Part shown: one piece after another, positions 1-64,000 of the stretch
Numbering within the stretch: position 1 is the first letter of the stretch
Layout of the letters: every line of letters starts with the position of its first letter
Source of the DNA: Chloropicon primus
Taxonomy: Eukaryota
Length of the DNA stretch: 64,000 nucleotides
Direction: 5' to 3'
Assembly: GCA_023205875.1 (NCBI GenBank)
Contig: CP060761.1
Location: forward strand, 744,001-808,000
Program-made: the position numbers and the translations under genes
The notes under the pieces: generated by a model
Told to the model about the DNA's origin: nothing
Seen by the model: the letters and a program-made list of their open reading frames with translations, nothing else
Databases searched by the model: none

Positions 1-3000
1 CAAACTGCTACCTGCTGTGGCCCACATCTCGCCACCAAGGGCATGAACCACTTGACAAGCAGCCAGGCCTATGCCTCCCGCGGCGGAATGCACCAGTACA
101 GCCTGACCTGCATTGCTTGGCAGAGATGCTGCATGGCACATGGCAACATCTACGGTCGTAAATACTGTAATCATGGTGCATGCCTCCACAAAAGTAGCGG
201 CCTTGGGAATGGGCACAACTACTTGATGATGTGTGTAGGTATGTGATCCCAGACAACCAGAAGCCAAACCTGCAACAGCAGAGCCAACTGTCAATGGTTG
301 TGGTTGCAAAGATTTTCCTCCTAGGTGAACTTGAACAACAATACCAGAGACGTCACTTCCTGGAGGACCAGGATCTCCTGGATAAGCTCCAAGAACATTC
401 AAGACATCCCTGAAATTCAGTCCGACTGAAATAACCTCTACAAGTAGAATACCCAATGGAGGACTTTCAAGCTTCACTTGGTCTGTGACCAGATTACTCA
501 AGGCACCCCGGGGGCGGGGCACTATTTGCACAAGGCCTGATGGTGGTACATATGATTCGTTTAACAAACGGGCAACATTGACAAATTGACTTCTGACAAC
601 AATTTCATGGCCTTCATTTTCATTCCACCATGTTGATAGGCTTTCGTCAGATTCTCCTTTGCCAAGATCTACACAAGGCCAAGAAACATTTCTCTGCTCT
701 GATCTTACTGATCGTAACAGTCCTCTTAGACTTGCAGATAGAGCACAACCCTTGTACACGTTTGCGCATCCCATGCCCATCTGAGATTCCAGCACAGATC
801 CAAATGTCTTCAAAAGCATTTCCTTACCACTGCCCTTCAAAAGAGGAACAGACTGGGCTATGGACAAAAAGGCACCCACAGCATTCAAATAGGTGTGCTC
901 GTGACTCTCGCCTCCTTCAACGCATATTGAAGCATTGGACAAATGAACACGGAATAAATGTGATTTGGATATGAGCGTTGTTGCCGGGACAGCTTGAGGC
1001 TTCACCATGGAGCTCTGCCAGCTCATCACATAGATGTTACCCATGGCCTTGCCAACAACTGGTGATGTTCTCATAGATGGTTTGATAGACTTGGTTTGCA
1101 AATCCTGAAGTTTGCTCGCAATAGAACCATCCACATCAAGTATATAGTGAGAGCTCAAGGTTGTGTTACTCTGATCAGGTGAGGCGGCCTTACCACGCAC
1201 AGCAACTCCAAATATGTTCTGGCCAGACAAATCAGATGCAATGGAATACACAGAGAAACCCGCAGGAACCTTGGCATCCTTTGAGGACTCACTACTCGAT
1301 TCATCGTCCCGTAAGCCCACTCCGAGATGCATGCATCCATCCAACACAGCAGGGGGCACGGACATGCCAGATTCGTCTGTACCGCTTGTACCAGACAAGC
1401 AACCAAACACATGCTTCCCATTAGAAGCAACGTTGAGTCTCGACACGACTTGGAAGTGTGGACCATATTGCAGACCAACAGAGTACAAAGATGCATACAT
1501 TGCTGTACTATCCACAGATTGGCTGCACTGTCCACGCACAATCTCTGGCGATGCAGACACAGATTTATCATACGCAGAACCAACTGAAGATGATACATGC
1601 ACATGCTCATCCAGCTTCAACCCAATACATGCACGGAGGTGCAATCCAGAACCCCCTTGCAAGGAATTGCTTGATCTGATCTCTATGTCACCTTGCTCCA
1701 TATCAACAAGAACGGATAACTCACAATCTTCCACCAGACCATTCTGGGTCTCGTGTGGCTTTGCCAGAGTCAAGGGCATTGGAATACTTGCATGAAGAAC
1801 AAGAGACTTGAGTTGAGTGCCCATAGTCCCATTGCATATCTCAGACACACATCCACCCATTTCCATGTAGGCAGCACCTGGGCATACAATACGCCCCATG
1901 ACTTGATGGTCGCATATCCATTCAAGAATAGGTCGTTGAAGCTTGGACGACAAGGCAATGATATCAGATCCTGTGTTCTTTCTCACCTCAACAGCTGACA
2001 TCAGTGGGTGAGTCAATGGAAGAATCCAGTACCTGTTGGATTCCCAAGCCACAGACTGGAAAGAGAGAGAGCAATTAATGTTGTTGCAGCCAATGGGCAA
2101 TGACATCAGAACGTGAGCGTTGGTTCCTTGGAATGCAAAGGAACTTATACCAGTTGGGCACCCGCTTTGAGAGAGCGGAGATGATCTGCTTGTAGACTGC
2201 CTTGGCAGAGCATAGCACGGTCTGGATGCCTTGGCATCGTTTGTGTTTGCACTCATCATCTTCTCCAAGTGAACGTTGATGCTTCTCAAATGCAATATGG
2301 AATGGGAAACGTGTTGTTCAATTGTACTCAATGTCACGATGAGACTTGCAATACCAGCAGCAGATTCTGTATGCCCCACAGATGTCTTGCAGGCCATAAG
2401 TAAAGCAGGGGTTCCATTCTCTGAACGCCCAGAATCACTGATATCTTTCCTTCTCAAGGAAAGAACTCTATCCAAAGCACCAATCTCAATGGGATCACCG
2501 AGTGGAGTTCCAGTACCATGCAATTGGAAGCCTTCAAGATTGCCGAGATCAAGTGCAGCGTTATTAACAGCGCTTGTGATCACCTTTTGTTGTGCTGGAC
2601 CATTAGGTGCAGTCAATGCAGACGATCTACCGTCTTGATTCACAGCAGATCCTTTGAGCTCTACAAAAGCTACGCCTTCGTCCTTGCCGAATCTCTTAAT
2701 GCAAAGTGCACCACATGCTTCACCCCGGACATAGCCATCAGCTGAAGCATCCAAGGTCTTGCATCGTCCATCAAGAGCGAGCATTCCAGCTTGCTTAAGT
2801 ACTTGGCCCGTATCAGGTGCTAGTGTCAAGTTCACACCTATGGACAAAGCCGCATGACATTCTGTTGCAAACAAGCTCTGCATTGCAAGATGTGTTCCTA
2901 CAAGAGATGATGAGCAAGCAGTGTCTACAGAAAGAGATGGGCCTGTCAGACCATAAAAGAAAGACGCTCGCCCTGCTGCTACGCTTGCTGCATTAGCAGT

Positions 3001-3375
3001 AGCTGTATAGGGATTTGGATCCACAGGCACAAAGTACATCAGCTTGCTATAATCGAATGCAGATATGCCAACAAAAATACCGATTTCCTGCGACAACCCC
3101 ACTCCATCTTGAACTTCTGTGTACAACTGCAAAATGAATCTCTGCTGTGGATCCATCACAAGAGACTCGCTGGATGAAAGCTTGAAGGCATGTGCATCAA
3201 AGTTCTCTACTTGTGGGATGAAGCTGCCAAAGTATGATCCAGCTGAACCAGCCATCCACCCAGATGATTCACAGTCACCTCGGGAATATGGTTCCACAGT
3301 ATCAATTCCACAAGTGGATGCAAGTGAATCCATACCAAGGGAACAATGGCTTCCAATGGATGTAATGGCAATCGT
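1..3375 (-). other. Module 14 (partial): KS-DH-ER...
   Basis: DTACSSS (about 2915), HGTGT, intact DH, ER nearly identical to M12 ER; cut by the window edge. Confidence 0.88.
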
Positions 3376-6300
3376 AATACCATCCTTGAGTCCTCGTGCA
3401 TCTGGCACGGCAGATTCAGGCTTTGAGGAAAGTACATCGCCACCTTGGGCATCCTCCGGAGCAAGGATGTCACTCAAATGATTGCCAATCATGGATATGG
3501 AAGGATAATCAAATATCAAGGTAGCAGGCAAATCGATTCCAAACCTCTGTTGTAAAGCATTGTTGAACTCCACTGTTCCAAGAGAGTCAAGTCCTGCTTC
3601 CATCAAAGGCTCTTCTGCTGATATCTCTCGGCCCACGACACTAGCTGCAAGAGCTCCTACAGATGATATGATGGCTTCCTTCTGGAACCTCACTTTACCA
3701 GAACGCTGTACAGGTACTTGCGAGGAACTGCTTTCGATGGATACAGAAGTAGCCTTCCTGAAATTGTCAAAGACTTTGCTTTCTCCGACACCAGCAAGGA
3801 ACTTGTCCCATACAAATGGAACTGCACTTACAACTGCATTCGATACACAAGGACTTCCAAAACGATGACTGGAGTTCTCATACAATACGCTTTTGAGCAC
3901 AGATAGACCTTCTTCTCCTGACAAAGCTGGCATGCCAACACGTTCCAATCGGGCAGTTGTGGATGGGTCCCGTAAAGCCATTCCTCCACCAGACCATCCT
4001 CCCCACTGAATGCTGGTGGCACAGCCTCCCTGAGACTCCATGGCGCTGGACCACGTGTCCAAGTAGGCATTGGCTGCACTGTAGTTGGATTGACCCGCTG
4101 AGCCTAGCAACGACGCTACAGAAGAGAACAACAGTTGAGAGGAAACACTGTGACCCCAAGAGCGCGCATGCAAATGATGCAAGGCATCCACCTTGGGTGC
4201 AAATACAGTGCGTACACTCTGCATGCTCTGAGATCCCAAAAGCATATCAGACAGCAAGCCTCCAGCATGCATCACTTGAGCCAAAGGCATGTCAAGGCCT
4301 GGCCACGACAAAGCACTGCTGCACTCCTCCTGGGAGCCTGCATCGCATCTAATAGCACAGAATACTGCACTGCTTGATGGATCTTGCAAACTCAACAAGG
4401 CAGACTTGGATTTGTCCATGTCAACAGGCAACCTGTAATGACCAGAACGTCCGGCAAGCCTGAGATCAGGGGTCATGTGTTGGGCAGCCCACTGACCCAC
4501 GAGTGATCCAAGGGCACCCAAACCACCTGTCACAAAAGAGCAACCAAAAGTGCCCATGACGAAGTCACTCAGGAAGCCTTGATCAGGATACACATATGCA
4601 CCTTGCAAAATGCGGGCAACATTGACAAATTGACTTCTGACAACAATTTCATGGCCTTCATTTTCATTCCACCATGTTGATAGGCTTTCGTCAGATTCTC
4701 CTTTGCCAAGATCTACACAAGGCCAAGAAACATTTCTCTGCTCTGATCTTACTGATCGTAACAGTCCTCTTAGACTTGCAGATAGAGCACAACCCTTGTA
4801 CACGTTTGCGCATCCCATGCCCATCTGAGATTCCAGCACAGATCCAAATGTCTTCAAAAGCATTTCCTTACCACTGCCCTTCAAAAGAGGAACAGACTGG
4901 GCTATGGACAAAAAGGCACCCACAGCATTCAAATAAGTGTGCTCGTGACTCTCGCCTCCTTCAACGCATATTGAAGCATTGGACAAATGAACACGGAATA
5001 AATGTGATTTGGATATGAGCGTTGTTGCCGGGACAGCTTGAGGCTTCACCATGGAGCTCTGCCAGCTCATCACATAGATGTTACCCATGGCCTTGCCAAC
5101 AACTGGTGATGTTCTCATAGATGGTTTGATAGACTTGGTTTGCAAATCCTGAAGTTTGCTCGCAATAGAACCATCCACATCAAGTATATAGTGAGAGCTC
5201 AAGGTTGTGTTACTCTGATCAGGTGAGGCGGCCTTACCACGCACAGCAACTCCAAATATGTTCTGGCCAGACAAATCAGATGCAATGGAATACACAGAGA
5301 AACCCGCAGGAACCTTGGCATCCTTTGAGGACTCACTACTCGATTCATCGTCCCGTAAGCCCACTCCGAGATGCATGCATCCATCCAACACAGCAGGGGG
5401 CACGGACATGCCAGATTCGTCTGTACCGCTTGTACCAGACAAGCAACCAAACACATGCTTCCCATTAGAAGCAACGTTGAGTCTCGACACGACTTGGAAG
5501 TGTGGACCATATTGCAGACCAACAGAGTACAAAGATGCATACATTGCTGTACTATCCACAGATTGGCTGCACTGCCCACGCACAATCTCTGGCGATGCAG
5601 ACACAGATTTATCATACGCAGAACCAACTGAAGATGATACATGCACATGCTCATCCAGCTTCAACCCAATACATGCACGGAGGTGCAATCCAGAACCCCC
5701 TTGCAAGGAATTGCTTGATCTGATCTCTATGTCACCTTGCTCCATATCAACAAGAACGGATAACTCACAATCTTCCACCAGACCATTCTGGGTCTCGTGT
5801 GGCTTTGCCAGAGTCAAGGGCATTGGAATACTTGCATGAAGAACAAGAGACTTGAGTTGAGTGCCCATAGTCCCATTGCATATCTCAGACACACATCCAC
5901 CCATTTCCATGTAGGCAGCACCTGGGCATACAATACGCCCCATGACTTGATGGTCGCATATCCATTCAAGAATAGGTCGTTGAAGCTTGGACGACAAGGC
6001 AATGATATCAGATCCTGTGTTCTTTCTCACCTCAACAGCTGACATCAGTGGGTGAGTCAATGGAAGAATCCAGTACCTGTTGGATTCCCAAGCCACAGAC
6101 TGGAAAGAGAGAGAGCAATTAATGTTGTTGCAGCCAATGGGCAATGACATCAGAACGTGAGCGTTGGTTCCTTGGAATGCAAAGGAACTTATACCAGTTG
6201 GGCACCCGCTTTGAGAGAGCGGAGATGATCTGCTTGTAGACTGCCTTGGCAGAGCATAGCACGGTCTGGATGCCTTGGCATCGTTTGTGTTTGCACTCAT

Positions 6301-9300
6301 CATCTTCTCCAAGTGAACGTTGATGCTTCTCAAATGCAATATGGAATGGGAAACGTGTTGTTCAATTGTACTCAATGTCACGATGAGACTTGCAATACCA
6401 GCAGCAGATTCTGTATGCCCCACAGATGTCTTGCAGGCCATAAGTAAAGCAGGGGTTCCATTCTCTGAACGCCCAGAATCACTGATATCTTTCCTTCTCA
6501 AGGAAAGAACTCTATCCAAAGCACCAATCTCAATGGGATCACCGAGTGGAGTTCCAGTACCATGCAATTGGAAGCCTTCAAGATTGCCGAGATCAAGTGC
6601 AGCGTTATTAACAGCGCTTGTGATCACCTTTTGTTGTGCTGGACCATTAGGTGCAGTCAATGCAGACGATCTACCGTCTTGATTCACAGCAGATCCTTTG
6701 AGCTCTACAAAAGCTACGCCTTCGTCCTTGCCGAATCTCTTAATGCAAAGTGCACCACATGCTTCACCCCGGACATAGCCATCAGCTGAAGCATCCAAGG
6801 TCTTGCATCGTCCATCAAGAGCGAGCATTCCAGCTTGCTTAAATATTTGGCCCGTGTCAGGTGCTAGTGTCAAGTTCACACCTATGGACAAAGCCGCATG
6901 ACATTCTGTTGCAAACAAGCTCTGCATTGCAAGATGTGTTCCTACAAGAGATGATGAGCAAGCAGTGTCTACAGAAAGAGATGGGCCTGTCAGACCATAC
7001 ATGTACGAGATACGCCCTGCTGCTACACTTGGCGAGTTCGCTGTTCCCAGTTTAGGATTGACTTCTCGTCTACCGGAATAGGAGAAGATCCTGATATAGT
7101 CTTGGTTTGAGAGTCCTACGTATACACTGGTTTCCTCAGAAGTATGTGCAATAAGTGGATATGTGCTTGCCAAGATTAGTCTCTGTTGAGGGTCCATAAC
7201 AGTTGCCTCTGAAGCATTGATACTGAAAACACCAGTATCAAAATGAGCTACATCGCGTAGAAGAGCACAAAAGTAAGATCCGGTCTCATTTGGTACCCAT
7301 CCAAGATTTTCCATATCGTTTCTGAAATAACGTGAGACTCTATCAATGCATACCGCACCTTCATTTCTGTATGGACCTCCGGTCTTCAAACCATAATGAA
7401 CTATCTTAAGGTTATTCGTTGGTGCATTCACCTCATCATCCACGTCGAAACCCAAAGGAACATTATGCTCTTCAAACATCGCATCGTGGATGTATCTGGA
7501 TATTGCACCCACACTGGGGAAGTCGAATACAATTGTTGCCGGAATCGAGATGTCATATTTCTGTTGCAAGCTATTTTGAAATTCTATTGCTGTCAAAGAA
7601 TCTAATCCGGCATCAAAAAGGGGGTCATCGACACCAATATCACCAATAATTGGACTCACCAACAACATGACATCCTCAATCACCTTCCCAACATCAACAA
7701 TTCTTCTCGCAGTAACTTCAGTTTGTGGCCTCTGCCGAGTAACAGACTGTGTCACACTACGCATATGCCAACTTTCAAAGATGTTCAATTTCAAAGTCAT
7801 CCTTGACAAAAACTTCTTCCAATCAAACATCACACCTGTTACCGTGCTAAATCTCTTGCACAGACCAAACAAACTATATTTTGTAATACTTGCAAGAAGG
7901 CAAAGGCCATCTTCTCCTGACAAAGCTGGCATGCCAACACGTTCCAATCGGGCAGTTGTGGATGGGTCCCGTAAAGCCATTCCTCCACCAGACCATCCTC
8001 CCCACTGAATGCTGGTGGCACAGCCTCCCTGAGACTCCATGGCGCTGGACCACGTGTCCAAGTAGGCATTGGCTGCACTGTAGTTGGATTGACCCGCTGA
8101 GCCTAGCAACGACGCTACAGAAGAGAACAACAGTTGAGAGGAAACACTGTGACCCCAAGAGCGCGCATGCAAATGATGCAAGGCATCCACCTTGGGTGCA
8201 AATACAGTGCGTACACTCTGCATGCTCTGAGATCCCAAAAGCATATCAGACAGCAAGCCTCCAGCATGCATCACTTGAGCCAAAGGCATGTCAAGGCCTG
8301 GCCACGACAAAGCACTGCTGCACTCCTCCTGGGAGCCTGCATCGCATCTAATAGCACAGAATACTGCACTGCTTGATGGATCTTGCAAACTCAACAAGGC
8401 AGACTTGGATTTGTCCATGTCAACAGGCAACCTGTAATGACCAGAACGTCCGGCAAGCCTGAGATCAGGGGTCATGTGTTGGGCAGCCCACTGACCCACG
8501 AGGGATCCAAGGGCACCCAAACCACCTGTCACAAAAGAGCAACCAGACTCCTGCATACTCAACAGACTTGTGGTGCCAAGACCCTGGCTCACAACAACCT
8601 TGCCAACATGCTTAGCACCAGCCAGCCAACGGAGGGCAGCTTGAACGCCGTTCAGTGTATGAGAAGTACTTCTCAGCCCTGACACGGCACCCTCTGCAAT
8701 ACCACCAGCAAGACGGCACAATGCTTGGTGTGTCCTGGCAGGAGGCAAGAAGTCCACCGCCAAAAGACTGTAAACCACATCAGGACGCTCCCGGTGTACA
8801 CCAGATGCACTCCAAATGTCGCGCTTACCAATCTCCACCAACTGACCACCAAGGTGCAAGCAAGATAAACTTGCTCCGACCATACCTGATGATGTCAGCG
8901 AGTTGAGAATCAAGCCCATGCCTTCCACCTGTCCATTGTAAGCCGTTTGTCCCAAATCAGCATACCTGGTCGATCGCGAACTCACAACATGTTGTACGCC
9001 CATAGATCTCAGCAAGTGCCTCTTCAAACTGCTACCTGCTGTGGCCCACATCTCGCCACCAAGGGCATGAACCACTTGACAAGCAGCCAGGCCTATGCCT
9101 CCCGCGGCGGAATGCACCAGTACAGCCTGACCTGCATTGCTTGGGAGAGATGCTGCATGGCACATGGCAACATCTACGGTCGTAAATACTGTAATCATGG
9201 TGCATGCCTCCACAAAAGTAGCGGCCTTGGGAATGGGCACAACTACTTGATGATGTGTGTAGGTATGTGATCCCAGACAACCAGAAGCCAAACCTGCAAC

Positions 9301-12300
9301 AGCAGAGCCAACTGTCAATGGTTGTGGTTGCAAAGATTTTCCTCCTAGGTGAACTTGAACAACAATACCAGAGACGTCACTTCCTGGAGGACCAGGATCT
9401 CCTGGATAAGCTCCAAGAACATTCAAGACATCCCTGAAATTCAGTCCGACTGAAATAACCTCTACAAGTAGAATACCCAATGGAGGACTTTCAAGCTTCA
9501 CTTGGTCTGTGACCAGATTACTCAAGGCACCCCGGGGGCGGGGCACTATTTGCACAAGGCCTGATGGTGGTACATATGATTCGTTTAACAAACGGGCAAC
9601 ATTGACAAATTGACTTCTGACAACAATTTCATGGCCTTCATTTTCATTCCACCATGTTGATAGGCTTTCGTCAGATTCTCCTTTGCCAAGATCTACACAA
9701 GGCCAAGAAACATTTCTCTGCTCTGATCTTACTGATCGTAACAGTCCTCTTAGACTTGCAGATAGAGCACAACCCTTGTACACGTTTGCGCATCCCATGC
9801 CCATCTGAGATTCCAGCACAGATCCAAATGTCTTCAAAAGCATTTCCTTACCACTGCCCTTCAAAAGAGGAACAGACTGGGCTATGGACAAAAAGGCACC
9901 CACAGCATTCAAATAAGTGTGCTCGTGACTCTCGCCTCCTTCAACGCATATTGAAGCATTGGACAAATGAACACGGAATAAATGTGATTTGGATATGAGC
10001 GTTGTTGCCGGGACAGCTTGAGGCTTCACCATGGAGCTCTGCCAGCTCATCACATAGATGTTACCCATGGCCTTGCCAACAACTGGTGATGTTCTCATAG
10101 ATGGTTTGATAGACTTGGTTTGCAAATCCTGAAGTTTGCTCGCAATAGAACCATCCACATCAAGTATATAGTGAGAGCTCAAGGTTGTGTTACTCTGATC
10201 AGGTGAGGCGGCCTTACCACGCACAGCAACTCCAAATATGTTCTGGCCAGACAAATCAGATGCAATGGAATACACAGAGAAACCCGCAGGAACCTTGGCA
10301 TCCTTTGAGGACTCACTACTCGATTCGTCCCGTAAGCCCACTCCGAGATGCATGCATCCATCCAACACAGCAGGGGGCACGGACATGCCAGATTCGTCTG
10401 TACCGCTTGTACCAGACAAGCAACCAAACACATGCTTCCCATTAGAAGCAACGTTGAGTCTCGACACGACTTGGAAGTGTGGACCATATTGCAGACCAAC
10501 AGAGTACAAAGATGCATACATTGCTGTACTATCCACAGATTGGCTGCACTGCCCACGCACAATCTCTGGCGATGCAGACACAGATTTATCATACGCAGAA
10601 CCAACTGAAGATGATACATGCACATGCTCATCCAGCTTCAACCCAATACATGCACGGAGGTGCAATCCAGAACCCCCTTGCAAGGAATTGCTTGATCTGA
10701 TCTCTATGTCACCTTGCTCCATATCAACAAGAACGGATAACTCACAATCTTCCACCAGACCATTCTGGGTCTCGTGTGGCTTTGCCAGAGTCAAGGGCAT
10801 TGGAATACTTGCATGAAGAACAAGAGACTTGAGTTGAGTGCCCATAGTCCCATTGCATATCTCAGACACACATCCACCCATTTCCATGTAGGCAGCACCT
10901 GGGCATACAATACGTCCCATGACTTGATGGTCAGAAATGGAACGGAAAGAGGTCACTGACCATTTGTGATATAGTACAATATTCGCGCCTTTCACTACAC
11001 CATTGCTAAACAATAGGTGTGGTTTCGGACACATCCAACATCTCACAACCTTTGATAGCCTCTGTCCACATAGACGAGATTCGAAGTTAAAGTAGGATCT
11101 CGCAAACAATACATGTGCATTTGTTCCTTGGAAGGCAAAGCCACTTGCTCCATACACACTCTGGACACCTGACTCCGAATCGGAACACTCAGCAGAGGAA
11201 TAGCGTGGCAGTTGCACTGATTTGCCTCCCTTTTGTGCTTGAGCCTCCAAAACATTGACCACAAGAGGATTCACGTCCCGCAGATGCAGGAGTGGGCTCT
11301 GTGTGCCCATCACAAGGGGACCAAACAATTGTAGAATCCCAGACAGACCAGCAGCGGCCTCGGAGTGACCAACACAAGACTTCACAGCAGAAAGGGCAAG
11401 TGGAGTTTGTGACTTGGTGCCTCCAAGCAACACTGCGCTCAGGGCACCCACTTCAACTGGGTCGCCCAAAGACGTGCCTGTTCCATGCATTTGCAAGCCA
11501 AATACATCTTCGGGAGATAAGTGTGCACTCTGCAGGGCTCTTTGCAGAACCATCTGCTGCGATGGACCGTTTGGAGCTGTCAAGGAACTGGATCTGCCAT
11601 CTTGATTCACAGCACTGCCCATCATGGACACGCAATGTGCATCTGCCATGGCTTCAGAAGTTCCATCGACAATAACACTCTGGCAAGCTTCTGCACGGAC
11701 ATAGCCATCTGCACTTTGATCCAATGTCTTACACCTACCATCAGCAGAAAGCATACTCGCAATGCTTACGACGACAAGAGACGTGCTGGCAAGCATCAAA
11801 TTCACACCACATGCCATACTGATTGGAGCTGACATGGTCATCGCTGATTGCCAGGCCATAAACAAGCCTACAAGAGATGATGAGCATGCTGTATCTATGC
11901 TCACACACGGACCTTGCAGTCCATACTTGTAAGACAAACGACCAGCTGCTACACTGAAAGCACTACCTGTTGCCATCAATGGACTGAGCGGCATGTTGTG
12001 GTCCTTCATCAGACCATTGTATTCCATGTGCTCAATACCAACATAGACACCCATCTTCTCTCGACGACGCTGGATGTTGCTTGAGTCCTGAGCATCATTC
12101 AGTACGCAACTTTGCATAGACTCCCAACTCACTTGCAGAAGCAATCTCTGCTGAGGATCACACAGCGAAGCTTCGGTCACTGACATTCCAAAACAAGCAG
12201 TGTCGAACGTGGAAACGTCCTTCAAAAGACCTGCAAATCGTGCTGTTAGCTGACCACTTGGCATCATTGCTTCACTTCGCTCAAGATCCCAACGTCCAAA

Positions 12301-15300
12301 TGGAACAGACGTTATGGCATCACCTATACCGGCACCAGGCTTCATCGTCGTTGCAACAGGAAGGAGTGCACTGAAACTATTTAGAGCGACACACCTTGTG
12401 ACTCCCATCTCTGCACTTGGAAGAACCTCGTGTAGTTCCTGCACACTCTTGCCTTCTTGGAGGCCCAACTCACCACAAATGAAAGTGGTCAAAGCATTGA
12501 TGCTGGGATAGTCCAGGATCACAGTGCTTGGCAGTTGGACTCCAACAGAAGACGAAATAGTGTTGCGCAACTCCACAACACCAAGGGAATCAAGGCCAGC
12601 CTCCATCAATGGCACATCGTCCCCAAAGTCAAGTCCTGAAATATTTGTCAGTGCTCTTGAAATGGATTCTTGGATATTCTTTCTCTCAACAGCGGAGGAA
12701 TGGACGTTAGGGGCAGCAACTGGAACAACTGGAACAACAGCTTCAGGGGTCACCGACACTTGGCCAAGCACATAGGGTTTGCCCTGAACAAGGGACGAAA
12801 ACAAATTCCAGTAGTTGGGACTTGTGTAAATCAAGTTGCAGGTATACCTGGGAGCACCAACGACCGTTGAAAGAACATTCAGACCTGATGTCGGCAATAT
12901 GATTCCAAAATCTTTGGATAGACGAGCAAGTCTCTCTTTTGATACTTTCTCTCCCTGTGTAACCATACCAATAGACCCCCAAACGCCCCATTGGAAGTTC
13001 ATGCTTGGGAGGCCGCACAATTGAGTAGATTTGCACACAAAATCAAGAGCCGCATTGGATGCGGAATAGGATGTGTACTTTGGATTTCCAAGGGCAGATG
13101 CAAGTGAAGAGAAGTGCACAGTCGCACCTAGTGCAGCTGACCAAGATCCTGCTTGAATCCATTGAGCTCCTCTCAGCTTGGGTGACAAGGATCCACGCAT
13201 GTGAGATGGAGACTGGTTGCCCAAAATAGCATCAATCAGCACACCAGCAGCATGGACCACCATGCCCAGCGGATAGAGGTCATCGCATCTCTCCATCATC
13301 CACCAAGATGCTTCTTCCCGCACCGAGACATCACATCTTGCCATGGACACACTCATATCTCCAGCACGGAGTTCTTCTGGGCATGTCCTTGACTTTCCTG
13401 TGCGTCCAAGCAATCCTAGGGAAGAACCTAAGGACGATCTCACACACCAGCCACCAACCATTTGACCAATGCCGCTCAAGCCACCAGTCACGACATGGCG
13501 CCTTCCCTTCCCAAGATGGTGGGAACCATTCATGACAGCGTGTGTCTGCGTAGTATCTCTCTGCAAGGTCAATTGAGGCAGGTACAAACTGCCGTTGTCC
13601 ATGCTGCAGCCAAACACATCCACGGTTACATCCATGGCATAGCTCTTTGAGCTGAACTGCAAACCACGGGCGGAAGCGCTTGGGTGTAAAGGACTCGTGT
13701 CAACGCCACCACACTGGACGCTGGTGCACTCAAGAGCTATGCTACGCAACATGGCCCAAGACATGTATCCACTGGCTCCGTGATCCTTGTGAAGTCCCGC
13801 CGGACTTGCAGATGTGTCCAAGGAACCGGAACTGTGCATCCAAAGTGCGTCCGTGCCCTTCTCAACGAGATCCTGCATACCTGCAAGGATATGATGCGGG
13901 CAGATTGCACTCTCTTCCACATGAAGCTGTGTTGCAGGTTCTGAAGCCGTCAAAACATCCGAGGATACAACAGGTGTTTGAGCATACCAACAGATGTTGT
14001 ACAATTTGCAGGCATCCAAGATGTCGCGAGAAGACGAGACTCCACCGACCGTAGGGATGGAAATATCTTCTTTGCTGCTGATCACACGGAAGCTCAACTT
14101 GTCCACAAGGCATGGGGATGCGTCAATCTGAGAGGACTGAGTTACTCTTCCTACTTCAGTTGCACTACCCACCGCATGCAGACTCACTCCAAGGCTTGAA
14201 GTGCTCAGAATGCACGCCTCAACAGATGCTGGAATGCGAGCTTGCAATTCAAAGCCATCACTGGAGGATGAGGTCACACTGTCCATCAAGTGCAAAGATG
14301 ACTCCAAAGAACCTACACCTTGCAAAGCGTGTTCATCTTCAAAGCTCGGCTGGCATGGAACAAGCTTACCTTGTCCTGCACTGCCTGACTGACCCAGGTA
14401 AAGACGCGCACCGTCCAACACTTCATGGTGTTCTGTGGAGGTGCTGCTATCGACCGTGTCAAGATTGTGTGCGCTGCAAGTCATGTGTGGACTGTTGGTT
14501 CCCTCATCTTTTGACCTTACCAGAACATTGCCAGACGACAAGGCCACCTCACACTGAACCACGCCAGAAGAGACTGCTTCACCTGACAAGGCCAGCGTTG
14601 ATGTAAACAACACACGCACAAGCCAGGGCCTGCTGTCGCTGTTGGCATGCAACATTTCCATGGTCTTTGCAGCCATGGCCACAAAAGCAGAAGCGCAAAG
14701 CACTTGTCGGCCACAAACATCATACTCGTTCAAGGAAGCCAACAGAGGGTGGCCAATCAAGCAAGTCTCCACCGTCGCTGTATTGGTGGATCTTGACGAA
14801 AGAACGAACTGTTCTACCAATAAGGAGCGTTGGTGGGATACAATCCAGCAACGCACGCCCTTCCAAGTAGAGCTCATGCTCCTACGGTCCTTGTGACTCG
14901 CGTTCAACAAAGAACCGTTTGATGGAGTCAACAAGGCATGTGCATTTGTTCCTTGGAAGGCAAAGCCACTTGCTCCATACACACTCTGGACACCTGACTC
15001 CGAATCGGAACACTCAGCAGAGGAATAGCGTGGCAGTTGCACTGATTTGCCTCCCTTTTGTGCTTGAGCCTCCAAAACATTGACCACAAGAGGATTCACG
15101 TCCCGCAGATGCAGGAGTGGGCTCTGTGTGCCCATCACAAGGGGACCAAACAATTGTAGAATCCCAGACAGACCAGCAGCGGCCTCGGAGTGACCAACAC
15201 AAGACTTCACAGCAGAAAGGGCAAGTGGAGTTTGTGACTTGGTGCCTCCAAGCAACACTGCGCTCAGGGCACCCACTTCAACTGGGTCGCCCAAAGACGT

Positions 15301-16737
15301 GCCTGTTCCATGCATTTGCAAGCCAAATACATCTTCGGGAGATAAGTGTGCACTCTGCAGGGCTCTTTGCAGAACCATCTGCTGCGATGGACCGTTTGGA
15401 GCTGTCAAGGAACTGGATCTGCCATCTTGATTCACAGCACTGCCCACCATGGACACGCAATGTGCATCTGCCATGGCTTCAGAAGTTCCATCGACAATAA
15501 CACTCTGGCAAGCTTCTGCACGGACATAGCCATCTGCACTTTGATCCAATGTCTTACACCTACCATCAGCAGAAAGCATACTCGCAATGCTTACGACGAC
15601 AAGAGACGTGCTGGCAAGCATCAAATTCACACCACATGCCATACTGATTGGAGCTGACATGGTCATCGCTGATTGCCAGGCCATAAACAAGCCTACAAGA
15701 GATGATGAGCATGCTGTATCTATGCTCACACACGGACCTTGCAGTCCATACTTGTAAGACAAACGACCAGCTGCTACACTGAAAGCACTACCTGTTGCCA
15801 TCAATGGACTGAGTGGCATGTTGTGGTCCTTCATCAGACCATTGTATTCCATGTGCTCAATACCAACATAGACACCCATCTTCTCTCGACGACGCTGGAT
15901 GTTGCTTGAGTCCTGAGCATCATTCAGTACGCAACTTTGCATAGACTCCCAACTCACTTGCAGAAGCAATCTCTGCTGAGGATCACACAGCGAAGCTTCG
16001 GTCACTGACATTCCAAAACAAGCAGTGTCGAACGTGGAAACGTCCTTCAAAAGACCTGCAAATCGTGCTGTTAGCTGACCACTTGGCATCATTGCTTCAC
16101 TTCGCTCAAGATCCCAACGTCCAAATGGAACAGACGTTATGGCATCACCTATACCGGCACCAGGCTTCATCGTCGTTGCAACAGGAAGGAGTGCACTGAA
16201 ACTATTTAGAGCGACACACCTTGTGACTCCCATCTCTGCACTTGGAAGAACCTCGTGTAGTTCCTGCACACTCTTGCCTTCTTGGAGGCCCAACTCACCA
16301 CAAATGAAAGTGGTCAAAGCATTGATGCTGGGATAGTCCAGGATCGCAGTGCTTGGCAGTTGGACTCCAACAGAAGACGAAATAGTGTTGCGCAACTCCA
16401 CAACACCAAGGGAATCAAGACCAGCCTCCATCAACGGTGTGTTGATATCAATATCTTGCTGGAGTAGTCGCTGTACAGATTGAGATACTTGTTCAATGAT
16501 TGGTTGCACCTCGTGTTGGGATCTCACTACACGCTTTTCTTGGTGTGGTTTTGGAATCTCATCTACAATACTCGCTGGACATATCTGCTTGAAGAAAGAG
16601 GGGCACTTTGTACTTGAGCTTAAGACGTTGCTCCAGAATGCAGCTTGGTTTGCACATACAGTACCTTCTTCCTTCATGTGTAAACAAGAGGATAGAATTG
16701 AGAGACCAGAATCAGGGCTGATCGCTGCTAGTCCCAT
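1..16737 (-). CDS. PKS segment 6 (about 5579 aa, runs off window): M10 ACP, M11, M12, M13, M14 partial
   Basis: Spot translation in one frame: DHQVMGRIVCPGAAY (about 10930, 5950, 1910), GLNFRDVLNVLGAYPG (about 9420, 400), FVTGGLGALG (about 8520, 4520), GLDSL (about 7600, 3585), LVHSAAGGIG (about 85). Not every codon was checked by hand. Confidence 0.88.
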   Translation of the reverse strand, partial: MGLAAISPDSGLSILSSCLHMKEEGTVCANQAAFWSNVLSSSTKCPSFFKQICPASIVDEIPKPHQEKRVVRSQHEVQPIIEQVSQSVQRLLQQDIDINTPLMEAGLDSLGVVELRNTISSSVGVQLPSTAILDYPSINALTTFICGELGLQEGKSVQELHEVLPSAEMGVTRCVALNSFSALLPVATTMKPGAGIGDAITSVPFGRWDLERSEAMMPSGQLTARFAGLLKDVSTFDTACFGMSVTEASLCDPQQRLLLQVSWESMQSCVLNDAQDSSNIQRRREKMGVYVGIEHMEYNGLMKDHNMPLSPLMATGSAFSVAAGRLSYKYGLQGPCVSIDTACSSSLVGLFMAWQSAMTMSAPISMACGVNLMLASTSLVVVSIASMLSADGRCKTLDQSADGYVRAEACQSVIVDGTSEAMADAHCVSMVGSAVNQDGRSSSLTAPNGPSQQMVLQRALQSAHLSPEDVFGLQMHGTGTSLGDPVEVGALSAVLLGGTKSQTPLALSAVKSCVGHSEAAAGLSGILQLFGPLVMGTQSPLLHLRDVNPLVVNVLEAQAQKGGKSVQLPRYSSAECSDSESGVQSVYGASGFAFQGTNAHALLTPSNGSLLNASHKDRRSMSSTWKGVRCWIVSHQRSLLVEQFVLSSRSTNTATVETCLIGHPLLASLNEYDVCGRQVLCASAFVAMAAKTMEMLHANSDSRPWLVRVLFTSTLALSGEAVSSGVVQCEVALSSGNVLVRSKDEGTNSPHMTCSAHNLDTVDSSTSTEHHEVLDGARLYLGQSGSAGQGKLVPCQPSFEDEHALQGVGSLESSLHLMDSVTSSSSDGFELQARIPASVEACILSTSSLGVSLHAVGSATEVGRVTQSSQIDASPCLVDKLSFRVISSKEDISIPTVGGVSSSRDILDACKLYNICWYAQTPVVSSDVLTASEPATQLHVEESAICPHHILAGMQDLVEKGTDALWMHSSGSLDTSASPAGLHKDHGASGYMSWAMLRSIALECTSVQCGGVDTSPLHPSASARGLQFSSKSYAMDVTVDVFGCSMDNGSLYLPQLTLQRDTTQTHAVMNGSHHLGKGRRHVVTGGLSGIGQMVGGWCVRSSLGSSLGLLGRTGKSRTCPEELRAGDMSVSMARCDVSVREEASWWMMERCDDLYPLGMVVHAAGVLIDAILGNQSPSHMRGSLSPKLRGAQWIQAGSWSAALGATVHFSSLASALGNPKYTSYSASNAALDFVCKSTQLCGLPSMNFQWGVWGSIGMVTQGEKVSKERLARLSKDFGIILPTSGLNVLSTVVGAPRYTCNLIYTSPNYWNLFSSLVQGKPYVLGQVSVTPEAVVPVVPVAAPNVHSSAVERKNIQESISRALTNISGLDFGDDVPLMEAGLDSLGVVELRNTISSSVGVQLPSTVILDYPSINALTTFICGELGLQEGKSVQELHEVLPSAEMGVTRCVALNSFSALLPVATTMKPGAGIGDAITSVPFGRWDLERSEAMMPSGQLTARFAGLLKDVSTFDTACFGMSVTEASLCDPQQRLLLQVSWESMQSCVLNDAQDSSNIQRRREKMGVYVGIEHMEYNGLMKDHNMPLSPLMATGSAFSVAAGRLSYKYGLQGPCVSIDTACSSSLVGLFMAWQSAMTMSAPISMACGVNLMLASTSLVVVSIASMLSADGRCKTLDQSADGYVRAEACQSVIVDGTSEAMADAHCVSMMGSAVNQDGRSSSLTAPNGPSQQMVLQRALQSAHLSPEDVFGLQMHGTGTSLGDPVEVGALSAVLLGGTKSQTPLALSAVKSCVGHSEAAAGLSGILQLFGPLVMGTQSPLLHLRDVNPLVVNVLEAQAQKGGKSVQLPRYSSAECSDSESGVQSVYGASGFAFQGTNAHVLFARSYFNFESRLCGQRLSKVVRCWMCPKPHLLFSNGVVKGANIVLYHKWSVTSFRSISDHQVMGRIVCPGAAYMEMGGCVSEICNGTMGTQLKSLVLHASIPMPLTLAKPHETQNGLVEDCELSVLVDMEQGDIEIRSSNSLQGGSGLHLRACIGLKLDEHVHVSSSVGSAYDKSVSASPEIVRGQCSQSVDSTAMYASLYSVGLQYGPHFQVVSRLNVASNGKHVFGCLSGTSGTDESGMSVPPAVLDGCMHLGVGLRDESSSESSKDAKVPAGFSVYSIASDLSGQNIFGVAVRGKAASPDQSNTTLSSHYILDVDGSIASKLQDLQTKSIKPSMRTSPVVGKAMGNIYVMSWQSSMVKPQAVPATTLISKSHLFRVHLSNASICVEGGESHEHTYLNAVGAFLSIAQSVPLLKGSGKEMLLKTFGSVLESQMGMGCANVYKGCALSASLRGLLRSVRSEQRNVSWPCVDLGKGESDESLSTWWNENEGHEIVVRSQFVNVARLLNESYVPPSGLVQIVPRPRGALSNLVTDQVKLESPPLGILLVEVISVGLNFRDVLNVLGAYPGDPGPPGSDVSGIVVQVHLGGKSLQPQPLTVGSAVAGLASGCLGSHTYTHHQVVVPIPKAATFVEACTMITVFTTVDVAMCHAASLPSNAGQAVLVHSAAGGIGLAACQVVHALGGEMWATAGSSLKRHLLRSMGVQHVVSSRSTRYADLGQTAYNGQVEGMGLILNSLTSSGMVGASLSCLHLGGQLVEIGKRDIWSASGVHRERPDVVYSLLAVDFLPPARTHQALCRLAGGIAEGAVSGLRSTSHTLNGVQAALRWLAGAKHVGKVVVSQGLGTTSLLSMQESGCSFVTGGLGALGSLVGQWAAQHMTPDLRLAGRSGHYRLPVDMDKSKSALLSLQDPSSSAVFCAIRCDAGSQEECSSALSWPGLDMPLAQVMHAGGLLSDMLLGSQSMQSVRTVFAPKVDALHHLHARSWGHSVSSQLLFSSVASLLGSAGQSNYSAANAYLDTWSSAMESQGGCATSIQWGGWSGGGMALRDPSTTARLERVGMPALSGEDGLCLLASITKYSLFGLCKRFSTVTGVMFDWKKFLSRMTLKLNIFESWHMRSVTQSVTRQRPQTEVTARRIVDVGKVIEDVMLLVSPIIGDIGVDDPLFDAGLDSLTAIEFQNSLQQKYDISIPATIVFDFPSVGAISRYIHDAMFEEHNVPLGFDVDDEVNAPTNNLKIVHYGLKTGGPYRNEGAVCIDRVSRYFRNDMENLGWVPNETGSYFCALLRDVAHFDTGVFSINASEATVMDPQQRLILASTYPLIAHTSEETSVYVGLSNQDYIRIFSYSGRREVNPKLGTANSPSVAAGRISYMYGLTGPSLSVDTACSSSLVGTHLAMQSLFATECHAALSIGVNLTLAPDTGQIFKQAGMLALDGRCKTLDASADGYVRGEACGALCIKRFGKDEGVAFVELKGSAVNQDGRSSALTAPNGPAQQKVITSAVNNAALDLGNLEGFQLHGTGTPLGDPIEIGALDRVLSLRRKDISDSGRSENGTPALLMACKTSVGHTESAAGIASLIVTLSTIEQHVSHSILHLRSINVHLEKMMSANTNDAKASRPCYALPRQSTSRSSPLSQSGCPTGISSFAFQGTNAHVLMSLPIGCNNINCSLSFQSVAWESNRYWILPLTHPLMSAVEVRKNTGSDIIALSSKLQRPILEWICDHQVMGRIVCPGAAYMEMGGCVSEICNGTMGTQLKSLVLHASIPMPLTLAKPHETQNGLVEDCELSVLVDMEQGDIEIRSSNSLQGGSGLHLRACIGLKLDEHVHVSSSVGSAYDKSVSASPEIVRGQCSQSVDSTAMYASLYSVGLQYGPHFQVVSRLNVASNGKHVFGCLSGTSGTDESGMSVPPAVLDGCMHLGVGLRDDESSSESSKDAKVPAGFSVYSIASDLSGQNIFGVAVRGKAASPDQSNTTLSSHYILDVDGSIASKLQDLQTKSIKPSMRTSPVVGKAMGNIYVMSWQSSMVKPQAVPATTLISKSHLFRVHLSNASICVEGGESHEHTYLNAVGAFLSIAQSVPLLKGSGKEMLLKTFGSVLESQMGMGCANVYKGCALSASLRGLLRSVRSEQRNVSWPCVDLGKGESDESLSTWWNENEGHEIVVRSQFVNVARILQGAYVYPDQGFLSDFVMGTFGCSFVTGGLGALGSLVGQWAAQHMTPDLRLAGRSGHYRLPVDMDKSKSALLSLQDPSSSAVFCAIRCDAGSQEECSSALSWPGLDMPLAQVMHAGGLLSDMLLGSQSMQSVRTVFAPKVDALHHLHARSWGHSVSSQLLFSSVASLLGSAGQSNYSAANAYLDTWSSAMESQGGCATSIQWGGWSGGGMALRDPSTTARLERVGMPALSGEEGLSVLKSVLYENSSHRFGSPCVSNAVVSAVPFVWDKFLAGVGESKVFDNFRKATSVSIESSSSQVPVQRSGKVRFQKEAIISSVGALAASVVGREISAEEPLMEAGLDSLGTVEFNNALQQRFGIDLPATLIFDYPSISMIGNHLSDILAPEDAQGGDVLSSKPESAVPDARGLKDGITIAITSIGSHCSLGMDSLASTCGIDTVEPYSRGDCESSGWMAGSAGSYFGSFIPQVENFDAHAFKLSSSESLVMDPQQRFILQLYTEVQDGVGLSQEIGIFVGISAFDYSKLMYFVPVDPNPYTATANAASVAAGRASFFYGLTGPSLSVDTACSSSLVGTHLAMQSLFATECHAALSIGVNLTLAPDTGQVLKQAGMLALDGRCKTLDASADGYVRGEACGALCIKRFGKDEGVAFVELKGSAVNQDGRSSALTAPNGPAQQKVITSAVNNAALDLGNLEGFQLHGTGTPLGDPIEIGALDRVLSLRRKDISDSGRSENGTPALLMACKTSVGHTESAAGIASLIVTLSTIEQHVSHSILHLRSINVHLEKMMSANTNDAKASRPCYALPRQSTSRSSPLSQSGCPTGISSFAFQGTNAHVLMSLPIGCNNINCSLSFQSVAWESNRYWILPLTHPLMSAVEVRKNTGSDIIALSSKLQRPILEWICDHQVMGRIVCPGAAYMEMGGCVSEICNGTMGTQLKSLVLHASIPMPLTLAKPHETQNGLVEDCELSVLVDMEQGDIEIRSSNSLQGGSGLHLRACIGLKLDEHVHVSSSVGSAYDKSVSASPEIVRGQCSQSVDSTAMYASLYSVGLQYGPHFQVVSRLNVASNGKHVFGCLSGTSGTDESGMSVPPAVLDGCMHLGVGLRDDESSSESSKDAKVPAGFSVYSIASDLSGQNIFGVAVRGKAASPDQSNTTLSSHYILDVDGSIASKLQDLQTKSIKPSMRTSPVVGKAMGNIYVMSWQSSMVKPQAVPATTLISKSHLFRVHLSNASICVEGGESHEHTYLNAVGAFLSIAQSVPLLKGSGKEMLLKTFGSVLESQMGMGCANVYKGCALSASLRGLLRSVRSEQRNVSWPCVDLGKGESDESLSTWWNENEGHEIVVRSQFVNVARLLNESYVPPSGLVQIVPRPRGALSNLVTDQVKLESPPLGILLVEVISVGLNFRDVLNVLGAYPGDPGPPGSDVSGIVVQVHLGGKSLQPQPLTVGSAVAGLASGCLGSHTYTHHQVVVPIPKAATFVEACTMITVFTTVDVAMCHAASLPSNAGQAVLVHSAAGGIGLAACQVVHALGGEMWATAGSSL

Positions 16738-19700
16738 ACTTTCAAACCTTTTGACACAACCTTGTTAGAGGCCATACCAACTGCCTTCCAAATACCCCAC
16801 TGGATGGCCAAAGAAGCAATACCAGACATTTTCTGTCTGTTACTCATCATCTCCAAGCCTGAATTCGAGCAAGCATAGTTAATCTGACCAGGACTTCCAA
16901 CCAAAGAAGAAATGGATGAGAAGTGCACAGTCGCACCTAGTGCAGCTGACCAAGATCCTGCTTGAATCCATTGAGCTCCTCTCAGCTTGGGTGACAAGGA
17001 TCCACGCATGTGAGATGGAGACTGGTTGCCCAAAATAGCATCAATCAGCACACCAGCAGCATGGACCACCATGCCCAGCGGATAGAGGTCATCGCATCTC
17101 TCCATCATCCACCAAGATGCTTCTTCCCGCACCGAGACATCACATCTTGCCATGGACACACTCATATCTCCAGCACGGAGTTCTTCTGGGCATGTCCTTG
17201 ACTTTCCTGTGCGTCCAAGCAATCCTAGGGAAGAACCTAAGGACGATCTCACACACCAGCCACCAACCATTTGACCAATGCCGCTCAAGCCACCAGTCAC
17301 GACATGGCGCCTTCCCTTCCCAAGATGGTGGGAACCATTCATGACAGCGTGTGTCTGCGTAGTATCTCTCTGCAAGGTCAATTGAGGCAGGTACAAACTG
17401 CCGTTGTCCATGCTGCAGCCAAACACATCCACGGTTACATCCATGGCATAGCTCTTTGAGCTGAACTGCAAACCACGGGCGGAAGCGCTTGGGTGTAAAG
17501 GACTCGTGTCAACGCCACCACACTGGACGCTGGTGCACTCAAGAGCTATGCAGCGCAACATGGCCCAAGACATGTATCCACTGGCTCCGTGATCCTTGTG
17601 AAGTCCCGCGGGACTTGCAGATGTGTCCAAGGAACCGGAACTGTGCATCCAAAGTGCGTCCGTGCCCTTCTCAACGAGATCCTGCATACCTGCAAGGATA
17701 TGATGCGGGCAGATTGCACTCTCTTCCACATGAAGCTGTGTTGCAGGTTCTGAAGCCGTCAAAACATCCGAGGATACAACAGGTGTTTGAGCATACCAAC
17801 AGATGTTGTACAATTTGCAGGCATCCAAGATGTCGCGAGAAGACGAGACTCCACCGACCGTAGGGATGGAAATATCTTCTTTGCTGCTGATCACACGGAA
17901 GCTCAACTTGTCCACAAGGCATGGGGATGCGTCAATCTGAGAGGACTGAGTTACTCTTCCTACTTCAGTTGCACTACCCACCGCATGCAGACTCACTCCA
18001 AGGCTTGAAGTGCTCAGAATGCACGCCTCAACAGATGCTGGAATGCGAGCTTGCAATTCAAAGCCATCACTGGAGGATGAGGTCACACTGTCCATCAAGT
18101 GCAAAGATGACTCCAAAGAACCTACACCTTGCAAAGCGTGTTCATCTTCAAAGCTCGGCTGGCATGGAACAAGCTTACCTTGTCCTGCACTGCCTGACTG
18201 ACCCAGGTAAAGACGCGCACCGTCCAACACTTCATGGTGTTCTGTGGAGGTGCTGCTATCGACCGTGTCAAGATTGTGTGCGCTGCAAGTCATGTGTGGA
18301 CTGTTGGTTCCCTCTTCTTTTGACCTTACCAGAACATTGCCAGACGACAAGGCCACCTGACACTGAACCACGCCAGAAGAGACTGCTTCACCTGACAAGG
18401 CCAGCGTTGATGTAAACAACACATGCACAAGCCAGGGCCTGCTGTCGCTGTTGGCATGCAACATTTCCATGGTCTTTGCAGCCATGGCCACAAAAGCAGA
18501 AGCGCAAAGCACTTGTCGGCCACAAACATCATACTCGTTCAAGGAAGCCAACAGAGGGTGGCCAATCAAGCAAGTCTCCACCGTCGCTGTATTGGTGGAT
18601 CTTGACGAAAGAACGAACTGTTCTACCAATAAGGAGCGTTGGTGGGATACAATCCAGCAACGCACGCCCTTCCAAGTAGAGCTCATGCTCCTACGGTCCT
18701 TGTGACTCGCGTTCAACAAAGAACCGTTTGATGGAGTCAACAAGGTATGTGCATTTGTTCCTTGGAAGGCAAAGCCACTTGCTCCATACACACTCTGGAC
18801 ACCTGACTCCGAATCGGAACACTCAGCAGAGGAATAGCGTGGCAGTTGCACTGATTTGCCTCCCTTTTGTGCTTGAGCCTCCAAAACATTGACCACAAGA
18901 GGATTCACGTCCCGCAGATGCAGGAGTGGGCTCTGTGTGCCCATCACAAGGGGACCAAACAATTGTAGAATCCCAGACAGACCAGCAGCGGCCTCGGAGT
19001 GACCAACACAAGACTTCACAGCAGAAAGGGCAAGTGGAGTTTGTGACTTGGTGCCTCCAAGCAACACTGCGCTCAGGGCACCCACTTCAACTGGGTCGCC
19101 CAAAGACGTGCCTGTTCCATGCATTTGCAAGCCAAATACATCTTCGGGAGATAAGTGTGCACTCTGCAGGGCTCTTTGCAGAACCATCTGCTGCGATGGA
19201 CCGTTTGGAGCTGTCAAGGAACTGGATCTGCCATCTTGATTCACAGCACTGCCCACCATGGACACGCAATGTGCATCTGCCATGGCCTCAGAAGTTCCAT
19301 CGACAATAACACTCTGGCAAGCTTCTGCACGGACATAGCCATCTGCACTTTGATCCAATGTCTTACACCTACCATCAGCAGAAAGCATACTCGCAATGCT
19401 TACGACGACAAGAGACGTGCTGGCAAGCATCAAATTCACACCACATGCCATACTGATTGGAGCTGACATGGTCATCGCTGATTGCCAGGCCATAAACAAG
19501 CCTACAAGAGATGATGAGCATGCTGTATCTATGCTCACACACGGACCTTGCAGTCCATACTTGTAAGACAAACGACCGGCTGCTACACTGAAAGCACTAC
19601 CTGTTGCCATCAATGGACTGAGCGGCATGTTGTGGTCCTTCATCAGACCATTGTATTCCATGTGCTCAATACCAACATAGACACCCATCTTCTCTCGACG

Positions 19701-22700
19701 ACGCTGGATGTTGCTTGAGTCCTGAGCATCATTCAGTACGCAACTTTGCATAGACTCCCAACTCACTTGCAGAAGCAATCTCTGCTGAGGATCACACAGC
19801 GAAGCTTCGGTCACTGACATTCCAAAACAAGCAGTGTCGAACGTGGAAACGTCCTTCAAAAGACCTGCAAATCGTGCTGTTAGCTGACCACTTGGCATCA
19901 TTGCTTCACTTCGCTCAAGATCCCAACGTCCAAATGGAACAGACGTTATGGCATCACCTATACCGGCACCAGGCTTCATCGTCGTTGCAACAGGAAGGAG
20001 TGCACTGAAACTATTTAGAGCGACACACCTTGTGACTCCCATCTCTGCACTTGGAAGAACCTCGTGTAGTTCCTGCACACTCTTGCCTTCTTGGAGGCCC
20101 AACTCACCACAAATGAAAGTGGTCAAAGCATTGATGCTGGGATAGTCCAGGATCACAGTGCTTGGCAGTTGGACTCCAACAGAAGACGAAATAGTGTTGC
20201 GCAACTCCACAACACCAAGGGAATCAAGACCAGCCTCCATCAACGGTGTGTTGATATCAATATCTTGCTGGAGTAGTCGCTGTACAGATTGAGATACTTG
20301 TTCAATGATTGGTTGCACCTCGTGTTGGGATCTCACTACACGCTTTTCTTGGTGTGGTTTTGGAATCTCATCTACAATACTCGCTGGACATATCTGCTTG
20401 AAGAAAGAGGGGCACTTTGTACTTGAGCTTAAGACGTTGCTCCAGAATGCAGCTTGGTTTGCACATACAGTACCTTCTTCCTTCATGTGTAAACAAGAGG
20501 ATAGAATTGAGAGACCAGAATCAGGGCTGATCGCTGCTAGTCCCATACTTTCAAACCTTTTTGACACAACCTTGTTAGAGGCCATACCAACTGCCTTCCA
20601 AATACCCCACTGGATGGCCAAAGAAGCAATACCAGACATTTTCTGTCTGTTACTCATCATCTCCAAGCCTGAATTCGAGCAAGCATAGTTAATCTGACCA
20701 GGACTTCCAACCAAAGAAGAAATGGATGAGAAGTGCACAGTCGCACCTAGTGCAGCTGACCAAGATCCTGCTTGAATCCATTGAGCTCCTCTCAGCTTGG
20801 GTGACAAGGATCCACGCATGTGAGATGGAGACTGGTTGCCCAAAATAGCATCAATCAGCACACCAGCAGCATGGACCACCATGCCCAGCGGATAGAGGTC
20901 ATCGCATCTCTCCATCATCCACCAAGATGCTTCTTCCCGCACCGAGACATCACATCTTGCCATGGACACACTCATATCTCCAGCACGGAGTTCTTCTGGG
21001 CATGTCCTTGACTTTCCTGTGCGTCCAAGCAATCCTAGGGAAGAACCTAAGGACGATCTCACACACCAGCCACCAACCATTTGACCAATGCCGCTCAAGC
21101 CACCAGTCACGACATGGCGCCTTCCCTTCCCAAGATGGTGGGAACCATTCATGACAGCGTGTGTCTGCGTAGTATCTCTCTGCAAGGTCAATTGAGGCAG
21201 GTACAAACTGCCGTTGTCCATGCTGCAGCCAAACACATCCACGGTTACATCCATGGCATAGCTCTTTGAGCTGAACTGCAAACCACGGGCGGAAGCGCTT
21301 GGGTGTAAAGGACTCGTGTCAACGCCACCACACTGGACGCTGGTGCACTCAAGAGCTATGCAGCGCAACATGGCCCAAGACATGTATCCACTGGCTCCGT
21401 GATCCTTGTGAAGTCCCGCGGGACTTGCAGATGTGTCCAAGGAACCGGAACTGTGCATCCAAAGTGCGTCCGTGCCCTTCTCAACGAGATCCTGCATACC
21501 TGCAAGGATATGATGCGGGCAGATTGCACTCTCTTCCACATGAAGCTGTGTTGCAGGTTCTGAAGCCGTCAAAACATCCGAGGATACAACAGGTGTTTGA
21601 GCATACCAACAGATGTTGTACAATTTGCAGGCATCCAAGATGTCGCGAGAAGACGAGACTCCACCGACCGTAGGGATGGAAATATCTTCTTTGCTGCTGA
21701 TCACACGGAAGCTCAACTTGTCCACAAGGCATGGGGATGCGTCAATCTGAGAGGACTGAGTTACTCTTCCTACTTCAGTTGCACTACCCACCGCATGCAG
21801 ACTCACTCCAAGGCTTGAAGTGCTCAGAATGCACGCCTCAACAGATGCTGGAATGCGAGCTTGCAATTCAAAGCCATCACTGGAGGATGAGGTCACACTG
21901 TCCATCAAGTGCAAAGATGACTCCAAAGAACCTACACCTTGCAAAGCGTGTTCATCTTCAAAGCTCGGCTGGCATGGAACAAGCTTACCTTGTCCTGCAC
22001 TGCCTGACTGACCCAGGTAAAGACGCGCACCGTCCAACACTTCATGGTGTTCTGTGGAGGTGCTGCTATCGACCGTGTCGAGATTGTGTGCGCTGCAAGT
22101 CATGTGTGGACTGTTGGTTCCCTCTTCTTTTGACCTTACCAGAACATTGCCAGACGACAAGGCCACCTCACACTGAACCACGCCAGAAGAGACTGCTTCA
22201 CCTGACAAGGCCAGCGTTGATGTAAACAACGCACGCACAAGCCAGGGCCTGCTGTCGCTGTTGGCATGCAACATTTCCATGGTCTTTGCAGCCATGGCCA
22301 CAAAAGCAGAAGCGCAAAGCACTTGTCGGCCACAAACATCATACTCGTTCAAGGAAGCCAACAGAGGGTGGCCAATCAAGCAAGTCTCCACCGTCGCTGT
22401 ATTGGTGGATCTTGACGAAAGAACGAACTGTTCTACCAATAAGGAGCGTTGGTGGGATACAATCCAGCAACGCACGCCCTTCCAAGTAGAGCTCATGCTC
22501 CTACGGTCCTTGTGACTCGCGTTCAACAAAGAACCGTTTGATGGAGTCAACAAGGCATGTGCATTTGTTCCTTGGAAGGCAAAGCCACTTGCTCCATACA
22601 CACTCTGGACACCTGACTCCGAATCGGAACACTCAGCAGAGGAATAGCGTGGCAGTTGCACTGATTTGCCTCCCTTTTGTGCTTGAGCCTCCAAAACATT

Positions 22701-25700
22701 GACCACAAGAGGATTCACGTCCCGCAGATGCAGGAGTGGGCTCTGTGTGCCCATCACAAGGGGACCAAACAATTGTAGAATCCCAGACAGACCAGCAGCG
22801 GCCTCGGAGTGACCAACACAAGACTTCACAGCAGAAAGGGCGAGTGGAGTTTGTGACTTGGTGCCTCCAAGCAACACTGCGCTCAGGGCACCCACTTCAA
22901 CTGGGTCGCCCAAAGACGTGCCTGTTCCATGCATTTGCAAGCCAAATACATCTTCGGGAGATAAGTGTGCACTCTGCAGGGCTCTTTGCAGAACCATCTG
23001 CTGCGATGGACCGTTTGGAGCTGTCAAGGAACTGGATCTGCCATCTTGATTCACAGCACTGCCCACCATGGACACGCAATGTGCATCTGCCATGGCCTCA
23101 GAAGTTCCATCGACAATAACACTCTGGCAAGCTTCTGCGCGGACATAGCCATCTGCACTTTGATCCAATGTCTTACACCTACCATCAGCAGAAAGCATAC
23201 TCGCAATGCTTGCAACTACAAGGGATACGCTGGCGAGCATCAAATTCACACCACATGCCATACTGATTGGAGCTGACATGGTCATCGCTGATTGCCAGGC
23301 CATACATAAGCCTACAAGAGATGATGAGCATGCTGTATCTATGCTCACACACGGACCTTGCAGTCCATACTTGTAAGACAAACGACCGGCTGCTACACTG
23401 AAAGCACTACCTGTTGCCATCAATGGACTGAGCGGCATGTTGTGGTCCTTCATCAGACCATTGTATTCCATGTGCTCAATACCAACATAGACACCCATCT
23501 TCTCTCGACGACGCTGGATGTTGCTTGAGTCCTGAGCATCATTCAGTACGCAACTTTGCATAGACTCCCAACTCACTTGCAGAAGCAATCTCTGCTGAGG
23601 ATCACACAGCGAAGCTTCGGTCACTGACATTCCAAAACAAGCAGTGTCGAACGTGGAAACGTCCTTCAAAAGACCTGCAAATCGTGCTGTTAGCTGACCA
23701 CTTGGCATCATTGCTTCACTTCGCTCAAGATCCCAACGTCCAAATGGAACAGACGTTATGGCATCACCTATACCGGCACCAGGCTTCATCGTCGTTGCAA
23801 CAGGAAGGAGTGCACTGAAACTATTTAGAGCGACACACCTTGTGACTCCCATCTCTGCACTTGGAAGAACCTCGTGTAGTTCCTGCACACTCTTGCCTTC
23901 TTGGAGGCCCAACTCACCACAAATGAAAGTGGTCAAAGCATTGATGCTGGGATAGTCCAGGATCACAGTGCTTGGCAGTTGGACTCCAACAGAAGACGAA
24001 ATAGTGTTGCGCAACTCCACAACACCAAGGGAATCAAGGCCAGCCTCCATCAATGGCACATCGTCCCCAAAGTCAAGTCCTGAAATATTTGTCAGTGCTC
24101 TTGAAATGGATTCTTGGATATTCTTTCTCTCAACAGCGGAGGAATGGACGTTAGGGGCAGCAACTGGAACAACTGGAACAACAGCTTCAGGGGTCACCGA
24201 CACTTGGCCAAGCACATAGGGTTTGCCCTGAACAAGGGACGAAAACAAATTCCAGTAGTTGGGACTTGTGTAAATCAAGTTGCAGGTATACCTGGGAGCA
24301 CCAACGACCGTTGAAAGAACATTCAGACCTGATGTCGGCAATATGATTCCAAAATCTTTGGATAGACGAGCAAGTCTCTCTTTTGATACTTTCTCTCCCT
24401 GTGTAACCATACCAATAGACCCCCAAACGCCCCATTGGAAGTTCATGCTTGGGAGGCCGCACAATTGAGTAGATTTGCACACAAATCAAGAGCCGCATTG
24501 GATGCGGAATAGGATGTGTACTTTGGATTTCCAAGGGCAGATGCAAGTGAAGAGAAGTGCACAGTCGCACCTAGTGCAGCTGACCAAGATCCTGCTTGAA
24601 TCCATTGAGCTCCTCTCAGCTTGGGTGACAAGGATCCACGCATGTGAGATGGAGACTGGTTGCCCAAAATAGCATCAATCAGCACACCAGCAGCATGGAC
24701 CACCATGCCCAGCGGATAGAGGTCATCGCATCTCTCCATCATCCACCAAGATGCTTCTTCCCGCACCGAGACATCACATCTTGCCATGGACACACTCATA
24801 TCTCCAGCACGGAGTTCTTCTGGGCATGTCCTTGACTTTCCTGTGCGTCCAAGCAATCCTAGGGAAGAACCTAAGGACGATCTCACACACCAGCCACCAA
24901 CCATTTGACCAATGCCGCTCAAGCCACCAGTCACGACATGGCGCCTTCCCTTCCCAAGATGGTGGGAACCATTCATGACAGCGTGTGTCTGCGTAGTATC
25001 TCTCTGCAAGGTCAATTGAGGCAGGTACAAACTGCCGTTGTCCATGCTGCAGCCAAACACATCCACGGTTACATCCATGGCATAGCTCTTTGAGCTGAAC
25101 TGCAAACCACGGGCGGAAGCGCTTGGGTGTAAAGGACTCGTGTCAACGCCACCACACTGGACGCTGGTGCACTCAAGAGCTATGCAGCGCAACATGGCCC
25201 AAGACATGTATCCACTGGCTCCGTGATCCTTGTGAAGTCCCGCGGGACTTGCAGATGTGTCCAAGGAACCGGAACTGTGCATCCAAAGTGCGTCCGTGCC
25301 CTTCTCAACGAGATCCTGCATACCTGCAAGGATATGATGCGGGCAGATTGCACTCTCTTCCACATGAAGCTGTGTTGCAGGTTCTGAAGCCGTCAAAACA
25401 TCCGAGGATACAACAGGTGTTTGAGCATACCAACAGATGTTGTACAATTTGCAGGCATCCAAGATGTCGCGAGAAGACGAGACTCCACCGACCGTAGGGA
25501 TGGAAATATCTTCTTTGCTGCTGATCACACGGAAGCTCAACTTGTCCACAAGGCATGGGGATGCGTCAATCTGAGAGGACTGAGTTACTCTTCCTACTTC
25601 AGTTGCACTACCCACCGCATGCAGACTCACTCCAAGGCTTGAAGTGCTCAGAATGCACGCCTCAACAGATGCTGGAATGCGAGCTTGCAATTCAAAGCCA

Positions 25701-28700
25701 TCACTGGAGGATGAGGTCACACTGTCCATCAAGTGCAAAGATGACTCCAAAGAACCTACACCTTGCAAAGCGTGTTCATCTTCAAAGCTCGGCTGGCATG
25801 GAACAAGCTTACCTTGTCCTGCACTGCCTGACTGACCCAGGTAAAGACGCGCACCGTCCAACACTTCATGGTGTTCTGTGGAGGTGCTGCTATCGACCGT
25901 GTCAAGATTGTGTGCGCTGCAAGTCATGTGTGGACTGTTGGTTCCCTCTTCTTTTGACCTTACCAGAACATTGCCAGACGACAAGGCCACCTCACACTGA
26001 ACCACGCCAGAAGAGACTGCTTCACCTGACAAGGCCAGCGTTGATGTAAACAACACACGCACAAGCCAGGGCCTGCTGTCGCTGTTGGCATGCAACATTT
26101 CCATGGTCTTTGCAGCCATGGCCACAAAAGCAGAAGCGCAAAGCACTTGTCGGCCACAAACATCATACTCGTTCAAGGAAGCCAACAGAGGGTGGCCAAT
26201 CAAGCAAGTCTCCACCGTCGCTGTATTGGTGGATCTTGACGAAAGAACGAACTGTTCTACCAATAAGGAGCGTTGGTGGGATACAATCCAGCAACGCACG
26301 CCCTTCCAAGTAGAGCTCATGCTCCTACGGTCCTTGTGACTCGCGTTCAACAAAGAACCGTTTGATGGAGTCAACAAGGCATGTGCATTTGTTCCTTGGA
26401 AGGCAAAGCCACTTGCTCCATACACACTCTGGACACCTGACTCCGAATCGGAACACTCAGCAGAGGAATAGCGTGGCAGTTGCACTGATTTGCCTCCCTT
26501 TTGTGCTTGAGCCTCCAAAACATTGACCACAAGAGGATTCACGTCCCGCAGATGCAGGAGTGGGCTCTGTGTGCCCATCACAAGGGGACCAAACAATTGT
26601 AGAATCCCAGACAGACCAGCAGCGGCCTCGGAGTGACCAACACAAGACTTCACAGCAGAAAGGGCAGAGTGGAGTTTGTGACTTGGTGCCTCCAAGCAAC
26701 ACTGCGCTCAGGGCACCCACTTCAACTGGGTCGCCCAAAGACGTGCCTGTTCCATGCATTTGCAAGCCAAATACATCTTCGGGAGATAAGTGTGCACTCT
26801 GCAGGGCTCTTTGCAGAACCATCTGCTGCGATGGACCGTTTGGAGCTGTCAAGGAACTGGATCTGCCATCTTGATTCACAGCACTGCCCACCATGGACAC
26901 GCAATGTGCATCTGCCATGGCCTCAGAAGTTCCATCGACAATAACACTCTGGCAAGCTTCTGCACGGACATAGCCATCTGCACTTTGATCCAATGTCTTA
27001 CACCTACCATCAGCAGAAAGCATACTCGCAATGCTTGCAACTACAAGGGATACGCTGGCGAGCATCAAATTCACACCACATGCCATACTGATTGGAGCTG
27101 ACATGGTCATCGCTGATTGCCAGGCCATAAACAAGCCTACAAGAGATGATGAGCATGCTGTATCTATGCTCACACACGGACCTTGCAGTCCATACTTGTA
27201 AGACAAACGACCAGCTGCTACACTGAAAGCACTACCTGTTGCCATCAATGGACTGAGTGGCATGTTGTGGTCCTTCATCAGACCATTGTATTCCATGTGC
27301 TCAATACCAACATAGACACCCATCTTCTCTCGACGACGCTGGATGTTGCTTGAGTCCTGAGCATCATTCAGTACGCAACTTTGCATAGACTCCCAACTCA
27401 CTTGCAGAAGCAATCTCTGCTGAGGATCACACAGCGAAGCTTCGGTCACTGACATTCCAAAACAAGCAGTGTCGAACGTGGAAACGTCCTTCAAAAGACC
27501 TGCAAATCGTGCTGTTAGCTGACCACTTGGCATCATTGCTTCACTTCGCTCAAGATCCCAACGTCCAAATGGAACAGACGTTATGGCATCACCTATACCG
27601 GCACCAGGCTTCATCGTCGTTGCAACAGGAAGGAGTGCACTGAAACTATTTAGAGCGACACACCTTGTGACTCCCATCTCTGCACTTGGAAGAACCTCGT
27701 GTAGTTCCTGCACACTCTTGCCTTCTTGGAGGCCCAACTCACCACAAATGAAAGTGGTCAAAGCATTGATGCTGGGATAGTCCAGGATCACAGTGCTTGG
27801 CAGTTGGACTCCAACAGAAGACGAAATAGTGTTGCGCAACTCCACAACACCAAGGGAATCAAGGCCAGCCTCCATCAATGGCACATCGTCCCCAAAGTCA
27901 AGTCCTGAAATATTTGTCAGTGCTCTTGAAATGGATTCTTGGATATTCTTTCTCTCAACAGCGGAGGAATGGACGTTAGGGGCAGCAACTGGAACAACTG
28001 GAACAACAGCTTCAGGGGTCACCGACACTTGGCCAAGCACATAGGGTTTGCCCTGAACAAGGGACGAAAACAAATTCCAGTAGTTGGGACTTGTGTAAAT
28101 CAAGTTGCAGGTATACCTGGGAGCACCAACGACCGTTGAAAGAACATTCAGACCTGATGTCGGCAATATGATTCCAAAATCTTTGGATAGACGAGCAAGT
28201 CTCTCTTTTGATACTTTCTCTCCCTGTGTAACCATACCAATAGACCCCCAAACGCCCCATTGGAAGTTCATGCTTGGGAGGCCGCACAATTGAGTAGATT
28301 TGCACACAAAATCAAGAGCCGCATTGGATGCGGAATAGGATGTGTACTTTGGATTTCCAAGGGCAGATGCAAGTGAAGAGAAGTGCACAGTCGCACCTAG
28401 TGCAGCTGACCAAGATCCTGCTTGAATCCATTGAGCTCCTCTCAGCTTGGGTGACAAGGATCCACGCATGTGAGATGGAGACTGGTTGCCCAAAATAGCA
28501 TCAATCAGCACACCAGCAGCATGGACCACCATGCCCAGCGGATAGAGGTCATCGCATCTCTCCATCATCCACCAAGATGCTTCTTCCCGCACCGAGACAT
28601 CACATCTTGCCATGGACACACTCATATCTCCAGCACGGAGTTCTTCTGGGCATGTCCTTGACTTTCCTGTGCGTCCAAGCAATCCTAGGGAAGAACCTAA

Positions 28701-31700
28701 GGACGATCTCACACACCAGCCACCAACCATTTGACCAATGCCGCTCAAGCCACCAGTCACGACATGGCGCCTTCCCTTCCCAAGATGGTGGGAACTATTC
28801 ATGACAGCGTGTGTCTGCGTAGTATCTCTCTGCAAGGTCAATTGAGGCAGGTACAAACTGCCGTTGTCCATGCTGCAGCCAAACACATCCACGGTTACAT
28901 CCATGGCATAGCTCTTTGAGCTGAACTGCAAACCACGGGCGGAAGCGCTTGGGTGTAAAGGACTCGTGTCAACGCCACCACACTGGACGCTGGTGCACTC
29001 AAGAGCTATGCAGCGCAACATGGCCCAAGACATGTATCCACTGGCTCCGTGATCCTTGTGAAGTCCCGCGGGACTTGCAGATGTGTCCAAGGAACCGGAA
29101 CTGTGCATCCAAAGTGCGTCCGTGCCCTTCTCAACGAGATCCTGCATACCTGCAAGGATATGATGCGGGCAGATTGCACTCTCTTCCACATGAAGCTGTG
29201 TTGCAGGTTCTGAAGCCGTCAAAACATCCGAGGATACAACAGGTGTTTGAGCATACCAACAGATGTTGTACAATTTGCAGGCATCCAAGATGTCGCGAGA
29301 AGACGAGACTCCACCGACCGTAGGGATGGAAATATCTTCTTGCTGCTGATCACACGGAAGCTCAACTTGTCCACAAGGCATGGGGATGCGTCAATCTGAG
29401 AGGACTGAGTTACTCTTCCTACTTCAGTTGCACTACCCACCGCATGCAGACTCACTCCAAGGCTTGAAGTGCTCAGAATGCACGCCTCAACAGATGCTGG
29501 AATGCGAGCTTGCAATTCAAAGCCATCACTGGAGGATGAGGTCACACTGTCCATCAAGTGCAAAGATGACTCCAAAGAACCTACACCTTGCAAAGCGTGT
29601 TCATCTTCAAAGCTCGGCTGGCATGGAACAAGCTTACCTTGTCCTGCACTGCCTGACTGACCCAGGTAAAGACGCGCACCGTCCAACACTTCATGGTGTT
29701 CTGTGGAGGTGCTGCTATCGACCGTGTCAAGATTGTGTGCGCTGCAAGTCATGTGTGGACTGTTGGTTCCCTCTTCTTTTGACCTTACCAGAACATTGCC
29801 AGACGACAAGGCCACCTCACACTGAACCACGCCAGAAGAGACTGCTTCACCTGACAAGGCCAGCGTTGATGTAAACAACACACGCACAAGCCAGGGCCTG
29901 CTGTCGCTGTTGGCATGCAACATTTCCATGGTCTTTGCAGCCATGGCCACAAAAGCAGAAGCGCAAAGCACTTGTCGGCCACAAACATCATACTCGTTCA
30001 AGGAAGCCAACAGAGGGTGGCCAATCAAGCAAGTCTCCACCGTCGCTGTATTGGTGGATCTTGACGAAAGAACGAACTGTTCTACCAATAAGGAGCGTTG
30101 GTGGGATACAATCCAGCAACGCACGCCCTTCCAAGTAGAGCTCATGCTCCTACGGTCCTTGTGACTCGCGTTCAACAAAGAACCGTTTGATGGAGTCAAC
30201 AAGGCATGTGCATTTGTTCCTTGGAAGGCAAAGCCACTTGCTCCATACACACTCTGGACACCTGACTCCGAATCGGAACACTCAGCAGAGGAATAGCGTG
30301 GCAGTTGCACTGATTTGCCTCCCTTTTGTGCTTGAGCCTCCAAAACATTGACCACAAGAGGATTCACGTCCCGCAGATGCAGGAGTGGGCTCTGTGTGCC
30401 CATCACAAGGGGACCAAACAATTGTAGAATCCCAGACAGACCAGCAGCGGCCTCGGAGTGACCAACACAAGACTTCACAGCAGAAAGGGCAAGTGGAGTT
30501 TGTGACTTGGTGCCTCCAAGCAACACTGCGCTCAGGGCACCCACTTCAACTGGGTCGCCCAAAGACGTGCCTGTTCCATGCATTTGCAAGCCAAATACAT
30601 CTTCGGGAGATAAGTGTGCACTCTGCAGGGCTCTTTGCAGAACCATCTGCTGCGATGGACCGTTTGGAGCTGTCAAGGAACTGGATCTGCCATCTTGATT
30701 CACAGCACTGCCCACCATGGACACGCAATGTGCATCTGCCATGGCTTCAGAAGTTCCATCGACAATAACACTCTGGCAAGCTTCTGCGCGGACATAGCCA
30801 TCTGCACTTTGATCCAATGTCTTACACCTACCATCAGCAGAAAGCATACTCGCAATGCTTACGACGACAAGAGACGTGCTGGCAAGCATCAAATTCACAC
30901 CACATGCCATACTGATTGGAGCTGACATGGTCATCGCTGATTGCCAGGCCATAAACAAGCCTACAAGAGATGATGAGCATGCTGTATCTATGCTCACACA
31001 CGGACCTTGCAGTCCATACTTGTAAGACAAACGACCAGCTGCTACACTGAAAGCACTACCTGTTGCCATCAATGGACTGAGTGGCATGTTGTGGTCCTTC
31101 ATCAGACCATTGTATTCCATGTGCTCAATACCAACATAGACACCCATCTTCTCTCGACGACGCTGGATGTTGCTTGAGTCCTGAGCATCATTCAGTACGC
31201 AACTTTGCATAGACTCCCAACTCACTTGCAGAAGCAATCTCTGCTGAGGATCACACAGCGAAGCTTCGGTCACTGACATTCCAAAACAAGCAGTGTCGAA
31301 CGTGGAAACGTCCTTCAAAAGACCTGCAAATCGTGCTGTTAGCTGACCACTTGGCATCATTGCTTCACTTCGCTCAAGATCCCAACGTCCAAATGGAACA
31401 GACGTTATGGCATCACCTATACCGGCACCAGGCTTCATCGTCGTTGCAACAGGAAGGAGTGCACTGAAACTATTTAGAGCGACACACCTTGTGACTCCCA
31501 TCTCTGCACTTGGAAGAACCTCGTGTAGTTCCTGCACACTCTTGCCTTCTTGGAGGCCCAACTCACCACAAATGAAAGTGGTCAAAGCATTGATGCTGGG
31601 ATAGTCCAGGATCACAGTGCTTGGCAGTTGGACTCCAACAGAAGACGAAATAGTGTTGCGCAACTCCACAACACCAAGGGAATCAAGACCAGCCTCCATC

Positions 31701-34700
31701 AACGGTGTGTTGATATCAATATCTTGCTGGAGTAGTCGCTGTACAGATTGAGATACTTGTTCAATGATTGGTTGCACCTCGTGTTGGGATCTCACTACAC
31801 GCTTTTCTTGGTGTGGTTTTGGAATCCCATCTACAATGCTCGCTGGACATATCTGCTTGAAGAAAGAGGGGCACTTTGTACTTGAGCTTAAGACGTTGCT
31901 CCAGAATGCAGCTTGGTTTGCACATACAGTACCTTCTTCCTTCATGTGTAAACAAGAGGATAGAATTGAGAGACCAGAATCAGGGCTGATCGCTGCTAGT
32001 CCCATACTTTCAAACCTTTTTGACACAACCTTGTTAGAGGCCATACCAACTGCCTTCCAAATACCCCACTGGATGGCCAAAGAAGCAATACCAGACATTT
32101 TCTGTCTGTTACTCATCATCTCCAAGCCTGAATTCGAGCAAGCATAGTTAATCTGACCAGGACTTCCAACCAAAGAAGAAATGGATGAGAAGTGCACAGT
32201 CGCACCTAGTGCAGCTGACCAAGATCCTGCTTGAATCCATTGAGCTCCTCTCAGCTTGGGTGACAAGGATCCACGCATGTGAGATGGAGACTGGTTGCCC
32301 AAAATAGCATCAATCAGCACACCAGCAGCATGGACCACCATGCCCAGCGGATAGAGGTCATCGCATCTCTCCATCATCCACCAAGATGCTTCTTCCCGCA
32401 CCGAGACATCACATCTTGCCATGGACACACTCATATCTCCAGCACGGAGTTCTTCTGGGCATGTCCTTGACTTTCCTGTGCGTCCAAGCAATCCTAGGGA
32501 AGAACCTAAGGACGATCTCACACACCAGCCACCAACCATTTGACCAATGCCGCTCAAGCCACCAGTCACGACATGGCGCCTTCCCTTCCCAAGATGGTGG
32601 GAACTATTCATGACAGCGTGTGTCTGCGTAGTATCTCTCTGCAAGGTCAATTGAGGCAGGTACAAACTGCCGTTGTCCATGCTGCAGCCAAACACATCCA
32701 CGGTTACATCCATGGCATAGCTCTTTGAGCTGAACTGCAAACCACGGGCGGAAGCGCTTGGGTGTAAAGGACTCGTGTCAACGCCACCACACTGGACGCT
32801 GGTGCACTCAAGAGCTATGCTACGCAACATGGCCCAAGACATGTATCCACTGGCTCCGTGATCCTTGTGAAGTCCCGCGGGACTTGCAGATGTGTCCAAG
32901 GAACCGGAACTGTGCATCCAAAGTGCGTCCGTGCCCTTCTCAACGAGATCCTGCATACCTGCAAGGATATGATGCGGGCAGATTGCACTCTCTTCCACAT
33001 GAAGCTGTGTTGCAGGTTCTGAAGCCGTCAAAACATCCGAGGATACAACAGGTGTTTGAGCATACCAACAGATGTTGTACAATTTGCAGGCATCCAAGAT
33101 GTCGCGAGAAGACGAGACTCCACCGACCGTAGGGATGGAAATATCTTCTTTGCTGCTGATCACACGGAAGCTCAACTTGTCCACAAGGCATGGGGATGCG
33201 TCAATCTGAGAGGACTGAGTTACTCTTCCTACTTCAGTTGCACTACCCACCGCATGCAGACTCACTCCAAGGCTTGAAGTGCTCAGAATGCACGCCTCAA
33301 CAGATGCTGGAATGCGAGCTTGCAATTCAAAGCCATCACTGGAGGATGAGGTCACACTGTCCATCAAGTGCAAAGATGACTCCAAAGAACCTACACCTTG
33401 CAAAGCGTGTTCATCTTCAAAGCTCGGCTGGCATGGAACAAGCTTACCTTGTCCTGCACTGCCTGACTGACCCAGGTAAAGACGCGCACCGTCCAACACT
33501 TCATGGTGTTCTGTGGAGGTGCTGCTATCGACCGTGTCAAGATTGTGTGCGCTGCAAGTCATGTGTGGACTGTTGGTTCCCTCATCTTTTGACCTTACCA
33601 GAACATTGCCAGACGACAAGGCCACCTCACACTGAACCACGCCAGAAGAGACTGCTTCACCTGACAAGGCCAGCGTTGATGTAAACAACACACGCACAAG
33701 CCAGGGCCTGCTGTCGCTGTTGGCATGCAACATTTCCATGGTCTTTGCAGCCATGGCCACAAAAGCAGAAGCGCAAAGCACTTGTCGGCCACAAACATCA
33801 TACTCGTTCAAGGAAGCCAACAGAGGGTGGCCAATCAAGCAAGTCTCCACCGTCGCTGTATTGGTGGATCTTGACGAAAGAACGAACTGTTCTACCAACA
33901 AGGAGCGTTGGTGGGATACAATCCAGCAACGCACGCCCTTCCAAGTAGAGCTCATGCTCCTACGGTCCTTGTGACTCGCGTTCAACAAAGAACCGTTTGA
34001 TGGAGTCAACAAGGCATGTGCATTTGTTCCTTGGAAGGCAAAGCCACTTGCTCCATACACACTCTGGACACCTGACTCCGAATCGGAACACTCAGCAGAG
34101 GAATAGCGTGGCAGTTGCACTGATTTGCCTCCCTTTTGTGCTTGAGCCTCCAAAACATTGACCACAAGAGGATTCACGTCCCGCAGATGCAGGAGTGGGC
34201 TCTGTGTGCCCATCACAAGGGGACCAAACAATTGTAGAATCCCAGACAGACCAGCAGCGGCCTCGGAGTGACCAACACAAGACTTCACAGCAGAAAGGGC
34301 AAGTGGAGTTTGTGACTTGGTGCCTCCAAGCAACACTGCGCTCAGGGCACCCACTTCAACTGGGTCGCCCAAAGACGTGCCTGTTCCATGCATTTGCAAG
34401 CCAAATACATCTTCGGGAGATAAGTGTGCACTCTGCAGGGCTCTTTGCAGAACCATCTGCTGCGATGGACCGTTTGGAGCTGTCAAGGAACTGGATCTGC
34501 CATCTTGATTCACAGCACTGCCCATCATGGACACGCAATGTGCATCTGCCATGGCCTCAGAAGTTCCATCGACAATAACACTCTGGCAAGCTTCTGCACG
34601 AACATAGCCATCTGCACTTTGATCCAATGTCTTACACCTACCATCAGCAGAAAGCATACTCGCAATGCTTATGACGACAAGAGATGTGCTGGCAAGCATC

Positions 34701-37700
34701 AAATTCACACCACATGCCATACTGATTGGAGCTGACATGGTCATCGCTGATTGCCAGGCCATAAACAAGCCTACAAGAGATGATGAGCATGCTGTATCTA
34801 TGCTCACACACGGACCTTGCAGTCCATACTTGTAAGACAAACGACCAGCTGCTACACTGAAAGCATTACCTGTTGTCATCAATGGACTGAGTGGCATGTT
34901 GTGGTCCTTCATCAGACCATTGTATTCCATGTGCTCAATACCAACATAGACACCCATCTTCTCTCGACGACGCTGGATGTTGCTTGAGTCCTGAGCATCA
35001 TTCAGTACGCAACTTTGCATAGACTCCCAACTCACTTGCAGAAGCAATCTCTGCTGAGGATCACACAGCGAAGCTTCGGTCACTGACATTCCAAAACAAG
35101 CAGTGTCGAACGTGGAAACGTCCTTCAAAAGACCTGCAAATCGTGCTGTTAGCTGACCACTTGGCATCATTGCTTCACTTCGCTCAAGATCCCAACGTCC
35201 AAATGGAACAGACGTTATGGCATCACCTATACCGGCACCAGGCTTCATCGTCGTTGCAACAGGAAGGAGTGCACTGAAACTATTTAGAGCGACACACCTT
35301 GTGACTCCCATCTCTGCACTTGGAAGAACCTCGTGTAGTTCCTGCACACTCTTGCCTTCTTGGAGGCCCAACTCACCACAAATGAAAGTGGTCAAAGCAT
35401 TGATGCTGGGATAGTCCAGGATCACAGTGCTTGGCAGTTGGACTCCAACAGAAGACGAAATAGTGTTGCGCAACTCCACAACACCAAGGGAATCAAGACC
35501 AGCCTCCATCAACGGTGTGTTGATATCAATATCTTGCTGGAGTAGTCGCTGTACAGATTGAGATACTTGTTCAATGATTGGTTGCACCTCGTGTTGGGAT
35601 CTCACTACACGCTTTTCTTGGTGTGGTTTTGGAATCCCATCTACAATGCTCGCTGGACATATCTGCTTGAAGAAAGAGGGGCACTTTGTACTTGAGCTTA
35701 AGACGTTGCTCCAGAATGCAGCTTGGTTTGCACATACAGTACCTTCTTCCTTCATGTGTAAACAAGAGGATAGAATTGAGAGACCAGAATCAGGGCTGAT
35801 CGCTGCTAGTCCCATACTTTCAAACCTTTTGACACAACCTTGTTAGAGGCCATACCAACTGCCTTCCAAATACCCCACTGGATGGCCAAAGAAGCAATAC
35901 CAGACATTTTCTGTCTGTTACTCATCATCTCCAAGCCTGAATTCGAGCAAGCATAGTTAATCTGACCAGGACTTCCAACCAAAGAAGAAATGGATGAGAA
36001 GTGCACAGTCGCACCTAGTGCAGCTGACCAAGATCCTGCTTGAATCCATTGAGCTCCTCTCAGCTTGGGTGACAAGGATCCACGCATGTGAGATGGAGAC
36101 TGGTTGCCCAAAATAGCATCAATCAGCACACCAGCAGCATGGACCACCATGCCCAGCGGATAGAGGTCATCGCATCTCTCCATCATCCACCAAGATGCTT
36201 CTTCCCGCACCGAGACATCACATCTTGCCATGGACACACTCATATCTCCAGCACGGAGTTCTTCTGGGCATGTCCTTGACTTTCCTGTGCGTCCAAGCAA
36301 TCCTAGGGAAGAACCTAAGGACGATCTCACACACCAGCCACCAACCATTTGACCAATGCCGCTCAAGCCACCAGTCACGACATGGCGCCTTCCCTTCCCA
36401 AGATGGTGGGAACTATTCATGACAGCGTGTGTCTGCGTAGTATCTCTCTGCAAGGTCAATTGAGGCAGGTACAAACTGCCGTTGTCCATGCTGCAGCCAA
36501 ACACATCCACGGTTACATCCATGGCATAGCTCTTTGAGCTGAACTGCAAACCACGGGCGGAAGCGCTTGGGTGTAAAGGACTCGTGTCAACGCCACCACA
36601 CTGGACGCTGGTGCACTCAAGAGCTATGCTACGCAACATGGCCCAAGACATGTATCCACTGGCTCCGTGATCCTTGTGAAGTCCCGCGGGACTTGCAGAT
36701 GTGTCCAAGGAACCGGAACTGTGCATCCAAAGTGCGTCCGTGCCCTTCTCAACGAGATCCTGCATACCTGCAAGGATATGATGCGGGCAGATTGCACTCT
36801 CTTCCACATGAAGCTGTGTTGCAGGTTCTGAAGCCGTCAAAACATCCGAGGATACAACAGGTGTTTGAGCATACCAACAGATGTTGTACAATTTGCAGGC
36901 ATCCAAGATGTCGCGAGAAGACGAGACTCCACCGACCGTAGGGATGGAAATATCTTCTTTGCTGCTGATCACACGGAAGCTCAACTTGTCCACAAGGCAT
37001 GGGGATGCGTCAATCTGAGAGGACTGAGTTACTCTTCCTACTTCAGTTGCACTACCCACCGCATGCAGACTCACTCCAAGGCTTGAAGTGCTCAGAATGC
37101 ACGCCTCAACAGATGCTGGAATGCGAGCTTGCAATTCAAAGCCATCACTGGAGGATGAGGTCACACTGTCCATCAAGTGCAAAGATGACTCCAAAGAACC
37201 TACACCTTGCAAAGCGTGTTCATCTTCAAAGCTCGGCTGGCATGGAACAAGCTTACCTTGTCCTGCACTGCCTGACTGACCCAGGTAAAGACGCGCACCG
37301 TCCAACACTTCATGGTGTTCTGTGGAGGTGCTGCTATCGACCGTGTCGAGATTGTGTGCGCTGCAAGTCATGTGTGGACTGTTGGTTCCCTCATCTTTTG
37401 ACCTTACCAGAACATTGCCAGACGACAAGGCCACCTCACACTGAACCACGCCAGAAGAGACTGCTTCACCTGACAAGGCCAGCGTTGATGTAAACAACAC
37501 ATGCACAAGCCAGGGCCTGCTGTCGCTGTTGGCATGCAACATTTCCATGGTCTTTGCAGCCATGGCCACAAAAGCAGAAGCGCAAAGCACTTGTCGGCCA
37601 CAAACATCATACTCGTTCAAGGAAGCCAACAGAGGGTGGCCAATCAAGCAAGTCTCCACCGTCGCTGTATTGGTGGATCTTGACGAAAGAACGAACTGTT

Positions 37701-40700
37701 CTACCAATAAGGAGCGTTGGTGGGATACAATCCAGCAACGCACGCCCTTCCAAGTAGAGCTCATGCTCCTACGGTCCTTGTGACTCGTGTTCAACAAAGA
37801 ACCGTTTGATGGAGTCAACAAGGCATGTGCATTTGTTCCTTGGAAGGCAAAGCCACTTGCTCCATACACACTCTGGACACCTGACTCCGAATCGGAACAC
37901 TCAGCAGAGGAATAGCGTGGCAGTTGCACTGATTTGCCTCCCTTTTGTGCTTGAGCCTCCAAAACATTGACCACAAGAGGATTCACGTCCCGCAGATGCA
38001 GGAGTGGGCTCTGTGTGCCCATCACAAGGGGACCAAACAATTGTAGAATCCCAGACAGACCAGCAGCGGCCTCGGAGTGACCAACACAAGACTTCACAGC
38101 AGAAAGGGCAAGTGGAGTTTGTGACTTGGTGCCTCCAAGCAACACTGCGCTCAGGGCACCCACTTCAACTGGGTCGCCCAAAGACGTGCCTGTTCCATGC
38201 ATTTGCAAGCCAAATACATCTTCGGGAGATAAGTGTGCACTCTGCAGGGCTCTTTGCAGAACCATCTGCTGCGATGGACCGTTTGGAGCTGTCAAGGAAC
38301 TGGATCTGCCATCTTGATTCACAGCACTGCCCATCATGGACACGCAATGTGCATCTGCCATGGCCTCAGAAGTTCCATCGACAATAACACTCTGGCAAGC
38401 TTCTGCACGGACATAGCCATCTGCACTTTGATCCAATGTCTTACACCTACCATCAGCAGAAAGCATACTCGCAATGCTTACGACGACAAGAGATGTGCTG
38501 GCAAGCATCAAATTCACACCACATGCCATACTGATTGGAGCTGACATGGTCATCGCTGATTGCCAGGCCATACATAAGCCTACAAGAGATGATGAGCATG
38601 CTGTATCTATGCTCACACACGGACCTTGCAGTCCATACTTGTAAGACAAACGACCGGCTGCTACACTGAAAGCACTACCTGTTGCCATCAATGGACTGAG
38701 CGGCATGTTGTGGTCCTTCATCAGACCATTGTATTCCATGTGCTCAATACCAACATAGACACCCATCTTCTCTCGACGACGCTGGATGTTGCTTGAGTCC
38801 TGAGCATCATTCAGTACGCAACTTTGCATAGACTCCCAACTCACTTGCAGAAGCAATCTCTGCTGAGGATCACACAGCGAAGCTTCGGTCACTGACATTC
38901 CAAAACAAGCAGTGTCGAACGTGGAAACGTCCTTCAAAAGACCTGCAAATCGTGCTGTTAGCTGACCACTTGGCATCATTGCTTCACTTCGCTCAAGATC
39001 CCAACGTCCAAATGGAACAGACGTTATGGCATCACCTATACCGGCACCAGGCTTCATCGTCGTTGCAACAGGAAGGAGTGCACTGAAACTATTTAGAGCG
39101 ACACACCTTGTGACTCCCATCTCTGCACTTGGAAGAACCTCGTGTAGTTCCTGCACACTCTTGCCTTCTTGGAGGCCCAACTCACCACAAATGAAAGTGG
39201 TCAAAGCATTGATGCTGGGATAGTCCAGGATCACAGTGCTTGGCAGTTGGACTCCAACAGAAGACGAAATAGTGTTGCGCAACTCCACAACACCAAGGGA
39301 ATCAAGACCAGCCTCCATCAATGTGCAGTTGGGCTCGATATCTCTTCCTATGATGCTGTTGATCTGTGTTTGTATATTGCGTTGGACTTCTTCTTTCCCC
39401 GTTGTCGCGTTGTTATGTAATCGTTGTGGCTGCTTCTGGCTCTTAAGGGATTTTTCAATGCCAACAAGACGTTGAAAACTTTCATTGATTTTCGATATTG
39501 TTTCGATGTAAGCCCTTGTTGATGCAGATACTGTGGATTGGATGTTTGCTGACTTCATTCTTTGCTCGAGATATGCCAGACAAGAGACAGGGGATATATA
39601 CTCTATAGTACTGGAGTTCCTTCCTTCAAATTTTGTCATCATGCCAATTCCCGCTATTGCACCCCACTGAATAGCATGTACACAACTTCCCATGCTGAAT
39701 GATCTTGATGAAAGCAAGTCCACAACGGCATTCGCAGCAGCATAATTGACATTGCCGCTGTTCCCAAAAACAGAAGATAACGATGAGAAAGTGACTAATG
39801 CCACGCCATCAAGAACTTCGGACACAAAATTCAAAAACTGCACTTTCGGGGCCATACAGGTCAACAACGACGATATATCTTGCAGTTTCAAACTCGCACT
39901 CAAAAGAACACCAGCAGCATGGACCACCATGCCCAGCGGATAGAGGTCATCGCATCTCTCCATCATCCACCAAGATGCTTCTTCCCGCACCGAGACATCA
40001 CATCTTGCCATGGACACGCTCATATCTCCAGCACGGAGTTCTTCTGGGCATGTCCTTGACTTTCCTGTGCGTCCAAGCAATCCTAGGGAAGAACCTAAGG
40101 ACGATCTCACACACCAGCCACCAACCATTTGACCAATGCCGCTCAAGCCACCAGTCACGACATGGCGCCTTCCCTTCCCAAGATGGTGGGAACTATTCAT
40201 GACAGCGTGTGTCTGCGTAGTATCTCTCTGCAAGGTCAATTGAGGCAGGTACAAACTGCCGTTGTCCATGCTGCAGCCAAACACATCCACGGTTACATCC
40301 ATGGCATAGCTCTTTGAGCTGAACTGCAAACCACGGGCGGAAGCGCTTGGGTGTAAAGGACTCGTGTCAACGCCACCACACTGGACGCTGGTGCACTCAA
40401 GAGCTATGCTGCGCAACATGGCCCAAGACATGTATCCACTGGCTCCGTGATCCTTGTGAAGTCCCGCGGGACTTGCAGATGTGTCCAAGGAACCGGAACT
40501 GTGCATCCAAAGTGCGTCCGTGCCCTTCTCAACGAGATCCTGCATACCTGCAAGGATATGATGCGGGCAGATTGCACTCTCTTCCACATGAAGCTGTGTT
40601 GCAGGTTCTGAAGCCGTCAAAACATCCGAGGATACAACAGGTGTTTGAGCATACCAACAGATGTTGTACAATTTGCAGGCATCCAAGATGTCGCGAGAAG

Positions 40701-43700
40701 ACGAGACTCCACCGACCGTAGGGATGGAAATATCTTCTTTGCTGCTGATCACACGGAAGCTCAACTTGTCCACAAGGCATGGGGATGCGTCAATCTGAGA
40801 GGACTGAGTTACTCTTCCTACTTCAGTTGCACTACCCACCGCATGCAGACTCACTCCAAGGCTTGAAGTGCTCAGAATGCACGCCTCAACAGATGCTGGA
40901 ATGCGAGCTTGCAATTCAAAGCCATCACTGGAGGATGAGGTCACACTGTCCATCAAGTGCAAAGATGAGTCTATTTGAGCATGTGGTGTGGATAAGTATG
41001 GTTTTGCAATGTTTGCATATGATTCGAAGTAGGGTCCGCAGTTGAAAGCGATATCTGCACCGTATCTTGGATTTTCTGCATGAATCAATTGTGTGGGGGG
41101 GGTTGAAACGTGCCCATCCAGCAATGATAAATTGTGCACATGTTCATTGGATAGGTGTAGGATAACTTTTCCCGTGGCGTTTATGCTGATTGTGCATCGC
41201 GTTGCATATTTCATAATGCTCTTGCTGTTACATTCACCAACAGCAAAAAGTTCCATGAAATTGCAATCAGTCACTAGTGCAGTAGTAGAATACTCGAGAA
41301 ACGCATCCAATACTTCATGAACGATGGTAATAGCAGTGCTACAGGGCAGAAACTTTCTTCCGTGAAGCTCAGAAACCACTTCAGATACTTTGCTGACTTT
41401 CAGGTTTTCTCCTTCAACCAAAAGGATTCCTTCTGATGGATATCGAAAGCTCTGGAATACTGCACAAGTAAATTCTCCTCTGTTCAATGATTCTTTGGAT
41501 TCCTGCCAAATAGAATACTTCTTTTCGATACTCGAATGAAGCTGATCTTGGGCTTCAGAACACACAATGTGGGCATTTGTTCCTTGGAAAGCAAATGAAT
41601 TGATGCCAACACTCCTGGTGCGGTTGTCATTTTGGGGACATGAATATGTCTCCCTAGGCATAAGCATAAACTCGCTGGTGTCACTTGCAATCGAATCAAG
41701 CATATACGAAATATGGCGGTTCAATGTCCTCAAATGTGAAATTGGTAGGGAATGCTTCTTGAAAATGCTTTTTTGTGCAAGGTAGAACCCTGCAAGGCCT
41801 GCTGCAGCTTCAGCATGTCCTATGTTGGATTTGTCCGCTGAAATAATTTTGGGCTGAATCGCACTTTCTTGAGATTGCCGCGAAAAGTAGTCATGCAGAG
41901 ATGTGATTTCAATGGGATCTCCTAGTGCTGTTCCAGTGCCATGAAGGAAGATACTCATCAGATCGTTCGCGTCAATGTCTGCAAAGATGTGGGCTTCGGC
42001 AATGACAGCCTTTTGGGATGGACCGTTAGGCGCAGTAAGTGAGCTTGCCCTTCCATCCTGATTCACAGATGACCCTGAGAATAAAACAGCATTATCAACA
42101 ATTTCTTCTGATTGGACTATTCTCAAGCAAGTGCATGCCTCTGCCCTGACATATCCATCCGCAGTATTATCGAGAGCTTTACAACGCCCTTCTTCTGAGA
42201 GCAGGCTCGCAGCATCAAAAATCCCTGTGACCCATTTTGAAATCATAACATTCACTCCACTGCAGAGGGCAGAGGACATAGTTCCATGGAGGAAGTTTGT
42301 ATACGCCATGTGTACTCCGACCAAGCTTGATGAGCATGCCGTGTCAATACTAAGAGCTGGCCCATTCAAACCGAATTGGTAAGATAATCTACCTGCTGCT
42401 ACACTGAGCCCCGTACCAGTTGCAATGTACGGAGTCAACGGAAGCTTGAAATGCTGAATCAAAGCACTGTGATCGTGTGTTGCAATGCCAACAAATGATC
42501 CGCAAGACTTCCTAGAATCATCCACAAGACAGCTTGCAGAGAGCTTCAGAAGCAAGCGCTGTTGTGGGTCTGTAGCCATTGCTTCGCTCTTCGTGAAAGA
42601 GAATGCAGAGTAGTCGAACATGTGAACATCGGTCATGAAACCCCCAAAATTGTAGTCCAGTTTTGAACCATGGCCCTCGTTCGCATCCCATCTGTCTACA
42701 GGAACAAGACTAATTGCATCACAAGCAGTGCCTTTCCTAGCCTCACGAGCATAGGGGAGTTGAGATGCAATATCCACAATGTAGTGAAGGTATTCCTTTC
42801 TTGTCGCTCCTCTTGTGATTTCTTTGGCTTGAACTTGCACAGTAGTGTTCGGAGCCATGTAGCTGACAATAGCTGAGATGGATGGGTAGTCAAACACAAG
42901 AGTTCCAGGCAAGGCCACGCCAAGAACATTCTCTAAAGAATTTCTCAACTCCACGGCACCTAATGAATCGATGCCAGCAGCAACGAGCGGACTATCAATG
43001 GGCACCTGACTTCCAAGAATGCTGTACACGACATTTTGCACATCCTCCTGCATCTTTCGAATAGTCTGAGATGATACCATTTCTTCTTGAGGCTGCCTTG
43101 ATTTTCTTTCACCTTCAATGATCGCTTCAAAGCTCTCCTCTTCCTTTGCTGCTCGGCAGAGTTGTGGTTGAAAGTTCACAGCTTTTGAGAACTTTTTCCA
43201 CGTAATTGGTGCAACAGCGAAGACTGGGGAGATGGGAATGATGCATCTTTGTAAGAGCAGCTCGAATGAAAAGAGACCATCCATGGGATGCACTGGCGCC
43301 ATCCCCAAACGAAGCAGTCTCTCCTTCATGCCCATGCTTCTAGCCATACCGATGTTTCCCCAGGCTCCCCATTGAATGGAATAAGAGGATTTACCAAAAC
43401 TATGCGAGGATGTCATGTAACTATCCAAGTAAGCATTTGCAGCGCTATACGCAATTTGACCGGCGGAACCAAGAAGCGCGGCGATAGAAGAAAACCCTAT
43501 ATCTGTGTGTACCGCTAATGACCAGGACGTATTTGAAGCATTCTGCACACCCCTACATTTGGGAGAGAATACACTCATCACTTGATCGTACCTCTGCTGC
43601 AGTACTGTAGCATCGCGAAGGATCCCCGCACCGTGAAGCACAATCAACTCGTTTGTCTCGGTCTGCAAGAGAGGGGAGCTACAAAGGTTATCTTGGCAAG

Positions 43701-46700
43701 CAATGTTAGCTTTCATGAACAAGACTTCAGACTCCGAGTGAGACATTTCTGCTGCAGCTCTTGCAGACCTGGTATGACCAGACTGGCTGCCAAGAAGCAA
43801 TTTCTGCATTCCCTGAGCAATGCACCACCGCGCAAACAGGACACCGAGTGCTCCCTGACCGCCATAGATCAGACCATGAAGGTTTCTCAAATCATCTAAT
43901 GTGCGGTCGGCACAAATGACTGCCTTTCCAACAAATTTGCTATGAAGCAAAGTCTTGAACGCAGACGACACCTCCTTCAATTTATAAGAAGTATGGGATG
44001 AAGACTTGACTTTGCCTTCCGTCAGGAGAACCGCAAGCTGTTGCAAGCAGATCGAAACGAGTGGAAGTGAGTGGTAATGCATATTGTCGGCACGGGCAGC
44101 GCCAACGGATACCAAGTTCATACTGATGTCTTGCCGGTCCACTGGAGCACAGAAAGGGTGCCAGATATTTGTTTTGCTAAGTTCGACAAACATTCCTCCC
44201 CTTTCGAGAAGGGAAAGGCTCCCAGCCACCATTCCAGGGTTTGTGGCAAAGTTAATCACGCTCTGGATGCACCTTGATTGTTGCGATGCAATCTCGCTCA
44301 CAAACTTGGTTGACCTTGAGTCCATGACGCTCTGAATGGAAAGAGATCTTACGAATGTCCTTTTCAGTGCTGTTGAGCATGTTCCATAGACTCTGACGTC
44401 TGCCAACTTGCTCAGCTCGATAGCCGCAAGCCCAATGCCCCCACTAGCTCCATGAACAAGAATGGATTCTATCTTATCAAATCTTGAGAGCATGGCTTCC
44501 CAAGCTACTGCATTGGCTACGAATGCTGTGGGCAACATTGCAGCATGATCAAAGTTGCATGCAGGAGGGACGGGCGCAAGCAGAATACTTGGCGTGACAG
44601 CATTTGAACCGAGACCTCCAGAGCCAACACCCCCTGGGGTGAACCCAAAGACGGAGGAACCCAGGCAGAATGGATGGCCGCCATGCTGATTCACGTTGAC
44701 CACGGTTCCAGCTGCATCACCCCCGCACAAACCAGGGTCGTATCCTGGAGGGCCAGGATATAAACCAAGCACATTCAACAAGTCTCTGAAATTCAACCCA
44801 ATGCTTCGAACGCAAATTTCTACCGCGTTTTCATGCAATGCAACTGGTTGTTGCCTCTTTATCTTCAACGAGCTCACCAAACCTCTTGGAGCACTGTGAA
44901 CATGGTATGGAGGTGGGGTCCACTCGAATTTTCTCGAAAACATAAAGGGTGAGACTGCTGTTGACTGAAAGTTGTATTGCTCTCCGCCTGCCACGTCAGT
45001 TTCGGTAGGACACTTGCCGATCAAGTCCATTCCCCCGGAAACGTCTGATGAGCACTCGTAAATGTCTGGCATCCGGATACAATGGACTGACAGATTACCT
45101 TCCAAGCAAGAAGTCCTCATCATACTGCTCAAAGACTGGGCAGTGCAAAGTCTTTCCATGCTCACCGGGGCGAAATTTGGTGGCACAGAAGGCACAGAAA
45201 TATCAAAGCAAAATTGCTGAGACCTGACCTGCAGAGCTTGCAACATCAGAAGACACGATCCTCGGGTTTCCAAGCCTTGCTTTCCCTGGAATTTTTGCAG
45301 TACCTTTGATGGCTCCGAGTTGCCAACTTGAGAAGCTTCTGTTCGGTACTGTATGCAATACGTAACGTCTTCATCCTTGGCTTTTGAGCGAACAACCTTC
45401 CCCTCCATCTCAGAGGACTTTTCCTGCTTCACTGCTTTCAGATGAAGGTCATGACTAAATCCAACAAAATCACTTCCACGGGAATCGCATAGGTAGTGAT
45501 TAGTTGTAGAAGTCGATTCTCTTGAATTCTGAAACAAGGTCAAAAAGTCATATTGCGAGGCTCTGCTGCAGTCTGATCCCAGCCGCAAGTGTTCAAGAGC
45601 TACTGGAATCTTCAGACCAGACGAGTCCAAGGTCGAAATTGTCCGCAAAGCAGCTGTGTGCAACCACGCATCCAAATAATTTGCGTGAAGATTCACAGAG
45701 TCATTGTCTCCGCCCCCACACTCTTCAGCTTTACTCACGCATGCATGATAGTGGCTCGTTTCCGGAGGAGCGGGCAGAGATAGAGTAGGAGCTTCCACAA
45801 TCTTCTCAACTTCGAGAGAAGACTCACTCTTTCTCATTTTTCCGTCTGAGTGCCTGGTCTCGATTGCGCTGTCATTGTAAGATGATGCTACTGACCAAGT
45901 CCCAGTGCTTGCATTCACTTGAAACGAATACAGATGCTTGCCTTCATTGCCGGGACTACGACTCGCTTTGACAATCAAAGCAGACAAGATTGATGTTTCC
46001 ACGATGGAGTAACCTGATGCCTCCGATAGACAGGACAAACGGAGTGCGCCAGCAGCAGCTTCAAGAAAGGCTGCAGCTGGAATCACTACCCTCGAGAGAA
46101 CTATATGGTCGTAGAGATATGCGTTTCTGGCACAGTCGCCAAAGCCTAATTCAAATCGCAAGTCAGCCACGTCATGAGCGCGGACAGATTCCAAGAACGC
46201 ATGCAATTCTGGCGACACGTTCAAGACAAGCGCAGACTTGTCTATCGCTTTGCGTGACACTCCTTTCGCAAACAAAACACAAGATATCACAGCATGACTG
46301 TTCACACCTGTCATTCCAAACGAGCTTGTCCCAGCAATCTCGCTGTGGGCCAAAGATGTTGCAGAAAGAGGTGCCTTCGCAAGCGAGGTCCAGCCCTTCA
46401 AGGCCGAGGTGACATAAGGATTCATGTTGCGGAATCTAAAAGGAGCGCCGATGGACTTTATCAAAGCGAAGGAAGCCAAGAGCAAGCCAGCCAGACCTGC
46501 TGTGCTTTCAGTATGCCCTATGGAGGCCTTGCTCGATCCCAAGGCCAAGACGTGAGCATCAGGTGATTCGCCGCTACCAAACTTTGCGCTTTGCAGCATT
46601 CCACCAATAGCACCAACCTCGATGGGATCACCAAGACTGGTCCCCGTGCCATGCAGAGAGACGTAGTCGACATGCTGGGGGCTCTTCTTTCCTCGTTGAA

Positions 46701-49700
46701 GTGCACGCAATATCAACGATTGTTGCGATGGACCATGTGGCGCTGTGAAACTGCTCGATCGTCCGTCTTGATTGACTGCAGAGCCGAGAACAGCAACACC
46801 TGCCCCCGTATCACCAGAAGGTGCACCCATGTGGATGACTGCGAAGCCCTCCCCTCTACCATAACCATCAGCGTCGGCATCAAAGGTTTTGCAACGCCCT
46901 GAAGGGGAGAGTGCCCCAAGCTGGCAGAGCTGGACAACGGTGTCTGCCAAGAGTATCGCGTTCACTCCTGCAACAAGAGCGGATGGGCAAGATTCTCCTT
47001 GGATGTCATGTAACCCCAGGTGCATCGCAACGAGGGAAGAGGAGCAAGCAGTGTCCGTAACGATGCAAGGACCATTCAGACCAAATTGGTAAGAAACTCT
47101 GCCTACCAAGCTGCTTGCGCCGTTTCCTAAAACAGAATAAGAGTTCAGAATGGACAAGGATTTGACTATGGTAGCGTATTCTTGCCAACAGCACCCCGCA
47201 TAGACACCCACATTCAATGAATCTAATGAAAGTAAAATGCTGGACACTTGCTCAAGAAGGACGCGCTGCTGTGGATCCATGTAGATGCTTTCTTGCTTCG
47301 ACATGAAATACTTTTGGCAATCAAAATCGTACACACTCTCTGCGCTTGAAATAAAATTTGGGACCCAGAACGAATGAAGCTCTGCCATTTGTAATGCATC
47401 CCACCTGCGGTATGGTACATTTGCTTGAGTATCGTCAGATTGCATAGCCAGCCTTTCTACAAATGGCTCCTCAACGTTGCCCGAGAAGAGTTCTCTCCAA
47501 TCAAGGATGTAAGCCAGGGAATCTTTCTTCATATCAAGAGGAGGTCCCATGGCCATGGCCCGTTCTAGAGTCGATTCCTTGTCTTTCAGAGACTTCGCAT
47601 CATTCACATCAACAACGCCTAATATGAACTCACTCAAGAGCTCTACAGTTGAATAGTCGAACATGACTGTCGCAGGAAGCTCGACACCAAACGATTCGTT
47701 CAGGTTATTGCGCAGCTCAACAGCCTCCAGGGAGTCGATTCCAAGCTCCATCAACGGTTGGTTTGCCGGCACATCTTCACCAAGCATTTCCGAGATGAGC
47801 TTGCTCACAGTATCATCGACATGCTCCTTGATATTACTGGACTGGGCTGGGGGGGCTGCCTGTACGGTCGGCGCGACAGCGGCGGCGTCTCGGGCCTGGC
47901 CACGAGGCTTTAAACTGACGTCGTACTGGGAGTCTATTCTCCAGGACACTATGCTCGACTCTGGGAAACGAATGGAGTCCTCGCCACCGGCAAGCATGTA
48001 CGTTCTCTTCCCGTCGCTATCGACTTCCTCCAAGTAGTACCTTCCCTTCGTGGTGCTTTGCGAGATTGGTTTGATGCCGCACGAGGCGTGAACTCTTGCA
48101 AAGTTCTGGGTCATCTCAACAAAGTCTGAAGGAGGGACAAAGGTTCTCGTGTTCAGCCTTTCCTGAAGACTCCCCGTATCAAGGCCTTGGCGAACGTGCA
48201 GCACGTACAGAGATGACGCGTATCCCGATCCATAGGAGTACACCATAACCCTCTTTCCTGCGCATTCTTGGCCCGTGACCTGCATGAAGAGGGACGCAAT
48301 GTTGCAATACGCGGAAGCGGTGTACGGGTTGCCAATCCGCTCGCTCACAAAGAGACTATCCCCAACCTTCTCAGAAAAGATGTCTTGAAGCTGACTCACT
48401 TTGAACTTCTCGGATAGGAGCAGGCTCTTGAGCGCCTTCTTGACAAGTCTCGTGTTTGGAGAGTGGAATATCATGTAATCCATGGCTTCCACAAGCTTTT
48501 CTACGCCCAGCTTGCTGCGAAGGGCATTGAAACAGGTTTTGAACCCTTCCAAATAGCACTGCACAGAGTAAGGACCGTCCAGGTGGGCGAAAGGTTGGAT
48601 GTCTGCGACGGGTTTGTGGAAATCGTACGTGTCCTTCATGCACGTCGCCCGGGCAGGCTCGAGCACAACTCGTGCGTCTGGAGTGATAAGCATGGCAACC
48701 GCAGCGGCAGCTGACGAGAAGTGAAAGCGCGTTGTGTAGCTCGCGATGTCAGATGCCACTACTATTGCGTACCTGCCATCCCATGCCTCACTTTGCATCC
48801 AGGCTATTGAATTGAAGAAGGCCGCCGTTCCACCGTAGCAGGCATTTGTGTTATCCACGCCTTCTACGCTTGTGTTGCCCTTCTCTTCAAACAGCCTCAT
48901 CAAAAATGATTTGATAGACTTGCTTCTATCGACACAGCTTTCTGTGCCCACTTCCACCCTACCAATGGCGTCGTACGGAATCCTGTGAGATTCCATGAGA
49001 CCGCGAACGGCGTTGAGTGCAAAGGAAACAGAGTCTTCATTGTCATTGCAGCACGACAGGGCTTTCTGGCCCAAGCCATTCGTATACTTCCCCTCGCAGT
49101 TGTCATACTTCTCCAACTCTTGCTGAGAAACTGCAAACTCGGGGATGTACACGTAAATCCCACTGATGCCCACATTCGATGCCCTCGCTGGAGTCGTCAC
49201 CGACATCCTCCCGGAGAGAGGAGTCGACTTTGCAATTGCCTTGGGCTTGGACGCGGTTGGCAGCACTGATCCGATGTAGTCCTGAAGGGACTTCATCGTC
49301 GTGTAGTCGAACATGACTGTCGCAGGAAGCTCGACACCAAACGATTCGTTCAGGTTATTGCGCAGCTCAACAGCCTCCAGGGAGTCGATTCCAAGCTCCA
49401 TCAACGGTTGGTTTGCCGGCACATCTTCACCAAGCATTTCCGAGATGAGCTTGCTCACAGTATCATCGACATGCTCCTTGATATTACTGGACTGGGCTGG
49501 GGGGGCTGCCTGTACGGTCGGCGCGACAGCGGCGGCGTCTCGGGCCTGGCCACGAGGCTTTAAACTGACGTCGTACTGGGAGTCTATTCTCCAGGACACT
49601 ATGCTCGACTCTGGGAAACGAATGGAGTCCTCGCCACCGGCAAGCATGTACGTTCTCTTCCCGTCGCTATCGACTTCCTCCAAGTAGTACCTTCCCTTCG

Positions 49701-52700
49701 TGGTGCTTTGCGAGATTGGTTTGATGCCGCACGAGGCGTGAACTCTTGCAAAGTTCTGGGTCATCTCAACAAAGTCTGAAGGAGGGACAAAGGTTCTCGT
49801 GTTCAGCCTTTCCTGAAGACTCCCCGTATCAAGGCCTTGGCGAACGTGCAGCACGTACAGAGATGACGCGTATCCCGATCCATAGGAGTACACCATAACC
49901 CTCTTTCCTGCGCATTCTTGGCCCGTGACCTGCATGAAGAGGGACGCAATGTTGCAATACGCGGAAGCGGTGTACGGGTTGCCAATCCGCTCGCTCACAA
50001 AGAGACTATCCCCAACCTTCTCAGAAAAGATGTCTTGAAGCTGACTCACTTTGAACTTCTCGGATAGGAGCAGGCTCTTGAGCGCCTTCTTGACAAGTCT
50101 CGTGTTTGGAGAGTGGAATATCATGTAATCCATGGCTTCCACAAGCTTTTCTACGCCCAGCTTGCTGCGAAGGGCATTGAAACAGGTTTTGAACCCTTCC
50201 AAATAGCACTGCACAGAGTAAGGACCGTCCAGGTGGGCGAAAGGTTGGATGTCTGCGACGGGTTTGTGGAAATCGTACGTGTCCTTCATGCACGTCGCCC
50301 GGGCAGGCTCGAGCACAACTCGTGCGTCTGGAGTGATAAGCATGGCAACCGCAGCGGCAGCTGACGAGAAGTGAAAGCGCGTTGTGTAGCTCGCGATGTC
50401 AGATGCCACTACTATTGCGTACCTGCCATCCCATGCCTCACTTTGCATCCAGGCTATTGAATTGAAGAAGGCCGCCGTTCCACCGTAGCAGGCATTTGTG
50501 TTATCCACGCCTTCTACGCTTGTGTTGCCCTTCTCTTCAAACAGCCTCATCAAAAATGATTTGATAGACTTGCTTCTATCGACACAGCTTTCTGTGCCCA
50601 CTTCCACCCTACCAATGGCGTCGTACGGAATCCTGTGAGATTCCATGAGACCGCGAACGGCGTTGAGTGCAAAGGAAACAGAGTCTTCATTGTCATTGCA
50701 GCACGACAGGGCTTTCTGGCCCAAGCCATTCGTATACTTCCCCTCGCAGTTGTCATACTTCTCCAACTCTTGCTGAGAAACTGCAAACTCGGGGATGTAC
50801 ACGTAAATCCCACTGATGCCCACATTCGATGGCCTTGAAGGCAGGCTCTCAGTCTGGGAGTGTGCCTGGCTCTGGGATTTTGGCTTTCCGTGGATGAATG
50901 TTTGAGCTTGAATCCAGGCTTCTTTTCTTAGCACCTCAAGTCCTACGCGATGCCTGAAAATACTTGCGTACGCAGAAGGCCTATTGAACGTTCCCAAAGT
51001 ATTCCTCACAATCTCCTTTGCCTTGTCCAAGAGATCAGTCGAGTCGCTGTACACATGATTCACGATGCCAGAGTGCTTGGCTTCCTCTGCTCTTGCTTCT
51101 GAATTTGAGTACAACAAATACGCCAAGTCTCTCCAACCTGTCACTGACCTGTAGGTGCCAGTCATTCCAAGGCCAGGGGAAAGGGACAGGTGCAGGAAAT
51201 TGACCTGGAAAGAAGTCGTTTCCCGACAAATTCTCGAGTCGAACCACAATGAAAGACTGACGCCAGCCCCAATCAGCTTGCCTTGAACGGCAGCAAAGAG
51301 TGGTACCTCTAATGTCTGAATGCACGAGAAGCTCGTATAGAATGTGTACAGCATCAAGGCAAGCTCCGGCACCTCCTTCTGCATGAACGCGTGGTGCGAT
51401 TCTTCTCCAGAGAGTCTCCCACCTGTCGAAAAGTGTTCTGCAGAGCTCCAGATAATCACAGCACCAACGCTCGAATCACCATCCAACGTCTGGACAATGC
51501 TTTGGAATCTGGACGCAAAGGCAAAAGTAAGATGACGAGTCTTCAGCTCAATGCAGGCAATCGACCCGTCCATTTTCAACTCAATAAGACTCTTGTCCTC
51601 TTTCTCTTTGATATCGTAGCTACCAAAAATCAAGTCTGACATTATCAAAGAGGCATCTTCCACAGATTTGACAGGCAAGCTGTCCTTGATGATTGAGAGC
51701 AGCTGCTTTGGAGTCCTCTTCAACCGCATGAGAAAAGCTTTCTTCTCACTCACCCAATCGCTGCTCACGGTGAAGTCCACGAGACCGAGATTCACTGCTT
51801 CGAGGCTCCCGATCTGTTCGCCCGTGAGCATCAGGCGCCTGCACACGTGCTCTGGAATCCTCTGCTTTGCCGCAAGGGACACCATGCCTGGCACCAGCCC
51901 CCTCTTGACTTCCGGGAAGGAGAAGGTCGCCGAATCCTGTGCCACCACAACATCGGCGTATCCCAAGGCGACAAGGGCATCTGATGTCATAGCGCCTTTG
52001 CACACGACGATGAGAACGCCCTTGAACTGCATCAATTTGCGGATGAGGGACGTCTGCGCGTGGATGAAAGAGTATTTCGTGTCCTGCGGTGGCTCAGAGA
52101 AAGAGGTGAAATCGCCCTCCTTCGACGAGTTTTCAAGAACAAGGAGCCTTTGCTCACCTGCACTCGTTGCCACGTCAAGGACCGCAGCGATATTCCTCAA
52201 CACTGAGATCCTCTCCCCAAACGCGTCCACGGGGCACGATACATCAACGGTGAAGATGCTCGCAGAGATGCTGTCCGACTCCGTCACCGCAAAGGTAGGG
52301 GCGAAGTCTTCGGGCGACTGCTGTGAGCTCAGGTCAACGTCCCACACAGCTTCCATCAGTGAAGATGGCGTCAAAGGTTTCCTCATCATCTCAGTGGTAG
52401 CACTCGCGGCAAGATCTGGAAGTTTCCTGGCCCTGCTGATGGCATTCCTCAACGAGTTGTCTTCCACCGAAGTGATCACATTGTTCACCATTCCGAGATC
52501 GCACAAGCCGGCTGCACTCACGGGTTCACTCGCAGACAGACAGTTGTACAGTGCAGTGGTCCCCATTCGGTGATCCAGGCACTTCAACGTGATTGGGCCG
52601 AGTGCATTGATGCTGCTCATCTGTGACACAGGAAGAGCAGCATCCGAATATGCACTGACCCAATCGCATGACGATGTGATGCCCAAACCCATTGCGCTCA

Positions 52701-55700
52701 AGTCGCCACTGCAGGTGCACGCCGTGAAGTGCGAGAGGCTTTGGAGGTATTCAAGCAATGCTATCATCTGCATCTGCGCACGCCTGATTGCAGAGGCATC
52801 ACCCAAGTTGACATCCTCGGCAGTGCTTGCGCTTGCATCCCGTGAGCCGGCAGTCAACTCTATCAAGAGAACGCGCACGCCGGTGGCGTCTCTCTCTCCG
52901 ATGCCTGCGCCTGCCAGAGCGAGCATGACTTTTTCAATGCTTTGTCCAATCTCCAGTGCACCGCAAAGATGCGTCTTGTCCTTGATGACCAAGGTGCAAA
53001 CACCATCTTTTACTTCAACGGTGCAATCAAGGCAGTCAACCTTGGCTGCAGAAGGCTCGGTCACCTTGTCGTCCGCGAACGCCAGGCAGTGATAGAGGCC
53101 CTCGCTCCAACAGGACGACTTGGTCAATCTCTTCGTGTGAGTGCTCACGTCCCGGTGCTTGGAGAGACTCGCCACAAAATCACCCTCCAGATCGTCCGTC
53201 CCCCTCACGGTGAAGTCCACGAGACCGAGATTCACTGCTTCGAGGCTCCCGATCTGTTCGCCCGTGAGCATCAGGCGCCTGCACACGTGCTCTGGAATCC
53301 TCTGCTTTGCCGCAAGGGACACCATGCCTGGCACCAGCCCCCTCTTGACTTCCGGGAAGGAGAAGGTCGCCGAATCCTGTGCCACCACAACATCGGCGTA
53401 TCCCAAGGCGACAAGGGCATCTGATGTCATAGCGCCTTTGCACACGACGATGAGAACGCCCTTGAACTGCATCAATTTGCGGATGAGGGACGTCTGCGCG
53501 TGGATGAAAGAGTATTTCGTGTCCTGCGGTGGCTCAGAGAAAGAGGTGAAATCGCCCTCCTTCGACGAGTTTTCAAGAACAAGGAGCCTTTGCTCACCTG
53601 CACTCGTTGCCACGTCAAGGACCGCAGCGATATTCCTCAACACTGAGATCCTCTCCCCAAACGCGTCCACGGGGCACGATACATCAACGGTGAAGATGCT
53701 CGCAGAGATGCTGTCCGACTCCGTCACCGCAAAGGTAGGGGCGAAGTCTTCGGGCGACTGCTGTGAGCTCAGGTCAACGTCCCACACAGCTTCCATCAGT
53801 GAAGATGGCGTCAAAGGTTTCCTCATCATCTCAGTGGTAGCACTCGCGGCAAGATCTGGAAGTTTCCTGGCCCTGCTGATGGCATTCCTCAACGAGTTGT
53901 CTTCCACCGAAGTGATCACATTGTTCACCATTCCGAGATCGCACAAGCCGGCTGCACTCACGGGTTCACTCGCAGACAGACAGTTGTACAGTGCAGTGGT
54001 CCCCATTCGGTGATCCAGGCACTTCAACGTGATTGGGCCGAGTGCATTGATGCTGCTCATCTGTGACACAGGAAGAGCAGCATCCGAATATGCACTGACC
54101 CAATCGCATGACGATGTGATGCCCAAACCCATTGCGCTCAAGTCGCCACTGCAGGTGCACGCCGTGAAGTGCGAGAGGCTTTGGAGGTATTCAAGCAATG
54201 CTATCATCTGCATCTGCGCACGCCTGATTGCAGAGGCATCACCCAAGTTGACATCCTCGGCAGTGCTTGCGCTTGCATCCCGTGAGCCGGCAGTCAACTC
54301 TATCAAGAGAACGCGCACGCCGGTGGCGTCTCTCTCTCCGATGCCTGCGCCTGCCAGAGCGAGCATGACTTTTTCAATGCTTTGTCCAATCTCCAGTGCA
54401 CCGCAAAGATGCGTCTTGTCCTTGATGACCAAGGTGCAAACACCATCTTTTACTTCAACGGTGCAATCAAGGCAGTCAACCTTGGCTGCAGAAGGCTCGG
54501 TCACCTTGTCGTCCGCGAACGCCAGGCAGTGATAGAGGCCCTCGCTCCAACAGGACGACTTGGTCAATCTCTTCGTGTGAGTGCTCACGTCCCGGTGCTT
54601 GGAGAGACTCGCCACAAAATCACCCTCCAGATCGTCCGTCCCCCTCACGGTGAAGTCCACGAGACCGAGATTCACTGCTTCGAGGCTCCCGATCTGTTCG
54701 CCCGTGAGCATCAGGCGCCTGCACACGTGCTCTGGAATCCTCTGCTTTGCCGCAAGGGACACCATGCCTGGCACCAGCCCCCTCTTGACTTCCGGGAAGG
54801 AGAAGGTCGCCGAATCCTGTGCCACCACAATGTCTGCCAAGCATGGAAATAGCATGCCCCCACCATAGGTGTTTCCATGGCATGTCACGATGATGGGATG
54901 CTCATAAGCAAGCAGTGCACTGTACAGGTTTCCAAAGAGTTCAAGTCCCTTCATGAAGTTTTCCATCTCTGACACTTTAGCACCAAAGCAAAAGTTTCTA
55001 CCATTTGCCTTCAGGTGGATAGGCTTCGAGGCCTTGGAGAAAATCTGATTCAATTCAGAAAGCATTTCGATGCCAAGGGCATTGTCGGAATCTGGATCAT
55101 TCAATACGACGGTGAGAACTTCGCCTTCGTAACAGATCACTTTGTCATGACCGTCTGCCCGTGGCGACCGCGTGAAGCCTACTTGCACACCCTCTAAAGC
55201 GGGTCCCGTGCCATCTGCTGACATGCCAGCAGCATTCAAGCTCACGCGGAGTGCATTGTTTTGATGAATCGCATTCAAGTTGCTGTGGATGCAGTCCACA
55301 GAGGAAAGTAGGGAGATTCTGCTCAACCTGTCCGCGAGGAAATCCGTTGCGTTGATCAACGTCCCAAAGGGAATGCCCACGAAATTGAAGATATCATCAC
55401 GCTCAGAGCGCCTTTGAAGCTCAAAAATCGCCTCGACACTCTGACCTGTACCAGAAACCTTCTCGCCCCCAAGAGTCTCGCCAGAAGAAAAGAAATTGCA
55501 GTGGCCGCGCAGTAATTCACGGGTTTCAGGCTCTGGACCACTCCCCTCCAAGGAGAAACTCCCCAACGAAGGGAATGAGCTTGATGAAAGGTATGCTGGA
55601 AGCATTGGCGTGCGTGAAAACGAACAATTTACGAGAAAATGCTTCACATTCGCATCCCTCTTCATGATCTGCAACTGCGAATCAGCAATCTCAAGGAGTA

Positions 55701-58700
55701 CAGATTCGTCCAAGGTTTTCCTCGAGTGGATTGTTGAGGTAAAGTGGCAAAGAGGCACATTCGAATCAACGCGCACAGTGTGTTTCACCGGATTCACTGA
55801 ATTGCCCTTGACTTCACTGTAAAGAACAAACGAAGAGGCGGATTGATGGACATATAGATGCTTTGTGCTGCCATCTACAATTCGTTTGGGTATGGAGCTA
55901 CTGCGCAACGCAGTCAATGAGCAATGACTGTTCACTCCACTCATTCCAAACGAGCTTGTCCCAGCAATCTCGCTGTGGGCCAAAGATGTTGCAGAAAGAG
56001 GTGCCTTCGCAAGCGAGGTCCAGCCCTTCAAGGCCGAGGTGACATAAGGATTCATGTTGCGGAATCTAAAAGGAGCGCCGATGGACTTTGTCAAAGCGAA
56101 GGAAGCCAAGAGCAAGCCAGCCAGACCTGCTGTGCTTTCAGTATGCCCTATGGAGGCCTTGCTCGATCCCAAGGCCAAGACGTGAGCATCAGGTGATTCG
56201 CCGCTACCAAACTTTGCGCTTTGCAGCATTCCACCAATAGCACCAACCTCGATGGGATCACCAAGACTGGTCCCCGTGCCATGCAGAGAGACGTAGTCGA
56301 CATGCTGGGGGCTCTTCTTTCCTCGTTGAAGTGCACGCAATATCAACGATTGTTGCGATGGACCATGTGGCGCTGTGAAACTGCTCGATCGTCCGTCTTG
56401 ATTGACTGCAGAGCCGAGAACAGCAACACCTGCCCCCGTATCACCAGAAGGTGCACCCATGTGGATGACTGCGAAGCCCTCCCCTCTACCATAACCATCA
56501 GCGTCGGCATCAAAGGTTTTGCAACGCCCTGAAGGGGAGAGTGCCCCAAGCTGGCAGAGCTGGACAACGGTGTCTGCCAAGAGTATCGCGTTCACTCCTG
56601 CAACAAGAGCGGATGGGCAAGATTCTCCTTGGATGTCATGTAACCCCAGGTGCATCGCAACGAGGGAAGAGGAGCAAGCAGTGTCCGTAACGATGCAAGG
56701 ACCATTCAGACCAAATTGGTAAGAAACTCTGCCTACCATGAAACTCCTGCCATTTCCGACAATCCCAAATACGGTGTGGCCATGCCCATGTGAGGACAAG
56801 ACTTCTTTGTACTCATCCCACATGCAGCCAAGATAAACGCCGGCCTGACTCATGACATCTGTTGTCAGCGGCGACAGCAAAAGAATCTTTGATGTCTCCT
56901 GAAGGAGGATGCGTTGCTGTGGATCAATATGGGTTGCCTCCTGTATAGACATTTTGAAGGACCTCGCATCAAAGCTCTTTATGTCCCTACAATAAGCAGC
57001 AAAGCGGCAGTAAGAAGTTCCAACAGTTCGAGCGGGGGAATAATCAGCTTCAATGTCCCATCTATCGTAGGGCGTCTTGGTATGAGGTGTATTCAAACGA
57101 AGAAAGGAGCTGGAGTGTGAGCCCTCATCAAGGGTTGGAATTTTGAACACCATATCCAAAATTTCTACCACACTCACGGGGAGCTCCTGAGGATCAGGCT
57201 GGGTAGAAGAAATCTGCGTCTTGTCACCACCTAGTGGCTTTTCGACAATGCTCCCTTGAAGAAAGCGTGCGATCTCTTGGATTGTGGGATAATCAAAAAC
57301 AAGTGTTGGTGGAAGCTCCAACCCAAACATTTGTGATAAGTTGCTTCTGAATTCCACAGCTCCCAGGGAGTCCATACCCGACTCAATCAAAGGAGAGTCT
57401 ACATCGGCTTCGACTCCCACTATATCTTCAAATGCGCCCTTGATTTGAGAAATCACTTTCTCACTCTTCGCTTCGCTCACAATCTCCTCGGGGACCGGCT
57501 CGGCGCCACCACTCAATGCCTTTGACGCATGAAGCGCCACCTGCGAGTAGATGGGGTGATATTCGTCCAGCGGCCTGTCAACGGACGGGTTGATCACCCC
57601 GTAGAATCCAGATTCAAAGTCCCCTCGCAACGGCGCGCCGATGCCAAAGGTGTTCATCGATTTCTGTAAAGCAAGGAGTCCATCCGATGGGTTCAGAAGT
57701 CCTAAACCTAGCCTATTGAACCTATGCTGCAAGCTTTGGTTCGATCCCATTCCCGACTGTCCCCAAGGTCCATAGTTTAAAGCAGACACCGAGCAACCCT
57801 TTTGTCTTTGCGCAAGAGCAAAGTGGTTGAGTGCAGCGTTTGCACCAGCGTAGCTGCTTTGGCCGGGAGCACCAAGCAAGGAAGCAGAGGAAGAGAAAAG
57901 GACGGCCTTCCCCTTCAAATTCTTTAAAGAATCGCAAACAACATCTCCCACGACAACTTTGGAAGAAAAAGTCGACCTGAGATCCTTTGCTCTCTGGTTC
58001 ATGAAGACAGAGTCTGCAAGTGCTCCACTCGCGTGGACGAAGGTCATGTTGGGAGAGTGGAAGTTCCCATTCCTGAGCAGGCAGTCCCTCTCCTCCAGCG
58101 ATGACATGTCACAGCGAACCACAACAGTAGTGAGACTCTCTTGAGACAGGACTTCCTCCATGTTGTACCTTGCGTTCCTCGACGCCAAGGAGATGTTCTT
58201 GCATCCCAGTTCCGACATCATGGCTTTCACAGTCCGACCCAGGGCCCCGCTTCCGCCCGTGATGAGTGCATGCTCCGCCTTGTCCATGCGATTCAATACG
58301 GTGAGACGTCCCACGGGTCTCTGGCATATTTTGAAGCTACTGCTATAGCCACCCTCCAACTGGATTTCTCTCCAGCAGTCCTCCCCTTTCTGACCAGTTA
58401 CGCCGAACACAAAACCACTCTGGCCAGACTCGTAAGCAGACACCTGCACATTGAGGGGCACAAACTCTGCATTTTCACAGTGCAAGGAACGAGATATGCT
58501 CCGCAGCATGTGAGAGTGCAAACTCGACATCTCACCAACCATGGGCAACCTGTTGTGAGACCTTGATACCGTGTGAACAGATGCCTTCAAGTTAAGCGCC
58601 TGGGAACTTTGAATGCAGTGCATAATCTGAAGAGCGTGGCGTGCGGAGGGCACTGTCGCGTCCAGATCGTCGAAAGCGATGTGAGGACTCGACCTGTTGC

Positions 58701-61700
58701 CAAACAAACCAGCACTTTCTCTGGGGTTTTCCGCCCTGAAAGTTGTAAAGTACAACATCGCCATGCTTTTCTGTGGCATTTGAGCTTTCCTTGGAGCTTC
58801 GTCGGATGCCAAGGCCTTCGGCATCTTCACTTGCAACCCCAGCGCCAAGGAGAGAACCTTGTGGGGATAAGACTGACTAACGGAGTGGTTGCTCTCACTG
58901 TCATGCTTATCGCCATCGAGCCACGCATGCAAATCGTGCAAACCAGGTCCATGCGTGACGGTGCTCCAATACATTGATAGAGCAACTGGGATCCTGGCAC
59001 GGCTCTCTTCAGTACTAGAGGATTCAGGTACGGTGGCCAGCTGCAGACAGCAGTCCATCAAATTCGGAGGCACGCAATATTCATTCTCTCCTCCCTCCCA
59101 CATTGTTCGACCTGATCTGCACGAGCCATTCTCGTCTTGACGACGGAGGCGGGTCTCATTGGCCTTCTCATTGGAGTCAATGGAACAAGCGAGGCTTGTG
59201 GATCCAGTGAAGGAGGTCGCGGAAGACCCGCTTTTGAAAACATCGACAGCACCATGCTGGTTGCACCTGACTCTCACAGTTCCAACAGACTCTGGATTCT
59301 TCATGGTGAAAGGAGACGCGATGATGCAATCTAAAAGAGAAGCCACGACGCTCTTTCTCTTCCCGTCGTTTGGAGCCATGAATGCAATAGCCTCGTACGC
59401 AATTTCAAAGAAAGCTGCTCCTGGGAAGAGCTTCCTTCCAAAGATCACGTGGTCCTGCAGGAAAACCGCTGGTTTGCTGCGGGAGTTCAATCCAAACCCA
59501 AATTCAACTTCTCTCAGCAAAGACACTCGGTCCACGAGTGCCCTTGGGGTGGATTCTATCGAGATCCACTGCTTGTGAGAGCAGCAAAGGTCTGGCACTC
59601 TGCTCCTCCTGGAGACGAACTGAAGTTTCTCCACCAAGACATTGGCATTGGTCCCCTGAAAGGCAAACGCACTTGCTGATCCAAGCATTCGGTCAGCGAC
59701 CGCCGAGGAAGCAAATTGCCTCCCGACGCAGAAGTTCGGCCTTCCATTGGAAGCGCACTTATCCATCGGGTGGTGAAGGTGGGGGTTCATCTCCCTCAGG
59801 TGAAGGACAGGGACAGTGTAGTGAGCAGTCCATGCGAGCAGCTGCTCCAGGCCCACCATTCCGGCCCCTGCCTCCGCGTGGCCGACAGCAGATTTGGCGG
59901 CGCCAAGAACAAGCTTTTCTGTCCTGCTTTCCATTGCCACGTCCAAGGCTGAGAATGCTGCGGACACTTCAATCGGGTCACCGAGAGCTGTTCCTGTCCC
60001 ATGCATCTGCAGCTTGGAAACATCGCAAGGGTGCATTCTCGATATCTCTAGCATGGAGAGGATGAGGCCAGCTTGAGCGGGCCCGCTGGGCGCCGTCAAT
60101 CCACTTGAGCGGCCATCCTGGTTGACAAAGGATCCACGTAAAATCGCTTCTCTGCCCCTCGATAGATCCTCGTACCTCAATGGAGCCAGGGCCACTGATC
60201 CACAAGCTTCGGAGCGGACGTATCCATCCGCGGAGCTATCCAAGGTCTTGCACCTGCCATCGAGAGTGAGCATCGACGCTTTCCAGCATATCATGCTCCA
60301 GCGCGGAGAGAGGATCAAGTTGACACCACAAGCCACACCGCATTCGACCTGGTTGATGGACATGCCCACTCTTGTCAGATGCAACGAGACCAAAGATGAG
60401 GAGCACGCTGTGTCGACAGACATTGAGAATCCACTGTAGCCAAACGTGTAAGAGAGGCGACCTGAAGCTGCGCTCAGGTGCCCTCCAGTTGCCATGTACG
60501 CTCCAGGCTGATTCGCTGGGTACTTTTCTGCGTAGTCATTCAGAGAGATTCCCACAACCACGCCAACTGATGCACCCAGTTTGGCCTCGCCCCTCAAAGA
60601 ATGGTTGAGGCAACTCACAGACTCCAGCAAATGCCTTTGCTGCGGGTCAATGAAGGCCGTCTCTTGAAAGGACATTTTGAAGACTTCGTTGTCAAAGTTC
60701 ATAACGCCAACAAGAAAGCCTCCAAAGTTTGGAAACATGGTATGCCTAGATCTGGCAGAGAAATCCCATCTCGACAGCGGAGTGCAAGATATCGCATCGT
60801 TCCACAAGCAGGTAAGACCTTCAGCAACTCTTGGGAGCTTCACAAAAGTCCCCACGATCGCGGTGGAGATTTCTTCCGCTCCCGGGGAGTCCAACCTCTT
60901 CTCGCTCACCGCTAGCGGCAACTCCGTTCCCTTTTCCTCTGACACCAGAGCTTCCACGTATCTCGCAATGTTATCCACTGTCGGGTAATCAAAGACGAGA
61001 GTTGTTGGCAACTCGATCCCGATGCTTTCCTGCAGCGAACTGCTAAACGCGACGGCTTGCATGGAGGACAAGCCGCTGTCAAACAGTGGGGAGTCGTCTT
61101 GAAGATTCTCAAGATCGAACGTTGCTAGCAACGACTTCACGGTGCTCTGGATCGCTTGACTTTGGCCACGTTCCCCTGCCCCCGAGGAAGCCAGCTTCTT
61201 CCGCGCACTGAGCACATCCAGAGCAGTCACCGGAAGCAAGCGCCTGTAGTAACCAAGGTCCTCGGGGGGCGACGAGACGACCCAAACCCAAATGTTCCTG
61301 TCAGAATGAGCTTCCAGCAAGGGCAAGATCTCCTCGAGATCCTTGTCGACTAGGGAATTCACAAATATCCCGACGCCGCGGGCGGGCGGAATTCTGTCCA
61401 GGACATTGACCAGGCATTCAACCGAGTTCAAGCTCTCGTGGGGGTACTGGATCAAGACAGGGTTGTCTGCATCCATCTGTTGCACATCCCCGAGATCACC
61501 CGTTTCTGCCACAAGAGTCAAGGCCGAGCGGATCATCTTGGCTTCCGCAAAGTGACTTGACAGCATTCGTTTCAACACCTTCCCCGTCGCATTCGTTGGG
61601 AGCCTCGGCATGAAGTGGATGCTCGAAGGCACTTTGAAGTCCGAGAGCTGGCCCTGGCAAAAGCGAGTGAGCTCCTCCTTGGTGACATCCGTCCCTGGAG

Positions 61701-63228: not shown

Positions 63229-63254
63229 TGCGATCCCGCACTCTCACGCGGCAA

Positions 63255-63470
63255 TCTCACAACAACAACAATCCCAGCTCCTCCGCTCCTCCTCTCGCGT
63301 TCGCGGAAAAACAAAAACCCAACGACGAACGAAACGAAACGAAACGAAACGAAACCAAAAGGACGATCCTCTCTCACACTCGCTTCCTCACTCACTCACT
63401 CACTCGCACGCACGCTCTCTCGTTCGCTGCTCGCTCCTCCCAGCTCTCTCTCTCTCACACACACACCGAC
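63255..63470. repeat. Microsatellite-rich region upstream of the PKS start: (ACA)n, (CGAAA)n, (CACT)n, (CT)n(CA)n
   Basis: Directly visible simple repeats at about 63258-63271, 63325-63355, 63385-63405 and 63444-63465; probably 5' UTR or promoter. Confidence 0.8.
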
Positions 63471-63650
63471 CCCTCTCGGCCCAAGGAAAAACGTCAACGC
63501 CGCGCCAGATCCTTCCGGTGCGAAGCACGCGCAAGTGTCTGCGGTCGGTCCTGTCACGCACGCACGCACACCTCGTCTTGGTTCGGTTCTGTCTCGCTCT
63601 TCGTGTCTCGTTCGCTCCGATCGGTTAGGTTTTGCCGCGGCGGCTGGGCG

Positions 63651-63980
63651 TTACGATTTTTTCTCCCTTTATTATTAGGGGGGAACGAGGATCGGGGTGG
63701 CGGGAGAGTGAGGGGACTCATCCACCTTTGGGGATAATGGAGGGAGGGGACGTCGACCAGGATGGAGGGGAGAGGGAGGAGGGGAGAGAGGAGAGGGGTC
63801 CTTGATCCTTGGATTGAATGAAACCTTACCGATTTTCTCCCTTTTTATTAGGGGGGAACGAGGATCGGGGTGGCGGGAGAGTGAGGGGACCCATCCACCT
63901 TTGGGGATAATGGAGGGAGGGGACGTCGACCAGGATGGAGGGGAGAGGGAGGAGGGATCCTTGATCCTTATCCTTGGATT
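63651..63980. repeat. Imperfect direct repeat, about 175-bp period, two copies, purine/G-rich on +
   Basis: ttattaggggggaacgaggatcggggtggcgggagagtgaggggac...gacgtcgaccaggatggaggggagaggg occurs at about 63672 and 63845. Confidence 0.9.
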
Positions 63981-64000
63981 GGGAGTCTCCTGAATCCGGT

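Follow-up and report, generated by a model that had tools for sequence, protein, structure and literature searches.

PKS1, a very large type I polyketide synthase (PKS) of the chlorophyte Chlamydomonas reinhardtii, is about 2.3 MDa in size. To our knowledge, hardly anything has been established about what chlorophyte PKSs do. In the available part of their survey, Shelest et al. (2015, PMC4661987) describe the megadalton chlorophyte PKSs as multimodular proteins without integrated acyltransferase (AT) domains and without methyltransferase (MT) domains. According to Table 1 of that survey, they carry up to 14 KS domains per protein, and C. reinhardtii PKS1 has 11 in one protein. Modules that are 89-98% similar are reported from O. 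lucimarinus, and growth by module duplication was described (PMC4661987). A second group of giants comes from Prymnesium parvum: the accessible portion of the PKZILLA preprint reports that PKZILLA-1 has 45,212 aa, a mass of 4.7 MDa, 17 exons and many KS0 bimodules, and argues the single-gene status of PKZILLA-1 and PKZILLA-2 from contiguous transcription (bioRxiv 10.1101/2024.01.29.577497).

The locus analyzed here lies in a 64,000-nt stretch of the genome of the marine green alga Chloropicon primus (contig CP060761.1, positions 744,001 to 808,000), hereafter the window. The C. primus gene is real, a very large but fairly ordinary member of the known green-algal PKS class, and had previously been mis-split. 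We assign a probability of roughly 75% to the reading that positions 63228 to 1, on the minus strand, are the first 21,076 codons of a single, intron-free, giant AT-less modular type I PKS gene, with breaks in its frame that are likely consensus errors. As far as the available text of Shelest et al. (2015) allows comparison, the gene resembles the PKSs described there in its AT-less build, in having no MT family in 68 tiles (E ≤ 1e-3), in module duplication and in chlorophyte-type KS domains. It differs in that its array modules are far more alike (99.3-99.7% versus 89-98%) and in that the window alone has 14 KS domains while the gene continues. Its domain order differs from that of C. reinhardtii PKS1, and the C. 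primus protein is a predicted one. Both it and the PKZILLA proteins, as presented in the available preprint text, are giant AT-less algal assembly lines that were missed or split by automated annotation, whereas the C. primus gene, with its 21,076 or more codons, needs no intron, has no KS0 (a KS without the active-site Cys) among its 14 KS domains and within the window reaches about half the mass of PKZILLA-1.

The minus strand of the window carries six stop-to-stop ORFs, arranged head to tail and read from 63243 down to 1 (Table 1). The earliest ATG, at 63228, is five codons past the upstream stop, and the 63228 nt that follow encode ~2.3 MDa of protein within the window; judged from the ORFs, an intron is not required for an open frame across this span. 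The modules are colinear, with 14 KS domains and matching ACPs in order in Pfam searches of 68 overlapping 600-aa tiles (E ≤ 1e-3), and searches of eight whole pieces (E ≤ 1e-5) returned 2+3+2+1+0+2+2+2 = 14 KS stretches, together with AMP-binding, ACP, KR, DH, ER, ECH and HMGS matches. An earlier, sequence-only reading of this DNA had proposed one colinear frame after five indels, with a loading unit and 14 KS modules, unfinished at position 1 and prone to being split by annotation. The six ORFs, the five 1-nt indels and the Pfam domains bear out the first point, and the open last ORF and protein P0242, which reads on past the edge, the second. P0242 continues 259 aa beyond position 1 through the ER into the start of a KR and then ends abruptly, so that at least one further break or a model end lies beyond the window. 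By position mapping, the published PKS models end ~11 kb beyond position 1, which would give a full protein of roughly 25,000 aa at most. No terminal domain was seen within 63228..1. ORFs A, B, C and E of the locus had no exact match in the protein collection, and a homologue search restricted to proteins of 4865-5000 aa returned nothing close. The 5′ flank contains two direct repeat families (63666-63783 and 63839-63956, 97% identical; 63773-63810 and 63932-63969). Four further ORFs near the 5′ end, of which three run on the plus strand and one, at 63678-63998, on the minus strand, gave no Pfam family and are taken as chance frames. In a separate observation, metagenome runs X4 and X6-X13 contain 0.06-0.13 of the words.

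Table 1. Coordinates of the ORFs, domains and frame breaks of the C. primus PKS locus in the window.
Feature	Position	Strand	Basis or content
5′ flank, non-coding	63229..64000	-	two direct repeat families
ORF 1	63243..35806	-	stop-to-stop
ORF 2	35842..29219	-	stop-to-stop
ORF 3	29390..26457	-	stop-to-stop
ORF 4	26707..24443	-	stop-to-stop
ORF 5	24485..16728	-	stop-to-stop
ORF 6	16764..1	-	still open at window edge
Loading unit and start codon 63228	60955..63228	-	acyl-AMP ligase aa 31-550, then ACP aa 692-758
Module 1: KS1-DH-KR-ACP	57259..60885	-	Pfam tiles; KS1 Cys/His/His kept
Module 2: KS2 and in-line ECH/HMGS block	47623..57180	-	Pfam, self-BLAST
Module 3: KS3-DH-ER-KR-ACP	42859..47475	-	Pfam tiles, DH profile, motif LYDHIVLSRVVIP
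Module 4: KS4-(C-terminal half of DH-like region)-KR-ACP	39190..42813	-	Pfam tiles
Modules 5-11 (KS5-KS11), array: KS-DH-like (His to Tyr)-KR-ACP	12478..39120	-	self-BLAST, Pfam KS/KR/ACP
Module 12: KS12-DH-ER-KR-ACP	7489..12408	-	Pfam tiles; DH profile 3.8e-83; motif DHQVMGRIVCPG
Module 13: KS13-DH-KR-ACP	3475..7365	-	Pfam tiles; DH profile 3.2e-90
Module 14: KS14-DH-start of ER, cut by window edge	1..3381	-	Pfam tiles
Break 1: A5 to A4, KR tail of module 5	35830	-	sister-copy comparison
Break 2: A3 to A2, DH-like region of module 7	29341	-	sister copies and contigs
Break 3: one extra base, KS_C of module 8	26666..26667	-	sister copies and contigs
Break 4: T4 to T3, KR of module 8	24482	-	sister copies
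Break 5: A5 to A4, KR tail of module 10, site equivalent to break 1	16752	-	sister copies

Residues 1-1250 are 100% identical to the C. primus "polyketide synthase" QDZ22815.1, which spans window positions 63228-47401. From SNP and deletion positions the window maps to chromosome 8 with an offset of 691,791, where the available part of the genome paper lists seven adjacent PKS models, A3770_08p53330 to 53260 (Lemieux et al. 2019, PMC6731263). The predicted splitting by annotation is thus seen in these models and in the GenBank 5′ model QDZ22815.1, which contains a 34-aa "intron" (window 51052-51153), has KS3 spliced out and ends after 5291 aa. In its alleles the window departs from QDZ22815.1, which, like P0242, is recorded on an 802,619-bp contig. 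Of 24 published single-base variants in the accessible tables, 16 show the other allele in the window, 6 the reference allele and 2 neither of them; a 25th listed variant is the indel at 742846. The variant table of PMC6731263, as far as available, also lists small indels at 742846 (C to CG, at 0.55), inside an annotated "intron", and at 682686 (CA to C, at 0.96), in a CDS, and Supplementary Data 8 lists a 57-nt heterozygous deletion at chromosome 8 755666, corresponding to window 63875-63932. Below about window position 41,600 the published SNP positions stop matching (733430 and 706866 give neither allele), which may mean that indels within the array set the window apart from the published sequence. 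RNA-seq depth was given as 13.4 for the 5′ model and 2.1-3.6 for the next five (PMC6731263, accessible tables), an unevenness that could come from multi-mapping in repeats.

The domain order begins with AL-ACP / KS-DH-KR-ACP / KS-ECH block-HMGS-ACP-HMGS-ACP / KS-DH-ER-KR-ACP / KS-KR-ACP and continues with 7 x (KS-DH*-KR-ACP) / KS-DH-ER-KR-ACP / KS-DH-KR-ACP / KS-DH-ER, where the window edge is reached. The loading unit matches AMP-binding (2e-63), AMP-binding_C and PP-binding in Pfam, and in NCBIfam it scores best against PRK06187, a long-chain-fatty-acid-CoA ligase subfamily, with 392.6 bits, which is below the cut-off of 476. The Cys-His-His triad is intact in all 14 KS domains (DTACSSS, HGTGT and a K..GH-type second His); in KS8 the second His sits just beyond a frame break. 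The DH motif of module 1, LQDHVIFGRKLFPG, is intact. In module 4, the DH profile match covers positions 213-289 only, and the module tail is the start of the repeat array (unit u0 in the unit alignment). Positions 1-1911 of module 14 are 99.6% identical to positions 9025-10932 of module 12 by self-BLAST.

The seven-module array has a period of 3809-3825 nt, and its copies are 99.3-99.7% identical over 28 kb by self-BLAST; an anchor 30-mer is found eight times in the window. The KR tails are of two types, type 1 in four copies and type 2 in three, and the type-1 copies differ pairwise by 8-18 substitutions. The DH-like domain, DH*, was matched by a custom DH profile only (i-E about 1e-15), and in all seven modules the catalytic His is replaced by Tyr (motif LNEYDVCGRQVLC). 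The 529-aa region between KS and KR had no PDB sequence match (E ≤ 1), no NCBIfam family and no Pfam family. Synonymous changes occur at 14 of the 29 variable codons among the near-identical copies, where 23% would be expected (binomial P = 0.003), suggesting that the copies are under selection.

The alternative that best survives is that the gene is real and continuous but that the seven-module array has been mis-assembled, so that module number, protein size and polyol length would differ from those given here; we regard this as possible, with the odds against it. The near-identity of the copies over 28 kb leaves room for such an error, and the PacBio subread N50 of 4.89 kb reported in the available part of the genome paper (PMC6731263) is too short to span the array. 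Contig depths of the type-1 and type-2 tails are about equal (570 versus 573, 606 versus 583 and 31.7 versus 34) despite four and three copies in the window, so the copy number of the array may be off, and break 3 looks like two merged paralog alleles, with C and T both retained. Opposed to this, the depth of the shared part in run X1 is 1546-1569 versus 573 for the type-2 tail, a ratio of ~2.7 that fits eight versus three copies, and no structural variant longer than 20 bp appears in chromosome 8 669,955-755,666 among 12 chromosome 8 rows of the accessible table (PMC6731263).

At each of the five frame breaks the window departs by 1 nt from the near-identical sister modules; four of the breaks are in A or T runs, and all five interrupt a domain that the next frame carries on. 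At the equivalent sites of breaks 1 and 5, two of the four type-1 copies have A4 and two have A5. Break 2 has A3 in the remaining seven of eight copies, the extra base of break 3, at a C/T paralog-variant site, is absent from the remaining seven of eight, and break 4 has T4 in the remaining two of three type-2 copies. Contigs were available from runs X1, X2 and X3, which are one sample, and from X5, which has another sample and organism label and is only guessed to be RNA; read-derived contigs drop minor variants, and X1-X3 are possibly the very data behind the window. All contigs of the four runs restore the missing base at 29339 (break 2) and omit one base at 26667 (break 3). For the KR tails with breaks 1, 4 and 5, only contig versions of in-frame length were seen (484 and 499 letters, versus 483 and 498 in the window): contigs of X1-X3 bridge the flanks of break 1 with 484 letters, and at 28308, the sister site of break 4, the sole type-2 contig is gap-free at 499. 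The single gene favored by the sequence-only reading is strengthened by these contigs, and the five breaks are likely assembly consensus errors rather than real gene ends. The A4 form, in two of four type-1 copies, may be a genuine variant that conversion has spread.

It is quite improbable that some or all of the breaks are real and mark a decaying pseudogene or several polypeptides that must dock. Two of the five are missing from the contigs of all four runs and the other three are 1-nt run-length differences for which only in-frame-length contigs were seen; moreover, the cuts go through KS and KR cores and show neither docking ends nor the context of a start codon, every one of the 14 KS triads is preserved, and there is the synonymous excess between copies. 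These observations outweigh four that point the other way, namely a frame broken in both the window and the published annotation, as far as the latter is accessible, the A4 form in half of the type-1 copies, the low RNA-seq depth (2.1-3.6) given for the downstream models in the available tables, and the abrupt end of P0242 beyond the window.

Within the single gene, module 2 contains, after KS2, ECH-A (aa 2703-2890), two 480-aa units, ECH-B (aa 3889-4094) and HMGS-ACP-HMGS-ACP. Each 480-aa unit consists of a degenerate crotonase-like stretch and an ECH, and the two units are 100% identical (51764-53390 equals 53204-54830 by self-BLAST); the HMGS-ACP copies, 47654-49185 and 49304-50835, are 99.9% identical. 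The block holds four Pfam ECH stretches and weak crotonase-like stretches, giving about six crotonase-like folds before HMGS. The best solved match of the crotonases is isohexenylglutaconyl-CoA hydratase (60.5 bits), and AlphaFold2 without an alignment gave a mean pLDDT of 38.4 and a pTM of 0.26 for the three-crotonase stretch, values too low for use. The HMGS passes the eukaryotic family TIGR01833 HMG-CoA-S_euk (391.5 bits versus a cut-off of 286.2) and fails the prokaryotic TIGR01835 (201 versus 360). Its PDB matches include human HMGCS1 at 310 bits, PksG at 69 and CurD at 63, with plant and human HMGS at 268-310. In the HMGS tree it falls in a set labelled 98* of 28 of the 141 rows, which includes 12 of the 15 rows whose proteins have at least 1000 aa, and KS domains were found in five of eight scanned hits (P0358, P0360, P0363, P0366 and P0395). 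By its position in this tree, the module 2 HMGS belongs to a clade of PKS-embedded HMGS that is also present in Cymbomonas, Burkholderia and Dyella.

HMGS and ECH also occur together inside type I PKSs of Burkholderia ubonensis (WP_080424809.1), Dyella jejuensis (GAB2576254.1) and Cymbomonas tetramitiformis (KAK3254043.1). Each of the B. ubonensis and D. jejuensis PKSs is a cis-AT protein with a single module and with ECH-ECH-HMGS at its end, whereas the C. primus block is mid-chain, with a doubled HMGS-ACP pair and about six crotonase-like folds ahead of it. By a mechanistic analogy that we infer, the block resembles the bacterial PksG/CurD cassettes in combining HMGS and crotonase-fold enzymes at a beta-keto thioester with tandem ACPs adjoining. 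It differs from them in that its HMGS is of eukaryote type and fused in line, and in that there is no KS0 able to make an acetyl-ACP donor. A literature search for such an in-line HMGS beta-branching unit found no description, and in the available text "HMG" has no occurrence in PMC4661987 and neither "HMG" nor "HCS" occurs in the PKZILLA preprint (bioRxiv 10.1101/2024.01.29.577497). We put forward, tentatively and as the less probable case, that module 2 may be a self-contained in-line beta-branching unit of an undescribed kind. In such a unit a eukaryote-type HMGS, doubled with its ACP, would take acetyl-CoA directly, without KS0 or donor ACP, the approximately six fused crotonase folds ahead would form covalent pseudo-trimers, and the HMGS would represent a distinct PKS-embedded lineage common to prasinophyte algae and a few proteobacteria.

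The acyl transferase family PF00698 was found in none of the eight pieces (E ≤ 1e-5) and none of the 68 tiles (E ≤ 1e-3), in keeping with the sequence-only reading, which had recognised no AT motif. All 14 KS domains are outside a clade, labelled 99* in the KS tree, of 56 bacterial and alveolate KS domains, among them the full sets of 28 bacterial AT-less rows and 24 cis-AT rows; the bacterial AT-less rows are those returned by homology searches, with classic trans-AT systems left out. Twelve window KS domains belong to a set of 59 rows, labelled 98*, that consists of chlorophyte, unnamed metagenome and window sequences, and KS2 and KS3 are in a 99* set of 13 rows, 11 of them chlorophyte. All 14 therefore group with chlorophyte or unnamed AT-less KS domains and not with bacterial ones. 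The earlier term "trans-AT" thus stands in the sense of AT-less modules and fails in that none of the 14 KS domains is in the bacterial clade. Likewise, the protein is a giant AT-less algal PKS, as claimed, and with 2.3 MDa in the window it does not reach the PKZILLA class of >3 MDa. The AT-less class has been on record since 2015, and the protein is accordingly far less new than that reading assumed. The gene is algal, judging from the identity of aa 1-1250 to C. primus QDZ22815.1 and from the grouping of its KS domains with those of chlorophytes. The probability that the stretch is instead bacterial, as a contaminant or a recent trans-AT PKS transfer with six ordinary adjacent genes, is negligible, and on present data this origin is refuted by where the junctions lie and by the KS tree: the architecture is like that of AT-less bacterial assembly lines, and PKSs of Burkholderia and Dyella are among those with the nearest embedded HMGS domains, but the ORF junctions are inside domains rather than between them, the KS domains sit with chlorophyte KS outside the bacterial clade, the matching proteins are recorded on an 802,619-bp contig, and roughly 50% heterozygous SNPs are found at the locus, as in the rest of the diploid nuclear genome in the accessible data.

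Read from motifs only, namely the DH motif, the HMGS type and the best crotonase match, the chemistry would begin with a fatty-acid-like acid adenylated and loaded by the acyl-AMP ligase unit. Malonyl units would be supplied by a free-standing acyltransferase encoded elsewhere; the accessible Supplementary Data 2 of the genome paper lists two free-standing malonyl-CoA:ACP transacylase genes, A3770_05p37740 and A3770_09p54370 (Lemieux et al. 2019, PMC6731263). Within module 2, the beta-keto group would gain an acetyl unit through the in-line HMGS, and dehydration and decarboxylation by the crotonase domains would convert the resulting adduct to an alkyl branch. A beta-hydroxyl would be left by every one of modules 4-11, so that about eight 1,3-hydroxyls would follow one another, and the later modules would add saturated and enoyl units. 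The predicted product is a long, branched, polyhydroxylated lipid, possibly a cell-covering component by analogy with Chlamydomonas PKS1.

If the single-gene reading is true, a 17-Mb picoplankton genome devotes ~75 kb to one gene whose protein, of at least 2.3 MDa, would be among the largest predicted in green algae. The published count of 12 C. primus PKS genes, as given in the available part of the genome paper, would then be inflated in part by frame errors at a locus rich in repeats. Current views of the class stand: the 2015 survey, in its accessible text, already describes it, together with its AT-less build and its expansion through duplicated modules. The array cleanly illustrates how modules have been duplicated very recently. 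For enzymologists, the in-line eukaryote-type HMGS block offers a lead, and the unit proposed for it, if true, would be an independent solution to the task of the bacterial PksG/CurD cassettes. The array with its dead dehydratase leads to a prediction that can be tested: the product should be a lipid bearing a run of about eight 1,3-hydroxyls and a single alkyl branch.

On the minus strand of the window, Pfam scans of eight pieces detected AMP-binding, 14 KS, KR, DH, ER, ACP, ECH and two HMG-CoA synthase (HMGS) domains, which were placed by scanning 68 overlapping tiles, each of at most 600 aa. A loading unit, AL-ACP, is followed by KS1-DH-KR-ACP (module 1), KS2-ECH block-HMGS-ACP-HMGS-ACP (module 2), KS3-DH-ER-KR-ACP (module 3), KS4-KR-ACP (module 4), seven copies of KS-x-KR-ACP (modules 5-11), KS12-DH-ER-KR-ACP (module 12), KS13-DH-KR-ACP (module 13) and KS14-DH-start of ER (module 14). 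The Cys-His-His residues are kept in 14/14 KS. The acyltransferase (AT) family PF00698 was found in 0/8 pieces at E≤1e-5 and 0/68 tiles at E≤1e-3, and methyltransferase (MT) families were likewise absent from pieces and tiles. Only three of the 68 tiles were without any Pfam family, all of them between KS and KR of repeated modules.

The coding region is distributed over six long ORFs, read from stop to stop, each overlapping the next head to tail (table). The first ATG, at 63228, lies 5 codons past the upstream stop, and the 772 bases upstream of it are non-coding and contain two direct-repeat families, of 118 nt (97% identity) and 38 nt (84%). A heterozygous 57-nt deletion at chromosome 8 position 755666, listed in the available part of the genome paper (Lemieux et al. 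2019, PMC6731263), falls inside one repeat copy. The plus strand holds only two ORFs above 300 aa (317 and 503 aa), and the one that was scanned contained no Pfam family. G+C reaches 60% at the 5' end and otherwise lies mostly at 45-56%; the available part of PMC6731263 gives a genome mean of 57.5% and reports low G+C at PKS regions of chromosomes 3, 5 and 8.

Coordinates of reading frames, frame breaks and other features of the PKS locus
Feature	Position	Strand	Remark
ORF 1	63243..35806	minus	9145 aa
ORF 2	35842..29219	minus	
ORF 3	29390..26457	minus	
ORF 4	26707..24443	minus	
ORF 5	24485..16728	minus	
ORF 6	16764..1	minus	open at window edge
Break	35830	minus	A5->A4; A5 in 2/4 type-1 copies
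Break	29341	minus	A3->A2; A3 in 7/8 copies
Break	26666	minus	one additional base at C/T paralog-variant site; absent from 7/8 copies
Break	24482	minus	T4->T3; T4 in 2/3 type-2 copies
Break	16752	minus	A5->A4; same site as 35830; A5 in 2/4 type-1 copies
Tandem array	~11,100-39,300		period 3809-3825 nt, identity 99.3-99.7% (self-BLAST)
HMGS-ACP pair	47623-50835	minus	
Crotonase-like folds	50947-55122	minus	about six in a row
34-aa 'intron' of QDZ22815.1	51052-51153	minus	inside Pfam-aligned ECH-B
QDZ22815.1	63228-47401		7 mismatches, one 34-aa gap
P0242	10338..1		259 aa beyond window
5'-flank direct repeats	63666-63969		

All five breaks are single-base changes within a domain that the next frame carries on, and they are not bacterial-style gene boundaries. 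The sequence-only observation of one colinear AT-less synthase with a loading unit and 14 KS is confirmed, and its interpretation is supported. Contigs of four sequencing runs were aligned on window 26400-29560. Three runs (X1, X2, X3) come from one sample, possibly the source of the window, and contain 0.92-0.98 of sampled words; the fourth, X5, has another sample and organism label and was guessed to be RNA. Each of the four runs gave the same result: all covering contigs omit one base at 26667 and add one at 29339, so that two of the five breaks are absent from the contigs of the reads. Break 24482 has its sister site at 28308, and there the single type-2 contig shows no gap. In X1, X2 and X3 a contig has 484 letters in place of the 499-nt type-2 tail; window type-1 tails measure 484 in frame and 483 in the two broken copies, and type-2 tails 499 in frame and 498 broken. 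For the remaining breaks only in-frame-length versions were therefore seen, evidence weaker than the direct cases because contigs can lose variants. The X5 contigs span all of 26400-29560 at ≥99% identity, with the frame repaired at both indel sites.

Alignment of the eight array units (u0-u7), in which one 30-mer occurs eight times, revealed two kinds of KR tail, type 1 in u1, u2, u5 and u6 and type 2 in u3, u4 and u7. Type-1 units differ pairwise by 8-18 substitutions and 0-1 indel columns, and u3 differs from u4 by 8 substitutions and 3 indel columns. Of the 29 codons that vary among near-identical copies, 14 are synonymous, versus 23% expected (P=0.003), an excess that argues for selection on the copies. 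X1 depth, 1546-1569 in shared parts versus 573 in the type-2 tail, fits 8 versus 3 copies. The two tails are equal in contig depth, though the window has 4 versus 3 copies, which leaves the length of the array in doubt by roughly one module. Self-BLAST also identified duplications of HMGS-ACP (99.9% over 1532 nt) and of a 1440-nt ECH unit (100% over 1627 nt), and KS-DH parts of modules 12-14 that are mutually 99.5-99.7% identical; these duplications are recent. Recent module duplication is also seen outside this locus, in the three near-identical KS of P0083 (5134 aa), which with P0268 (2719 aa) is another C. primus PKS model; both share KS lineages with the window gene, and KS1 pairs with a P0268 KS.

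The GenBank C. primus polyketide synthase QDZ22815.1 (5291 aa) is 100% identical over residues 1-1250. Past 47401, its model splices out KS3 and then ends. Its 34-aa 'intron' is probably a gene-modelling device; the window frame is open throughout, and PMC6731263, in the part available, lists a heterozygous 1-nt insertion C->CG (0.55) at this site. At the other end, the frame is still open at the window edge, as the sequence-only reading had noted: ORF 6 has no stop, and the called protein P0242 (3711 aa) runs on across ER and into KR, where it ends abruptly.

The available part of PMC6731263 counts 12 type I PKS genes in C. primus. Seven, A3770_08p53330 to 53260, are neighbours on chromosome 8, with RNA-seq depths of 13.4, 2.5, 2.4, 2.1, 2.2, 3.6 and 22.7, and the genes flanking them encode an SFT2-like protein and an SNF2 helicase. 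Annotation has thus split the gene, as had been foreseen. The SNP table and 57-nt deletion of that source locate the window on chromosome 8, at an offset of 691,791, and SNPs annotated as PKS continue 8-11 kb past the window edge, at 680,423-683,545. Among the 25 variants listed for the locus (24 single-base and an indel at 742846), the window has the alternative allele at 16 single-base sites, the reference at 6 and neither at 2, both inside the array. Small indels are listed at frequencies of 0.55 (annotated 'intron') and 0.96 (CDS), so the published consensus too conflicts with its own reads here. At four non-synonymous sites that were checked, within 47354-63055, QDZ22815.1 carries the reference allele; despite the allele differences, it and the window are recorded on contigs of equal length, 802,619 bp.

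The HMGS domain scored 310 bits against human HMGCS1 and 268 against plant HMGS, versus 69 against PksG and 63 against CurD (all PDB), and at 391.5 bits passes the cut-off (286.2) of the eukaryotic equivalog TIGR01833. A library-wide search returned 2601 relatives at E≤1e-3, the best matches including an HMGS-ACP fragment with 86% identity, a Cymbomonas protein of 5870 aa that carries two HMGS stretches, and Burkholderia ubonensis and Dyella jejuensis PKSs ending ECH-ECH-HMGS; in-line HMGS is thus not unique. The window HMGS falls in a 98* set, 28 of 141 tree rows, that includes 12 of the 15 rows derived from proteins at least 1000 aa long, and belongs to a little-described PKS-embedded lineage. 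It clusters with the Cymbomonas, Burkholderia and Dyella domains despite passing the eukaryotic model. Ahead of the HMGS, the crotonase part, whose best solved match is isohexenylglutaconyl-CoA hydratase, includes two 480-aa units whose DNA sequences are 100% identical. Since crotonases are trimers, fused pseudo-trimers are conceivable from this arrangement. A literature search returned no published description of such an HMGS/ECH block in algae, and 'HMG' has 0 occurrences in the available parts of two algal PKS papers (PMC4661987; bioRxiv 10.1101/2024.01.29.577497).

The loading domain comes closest to long-chain fatty-acid ligases, with a score below the model's cut-off. A home-built profile from 51 DH segments detected DH-like domains in all of the repeated modules (i-E ~1e-15), in which the catalytic His is replaced by Tyr and Pro by Cys (LNEYDVCGRQVLC); the His is retained in modules 1, 3 and 12-14. 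Modules 4-11 would therefore leave beta-hydroxyls.

A KS phylogeny, one of the checks proposed with the sequence-only reading, was constructed from 128 rows (quick IQ-TREE, LG+G4): 14 window, 43 chlorophyte, 28 bacterial AT-less, 24 bacterial cis-AT, 15 unnamed metagenome and 4 alveolate. The rows derive from 34 proteins, chosen by name and Pfam list among ~350 retrieved, with at most 4 KS each. The bacterial and alveolate rows, 56 in all, make up a 99* clade that contains no window KS. Among chlorophyte or unnamed AT-less KS, the window domains take up five positions: KS1 groups with a different C. primus PKS, KS2/3 and KS13/14 each with Bathycoccus, and KS4 with unnamed marine proteins, and KS5-12 form a single near-identical bundle. 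This placement agrees with the chlorophyte AT-less PKSs of Shelest et al. (2015, PMC4661987), described in the available part of that paper as of MDa size, grown by module duplication, without MT domains and with up to 14 KS per protein. Most likely, the locus is a single giant PKS gene of C. primus, without introns or AT domains, that has been fragmented by assemblies and annotation. It is one more of a class already known, not a new class, and its array is transcribed if X5 is RNA.

Follow-up and report, generated by a model that had tools for sequence, protein, structure and literature searches.

In bacterial PKSs for polyene and polyhydroxy macrolides, runs of KS-(DH0)-KR-ACP modules whose dehydratase (DH) domains lack the catalytic His give 1,3-polyols. 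Among green algae, knockout of the Chlamydomonas reinhardtii PKS1 gene (Heimerl et al. 2018, as relayed by citing papers) reportedly affects the zygospore wall. Natural inactive DHs are listed in a review, which in its accessible part states that loss of the DH His abolishes activity in natural PKSs and that His-to-Phe inactivation of monensin DHs succeeded in only four of six cases (PMC7327777). Giant AT-less PKSs with duplicated modules (OluPKS3, OtaPKS1 and MicPKS2) have been described in chlorophytes (Shelest et al. 2015, PMC4661987, available text), and in Mamiellales giant PKS loci are reported to lie in low-GC outlier regions (10.1101/2025.04.21.649811, available text). In the available text on PKZILLA-1 of Prymnesium parvum, modules M1–M7 are read as giving a hexol, which fits prymnesin, and dehydrating bimodules are described in AT-less PKSs (10.1101/2024.01.29.577497). 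Here we describe eight consecutive modules (M4–M11) of a giant AT-less PKS in the marine green picoalga Chloropicon primus. With rather more confidence than doubt, we predict that this run gives the growing chain a 1,3-polyol tract with as many as eight hydroxyls at even intervals.

The stretch of DNA analysed, a window of 64,000 nt, is filled almost wholly by this gene (Table 1), which runs on the minus strand over more than 21,000 codons from a first ATG at 63228 to an open end at window base 1, through a chain of stop-free frames (63243->35809->29222->26460->24446->16731->1), and which a named Chloropicon primus protein matches at 100% identity. In Pfam, a loading AMP-binding domain and ACP precede 14 KS-bearing modules, and 14 KS Cys motifs were counted; no acyltransferase family was matched in any scanned piece of the gene. 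Domain calls for the flanking modules agree with those made in the earlier note: M1 is KS-DH-KR, M2 carries in-line HCS/ECH for beta-branching and M3 is KS-DH-ER-KR, whereas beyond the run M12 is KS-DH-ER-KR, M13 KS-DH-KR and M14 KS-DH-ER. The span previously given for the run, 12467–42790, likewise fits the module limits found here, 12436–42885.

Table 1. Coordinates of the PKS gene, its repeated modules and associated features in the window
Feature	Coordinates	Strand	Basis or remark
Giant AT-less modular type I PKS gene	1..63228	-	stop-free frames and Pfam domains
M4: own KS4, hybrid DH relic, KR cassette C, ACP	39148..42885	-	Pfam, alignment
M5: KS5, DH relic, KR cassette B, ACP	35339..39147	-	frame break near 35831
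M6: KS6, DH relic, KR cassette B, ACP	31529..35338	-	fully in frame
M7: KS7, DH relic, KR cassette A, ACP	27705..31528	-	frame break near 29342
M8: KS8, DH relic, KR cassette A, ACP	23880..27704	-	
M9: KS9, DH relic, KR cassette B, ACP	20070..23879	-	in frame
M10: KS10, DH relic, KR cassette B, ACP	16261..20069	-	frame break near 16753
M11: KS11, DH relic, KR cassette A, ACP	12436..16260	-	in frame, 1275 aa
KS12, last repeat-type KS, part of fully reducing M12	11105..12435	-	repeat stops at 11105
DH-derived domain of M6, 331 aa	32969..33961	-	EYDVCGRQVLC 33805-33773, LESSLHLMD 33385-33359
Five 1-bp frame breaks (~35831, 29342, 26666, 24486, 16753)	16753..35831	-	copy-by-copy alignment
Tandem array of 3.81-kb unit (DH-like C-half, KR, ACP, next KS)	11105..40971	-	blastn
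Type A copy (499 nt) of the swapped cassette; type B has 484 nt	27879..28377	-	blastn gap

All motif strings quoted in the earlier note were found on the minus strand. EYDVCGRQVLC is present in seven of the seven expected modules, M5–M11 (37614–37582, 33805–33773, 29995–29963, 26170–26138, 22346–22314, 18536–18504 and 14727–14695), and SELHGRKFLP occurs once, in M4 (41373–41344), whereas the presumed active DHs read DHVIFGRKLFP in M1 (59454–59422), DHIVLSRVVIP in M3 (46110–46078) and DHQVMGRIVCP in M12–M14 (three copies, at 10932, 5955 and 1911). Alignment of nine DH regions bore out the His-to-Tyr and Pro-to-Cys changes claimed for M5–M11; in M4 the His column holds Ser, with a His three residues on and the Pro kept. 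A second catalytic motif, which does not figure in the earlier note, reads LMDCCLQ (M1), YLDAWLH (M3) and VLDGCMH (M12–M14) in the presumed active DHs, QIDSSLH in M4, where the Asp is kept, and SLESSLH in M5–M11, where it is replaced by Glu (LESSLHLMD in all seven). Even the M1 and M3 DHs, which are presumed to be active, depart from the usual pattern: both lack the YGP block, and M3 has Ser for Gly. The seven identical motifs all stem from duplication of a single unit, so the question of chance does not arise; the eight losses amount to one event and that in M4, and are not independent.

Profile, Atlas and alignment evidence upheld the view that the KS–KR spacer is what is left of a dehydratase, with the catalytic His missing. 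In M6, the reference module (1270 aa), Pfam placed KS at residues 39–385, KR at 922–1095 and ACP at 1194–1256, and the DH-like part covers 460–790. This relic matched the His-bearing DHs of the same gene (hhalign, 91.7%, E 7.6e-7, 288 columns), and 30 of its 30 Atlas matches were PKS/FabA dehydratase families (best 0.97). The sole Pfam family at E<=10 was PKS_DH_N (13.8 bits, E 0.057; cut-off 27), matched over the profile region that M1 and M3 also match. M11 gave KS, KR and ACP without DH; M4 gave KS, KR and PP-binding, and a threshold relaxed to E<=10 brought up no DH family. The M4 relic has an N-half of its own, with SELHGRKFLP, and IDSSLHLMD at 40974–40948; HAAGVLLSA lies in M4 at 39921–39895. 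The ancestral module was evidently KS-DH-KR-ACP. Two structure models had pLDDT values (33.7 and 41.7) too low for use.

Among 1.84 billion representatives the M6 relic had eight matches. The metagenomic relative P0131 is 87.3% identical to the window module in KS and 85.3% in ACP, but only 63.0% in the DH N-half and 44.0% in the C-half, much as in the linkers (57.5–66.7%); in P0135 the KR core is at 91.4% (only 35 aligned residues) and the relic at 55.9–62.5%. The low relic identity relative to KS, ACP and KR suggests that constraint on the relic is relaxed. In the fragments, conservation within the relic is highest at the (E/D)SSLHL block, and the Tyr, Cys, Glu and His of the two motifs recur in each of the two relatives spanning these positions (HQYNIFGRNVLC and LESSLHLVD in one, HEYDVCGRQVLC and LESSLHLMD in the other), so the site may still be used. 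The residues point to an inactive dehydratase, for which the conserved positions make some role possible.

The KRs of all eight modules look intact, as previously claimed: the glycine-rich NADPH motif VVTGGLSGIG is present in eight of eight, an alignment of every KR type of the gene shows Lys, Ser, Tyr and Asn without variation, and the type-specific Tyr motifs add up to eight (four B, three A and one in M4). The repeat unit recurs in about eight copies at spacings of 3809, 3810, 3824, 3825 or 3826, with 99.5–100% identity over 3.3 kb apart from one swapped cassette, which takes in the Ser/Tyr/Asn catalytic region of the KR and the linker, as far as the start of the ACP. Between cassette types blastn found no match over unit positions 1508–1977, and protein identity is 44/163 (A–B), 36/153 (B–C) and 39/155 (A–C); all three types retain K, S, Y and N. 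A short-read contig joint omits the 499 and 484 letters between. KS5–KS12 are 98–100% identical to each other, except for KS8 (90%, owing to its frame break), and share only 42% identity with KS4. That these KSs, each downstream of a relic-KR-ACP, are near identical and KS4 is not implies that the substrates they accept share one beta-function.

Relic spacers, intact-looking KRs and flanking domains as read make a colinear (CHOH-CH2)n product reasonable. Malonate would be loaded by a free-standing acyltransferase and the modules would work in order, once each; in each of M4–M11 the relic, lacking the His, would not dehydrate, and the beta-hydroxyl would stay. The KRs of M5–M11, which have the LxD motif of the B type, would set one configuration and yield an isotactic tract. 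A wall-polymer (polyvinyl-alcohol-like) or membrane-active role of the product is a guess; the wall idea leans on the analogy with Chlamydomonas reinhardtii PKS1.

The earlier colinear reading stands as regards relics, KRs and flanking modules, but the length of eight is uncertain: eight modules lie in the window (cassettes C-B-B-A-A-B-B-A from M4 to M11), yet their repeats are near identical, and the public Chloropicon primus protein P0130 has the unit order B-B-A-B, absent from the window's B-B-A-A-B-B-A, with some 30-mers not found in the window. It is quite possible that the tract is real and its length another, the array being mis-assembled or varying between haplotypes or strains. The genome, assembled from PacBio RS II data whose subread N50 was 4.89 kb, and described in the available text as largely diploid (PMC6731263), would allow this, as would contig depths that are nearly equal for A and B (34/31.7, 572.8/569.9 and 582.6/605.8, against 3 A and 4 B in the window), although by the tool's own caution depth is not copy number. 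The tandem arrangement is nonetheless confirmed by contigs that wrap from 30197 to 26373 in three of three DNA runs (the RNA status of runs being the tool's guess), P0130 has at least four consecutive relic modules, and a copy number above about four would leave the qualitative prediction as it is. The earlier note is silent on the five frame breaks. Were they real, the gene would be a decaying pseudogene and no full-length enzyme would be made, which we hold to be very unlikely. Five frame changes fall inside 20 kb, every one within domains (those of M8 near 26666 in KS8 and near 24486 in KR), and P0130 likewise ends in an out-of-frame tail; but each is a 1-bp indel in a short single-base run that the sister copies lack, the catalytic motifs of KS, KR and ACP are intact, and more than 63 kb of sequence is free of stop codons and of any other damage. 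None of the five was seen in short-read contigs, which can lose minority variants: the in-frame form occurs at full depth at 26667 and 29339 in contigs of four of four runs, and for the other three sites A-specific (574-nt) and B-specific (559-nt, 484-nt insert) contigs match in-frame copies without gaps. A Chloropicon primus variant table holds at least two 1-bp indels at ~0.95 allele frequency in PKS CDSs (62 of 72 rows), not placed on the window. The breaks are probably assembly errors and the gene whole.

AT-less PKSs can also break colinearity, dehydration being performed by another module or in trans. The chain could be dehydrated after all, by an active Tyr/Glu relic, by the M12 DH, whose His is present, or by a free-standing DH, to give a polyene or an ene/ol mixture. 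B-type KRs are the usual partners of dehydratases and commonly feed them, the ancestral module evidently had a DH, and the Tyr, Glu and His motifs persist in relatives; FabZ-type hotdog dehydratases use Glu. To our knowledge, however, no hotdog dehydratase is known in which Tyr replaces the catalytic His; in relatives, no part of the module is less conserved than the relic, which falls below the Pfam cut-off; and KS5–KS12 have the complete C-H-H set of a ketosynthase, unlike the KS0 found in dehydrating bimodules. We regard dehydration as unlikely, even though dehydration by a neighbouring module is described for AT-less PKSs (10.1101/2024.01.29.577497, available text) and His-to-Phe mutants are sometimes still active (PMC7327777, available text). 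Alternatively, the relic may have taken on a non-dehydrating task, in architecture or in docking of a trans-AT or the next module, and the hydroxyls would stay. Such a task would suit a domain that all eight modules and the relatives retain at full length and in which motif blocks are conserved, and DH-like domains whose active sites are altered reportedly acquire new activities; yet the known neofunctionalised ones keep His and lose Asp (PMC7327777, available text), whereas here the His is lost, and overall relic conservation is low. We consider this reading doubtful.

The 1,3-polyol reading that we prefer has an algal AT-less precedent in PKZILLA-1 M1–M7, where successive KR-containing, non-dehydrating modules are likewise read colinearly as a polyol. 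That reading was matched to a known product, whereas the present one is predicted from sequence; PKZILLA-1 belongs to a haptophyte and the Chloropicon gene, with its clonal modules, to a green alga. The available text describes M1–M7 as KR reduction between extensions and does not use the word 'inactive' (10.1101/2024.01.29.577497). With the chlorophyte PKSs, as far as the available texts describe them, the Chloropicon gene shares a megadalton, single-gene form without integrated AT, a product predicted at most, size driven by module repetition, strain-to-strain variation and recently duplicated modules (89–100% identity there, 99.5–100% here); with the Mamiellales loci it shares low GC (~50% in the window against 57.5% in the genome; PMC6731263). 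Chloropicon, however, belongs to another class, Chloropicophyceae, and the best Mamiellales match has 44% identity over 28% of the module. It has eight copies in a row, whereas the chlorophyte papers in their available parts describe two to four, and these parts deal with neither inactive dehydratases nor a polyol (the words 'inactive', 'polyol', 'hydroxyl' and 'HMG' are all absent from that of PMC4661987). Chlamydomonas reinhardtii PKS1, likened here by description, is also a green-algal giant type I PKS, and in the sources available its knockout is the sole experimental link of such a gene to the wall. As in bacterial polyol PKSs, the DH lacks its catalytic His and the beta-hydroxyl is predicted to be left; the bacterial enzymes are cis-AT with mutually diverged modules, whereas that of Chloropicon is AT-less and eukaryotic, with seven clonal modules.

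The gene is carried by six long minus-strand reading frames in succession, neighbours sharing a few codons, on which Pfam finds PKS domains exclusively. Fourteen KS domains (PF00109/PF02801), with KR, DH, ER and PP-binding domains in module order, identify a multi-module single polypeptide. No AT family, including Acyl_transf_1, was detected at E ≤ 1e-5 on the six ORF pieces or at E ≤ 0.01 on 13 pieces (16261-16737 lying outside that scan), and the GHSxG motif is absent from the PKS gene; on these grounds the enzyme is classed as AT-less (trans-AT). GC content is about 50% over the whole window. In a search limited to very long proteins, the sole match was P0130, a public C. primus protein of 5,550 aa named Chloropicon primus polyketide synthase (100% over 421 queried residues). 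Among proteins of 2,224-5,000 aa the top matches are again green algal: a Bathycoccus protein covers 28% of a module at 44% identity, a second C. primus PKS is also in this group, and so are proteins of Parachlorella, a pedinophyte, Tetraselmis and Picochlorum. The parts of PMC6731263 available to us describe a C. primus PKS family of 12 members, its genes located on chromosomes 3, 5 and 8 where GC is low.

Positions of the features in the window, with domain content of the modules (Pfam)
Feature	Strand	Position	Content
Frame 1	-	63243-35809	
Frame 2	-	35842-29222	
Frame 3	-	29390-26460	
Frame 4	-	26707-24446	
Frame 5	-	24485-16731	
Frame 6	-	16764-1	
Loading part			AMP-binding + ACP
M1			KS-DH-KR-ACP
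KS1	-	59700-60954	GTNAN at third triad motif
M2	-	47596-57225	KS, several enoyl-CoA hydratase domains, two HMG-CoA-synthase domains with ACPs; in-line beta-branching set
Duplications in M2		51764-54830	Period 1440 nt, 100% identity
HCS-ACP repeat in M2		47654-49185 vs 49304-50835	1650 nt, 99.9%
M3			KS-DH-ER-KR-ACP
M4-M11			KS, 500-residue spacer, KR, ACP
Tandem array		~40971 to 11105	Direct repeats of 3809-3826 nt
Cassette, one copy		27879-28377	KR catalytic Ser through linker to ACP start
Frame breaks		35831 and 16753 (same unit site), 29342, 26666, 24486	1-bp gain or loss
M12-M14	-	1-12435	
M12			KS-DH-ER-KR-ACP
M13			KS-DH-KR-ACP
M14			KS-DH-ER, cut by window end
Copies in M12-M14		569-2987 vs 4613-7031	99.4%
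Copies in M12-M14		1-1911 vs 9025-10932	99.6%
Copies in M12-M14		3905-4546 vs 7904-8545	99.5%
Upstream of ATG	+	63659-63956	125-nt stretch repeated 174 nt apart, 98.4%; GC-richer (60%)
164-aa ORFs (7)	+	14112, 17921, 21731, 25555, 29380, 33190, 36999 (span 14112-37493)	Antisense to the array

Outside M4-M11 the modules show features of their own. In KS1, Asn replaces the second catalytic His found in the GTNAH or GVNSH motif elsewhere, which may leave this first KS unable to elongate. M2 holds a complete beta-branching machinery in line (about four to five enoyl-CoA hydratase domains and two HMG-CoA synthase-ACP pairs); fusion of the HCS into a PKS polypeptide is, to our knowledge, unusual. 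M2 also carries recent duplications, KS2 and KS3 are 75% identical overall with one common 815-nt stretch at 99.5%, and M12-M14 are likewise recent copies of one another. The gene is a patchwork of homogenised repeats throughout, beyond M4-M11.

The earlier note had called the DHs of eight successive modules, M4-M11, dead, and every motif string that it quoted is present at the implied position. Alignment of nine DH regions bears out the loss of the catalytic His throughout M4-M11, whereas loss of the catalytic Asp holds for M5-M11 and fails for M4. At the His of HxxxGxxxxP all seven modules M5-M11 carry Tyr, with Cys in the Pro column; M4 carries Ser, retains the Pro and has a His three residues further on. 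The second catalytic motif, DxxxQ/H, which the earlier note had left out, is present in M1, M3 and M12-14 and reads ESSLH, with Glu for Asp, in seven of seven modules M5-M11, and DSSLH in M4 only.

Several comparisons bear on the origin of this spacer, here called the relic. PKS_DH_N is the only Pfam family on the relic of M6, the reference module, at 13.8 bits (E 0.057, below the cut-off of 27), and its match falls on the stretch of the profile that M1 and M3 also match; the M4 spacer has no Pfam family match. When relic and fragments were combined into one profile, hhalign aligned it with the profile of the gene's His-bearing DHs at 91.7% probability (E 7.6e-7, 288 columns), with both motifs in register. 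A language-model search of the ESM Atlas gave 30 neighbours, every one a PKS or FabA dehydratase cluster (top score 0.97, 178 shared features). HMMER over 1.84 billion representatives returned only eight proteins, each a short fragment with 44-60% identity; ordinary DHs were not among them, and sequence and profile searches of the PDB gave no match at E ≤ 10. AlphaFold2 models have mean pLDDT of 33.7 (single sequence) and 41.7 (14-row alignment), too poor for a fold claim; at those values, their strand order fits a double hotdog, as does a pair of long helices that follow the two motifs. We conclude from the profiles and motifs that the spacer descends from a DH, without the canonical His and, in M5-M11, without the Asp too. 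In the second C. primus PKS (P0095, 2719 aa), modules of KS-spacer-KR-ACP also have no Pfam DH family; one spacer, reading WQHLFNGRPIAG, keeps the His and has Gly in the Pro position; in the other, the corresponding site holds no His. Degenerate DH spacers may be common among the PKSs of this alga.

The other domains of M4-M11 appear intact. The direct repeats are built of a unit comprising the C-half of the relic, the KR, the ACP and the next KS, so the array provides the KRs of M4-M11 together with KS5-KS12. These KSs are 98-100% identical to one another (KS8 90%, owing to a frame break), and KS4 is 42% identical to them. The Cys-His-His triad (DTACSS, HGTGT, GTNAH) is complete in KS4-KS7 and KS9-KS12; in KS8 the third motif is masked by the frame break, in KS2 and KS3 it reads GVNSH, and the sequence examined stops before it in KS13 and KS14. 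Tandem Repeats Finder, with periods up to 500, reported nothing. The seven plus-strand ORFs of 164 aa, which recur at the unit period, are antisense by-products of the repeat and do not count as evidence of genes.

A handful of substitutions separates the unit copies outside a single cassette of some 165 residues, located at the matching site in each unit. It comes in three forms that are 24-27% identical (A-B 44/163, B-C 36/153, A-C 39/155), ordered C (M4), B, B, A, A, B, B, A along the gene, and is the one piece to escape homogenisation inside units otherwise 99.5-100% identical. Catalytic residues are present in all three forms. As the earlier note had stated, the KRs keep the NADPH motif (VVTGGLSGIG, 8/8), Lys and Tyr; K122, S145/146, Y159 and N163 are invariant, and by sequence the KRs of M4-M11 have the residues expected of active NADPH-dependent PKS ketoreductases. 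B-type KRs, which give D-hydroxyls, have the Asp of the LDD motif (LxD being the B-type signature) and lack the A-type Trp. All seven KRs of M5-M11 conform, with HAAGVLIDA and Val or Leu at the Trp position; that of M4, with HAAGVLLSA and Phe, does not.

Each of the five frame changes comes from one base pair inserted or deleted within a short single-base run, and sister copies are free of it; two of the five fall on one unit site. Introns were rejected as their source, as the sister copies align collinearly and contain no insert. Contigs built from the short reads of four runs (three from one sample, a possible source of this DNA, and one from another study) were placed on one unit. At 26667 and 29339 all four showed, at full depth, the in-frame form exclusively; an A-specific contig of 574 nt equals the in-frame copy without gaps, and a B-specific contig has the in-frame length of 484 letters in three of three DNA runs. 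Contigs thus answer two break sites directly and the remaining ones indirectly. Since contigs may lose minority variants (at 28796 one of the two bases of the window copies shows), support for the five breaks as assembly errors is good but not final. In the 62 of 72 rows available to us, the C. primus variant table (PMC6731263) lists at least two 1-bp indels at about 0.95 allele frequency in PKS coding sequences; such errors therefore exist in that assembly. Contigs of runs X4 and X6, whose RNA status is a guess, cover the unit at 99% or more and are not counted as expression.

A contig wrapping from unit end to unit start confirms the tandem arrangement. The eight successive modules of the earlier note are present in the window, but their number and order are provisional: P0130 is built from the same units in the order B-B-A-B, which does not occur here, and part of the 30-mers of P0130 are missing from the window. 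At least four consecutive relic modules occur in both records. A- and B-specific contigs have near-equal depth, which is not copy number, for three A and four B in the window. According to the accessible sections of PMC6731263, the assembly was made by merging Illumina contigs with PacBio RS II reads, whose subread N50 was 4.89 kb.

Two longer metagenomic proteins, P0131 and P0135, are cluster mates of the relic fragments and known as proteins alone. P0131 runs from ACP through KS and relic to the start of a KR, with motifs HQYNIFGRNVLC and LESSLHLVD; P0135 has HEYDVCGRQVLC and LESSLHLMD. Both have Tyr at the His position, and the shared Tyr, Cys, Glu and His mark those residues as old and conserved. 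Within the module, the relic has evolved fastest in these comparisons. Locus searches of a metagenome collection gave 134 pattern matches for the M6 relic and 69 for the query P0122, with no relative in either.

Identity of two metagenomic relatives to the window module (empty, not covered)
Part	P0131	P0135
KS	87.3%	
ACP	85.3%	
Post-KS linker	66.7%	
Relic N-half	63.0%	62.5%
Relic C-half	44.0%	55.9%
Linker plus structural KR part	57.5%	69.7%
KR core		91.4% (35 residues)

By colinearity, each of M4-M11 would add one malonate unit, loaded by a putative AT outside the modules; its KR would reduce the keto group, and the beta-hydroxy chain would be handed on, for a predicted output of (CHOH-CH2) up to eight times. 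Since KS5-KS12 are clonal, the intermediates would all bear the same beta-function. The order of flanking modules agrees with the earlier note in its Pfam domains: a saturated unit would precede the tract (M3), and a saturated then an enoyl unit would follow it (M12, M13). We think it somewhat probable, on the domain order and motifs, that the run M4-M11 writes a 1,3-polyol stretch. Contrary to this reading, the chain could be dehydrated despite the relic: B-type KRs are the usual partners of a DH, the Tyr, Glu and His of the relic motifs are conserved, and AT-less PKSs are known to break colinearity rules. Bearing on this, a review, in the part seen (PMC7327777), states that natural loss of the DH His abolishes activity and that, when the His of six monensin modules was mutated to Phe, the change was effective in just four. 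For PKZILLA-1, the portion of the preprint available (10.1101/2024.01.29.577497) indicates that a colinear reading of consecutive non-dehydrating modules matches the known product.

The relic might instead have another role. A pyran synthase or an enoyl isomerase was rejected, as these enzymes keep the DH His that is lost here; the available part of the review (PMC7327777) says likewise that they keep it. The conservation pattern, rapid divergence around a few constrained blocks, fits a non-catalytic structural remnant. Returning to the polyol, we hold improbable, as a whole, a wider reading in which Chloropicon would produce an amphiphilic lipid of great length containing an isotactic, polyvinyl-alcohol-like octa-ol segment, the length and stereo pattern of this segment being set by a clonal array of variable copy number; the three KR-to-ACP cassettes (C-B-B-A-A-B-B-A), the sole module differences, would encode stereochemistry or module order, and the AT-less architecture would depend on the conserved Tyr/Glu hotdog relic for structure or docking. 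The wall-polymer role guessed in the earlier note derives solely from analogy with Chlamydomonas PKS1, which excerpts of citing papers link to the zygospore wall.

Chloropicon is an abundant oceanic green picoalga. The locus yields a simple prediction, an evenly spaced run of hydroxyls after a beta-branch with saturated and unsaturated carbons on its flanks, which could steer mass-spectrometric and NMR searches in this cultured, ecologically important alga. The clonal array, with one swapped cassette per unit, is a natural experiment on module order, stereochemistry and the evolution of module number in AT-less lines. A literature search found no described Chloropicon polyketide and, preprint supplements being outside its scope, no 1,3-polyol prediction for green picoalgae; among the listed papers that name both Chloropicon and polyketide, no title or abstract concerned PKS domain logic. 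A term search of the available text of PMC4661987 and 10.1101/2025.04.21.649811 found no discussion of inactive dehydratases or a polyol.

Giant PKS genes of marine green picoalgae are described, in the parts of the sources at hand, as conserved and with products unknown (PMC4661987, 10.1101/2025.04.21.649811, 10.1101/2024.01.29.577497). Ostreococcus and Micromonas have giant AT-less PKSs with recently duplicated modules, as here (PMC4661987, in part), and the Mamiellales giant PKSs differ in size through module repetition, their products also unknown (10.1101/2025.04.21.649811, in part). As read from its domains, the locus reveals no new kind of enzyme, giant AT-less PKSs with duplicated modules being already known; its polyol prediction, drawn from bioinformatic evidence, is clear and testable. 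PKZILLA-1 is a haptophyte enzyme, whereas this gene belongs to a green alga.

What the first reader, a model, noticed from the sequence alone, without database searches (positions are those of the whole stretch)
12600..36000. Two interchangeable KR-C-terminus/ACP-N-terminus cassettes in the order X X Y Y X X Y
Seen: otherwise near-identical modules differ completely over about 0.5 kb between the KR HFSS motif and the ACP PLMEAG motif. X (SISSLVGSPGQINYACSN) occurs in M5, M6, M9 and M10; Y (SLASALGNPKYTSYSASN) in M7, M8 and M11. The cassette includes the catalytic Tyr loop, and Y replaces the conserved GQ with KY. Inference: a binary code that may set hydroxyl stereochemistry or reduction state along the polyol, plus a higher-order four-module (about 15.27 kb) duplication.
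Basis: partly seen in the sequence, partly recalled or inferred. Interest (0 to 1): 0.72.

Follow-up and report, generated by a model that had tools for sequence, protein, structure and literature searches.

The report
Two ketoreductase halves in algal megasynthase
A giant polyketide assembly line of a tiny marine green alga repeats one module seven times, each copy ending in one of two long-diverged ketoreductase halves that related sequences also keep; both halves are predicted to make the same alcohol geometry, so a stereochemical code is possible but untested, and the module count likely differs between assemblies.

Summary
Seven 3.81-kb KS-DH0-KR-ACP modules on the minus strand differ by only 7-26 substitutions over 3,312 shared bases, yet end in one of two 0.48-0.50-kb cassettes (27% amino-acid identity) in the order XXYYXXY. 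Short-read contigs of other runs hold both cassettes joined to the shared sequence. The gene is an intronless trans-AT PKS 98-99% identical to a protein its source names Chloropicon primus. New here: environmental relatives keep both cassettes at 72-73% identity, and one lineage carries both on a near-identical background, so the dimorphism is old and under constraint. Y's Lys-Tyr loop is unusual (Tyr at -3 in 0 of 486 homologous KRs). The code reading is weaker. X and Y share the B-type Asp, lack the A-type Trp, keep the catalytic tetrad and feed the same KS. The four-module duplication is not supported by SNPs. A second annotated protein reads XXYX, one Y fewer, and contig depth in a conspecific sample suggests about 9-14 modules. 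The five frameshifts are likely assembly errors. Verdict: a new variant of known PKS recombination mosaics, with a clean, testable natural KR-half swap.

The parts
1..63228 (-). Giant intronless trans-AT type I PKS: A-ACP loading, KS-DH-KR-ACP, KS-ECH repeats-HMGS-ACP-HMGS-ACP, KS-DH-ER-KR-ACP, eight KS-DH0-KR-ACP modules (M4-M11), then reducing modules M12-M14; runs off the window at base 1
   Evidence: ORFs; translation; motifs; Pfam scan with no AT family (PF00698) in any of 6 segments
35501..39309 (-). Module M5 (ACP end, KS, DH0, KR, cassette X)
31691..35500 (-). Module M6 (cassette X)
27867..31690 (-). Module M7 (cassette Y); the module that has no counterpart in P0184
24042..27866 (-). 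Module M8 (cassette Y; KS patch T272V/V277A)
20232..24041 (-). Module M9 (cassette X; KS patch T272V/V277A)
16423..20231 (-). Module M10 (cassette X)
12598..16422 (-). Module M11 (cassette Y)
35513..35995 (-). Cassette X, M5 (KR C-half, linker, ACP N-part); one-base deletion near 35830
31703..32186 (-). Cassette X, M6
27879..28377 (-). Cassette Y, M7
24054..24551 (-). Cassette Y, M8; one-base deletion near 24485
20244..20727 (-). Cassette X, M9
16435..16917 (-). Cassette X, M10; one-base deletion near 16750, absent from contigs of runs X1 and X7
   Evidence: (table 4)
12610..13108 (-). Cassette Y, M11
39324..39888 (-). Third cassette Z in M4: begins earlier, at HAAGVL|LSA, lacks the B-type Asp; predicted A-type KR; single copy
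   Evidence: own contig in 3 of 3 same-sample runs
39889..40971 (-). M4 stretch (DH0 end, KR N-half) 99% identical to M5-M11

Best explanation
This is a tandem array of near-identical modules in a green-algal trans-AT polyketide synthase, predicted to build a 1,3-polyol, in which recombination likely keeps the shared 3.3 kb uniform while two ancient ketoreductase C-halves (X and Y) persist side by side; both are likely active and predicted to give the same D (B-type) hydroxyl, and the number and order of modules likely vary between strains or assemblies. Mechanism in steps. Shown: each module has KS, a DH lacking its catalytic His and Asp, a KR with the full tetrad and an ACP. Inferred from established PKS chemistry: each adds malonyl (AT in trans), reduces the beta-ketone and leaves the hydroxyl. 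Shown: the shared part is a patchwork of SNPs across copies, with breakpoints at conserved motifs (HAAGVL, FSS, MEAGLDS). Inferred: gene conversion and unequal crossing-over homogenise the flanks but cannot blend the 27%-identical cassettes, only swap or copy them whole. Shown: X and Y are conserved in relatives. Inferred: selection keeps both, most likely because Y's reshaped loop and longer lid tune substrate handling or ACP docking, not because they flip the alcohol.
For: DH0: His replaced by Tyr and Asp by Glu in 7 of 7 array modules, intact in M1, M3, M12-M14. KR: Lys, Ser, Tyr, Asn and the Asp of HAAGVLIDA in X and Y, no Trp at -8; the second Asp is the marker kept by B-type trans-AT KRs, with P144/N148 for B and W141 for A (PMC5331325, passages). 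Same KS gatekeeper loop (EHME) after X, Y and Z. Mosaic: 103 of 231 pairs of the 22 informative sites fail the four-gamete test; 14 of 22 conflict with the X/Y split. Conservation: KR part of X 78 of 95 and of Y 79 of 95 residues identical to relatives, like the shared KR N-half (78-86%) and ACP-KS (77-84%), against 56-57% for the upstream DH0/structural stretch. One relative carries X (P0174) and a Y-type ACP start (P0166, 15 of 24 matches to Y, 4 to X) on backgrounds 197 of 200 identical. P0184 reads X X Y X in one frame and lines up with M5, M6, M8, M9, M10. Contig depth: modules 11.4-13.9x single copy in run X2 and 8.8-11.0x in X3, against 7-8 in the window; Y 4.45x Z against 3. The Y KR core folds as a PKS KR (pLDDT 66-86 in most 10-residue blocks of the core, lower in the lid; top matches PKS KRs).
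Against: The fingerprints are less reliable outside actinobacterial modules (PMC11228615, text parts 1-2), and no algal KR rule was found. Tyr at -3 is seen in 0 of 486 homologous KRs and is conserved in a relative (NPRYTAY), which asks for a reason that this reading only guesses at. Loop changes can override the LDD motif (PMC7327777). Long coexistence of X and Y rests on one relative and 24 residues. Depth is one figure per contig, the tool warns it is no copy number, GC differs (0.51 against 0.43-0.47), X1 is too uneven to use (12.2 and 40.1 on two single-copy stretches), and the runs differ from the window at some sites (consensus matches 1 of 7 modules at 37437 and 37708), so they may be another strain. 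P0184 is a gene model whose DNA was not seen; a skipped module cannot be excluded. M7-M11 is the closest of all 21 pairs, which fits a period of four for that pair.
Confidence: 0.5

Rival explanations
1. Stereo code: Y's Lys/Arg-Tyr loop and longer lid override the shared Asp and give the L alcohol, so the cassette order writes the syn/anti pattern of the polyol, and gain or loss of modules rewrites it between strains.
For: Cassette holds the loop beside the catalytic Tyr and the lid; Tyr at -3 in 0 of 486 homologues yet conserved in a relative; X and Y kept across lineages at 72-73% identity; a triple change in this loop reversed EryKR1's product with LDD left in place (PMC7327777); natural hybrid KRs made by recombination are known (PMC1592344); the shared KS also follows the Asp-less Z KR, so it may accept both alcohols.
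Against: Y has Leu, not Trp, at -8 and Pro at -5, both B-like; it has a B-like RLAR lid motif (motif from PMC11228615). The -3 position is tied in the papers read to alpha-carbon control, and these modules have no methyltransferase. The gene already has an Asp-less cassette (Z) for an L alcohol. The KS patch does not track the upstream cassette (2 of 3 after Y and 0 of 5 otherwise in the window, but 1 of 1 after Y and 1 of 3 after X in P0184).
Confidence: 0.27
2. Reduction code: Y is a slow or blocked reductase that leaves a ketone, which could close a hemiketal ring, while X gives a hydroxyl.
For: A bulky Tyr replaces the Gln that 459 of 486 homologues keep; the lid has a 5-residue insertion.
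Against: Full tetrad and shared NADPH motif; Y is as conserved as X (79 and 78 of 95), unlike the decayed DH0 stretch; the same KS follows both.
Confidence: 0.1
3. Neutral relics: X and Y are leftovers of two ancestral modules, equal in function, that conversion has not yet replaced.
For: Same fingerprints and same KS; 27% identity blocks partial conversion; module count seems to drift.
Against: Both survive in lineages whose KS differ by about 20% while flanks are homogenised to 98.5-99.5% within a lineage; whole-module gain and loss should fix one type over such time (inference).
Confidence: 0.11
4. Assembly artefact: the cassettes come from different loci or alleles and were stitched into one array.
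For: Five one-base indels, all inside the array; depth excess; the species is reported diploid (PMC6731263).
Against: Both cassettes join the same shared sequence in contigs of independent runs, their depths in X1 (31.7 + 34) sum to the shared depth (64), and P0184 holds X and Y in one reading frame. The artefact risk concerns count and order, not the cassettes.
Confidence: 0.02

Closest known systems
Chlorophyte giant trans-AT type I PKS (Chlamydomonas reinhardtii PKS1 type; PMC7073580, passages)
   Same: One megasynthase, N-terminal adenylation domain, no AT, many modules, product unknown.
   Different: Here at least 14 modules, an in-line ECH/HMGS beta-branching block and a run of eight DH-dead, hydroxyl-leaving modules, seven of them 99.2-99.8% identical; the review describes 10-11 highly reducing modules.
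Recombinational KR and DH-KR replacement in Streptomyces avermitilis PKSs, including the hybrid PteA1-2 KR (PMC1592344, passages)
   Same: Duplicated modules with swapped KR parts, breakpoints inside domains and linkers, KS homogenised.
   Different: A eukaryote; two cassettes recur several times in one array; the swap leaves the LDD loop in place; both types are kept across lineages.
B-type (D-hydroxyl) PKS ketoreductases (PMC5331325, PMC11228615)
   Same: Asp of the LDD loop, no Trp, Pro at -5, Lys-Ser-Tyr-Asn tetrad, WG..GM, KR fold.
   Different: Y has Lys/Arg-Tyr for Gly-Gln, Ser for Asn at -1 and a longer lid.
PKZILLA megasynthases of Prymnesium parvum (search listing only)
   Same: Giant algal modular PKS.
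   Different: Haptophyte, known polyether product; no comparison of sequences was made here.

Membership tests
trans-AT modular type I PKS | Repeated KS-(processing)-ACP modules in one reading unit | tested here: met
trans-AT modular type I PKS | No AT domain in the modules | tested here: met
   No PF00698 hit in 6 of 6 segments scanned; short stretches between segments repeat scanned modules
trans-AT modular type I PKS | Separate AT gene in the genome | not testable with these tools
   No whole genome held
B-type KR (X) | Asp in the LDD loop, no Trp at -8, Pro -5 and Asn -1 | tested here: met
   HAAGVLIDA; Val, Pro, Asn; rule from PMC5331325
B-type KR (Y) | Asp in the LDD loop, no Trp at -8, Pro -5 and Asn -1 | tested here: inconclusive
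   Asp, Leu and Pro fit; Ser at -1 and Lys-Tyr at -4/-3 do not
B-type KR (X and Y) | Makes a D-beta-hydroxy product | not testable with these tools
   Needs an enzyme assay
A-type KR (Y) | Trp at -8 and no Asp in the LDD loop | tested here: not met
   Leu at -8, Asp present
A-type KR (Z, M4) | No Asp in the LDD loop; Trp at -8 | tested here: inconclusive
   Asp absent (LLSA), Phe in place of Trp
C-type (non-reducing) KR (Y) | Loss of catalytic Tyr/Asn or of the NADPH motif | tested here: not met
   Lys, Ser, Tyr, Asn and VTGGLSGIG all present
Inactive dehydratase (DH0) polyol module | Loss of the DH His and Asp | tested here: met
   7 of 7 array modules; also His-less in a relative, P0174
Higher-order four-module duplication | Modules four apart are each other's closest copies | tested here: not met
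   18, 16 and 7 substitutions against a mean of 14.6 over 21 pairs; only M7-M11 fits

The most novel reading that the evidence does not exclude
A eukaryotic assembly line keeps two swappable ketoreductase half-domains as a binary stereo switch: Y's Lys/Arg-Tyr loop flips the alcohol despite a B-type Asp, and recombination between identical flanks rewrites the length and syn/anti pattern of the polyol between strains, giving programmed chemical variation and a new KR fingerprint.
Probability: 0.25. Interest if true: 0.8.

Novelty: new variant of a known kind. Interest (0 to 1): 0.5.

Why it matters
The array is a natural controlled experiment: modules identical except for 160 residues of KR C-half and ACP start. 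One assay of two small proteins tells whether that half can set hydroxyl geometry against the LDD rule, which is the main tool for reading stereochemistry from PKS genes and is untested for algal enzymes in the papers read. If X and Y differ, the FSS and MEAGLDS junctions are evolution-tested swap points for PKS engineering, and an oceanic picoalga varies a polyol by recombination. If they do not, it is a warning that repeat order in such arrays should not be read from one assembly.

Tried and rejected
No whole genome was held. A scan of JGI metagenome contigs with the Y KR-ACP protein gave 106 pattern matches and no confirmed relative; a 20-base pattern gave 1 locus, L001, with no blastn similarity to the window, taken as chance. 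The representative-protein search gave only distant KRs at 26-36% identity; these served as the background set. A first motif count by regular expression failed and was redone on alignment columns; 10 of 496 domains without the catalytic Tyr were left out of the counts. The idea that a KS patch (T272V/V277A) co-migrates with an upstream Y was tested and dropped: it fits 2 of 3 in the window but P0184 has it after an X. Four-module duplication rejected. Run X1 rejected for absolute copy number. The AlphaFold model of Y (mean pLDDT 56.9, 25-row alignment) is too weak for active-site geometry; X was not folded. Exact look-ups of 4 window ORFs found none in the protein collection. Four look-ups of earlier findings gave nothing relevant.
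Full report
What the window is. The minus strand carries one intronless PKS from 63228 to beyond base 1, split into six ORFs by five one-base indels. Pfam finds an adenylation domain, KS, DH, ER, KR, ACP, ECH and HMG-CoA synthase domains and no acyltransferase in 6 of 6 segments scanned. The best hit for module M5 is P0184, named by its source 'polyketide synthase [Chloropicon primus]', 98% identical; other named algal hits are 29-43% identical. The window is therefore most likely from that green alga or a very close relative. Passages of the species' genome paper report a mostly diploid genome, 12 PKS genes and low GC at the PKS loci, and do not discuss modules (PMC6731263; its supplementary PKS table was not read and may bear on the annotation). 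Six paper searches listed nothing on this array or its product; subscription journals are largely outside that library.

The observation. Confirmed at the stated places. Modules M5-M11 are 3,809-3,825 bases. Over the 3,312 shared columns pairs differ by 7-26 substitutions; over the last 522 columns X and Y differ at 304-306, copies of one type at 0-3. X and Y are homologous KR C-halves plus linker and ACP start, 42 of 158 residues identical. M4 shares 1,084 bases with the array and then switches, at HAAGVL, to a third cassette Z that lacks the B-type Asp. In short-read contigs the Y-to-ACP joint stands in 3 of 4 runs laid and the X-to-KR joint in 4 of 4; in X1 the cassette depths (31.7, 34) sum to the shared depth (64). 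The indel near 16750 is absent from contigs of X1 and X7. Four of the five indels shorten a run of 3-5 equal bases and all five lie in the array, so they are likely assembly errors; only one type was checked against reads.

Four-module duplication. Of the 35 orders of four X and three Y, 3 have period four, so the 15.27-kb match is not rare. Pairs four apart differ by 18, 16 and 7 substitutions against a mean of 14.6; M7-M11 is the closest of 21 pairs, the other two are above the mean. Of 231 pairs among 22 informative sites 103 fail the four-gamete test, and 14 of 22 sites conflict with the X/Y split. This is the pattern of patchwork exchange among copies, or of mixed haplotypes in the consensus, not of one block duplication.

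Order and count. P0184 holds four cassettes in one frame, X X Y X, a string absent from XXYYXXY. Its variable residues align it with M5, M6, M8, M9 and M10 (His603 in the first module; the V272/A277 patch in the third and fourth; Cys246 in the fourth), so it equals the window's order less M7. It has private residues (Gln625 in 4 of 5 modules against 1 of 7 here), so it comes from another assembly, strain or haplotype; its DNA was not seen and a gene-model skip is possible. In two runs of one sample, single-copy contigs have depth 121-131 (X2) and 141-156 (X3), the listed module contigs 1437-1748 and 1304-1632, that is 11.4-13.9 and 8.8-11.0 copies against 7-8 here; the 574-base contig taken as Y is 4.45 times Z against 3 here. 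Contig depth is a rough proxy, the tool says so, table 8 was cut, GC differs, and these runs differ from the window at some sites. The reading is that count varies between strains or that an assembly is collapsed; the tools cannot tell which.

What the modules do. The DH of 7 of 7 array modules has Tyr for the catalytic His and Glu for the Asp, while M1, M3 and M12-M14 keep the His motif (motif positions from recalled PKS knowledge). By established PKS chemistry M4-M11 would leave a run of 1,3-hydroxyls after an acyl starter, an alkene, a beta-branch and a reduced unit. X and Y both have the NADPH motif, Lys, Ser, Tyr and Asn, the Asp of HAAGVLIDA, no Trp at -8 and Pro at -5. Passages of PMC5331325 give the second Asp as the marker kept by B-type trans-AT KRs, P144 and N148 for B and W141 for A. 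Both are thus predicted B-type; Z is predicted A-type. PMC11228615 (parts 1-2 of 4 read) warns that these rules weaken outside actinobacteria and places type-linked motifs in the lid. The KS after X, Y and Z has the same EHME loop at the position where cis-AT KSs carry gatekeeper motifs (PMC11321453, part 1 of 3; PMC12636015, passages), so the KS gives no sign of different substrates, though it also follows the Asp-less Z.

Y is unusual and conserved. Among 486 homologous KR domains with the catalytic Tyr, from 158 proteins, 459 have Gln and none Tyr at -3; 440 have Gly and 2 Lys at -4. Environmental relatives keep both loops: NPRYTAYSASN in P0170, P0171 and P0172 and SPGQINYACSN in P0174, P0176 and P0177, behind LLDA where that part is held. 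Whole cassettes are 73% (X) and 72% (Y) identical to these relatives, the KR parts 82-83%, level with the ACP-KS and far above the 56-57% of the upstream DH0/structural stretch. X-type ends occur on three distinct backgrounds and Y-type ends on two. One background has both: P0174 (X) and P0166 (Y-type, 15 of 24 against 4 of 24) are 197 of 200 identical downstream, but only 81% identical to the window. So flanks are homogenised within lineages while the two cassettes outlive the lineages. That argues for selection on both and against a dead Y. A model of the Y KR has a KR fold with moderate confidence in the core and low confidence overall.

Mechanism and odds. Most likely (0.5) both KRs give the D alcohol and differ in tuning, while recombination at conserved motifs copies, drops and swaps modules. 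The stereo code (0.27) stays live because a triple change in this same loop reversed EryKR1's product with LDD intact (PMC7327777, passage), but Y lacks the Trp used there, and the -3 changes described in that passage act on the alpha carbon. A reduction code (0.1) and neutral relics (0.11) are weaker; artefact (0.02) is excluded for the cassettes.

Comparison with what is known. Algal giant trans-AT PKSs with an N-terminal A domain are known (PMC7073580, passages), as are recombinational KR swaps and a hybrid KR in Streptomyces (PMC1592344, passages). What was not found in the searches named above is a eukaryotic array with two recurring KR half-cassettes kept across lineages, or a KR with a conserved basic-Tyr pair in place of Gly-Gln. 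This is a new variant of a known kind, with one cheap decisive assay. Interest 0.5; 0.8 if the cassettes prove to flip the alcohol.

Noticed in passing
window 39324-39888 (-): A third KR cassette (Z) in M4 starts at the LDD loop and lacks the Asp, so the first hydroxyl of the run is predicted to have the opposite geometry.
   Followed up: partly
window 47654-54830 (-): In-line beta-branching block: a 1,440-base ECH unit duplicated at 100% identity and an HMG-CoA synthase-ACP unit duplicated at 99.9%, both fused into the PKS chain.
   Followed up: no
window 1-10932 (-): M12-M14 are also a mosaic: shared DH from the catalytic His onward, ER present in M12 and M14 but absent in M13, shared KR N-half; KS of M2 and M3 share 815 bases at 99.5% (46294-47108, 55924-56738). 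P0297 shows the gene continues with more such modules.
   Followed up: partly
KS of M8 and M9, about window 27037-27060 and 23212-23235 (-): A 24-base patch with clustered substitutions gives T272V and V277A; Ala277 also occurs in relatives (P0002, P0168, P0182) beside Val (P0174, P0183), so this small dimorphism is old too.
   Followed up: partly
P0174: A module 73-81% identical to this algal PKS in its KR and KS parts is labelled by its source as a Rhodobacteraceae MAG protein; likely an algal contig binned with a bacterium (inference).
   Followed up: no
window 41096-45758: Three runs of one sample differ from each other at single-copy sites, as expected for heterozygous positions.
   Followed up: no
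window 63659-63956: A 125-base direct repeat (98%) and short microsatellites upstream of the start codon.
   Followed up: no

What the first reader, a model, noticed from the sequence alone, without database searches (positions are those of the whole stretch)
47620..57170. Beta-branching machinery fused in cis: KS-ECHx6-HMGS-ACP-HMGS-ACP
Seen: module 2 has no KR but carries a crotonase array and two catalytically intact HMGS domains (Glu/Cys/His), each followed by an ACP. Established: in bacterial systems (PksFGHI, curacin, mupirocin) HMGS is a free-standing protein working with a donor ACP and a decarboxylating KS. Inference: this module installs a beta-branch on the unreduced beta-keto intermediate entirely in cis. 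No Cys-less KS is present in the window, so the acetyl donor route may differ.
Basis: partly seen in the sequence, partly recalled or inferred. Interest (0 to 1): 0.85.

Follow-up and report, generated by a model that had tools for sequence, protein, structure and literature searches.

The report
Built-in methyl-branching module in algal PKS
One module of a giant polyketide synthase gene, 99% identical to an annotated Chloropicon primus (tiny marine green alga) protein, carries its own HMG-CoA-synthase-type and crotonase-type domains, which would likely add a methyl side branch without the separate helper proteins that studied bacteria use; similar fused modules were already noted in other algae, so it is a new example, not a new kind.

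Summary
On the minus strand, one 9140-aa open frame reads KS, six crotonase-like segments, HMGS-ACP, HMGS-ACP, then the next KS, with no KR and no AT. The array is not six independent enzymes. It comes from perfect tandem duplications, and only the first (A) and last (D) crotonase domains match the two types conserved in relatives. The inner four are degenerate.

The HMGS domains are eukaryote-type HMG-CoA synthases (TIGR01833 391 bits, above its cut-off; human HMGCS1 307 bits versus PksG 69). They keep the Glu/Cys/His motif positions. A contig from a different study bridges ACP1 into HMGS2, so that duplication is real.

The best named match is an annotated "polyketide synthase [Chloropicon primus]" at 99% identity. 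The same ECH-ECH-HMGS cassette occurs fused in other protist megasynthases and in all nine bacterial PKS loci I examined. A 2020 review notes it for Emiliania huxleyi and lists both domain types for Euglena.

In-cis beta-branching is the best reading (about 0.72). Direct use of acetyl-CoA is inferred. Verdict: a new member of a known but uncharacterised kind; interest is moderate.

The parts
35806..63228 (-). First open frame of the giant PKS gene (9140 aa). Order: AMP-binding, ACP, KS1-DH-KR-ACP, beta-branching module 2, KS3-DH-ER-KR-ACP, further modules.
   Evidence: Residues 1-5276 are 99.2% identical to P0333 'polyketide synthase [Chloropicon primus]'.
55894..57111 (-). KS2, the condensing domain of module 2, with Cys in DTACSSS and with HGTGT.
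   Evidence: Pfam ketoacyl-synt 171.5 bits and Ketoacyl-synt_C 90.6 bits; motifs.
55162..55893 (-). Post-KS stretch of about 250 aa with no recognised family.
   Evidence: 0 Pfam and 0 NCBIfam families.
54454..55161 (-). ECH-A: intact A-type crotonase domain, the predicted dehydratase of the HMG-type adduct.
   Evidence: ECH_1 89.3 bits. Keeps 32 of 49 residues invariant in 9 bacterial A-type domains, including FCxG, GGGML and FPE. The A-type profile's best PDB match is 4zu2, isohexenylglutaconyl-CoA hydratase.
53749..54453 (-). ECH-B: degenerate crotonase-like segment with weak D-type likeness.
   Evidence: ECH_1 17.4 bits, below the cut-off of 27. 16 bits to the D-type profile. Keeps 11 of 53 invariants. 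The fold model was unusable.
53029..53748 (-). ECH-C: chimeric A-type segment. Its C-terminal half is identical to that of ECH-A; its N-terminal half lacks the FCxG and GGG motifs.
   Evidence: ECH_1 46 bits over profile positions 72-203 only; keeps 24 of 49 invariants.
52309..53028 (-). ECH-B': exact duplicate of ECH-B.
51652..52308 (-). ECH-C': duplicate of ECH-C.
   Evidence: keeps 23 of 49 invariants.
50824..51651 (-). ECH-D: D-type crotonase domain lacking both hydratase Glu positions, the predicted decarboxylase. It is diverged.
   Evidence: ECH_1 80 bits. Aligns with the second ECH of relatives. Keeps 20 of 53 bacterial invariants. Matches PksI at 31.8 bits.
49549..50841 (-). HMGS1: eukaryote-type HMG-CoA synthase domain with the Glu/Cys/His motifs.
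   Evidence: TIGR01833 391.4 bits against a cut-off of 286.2; PDB ranking; tree.
49210..49548 (-). ACP1 (GIDSL, no Trp anywhere). Its C-terminal end lies in the unique 118-nt spacer 49186-49303.
   Evidence: PP-binding 52.2 bits; motif; spacer. A contig from another study bridges 48919-50565.
47899..49191 (-). HMGS2: duplicate of HMGS1.
   Evidence: The 1532-nt duplicate that contains it (47654-49185 versus 49304-50835) is 99.935% identical, with one mismatch. Pfam finds two HMG_CoA_synt_N stretches.
47560..47898 (-). ACP2.
   Evidence: PP-binding 55.9 bits.
46429..47526 (-). KS3: the next module's KS, which would accept the branched chain. It shares an 819-nt segment that is 99.4% identical with KS2.
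51764..54830 (.). Tandem repeat of a 1440-nt unit, 2.13 copies at 100% identity, which generates ECH B/C and B'/C'.
   Evidence: The same duplication is present in the deposited protein P0333.

Best explanation
Module 2 of this trans-AT-type giant PKS (99% identical to an annotated Chloropicon primus protein) encodes KS, six crotonase-like segments and two near-identical HMGS-ACP units in one reading frame. It is predicted to turn the module's beta-keto group into a methyl branch entirely in cis.

Inferred steps:
1. KS2 makes a beta-ketoacyl thioester on ACP1 or ACP2. The extender would be loaded by an AT encoded elsewhere.
2. An HMGS domain, acetylated on its Cys, adds acetate to the ketone and gives a 3-hydroxy-3-carboxymethyl adduct.
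3. ECH-A, which resembles methylglutaconyl/isohexenylglutaconyl-CoA hydratases, dehydrates the adduct.
4. ECH-D, which has no hydratase Glu, likely decarboxylates it to a beta-methyl enoyl-ACP.
5. KS3 takes the chain on.

The four inner ECH segments are likely inactive duplication products. The HMGS is a eukaryote-type HMG-CoA synthase, and neither the window nor related bacterial genomes show a decarboxylating KS. The acetyl group is therefore likely taken directly from acetyl-CoA. This last step is the least certain (about even odds).
For: Shown by calls:
- Domain order, with no KR or AT in the module.
- HMGS motif positions are conserved against human HMGCS1.
- The HMGS scores above the curated cut-off of the eukaryotic equivalog TIGR01833 (391.4 versus 286.2) and below that of the prokaryotic one (200.9 versus 360.35).
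- PDB ranking: HMGCS1 307 bits, plant HMGS 268, E. faecalis mvaS 124, PksG 69, CurD 63.
- In a 63-row tree, the 29 megasynthase-embedded HMGS plus 2 short proteins group together (SH-aLRT 89). That group sits inside a 100-supported clade with free eukaryotic HMGS, apart from Firmicutes and myxobacterial enzymes.
- The order ECH_A-ECH_D-HMGS is conserved in 9 of 9 bacterial loci mapped and in P0003, P0007, P0025, P0194, P0197 and P0200.
- ECH-A keeps FCxG, GGGML and FPE, and its profile's best solved match is isohexenylglutaconyl-CoA hydratase.
- ECH-D lacks Glu at both hydratase positions (the positions are recalled from rat crotonase).
- 14 of 14 KS in the window have Cys.
- The PksF-type model NF005490 is over its cut-off in 0 of 5 bacterial genomes that carry the cassette, against 1 of 14 controls. 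Two of those genomes show only a FabF-like gene plus the PKS's own KS. The Nitrospirales locus has no KS or ACP gene beside the PKS.
- A relative at 78% identity keeps HMGS-ACP-KS.
- A contig from another study bridges ACP1-spacer-HMGS2.
- Tandem ACPs are usual in beta-branching modules (PMC10006238, passages).
Against: - There is no biochemical or product evidence.
- ECH-D keeps only 20 of 53 residues invariant in bacterial D-type domains and lacks their GN-PRG-CPG motif, so decarboxylation may fail or differ.
- The ECH1/ECH2 assignment rests on weak similarity. VirD scores 54 bits and PksI 32 bits, both below generic hydratases.
- The ACPs carry no Trp, the flag usual for beta-branching ACPs (the flag is described in PMC10006238).
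- Only 64 kb of the genome was visible. A KS0, a donor ACP and the AT could all be encoded elsewhere.
- NF005490 may be too narrow to detect other KS0 types.
- Downstream the gene is broken by five 1-nt indels, and the first frame ends between a KR and its ACP.
- The genome paper's table gives low RNA-seq depths (2-36) for its PKS genes. Which row is this gene was not established.
Confidence: 0.72

Rival explanations
1. Same in-cis branching chemistry, but with the canonical donor route. Acetyl-ACP would be made by a decarboxylating KS and a donor ACP encoded elsewhere in the genome, as in PksF/AcpK or CurB/CurC.
For: All characterised PKS HMGS enzymes use a donor ACP (PMC11522927, passages). 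The AT of this PKS must also be encoded outside the window, so trans partners exist. Only 64 kb was visible and no whole genome is held.
Against: The HMGS belongs to the acetyl-CoA-using eukaryotic family, not the PksG/CurD group. 14 of 14 KS in the window have Cys. None of 5 bacterial genomes with the homologous cassette has a PksF-type match over the cut-off.
Confidence: 0.3
2. The cassette stops short of decarboxylation or gives another outcome, such as a carboxymethyl or exomethylene branch, because ECH-D is too diverged to act as a standard ECH2.
For: ECH-D keeps 20 of 53 invariants of bacterial D-type domains and lacks their conserved motif. Carboxymethyl branches exist in bacteria (bongkrekic acid, PMC12560621, abstract in the listing).
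Against: D is the only full-length D-type domain retained. It scores 80 bits to ECH_1 and keeps H73, F74, G77, D138 and R140. The A-D-HMGS order is conserved.
Confidence: 0.12
3. The module, or the whole gene, is decaying or inactive. The duplications and frame breaks would mark a pseudogene in a rapidly rearranging locus.
For: Five 1-nt frame breaks lie downstream. Four of six ECH segments are degenerate. The genome paper's table gives low RNA-seq depths for several PKS genes.
Against: A 9140-aa frame is open through the cassette. Both HMGS keep the triad motifs. A relative at 78% identity keeps the same HMGS-ACP-KS order. Four of the five breaks are homopolymer-length changes, as expected of long-read errors.
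Confidence: 0.1
4. The repeated ECH and HMGS-ACP units are assembly artefacts, and the real module has one HMGS-ACP and fewer ECH segments.
For: Identity between copies is 100% and 99.94%. The relative P0064 has a single HMGS-ACP before the KS. Contig depth over the ECH unit is 49.8 against 30-35 in the flanks, which is less than twofold (the tool warns that depth is no copy number).
Against: A 1647-nt contig of another study (X4 record 9, 48919-50565, 2 differences, no gaps) runs from HMGS1 through ACP1 and the unique spacer into HMGS2. The collapsed HMGS-ACP contig has depth 70.6 against 30-35 in the flanks. The deposited protein P0333 has the same ECH duplication. Other megasynthases also have tandem HMGS.
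Confidence: 0.05

Closest known systems
Emiliania huxleyi multimodular PKSs with modules holding two ECH plus HCS; the same review's Euglena gracilis figure legend lists ECH and HCS (O'Neill 2020, Mar Drugs 18:90, PMC7073580; passages and figure legends seen)
   Same: [quoted passage not shown] A Euglena transcript (P0066) is 47% identical to this HMGS.
   Different: Different lineage: a chlorophyte, which that review did not cover (0 occurrences of 'Chloropicon'). There is no N-terminal AT. The ECH pair is expanded to six segments and HMGS-ACP is doubled. I did not see the published sequences, so homology with the E. huxleyi modules is not tested here.
Bacterial HMGS cassettes (PksFGHI/AcpK of bacillaene, CurB-F of curacin, MupGHJK, VirCDE)
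   Same: The same predicted chemistry: aldol addition of acetate to a beta-ketoacyl-ACP, then dehydration, then decarboxylation. Both have tandem acceptor ACPs and the Glu/Cys/His motifs.
   Different: Those enzymes are free-standing and use a donor ACP plus a KS0. Here everything is in cis. The HMGS is eukaryote-type (PksG 69 bits and CurD 63 bits versus HMGCS1 307 bits). The ECH domains are closer to primary-metabolism hydratases than to VirD or PksI. There is no KS0 in the window and no Trp in the ACPs.
Bacterial PKSs ending in ACP-ECH-ECH-HMGS (Nitrospirales L007, Acidobacteriota L008, Dyella jejuensis L004/P0003, Rhodospirillales, Myxococcales, Symploca, Thiosymbion)
   Same: Homologous A-type ECH, D-type ECH and HMGS in the same order. 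The HMGS fall in one tree group with the window's.
   Different: In the bacteria the cassette is C-terminal and follows the ACP, mostly in a single-module KS-AT-DH-ER-KR PKS with a cis AT. Their ACPs carry Trp nine residues after the Ser. I found no paper on them in my searches.
Eukaryotic cytosolic and mitochondrial HMG-CoA synthase (HMGCS1 2P8U, HMGCS2 2WYA; TIGR01833)
   Same: The closest solved relatives. The domain scores above the family's curated cut-off, and the catalytic motifs are conserved.
   Different: Those are free enzymes acting on CoA thioesters in mevalonate and ketone-body metabolism. Here the domain is embedded in a PKS, and its loop corresponding to ARPTGG is replaced.
Chlorophyte giant trans-AT PKS (Chlamydomonas reinhardtii PKS1)
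   Same: An A-domain start, no AT domains and a MDa-scale protein in a green alga (PMC7073580, passages).
   Different: The published CrPKS1 domain legend lists no ECH or HCS.
Tandem ECH didomains with an inactive first copy in trans-AT PKSs (LasH/LasO of lasonolide, PMC9600693, passage)
   Same: A precedent for degenerate crotonase domains retained next to an active one.
   Different: Those systems have a free-standing HMGS and ECH1, and only ECH2 is in cis.

Membership tests
Canonical bacterial HMGS beta-branching cassette (PksG/CurD type) | HMGS with catalytic Glu/Cys/His | tested here: met
   The motif positions align with human HMGCS1 in both copies. The residue roles are recalled.
Canonical bacterial HMGS beta-branching cassette (PksG/CurD type) | HMGS belongs to the ACP-dependent PksG/CurD/VirC group | tested here: not met
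   PksG 68.9 bits, CurD 62.7 and 8s81 87.7, against HMGCS1 307. The domain scores over the cut-off of the eukaryotic model TIGR01833.
Canonical bacterial HMGS beta-branching cassette (PksG/CurD type) | Decarboxylating Cys-less KS and donor ACP | tested here: not met
   14 of 14 KS in the window have Cys. The rest of the genome could not be searched.
Canonical bacterial HMGS beta-branching cassette (PksG/CurD type) | ECH1 dehydratase plus ECH2 decarboxylase | tested here: inconclusive
   An A-type domain (hydratase-like, keeps one Glu) and a D-type domain (no Glu) are present. Both are nearer to generic crotonases than to VirD or PksI.
Canonical bacterial HMGS beta-branching cassette (PksG/CurD type) | Cassette enzymes act in trans as separate proteins | tested here: not met
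   All lie in one open frame.
Canonical bacterial HMGS beta-branching cassette (PksG/CurD type) | Acceptor ACPs in tandem, usually with a Trp flag | tested here: inconclusive
   Two ACPs are present, and neither contains any Trp. The flag is known to be dispensable (PMC10006238). Its exact position is not verified because the paper is not held.
Eukaryote-type HMG-CoA synthase (NCBIfam TIGR01833) | Score over the curated cut-off | tested here: met
   391.4 bits against 286.2.
Eukaryote-type HMG-CoA synthase (NCBIfam TIGR01833) | [quoted passage not shown] | not testable with these tools
   The domain is embedded in a PKS, so the acceptor must be ACP-bound. The donor is unknown.
In-cis ECH_A-ECH_D-HMGS cassette of megasynthases | Domain order A-type ECH, D-type ECH, HMGS | tested here: met
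   The window reads A...D-HMGS. The same order holds in 9 of 9 bacterial loci mapped and in 6 proteins.
In-cis ECH_A-ECH_D-HMGS cassette of megasynthases | HMGS groups with other megasynthase-embedded HMGS | tested here: met
   A group of 31 rows (29 embedded) has SH-aLRT 89, which is moderate support.
In-cis ECH_A-ECH_D-HMGS cassette of megasynthases | Family-invariant residues of both ECH types | tested here: inconclusive
   A keeps 32 of 49, D only 20 of 53, and C, C', B and B' keep 24, 23, 11 and 11.
Crotonase fold (Pfam PF00378) for each of the six segments | Score over the gathering cut-off of 27 bits | tested here: inconclusive
   4 of 6 pass (A, C, C', D). B and B' score 17.4 bits. The model of B had pLDDT 34.8.
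trans-AT PKS | No AT domain within the modules | tested here: met
   No Acyl_transf_1 hit in the 11 segments covering the window.
trans-AT PKS | Free-standing AT encoded elsewhere | not testable with these tools
   No genome is held.

The most novel reading that the evidence does not exclude
This is a second, independently evolved beta-branching machine. It combines a eukaryote-type HMG-CoA synthase, a methylglutaconyl-CoA-hydratase-like ECH and a decarboxylase-like ECH, fused as one portable cassette. It takes acetate straight from acetyl-CoA and needs neither a donor ACP nor a decarboxylating KS. It has spread among green algae, other protists and at least nine bacterial lineages. It would be the long-sought enzyme basis for acetate-derived pendant methyl groups in algal polyketides.
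Probability: 0.4. Interest if true: 0.72.

Novelty: new member of a known kind. Interest (0 to 1): 0.52.

Why it matters
Beta-alkylation from acetate C2 is a hallmark of algal polyketides. A 2019 review stated that there was still no molecular or genetic evidence for the HMG-CoA-synthase step in dinoflagellate polyethers (PMC6835853, passages).

Chloropicon primus has a small sequenced genome (17.4 Mb, PMC6731263). This gene, or its 99%-identical deposited counterpart, offers a compact all-in-one cassette whose parts can be expressed and assayed.

If the HMGS domain uses acetyl-CoA directly, the cassette would be a simpler tool for engineering methyl branches into polyketides than the five-protein bacterial systems. 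The sequence evidence also points to a separate recruitment of primary-metabolism enzymes into PKSs, shared by algae and bacteria.

Tried and rejected
- Whole-genome search: no genome is held for the window.
- Earlier findings by place and by sequence: nothing to show.
- Tandem Repeats Finder found nothing because the periods exceed 500. Self-BLAST was used instead.
- PKZILLA idea: the preprint has 0 occurrences of HMGS, HCS or ECH. The K. brevis proteomics paper also has none. Shelest 2015 on algal PKSs has none.
- Haines 2013 on the Trp flag is not held, so the flag's position is unverified.
My reading of NF005498 and NF005496 as PksH-like and PksI-like is recalled and was not used as evidence.
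- PDB searches with single ECH domains and with profiles rank generic crotonases first. They did not give a clean ECH1/ECH2 call.
- The AlphaFold model of ECH-B from a single sequence had mean pLDDT 34.8 and pTM 0.24. It is unusable, so no fold search was run.
- Expression: no RNA holder is listed. X4 and X5 are only guessed to be RNA.
- A bacterial origin of the window is rejected: the upstream region is microsatellite-rich and the window matches a green-alga protein at 99%.
- The Pfam scan of the long representatives failed on a 5870-aa protein. Domains were mapped with my own phmmer script instead.
- The 12 supplementary files of the genome paper that the search covered (of 20; files 13-20 not searched) list no HMG-CoA synthase. 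Supplementary Data 3, read separately, lists PKS genes without domain detail.

Full report
**What is there.** The whole window is one minus-strand PKS locus. The first open frame runs from the ATG at 63228 to 35806 (9140 aa). Pfam gives this order:
- AMP-binding, ACP, KS-DH-KR-ACP;
- KS2, a crotonase array, HMGS-ACP, HMGS-ACP;
- KS-DH-ER-KR-ACP, then further KS/KR/ACP modules.

No AT domain is found in any of the 11 segments that tile the window. The finding's coordinates (47620-57170) match KS2 through the second ACP, about aa 2040-5200.

**Organism and wider locus.** No genome is held for the window. The 770 bp upstream are rich in microsatellites, which looks eukaryotic. The best named match is P0333, 'polyketide synthase [Chloropicon primus]', 99.2% identical over residues 1-5276.

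The genome paper (PMC6731263, passages and Supplementary Data 3) reports:
- a 17.4-Mb genome with 57.5% GC;
- lower GC around the PKS genes;
- 12 type I PKS genes, listed without domain analysis.

I saw no mention of HMGS or ECH in those passages, in Supplementary Data 3, or in the 12 of 20 supplementary files that searched.

Downstream of 35806 the frame is broken five times by single-base indels relative to 99.5%-identical paralogous modules. Four of the five are homopolymer-length changes. Whether they are sequencing errors or real breaks is open. The first frame ends between a KR and its ACP.

**The crotonase array.** Cut into six segments, ECH_1 scores are A 89.3, B 17.4, C 46.0, B' 17.4, C' 50.5 and D 80.0 bits, against a cut-off of 27. 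DNA self-comparison shows a 1440-nt unit repeated 2.13 times at 100% identity (51764-54830).
- B' and C' are copies of B and C.
- C shares its C-terminal half with A.
- Against relatives, A matches the first ECH and D the second ECH of a conserved ECH-ECH-HMGS cassette, while B matches nothing by phmmer.
- With profiles built from bacterial homologues, B scores weakly (16 bits) to the D-type profile.

The array therefore reads as three A-type/D-type pairs.

Retention of residues invariant in the bacterial domains:

| Segment | A-type invariants kept (of 49) | D-type invariants kept (of 53) |
|---|---|---|
| A | 32 (including FCxG, GGGML, FPE) | - |
| C | 24 (both glycine motifs lost) | 15 |
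| C' | 23 (both glycine motifs lost) | - |
| B | 11 | 11 |
| D | - | 20 |

A single-sequence model of B was unusable (pLDDT 34.8). 'ECHx6' is thus true as a count of crotonase-like segments, but probably only A and D are enzymes.

**The HMGS domains.** The two HMGS-ACP units lie in a 1532-nt duplicate that differs by one nucleotide and is separated by a unique 118-nt spacer, which encodes the end of ACP1.
- The domain scores 391.4 bits to TIGR01833, eukaryotic HMG-CoA synthase (cut-off 286.2). It scores 200.9 bits to the prokaryotic model (cut-off 360.35).
- Among solved structures it ranks human HMGCS1 (307 bits), HMGCS2 (296) and plant HMGS (268) far above E. faecalis mvaS (124), PksG (69) and CurD (63).
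- The EVGTE, NACYGGT and FHSP motif positions are conserved. Their roles as Glu/Cys/His are recalled.
- The near-length word-index search returned mostly eukaryotic mevalonate-pathway enzymes at 36-41% identity. It also returned P0064 at 78% (HMGS-ACP-KS), a Rivularia HMGS-TE at 45% and a Euglena transcript at 47%.

**Are the duplications real?** Contigs of a run from a different study include one 1647-nt piece (X4 record 9). It lies on 48919-50565 with two differences and no gaps. It therefore runs from HMGS1 through ACP1 and the unique spacer into HMGS2.

In the probable source run, the collapsed HMGS-ACP contig has depth 70.6 against 30-35 in unique flanks. The ECH unit has depth 49.8, which is ambiguous, and the tool warns that depth is no copy number. 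The deposited protein P0333 carries the same ECH duplication. P0064 has a single HMGS-ACP, so the doubling is lineage-specific. Other megasynthases have back-to-back HMGS pairs (P0191, P0192, P0193).

**How common is the fused form?**
- The exhaustive search of 1.84 billion representatives gave 2582 hits at E up to 0.001. Of the best 150, 12 are 1000 aa or longer. My domain mapping shows PKS domains around the HMGS in P0191, P0194, P0197, P0200, P0225, P0003 and P0007.
- In prokaryote genomes, 488 of 503 pattern matches encode a relative and 80 loci were kept. I mapped 9 of them. All 9 show A-type ECH, D-type ECH and HMGS in that order: Dyella (two loci), Nitrospirales, Acidobacteriota, Rhodospirillales (two loci), Myxococcales, Thiosymbion and Symploca. 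In Symploca the HMGS lies in another frame.
- The Nitrospirales locus encodes KS-AT-DH-ER-KR-ACP-ECH-ECH-HMGS in one 3157-aa protein next to an MMPL transporter. The Dyella protein begins with AprA-like domains.
- A 63-row tree groups the 29 embedded HMGS plus two short proteins (SH-aLRT 89). That group sits within a fully supported clade with free eukaryotic HMGS, apart from Firmicutes mvaS and myxobacterial HMGS. No named PksG-type sequence was available for the tree.

**Acetyl donor.**
- All 14 KS domains of the window have Cys and HGTGT.
- KS domains found in ten relatives also have Cys.
- The PksF-type model NF005490 is over its cut-off in 0 of 5 bacterial genomes with the cassette, against 1 of 14 controls. 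Two of those genomes hold only a FabF-like gene and the PKS's own KS.

Together with the eukaryote-type HMGS, this makes direct acetyl-CoA use plausible. It remains inference. The model may be narrow, and the alga's genome could not be searched.

**ECH roles.** The A-type profile's best solved match is isohexenylglutaconyl-CoA hydratase (4zu2, 87.7 bits). That enzyme hydrates a 3-substituted glutaconyl thioester, which is the reverse of the needed dehydration. VirD (8ahq, an ECH1) scores 54 bits. D-type domains lack Glu at both crotonase catalytic positions (the positions are recalled). The window's D matches PksI at 31.8 bits. The dehydratase and decarboxylase assignments are therefore predicted, not shown.

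**Literature.** Nine searches were answered.
- Only O'Neill 2020 (PMC7073580, passages and legends) describes algal PKS modules with two ECH plus HCS. It does so for E. huxleyi, and its Euglena figure legend lists both domain types. It does not cover Chloropicon, and its Chlamydomonas PKS1 legend lists neither domain.
- A 2024 structural paper treats PKS HMGS as discrete, ACP-dependent enzymes (PMC11522927, passages).
- A 2019 review says molecular evidence for HMGS in dinoflagellate beta-alkylation was lacking (PMC6835853).

**Verdict.** The in-cis beta-branching reading is the best-supported mechanism (about 0.72). The acetyl-CoA donor idea is plausible at about even odds. The architecture is not unprecedented, and the protein is already deposited. 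This is a new member of a known but biochemically untested kind, with lineage-specific duplications.

Noticed in passing
window 11105-39327: About seven KS-(DH-like)-KR-ACP modules of roughly 3.81 kb are 99.3-99.7% identical to each other. They include a 12,957-nt segment duplicated at 99.5%. This points to very recent module amplification or gene conversion.
   Followed up: partly
window 16748, 24482, 26667, 29339, 35826: Five 1-nt indels break the reading frame relative to intact paralogous modules. Four are homopolymer-length changes. The same T5-to-T4 change occurs in two copies, at 16748 and at the paralogous place near 35826. Whether these are errors or real breaks is unresolved.
   Followed up: partly
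window 51052-51153 (aa 4026-4059 of the ORF): The deposited C. primus protein P0333 lacks 34 residues of ECH-D. These residues align with conserved columns of the bacterial homologues, so that gene model probably splices out coding sequence. P0333 also jumps from the start of KS3 to a KS C-terminal stretch and ends at 5291 aa.
   Followed up: partly
L007:2771-14578; L008; L004:2987-12894: Bacterial PKSs of the form KS-AT-DH-ER-KR-ACP-ECH-ECH-HMGS sit beside an MMPL transporter (Nitrospirales MAG). A Dyella PKS with AprA-like loading domains, the same C-terminal cassette and an alpha/beta hydrolase also occurs. I know of no description of either.
   Followed up: partly
P0194, P0197, P0200, P0003, P0006 versus the window ACPs: All 8 ACPs found in these bacterial-type proteins carry Trp nine residues after the Ppant Ser. 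The ACPs after the HMGS in the window and in P0064, P0183, P0191, P0225 and P0008 do not.
   Followed up: no
P0191 255-1085; P0192; P0193: Back-to-back HMGS-HMGS pairs occur in other unnamed megasynthases. Tandem copies might form the usual HMGS dimer within one chain.
   Followed up: no
P0008 around residue 330; P0066: The embedded HMGS of P0008 has Gln, and the Euglena transcript P0066 has Asp, at the catalytic Glu position.
   Followed up: no
window 46291-47108 versus 55920-56738: KS2 and KS3 share an 819-nt stretch at 99.4% identity, so the KS domains flanking the branching module have been homogenised.
   Followed up: no
window 63659-63956: Two copies of a roughly 125-nt C/T-rich element, 174 nt apart and 98.4% identical, lie upstream of the start codon along with several microsatellites.
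   Followed up: no
whole window: Green algae are generally held to lack the mevalonate pathway (recalled). The searched supplement files of the genome paper list an HMG-CoA lyase but no HMG-CoA synthase (12 of 20 files searched). This PKS domain may therefore be the alga's only HMGS.
   Followed up: partly
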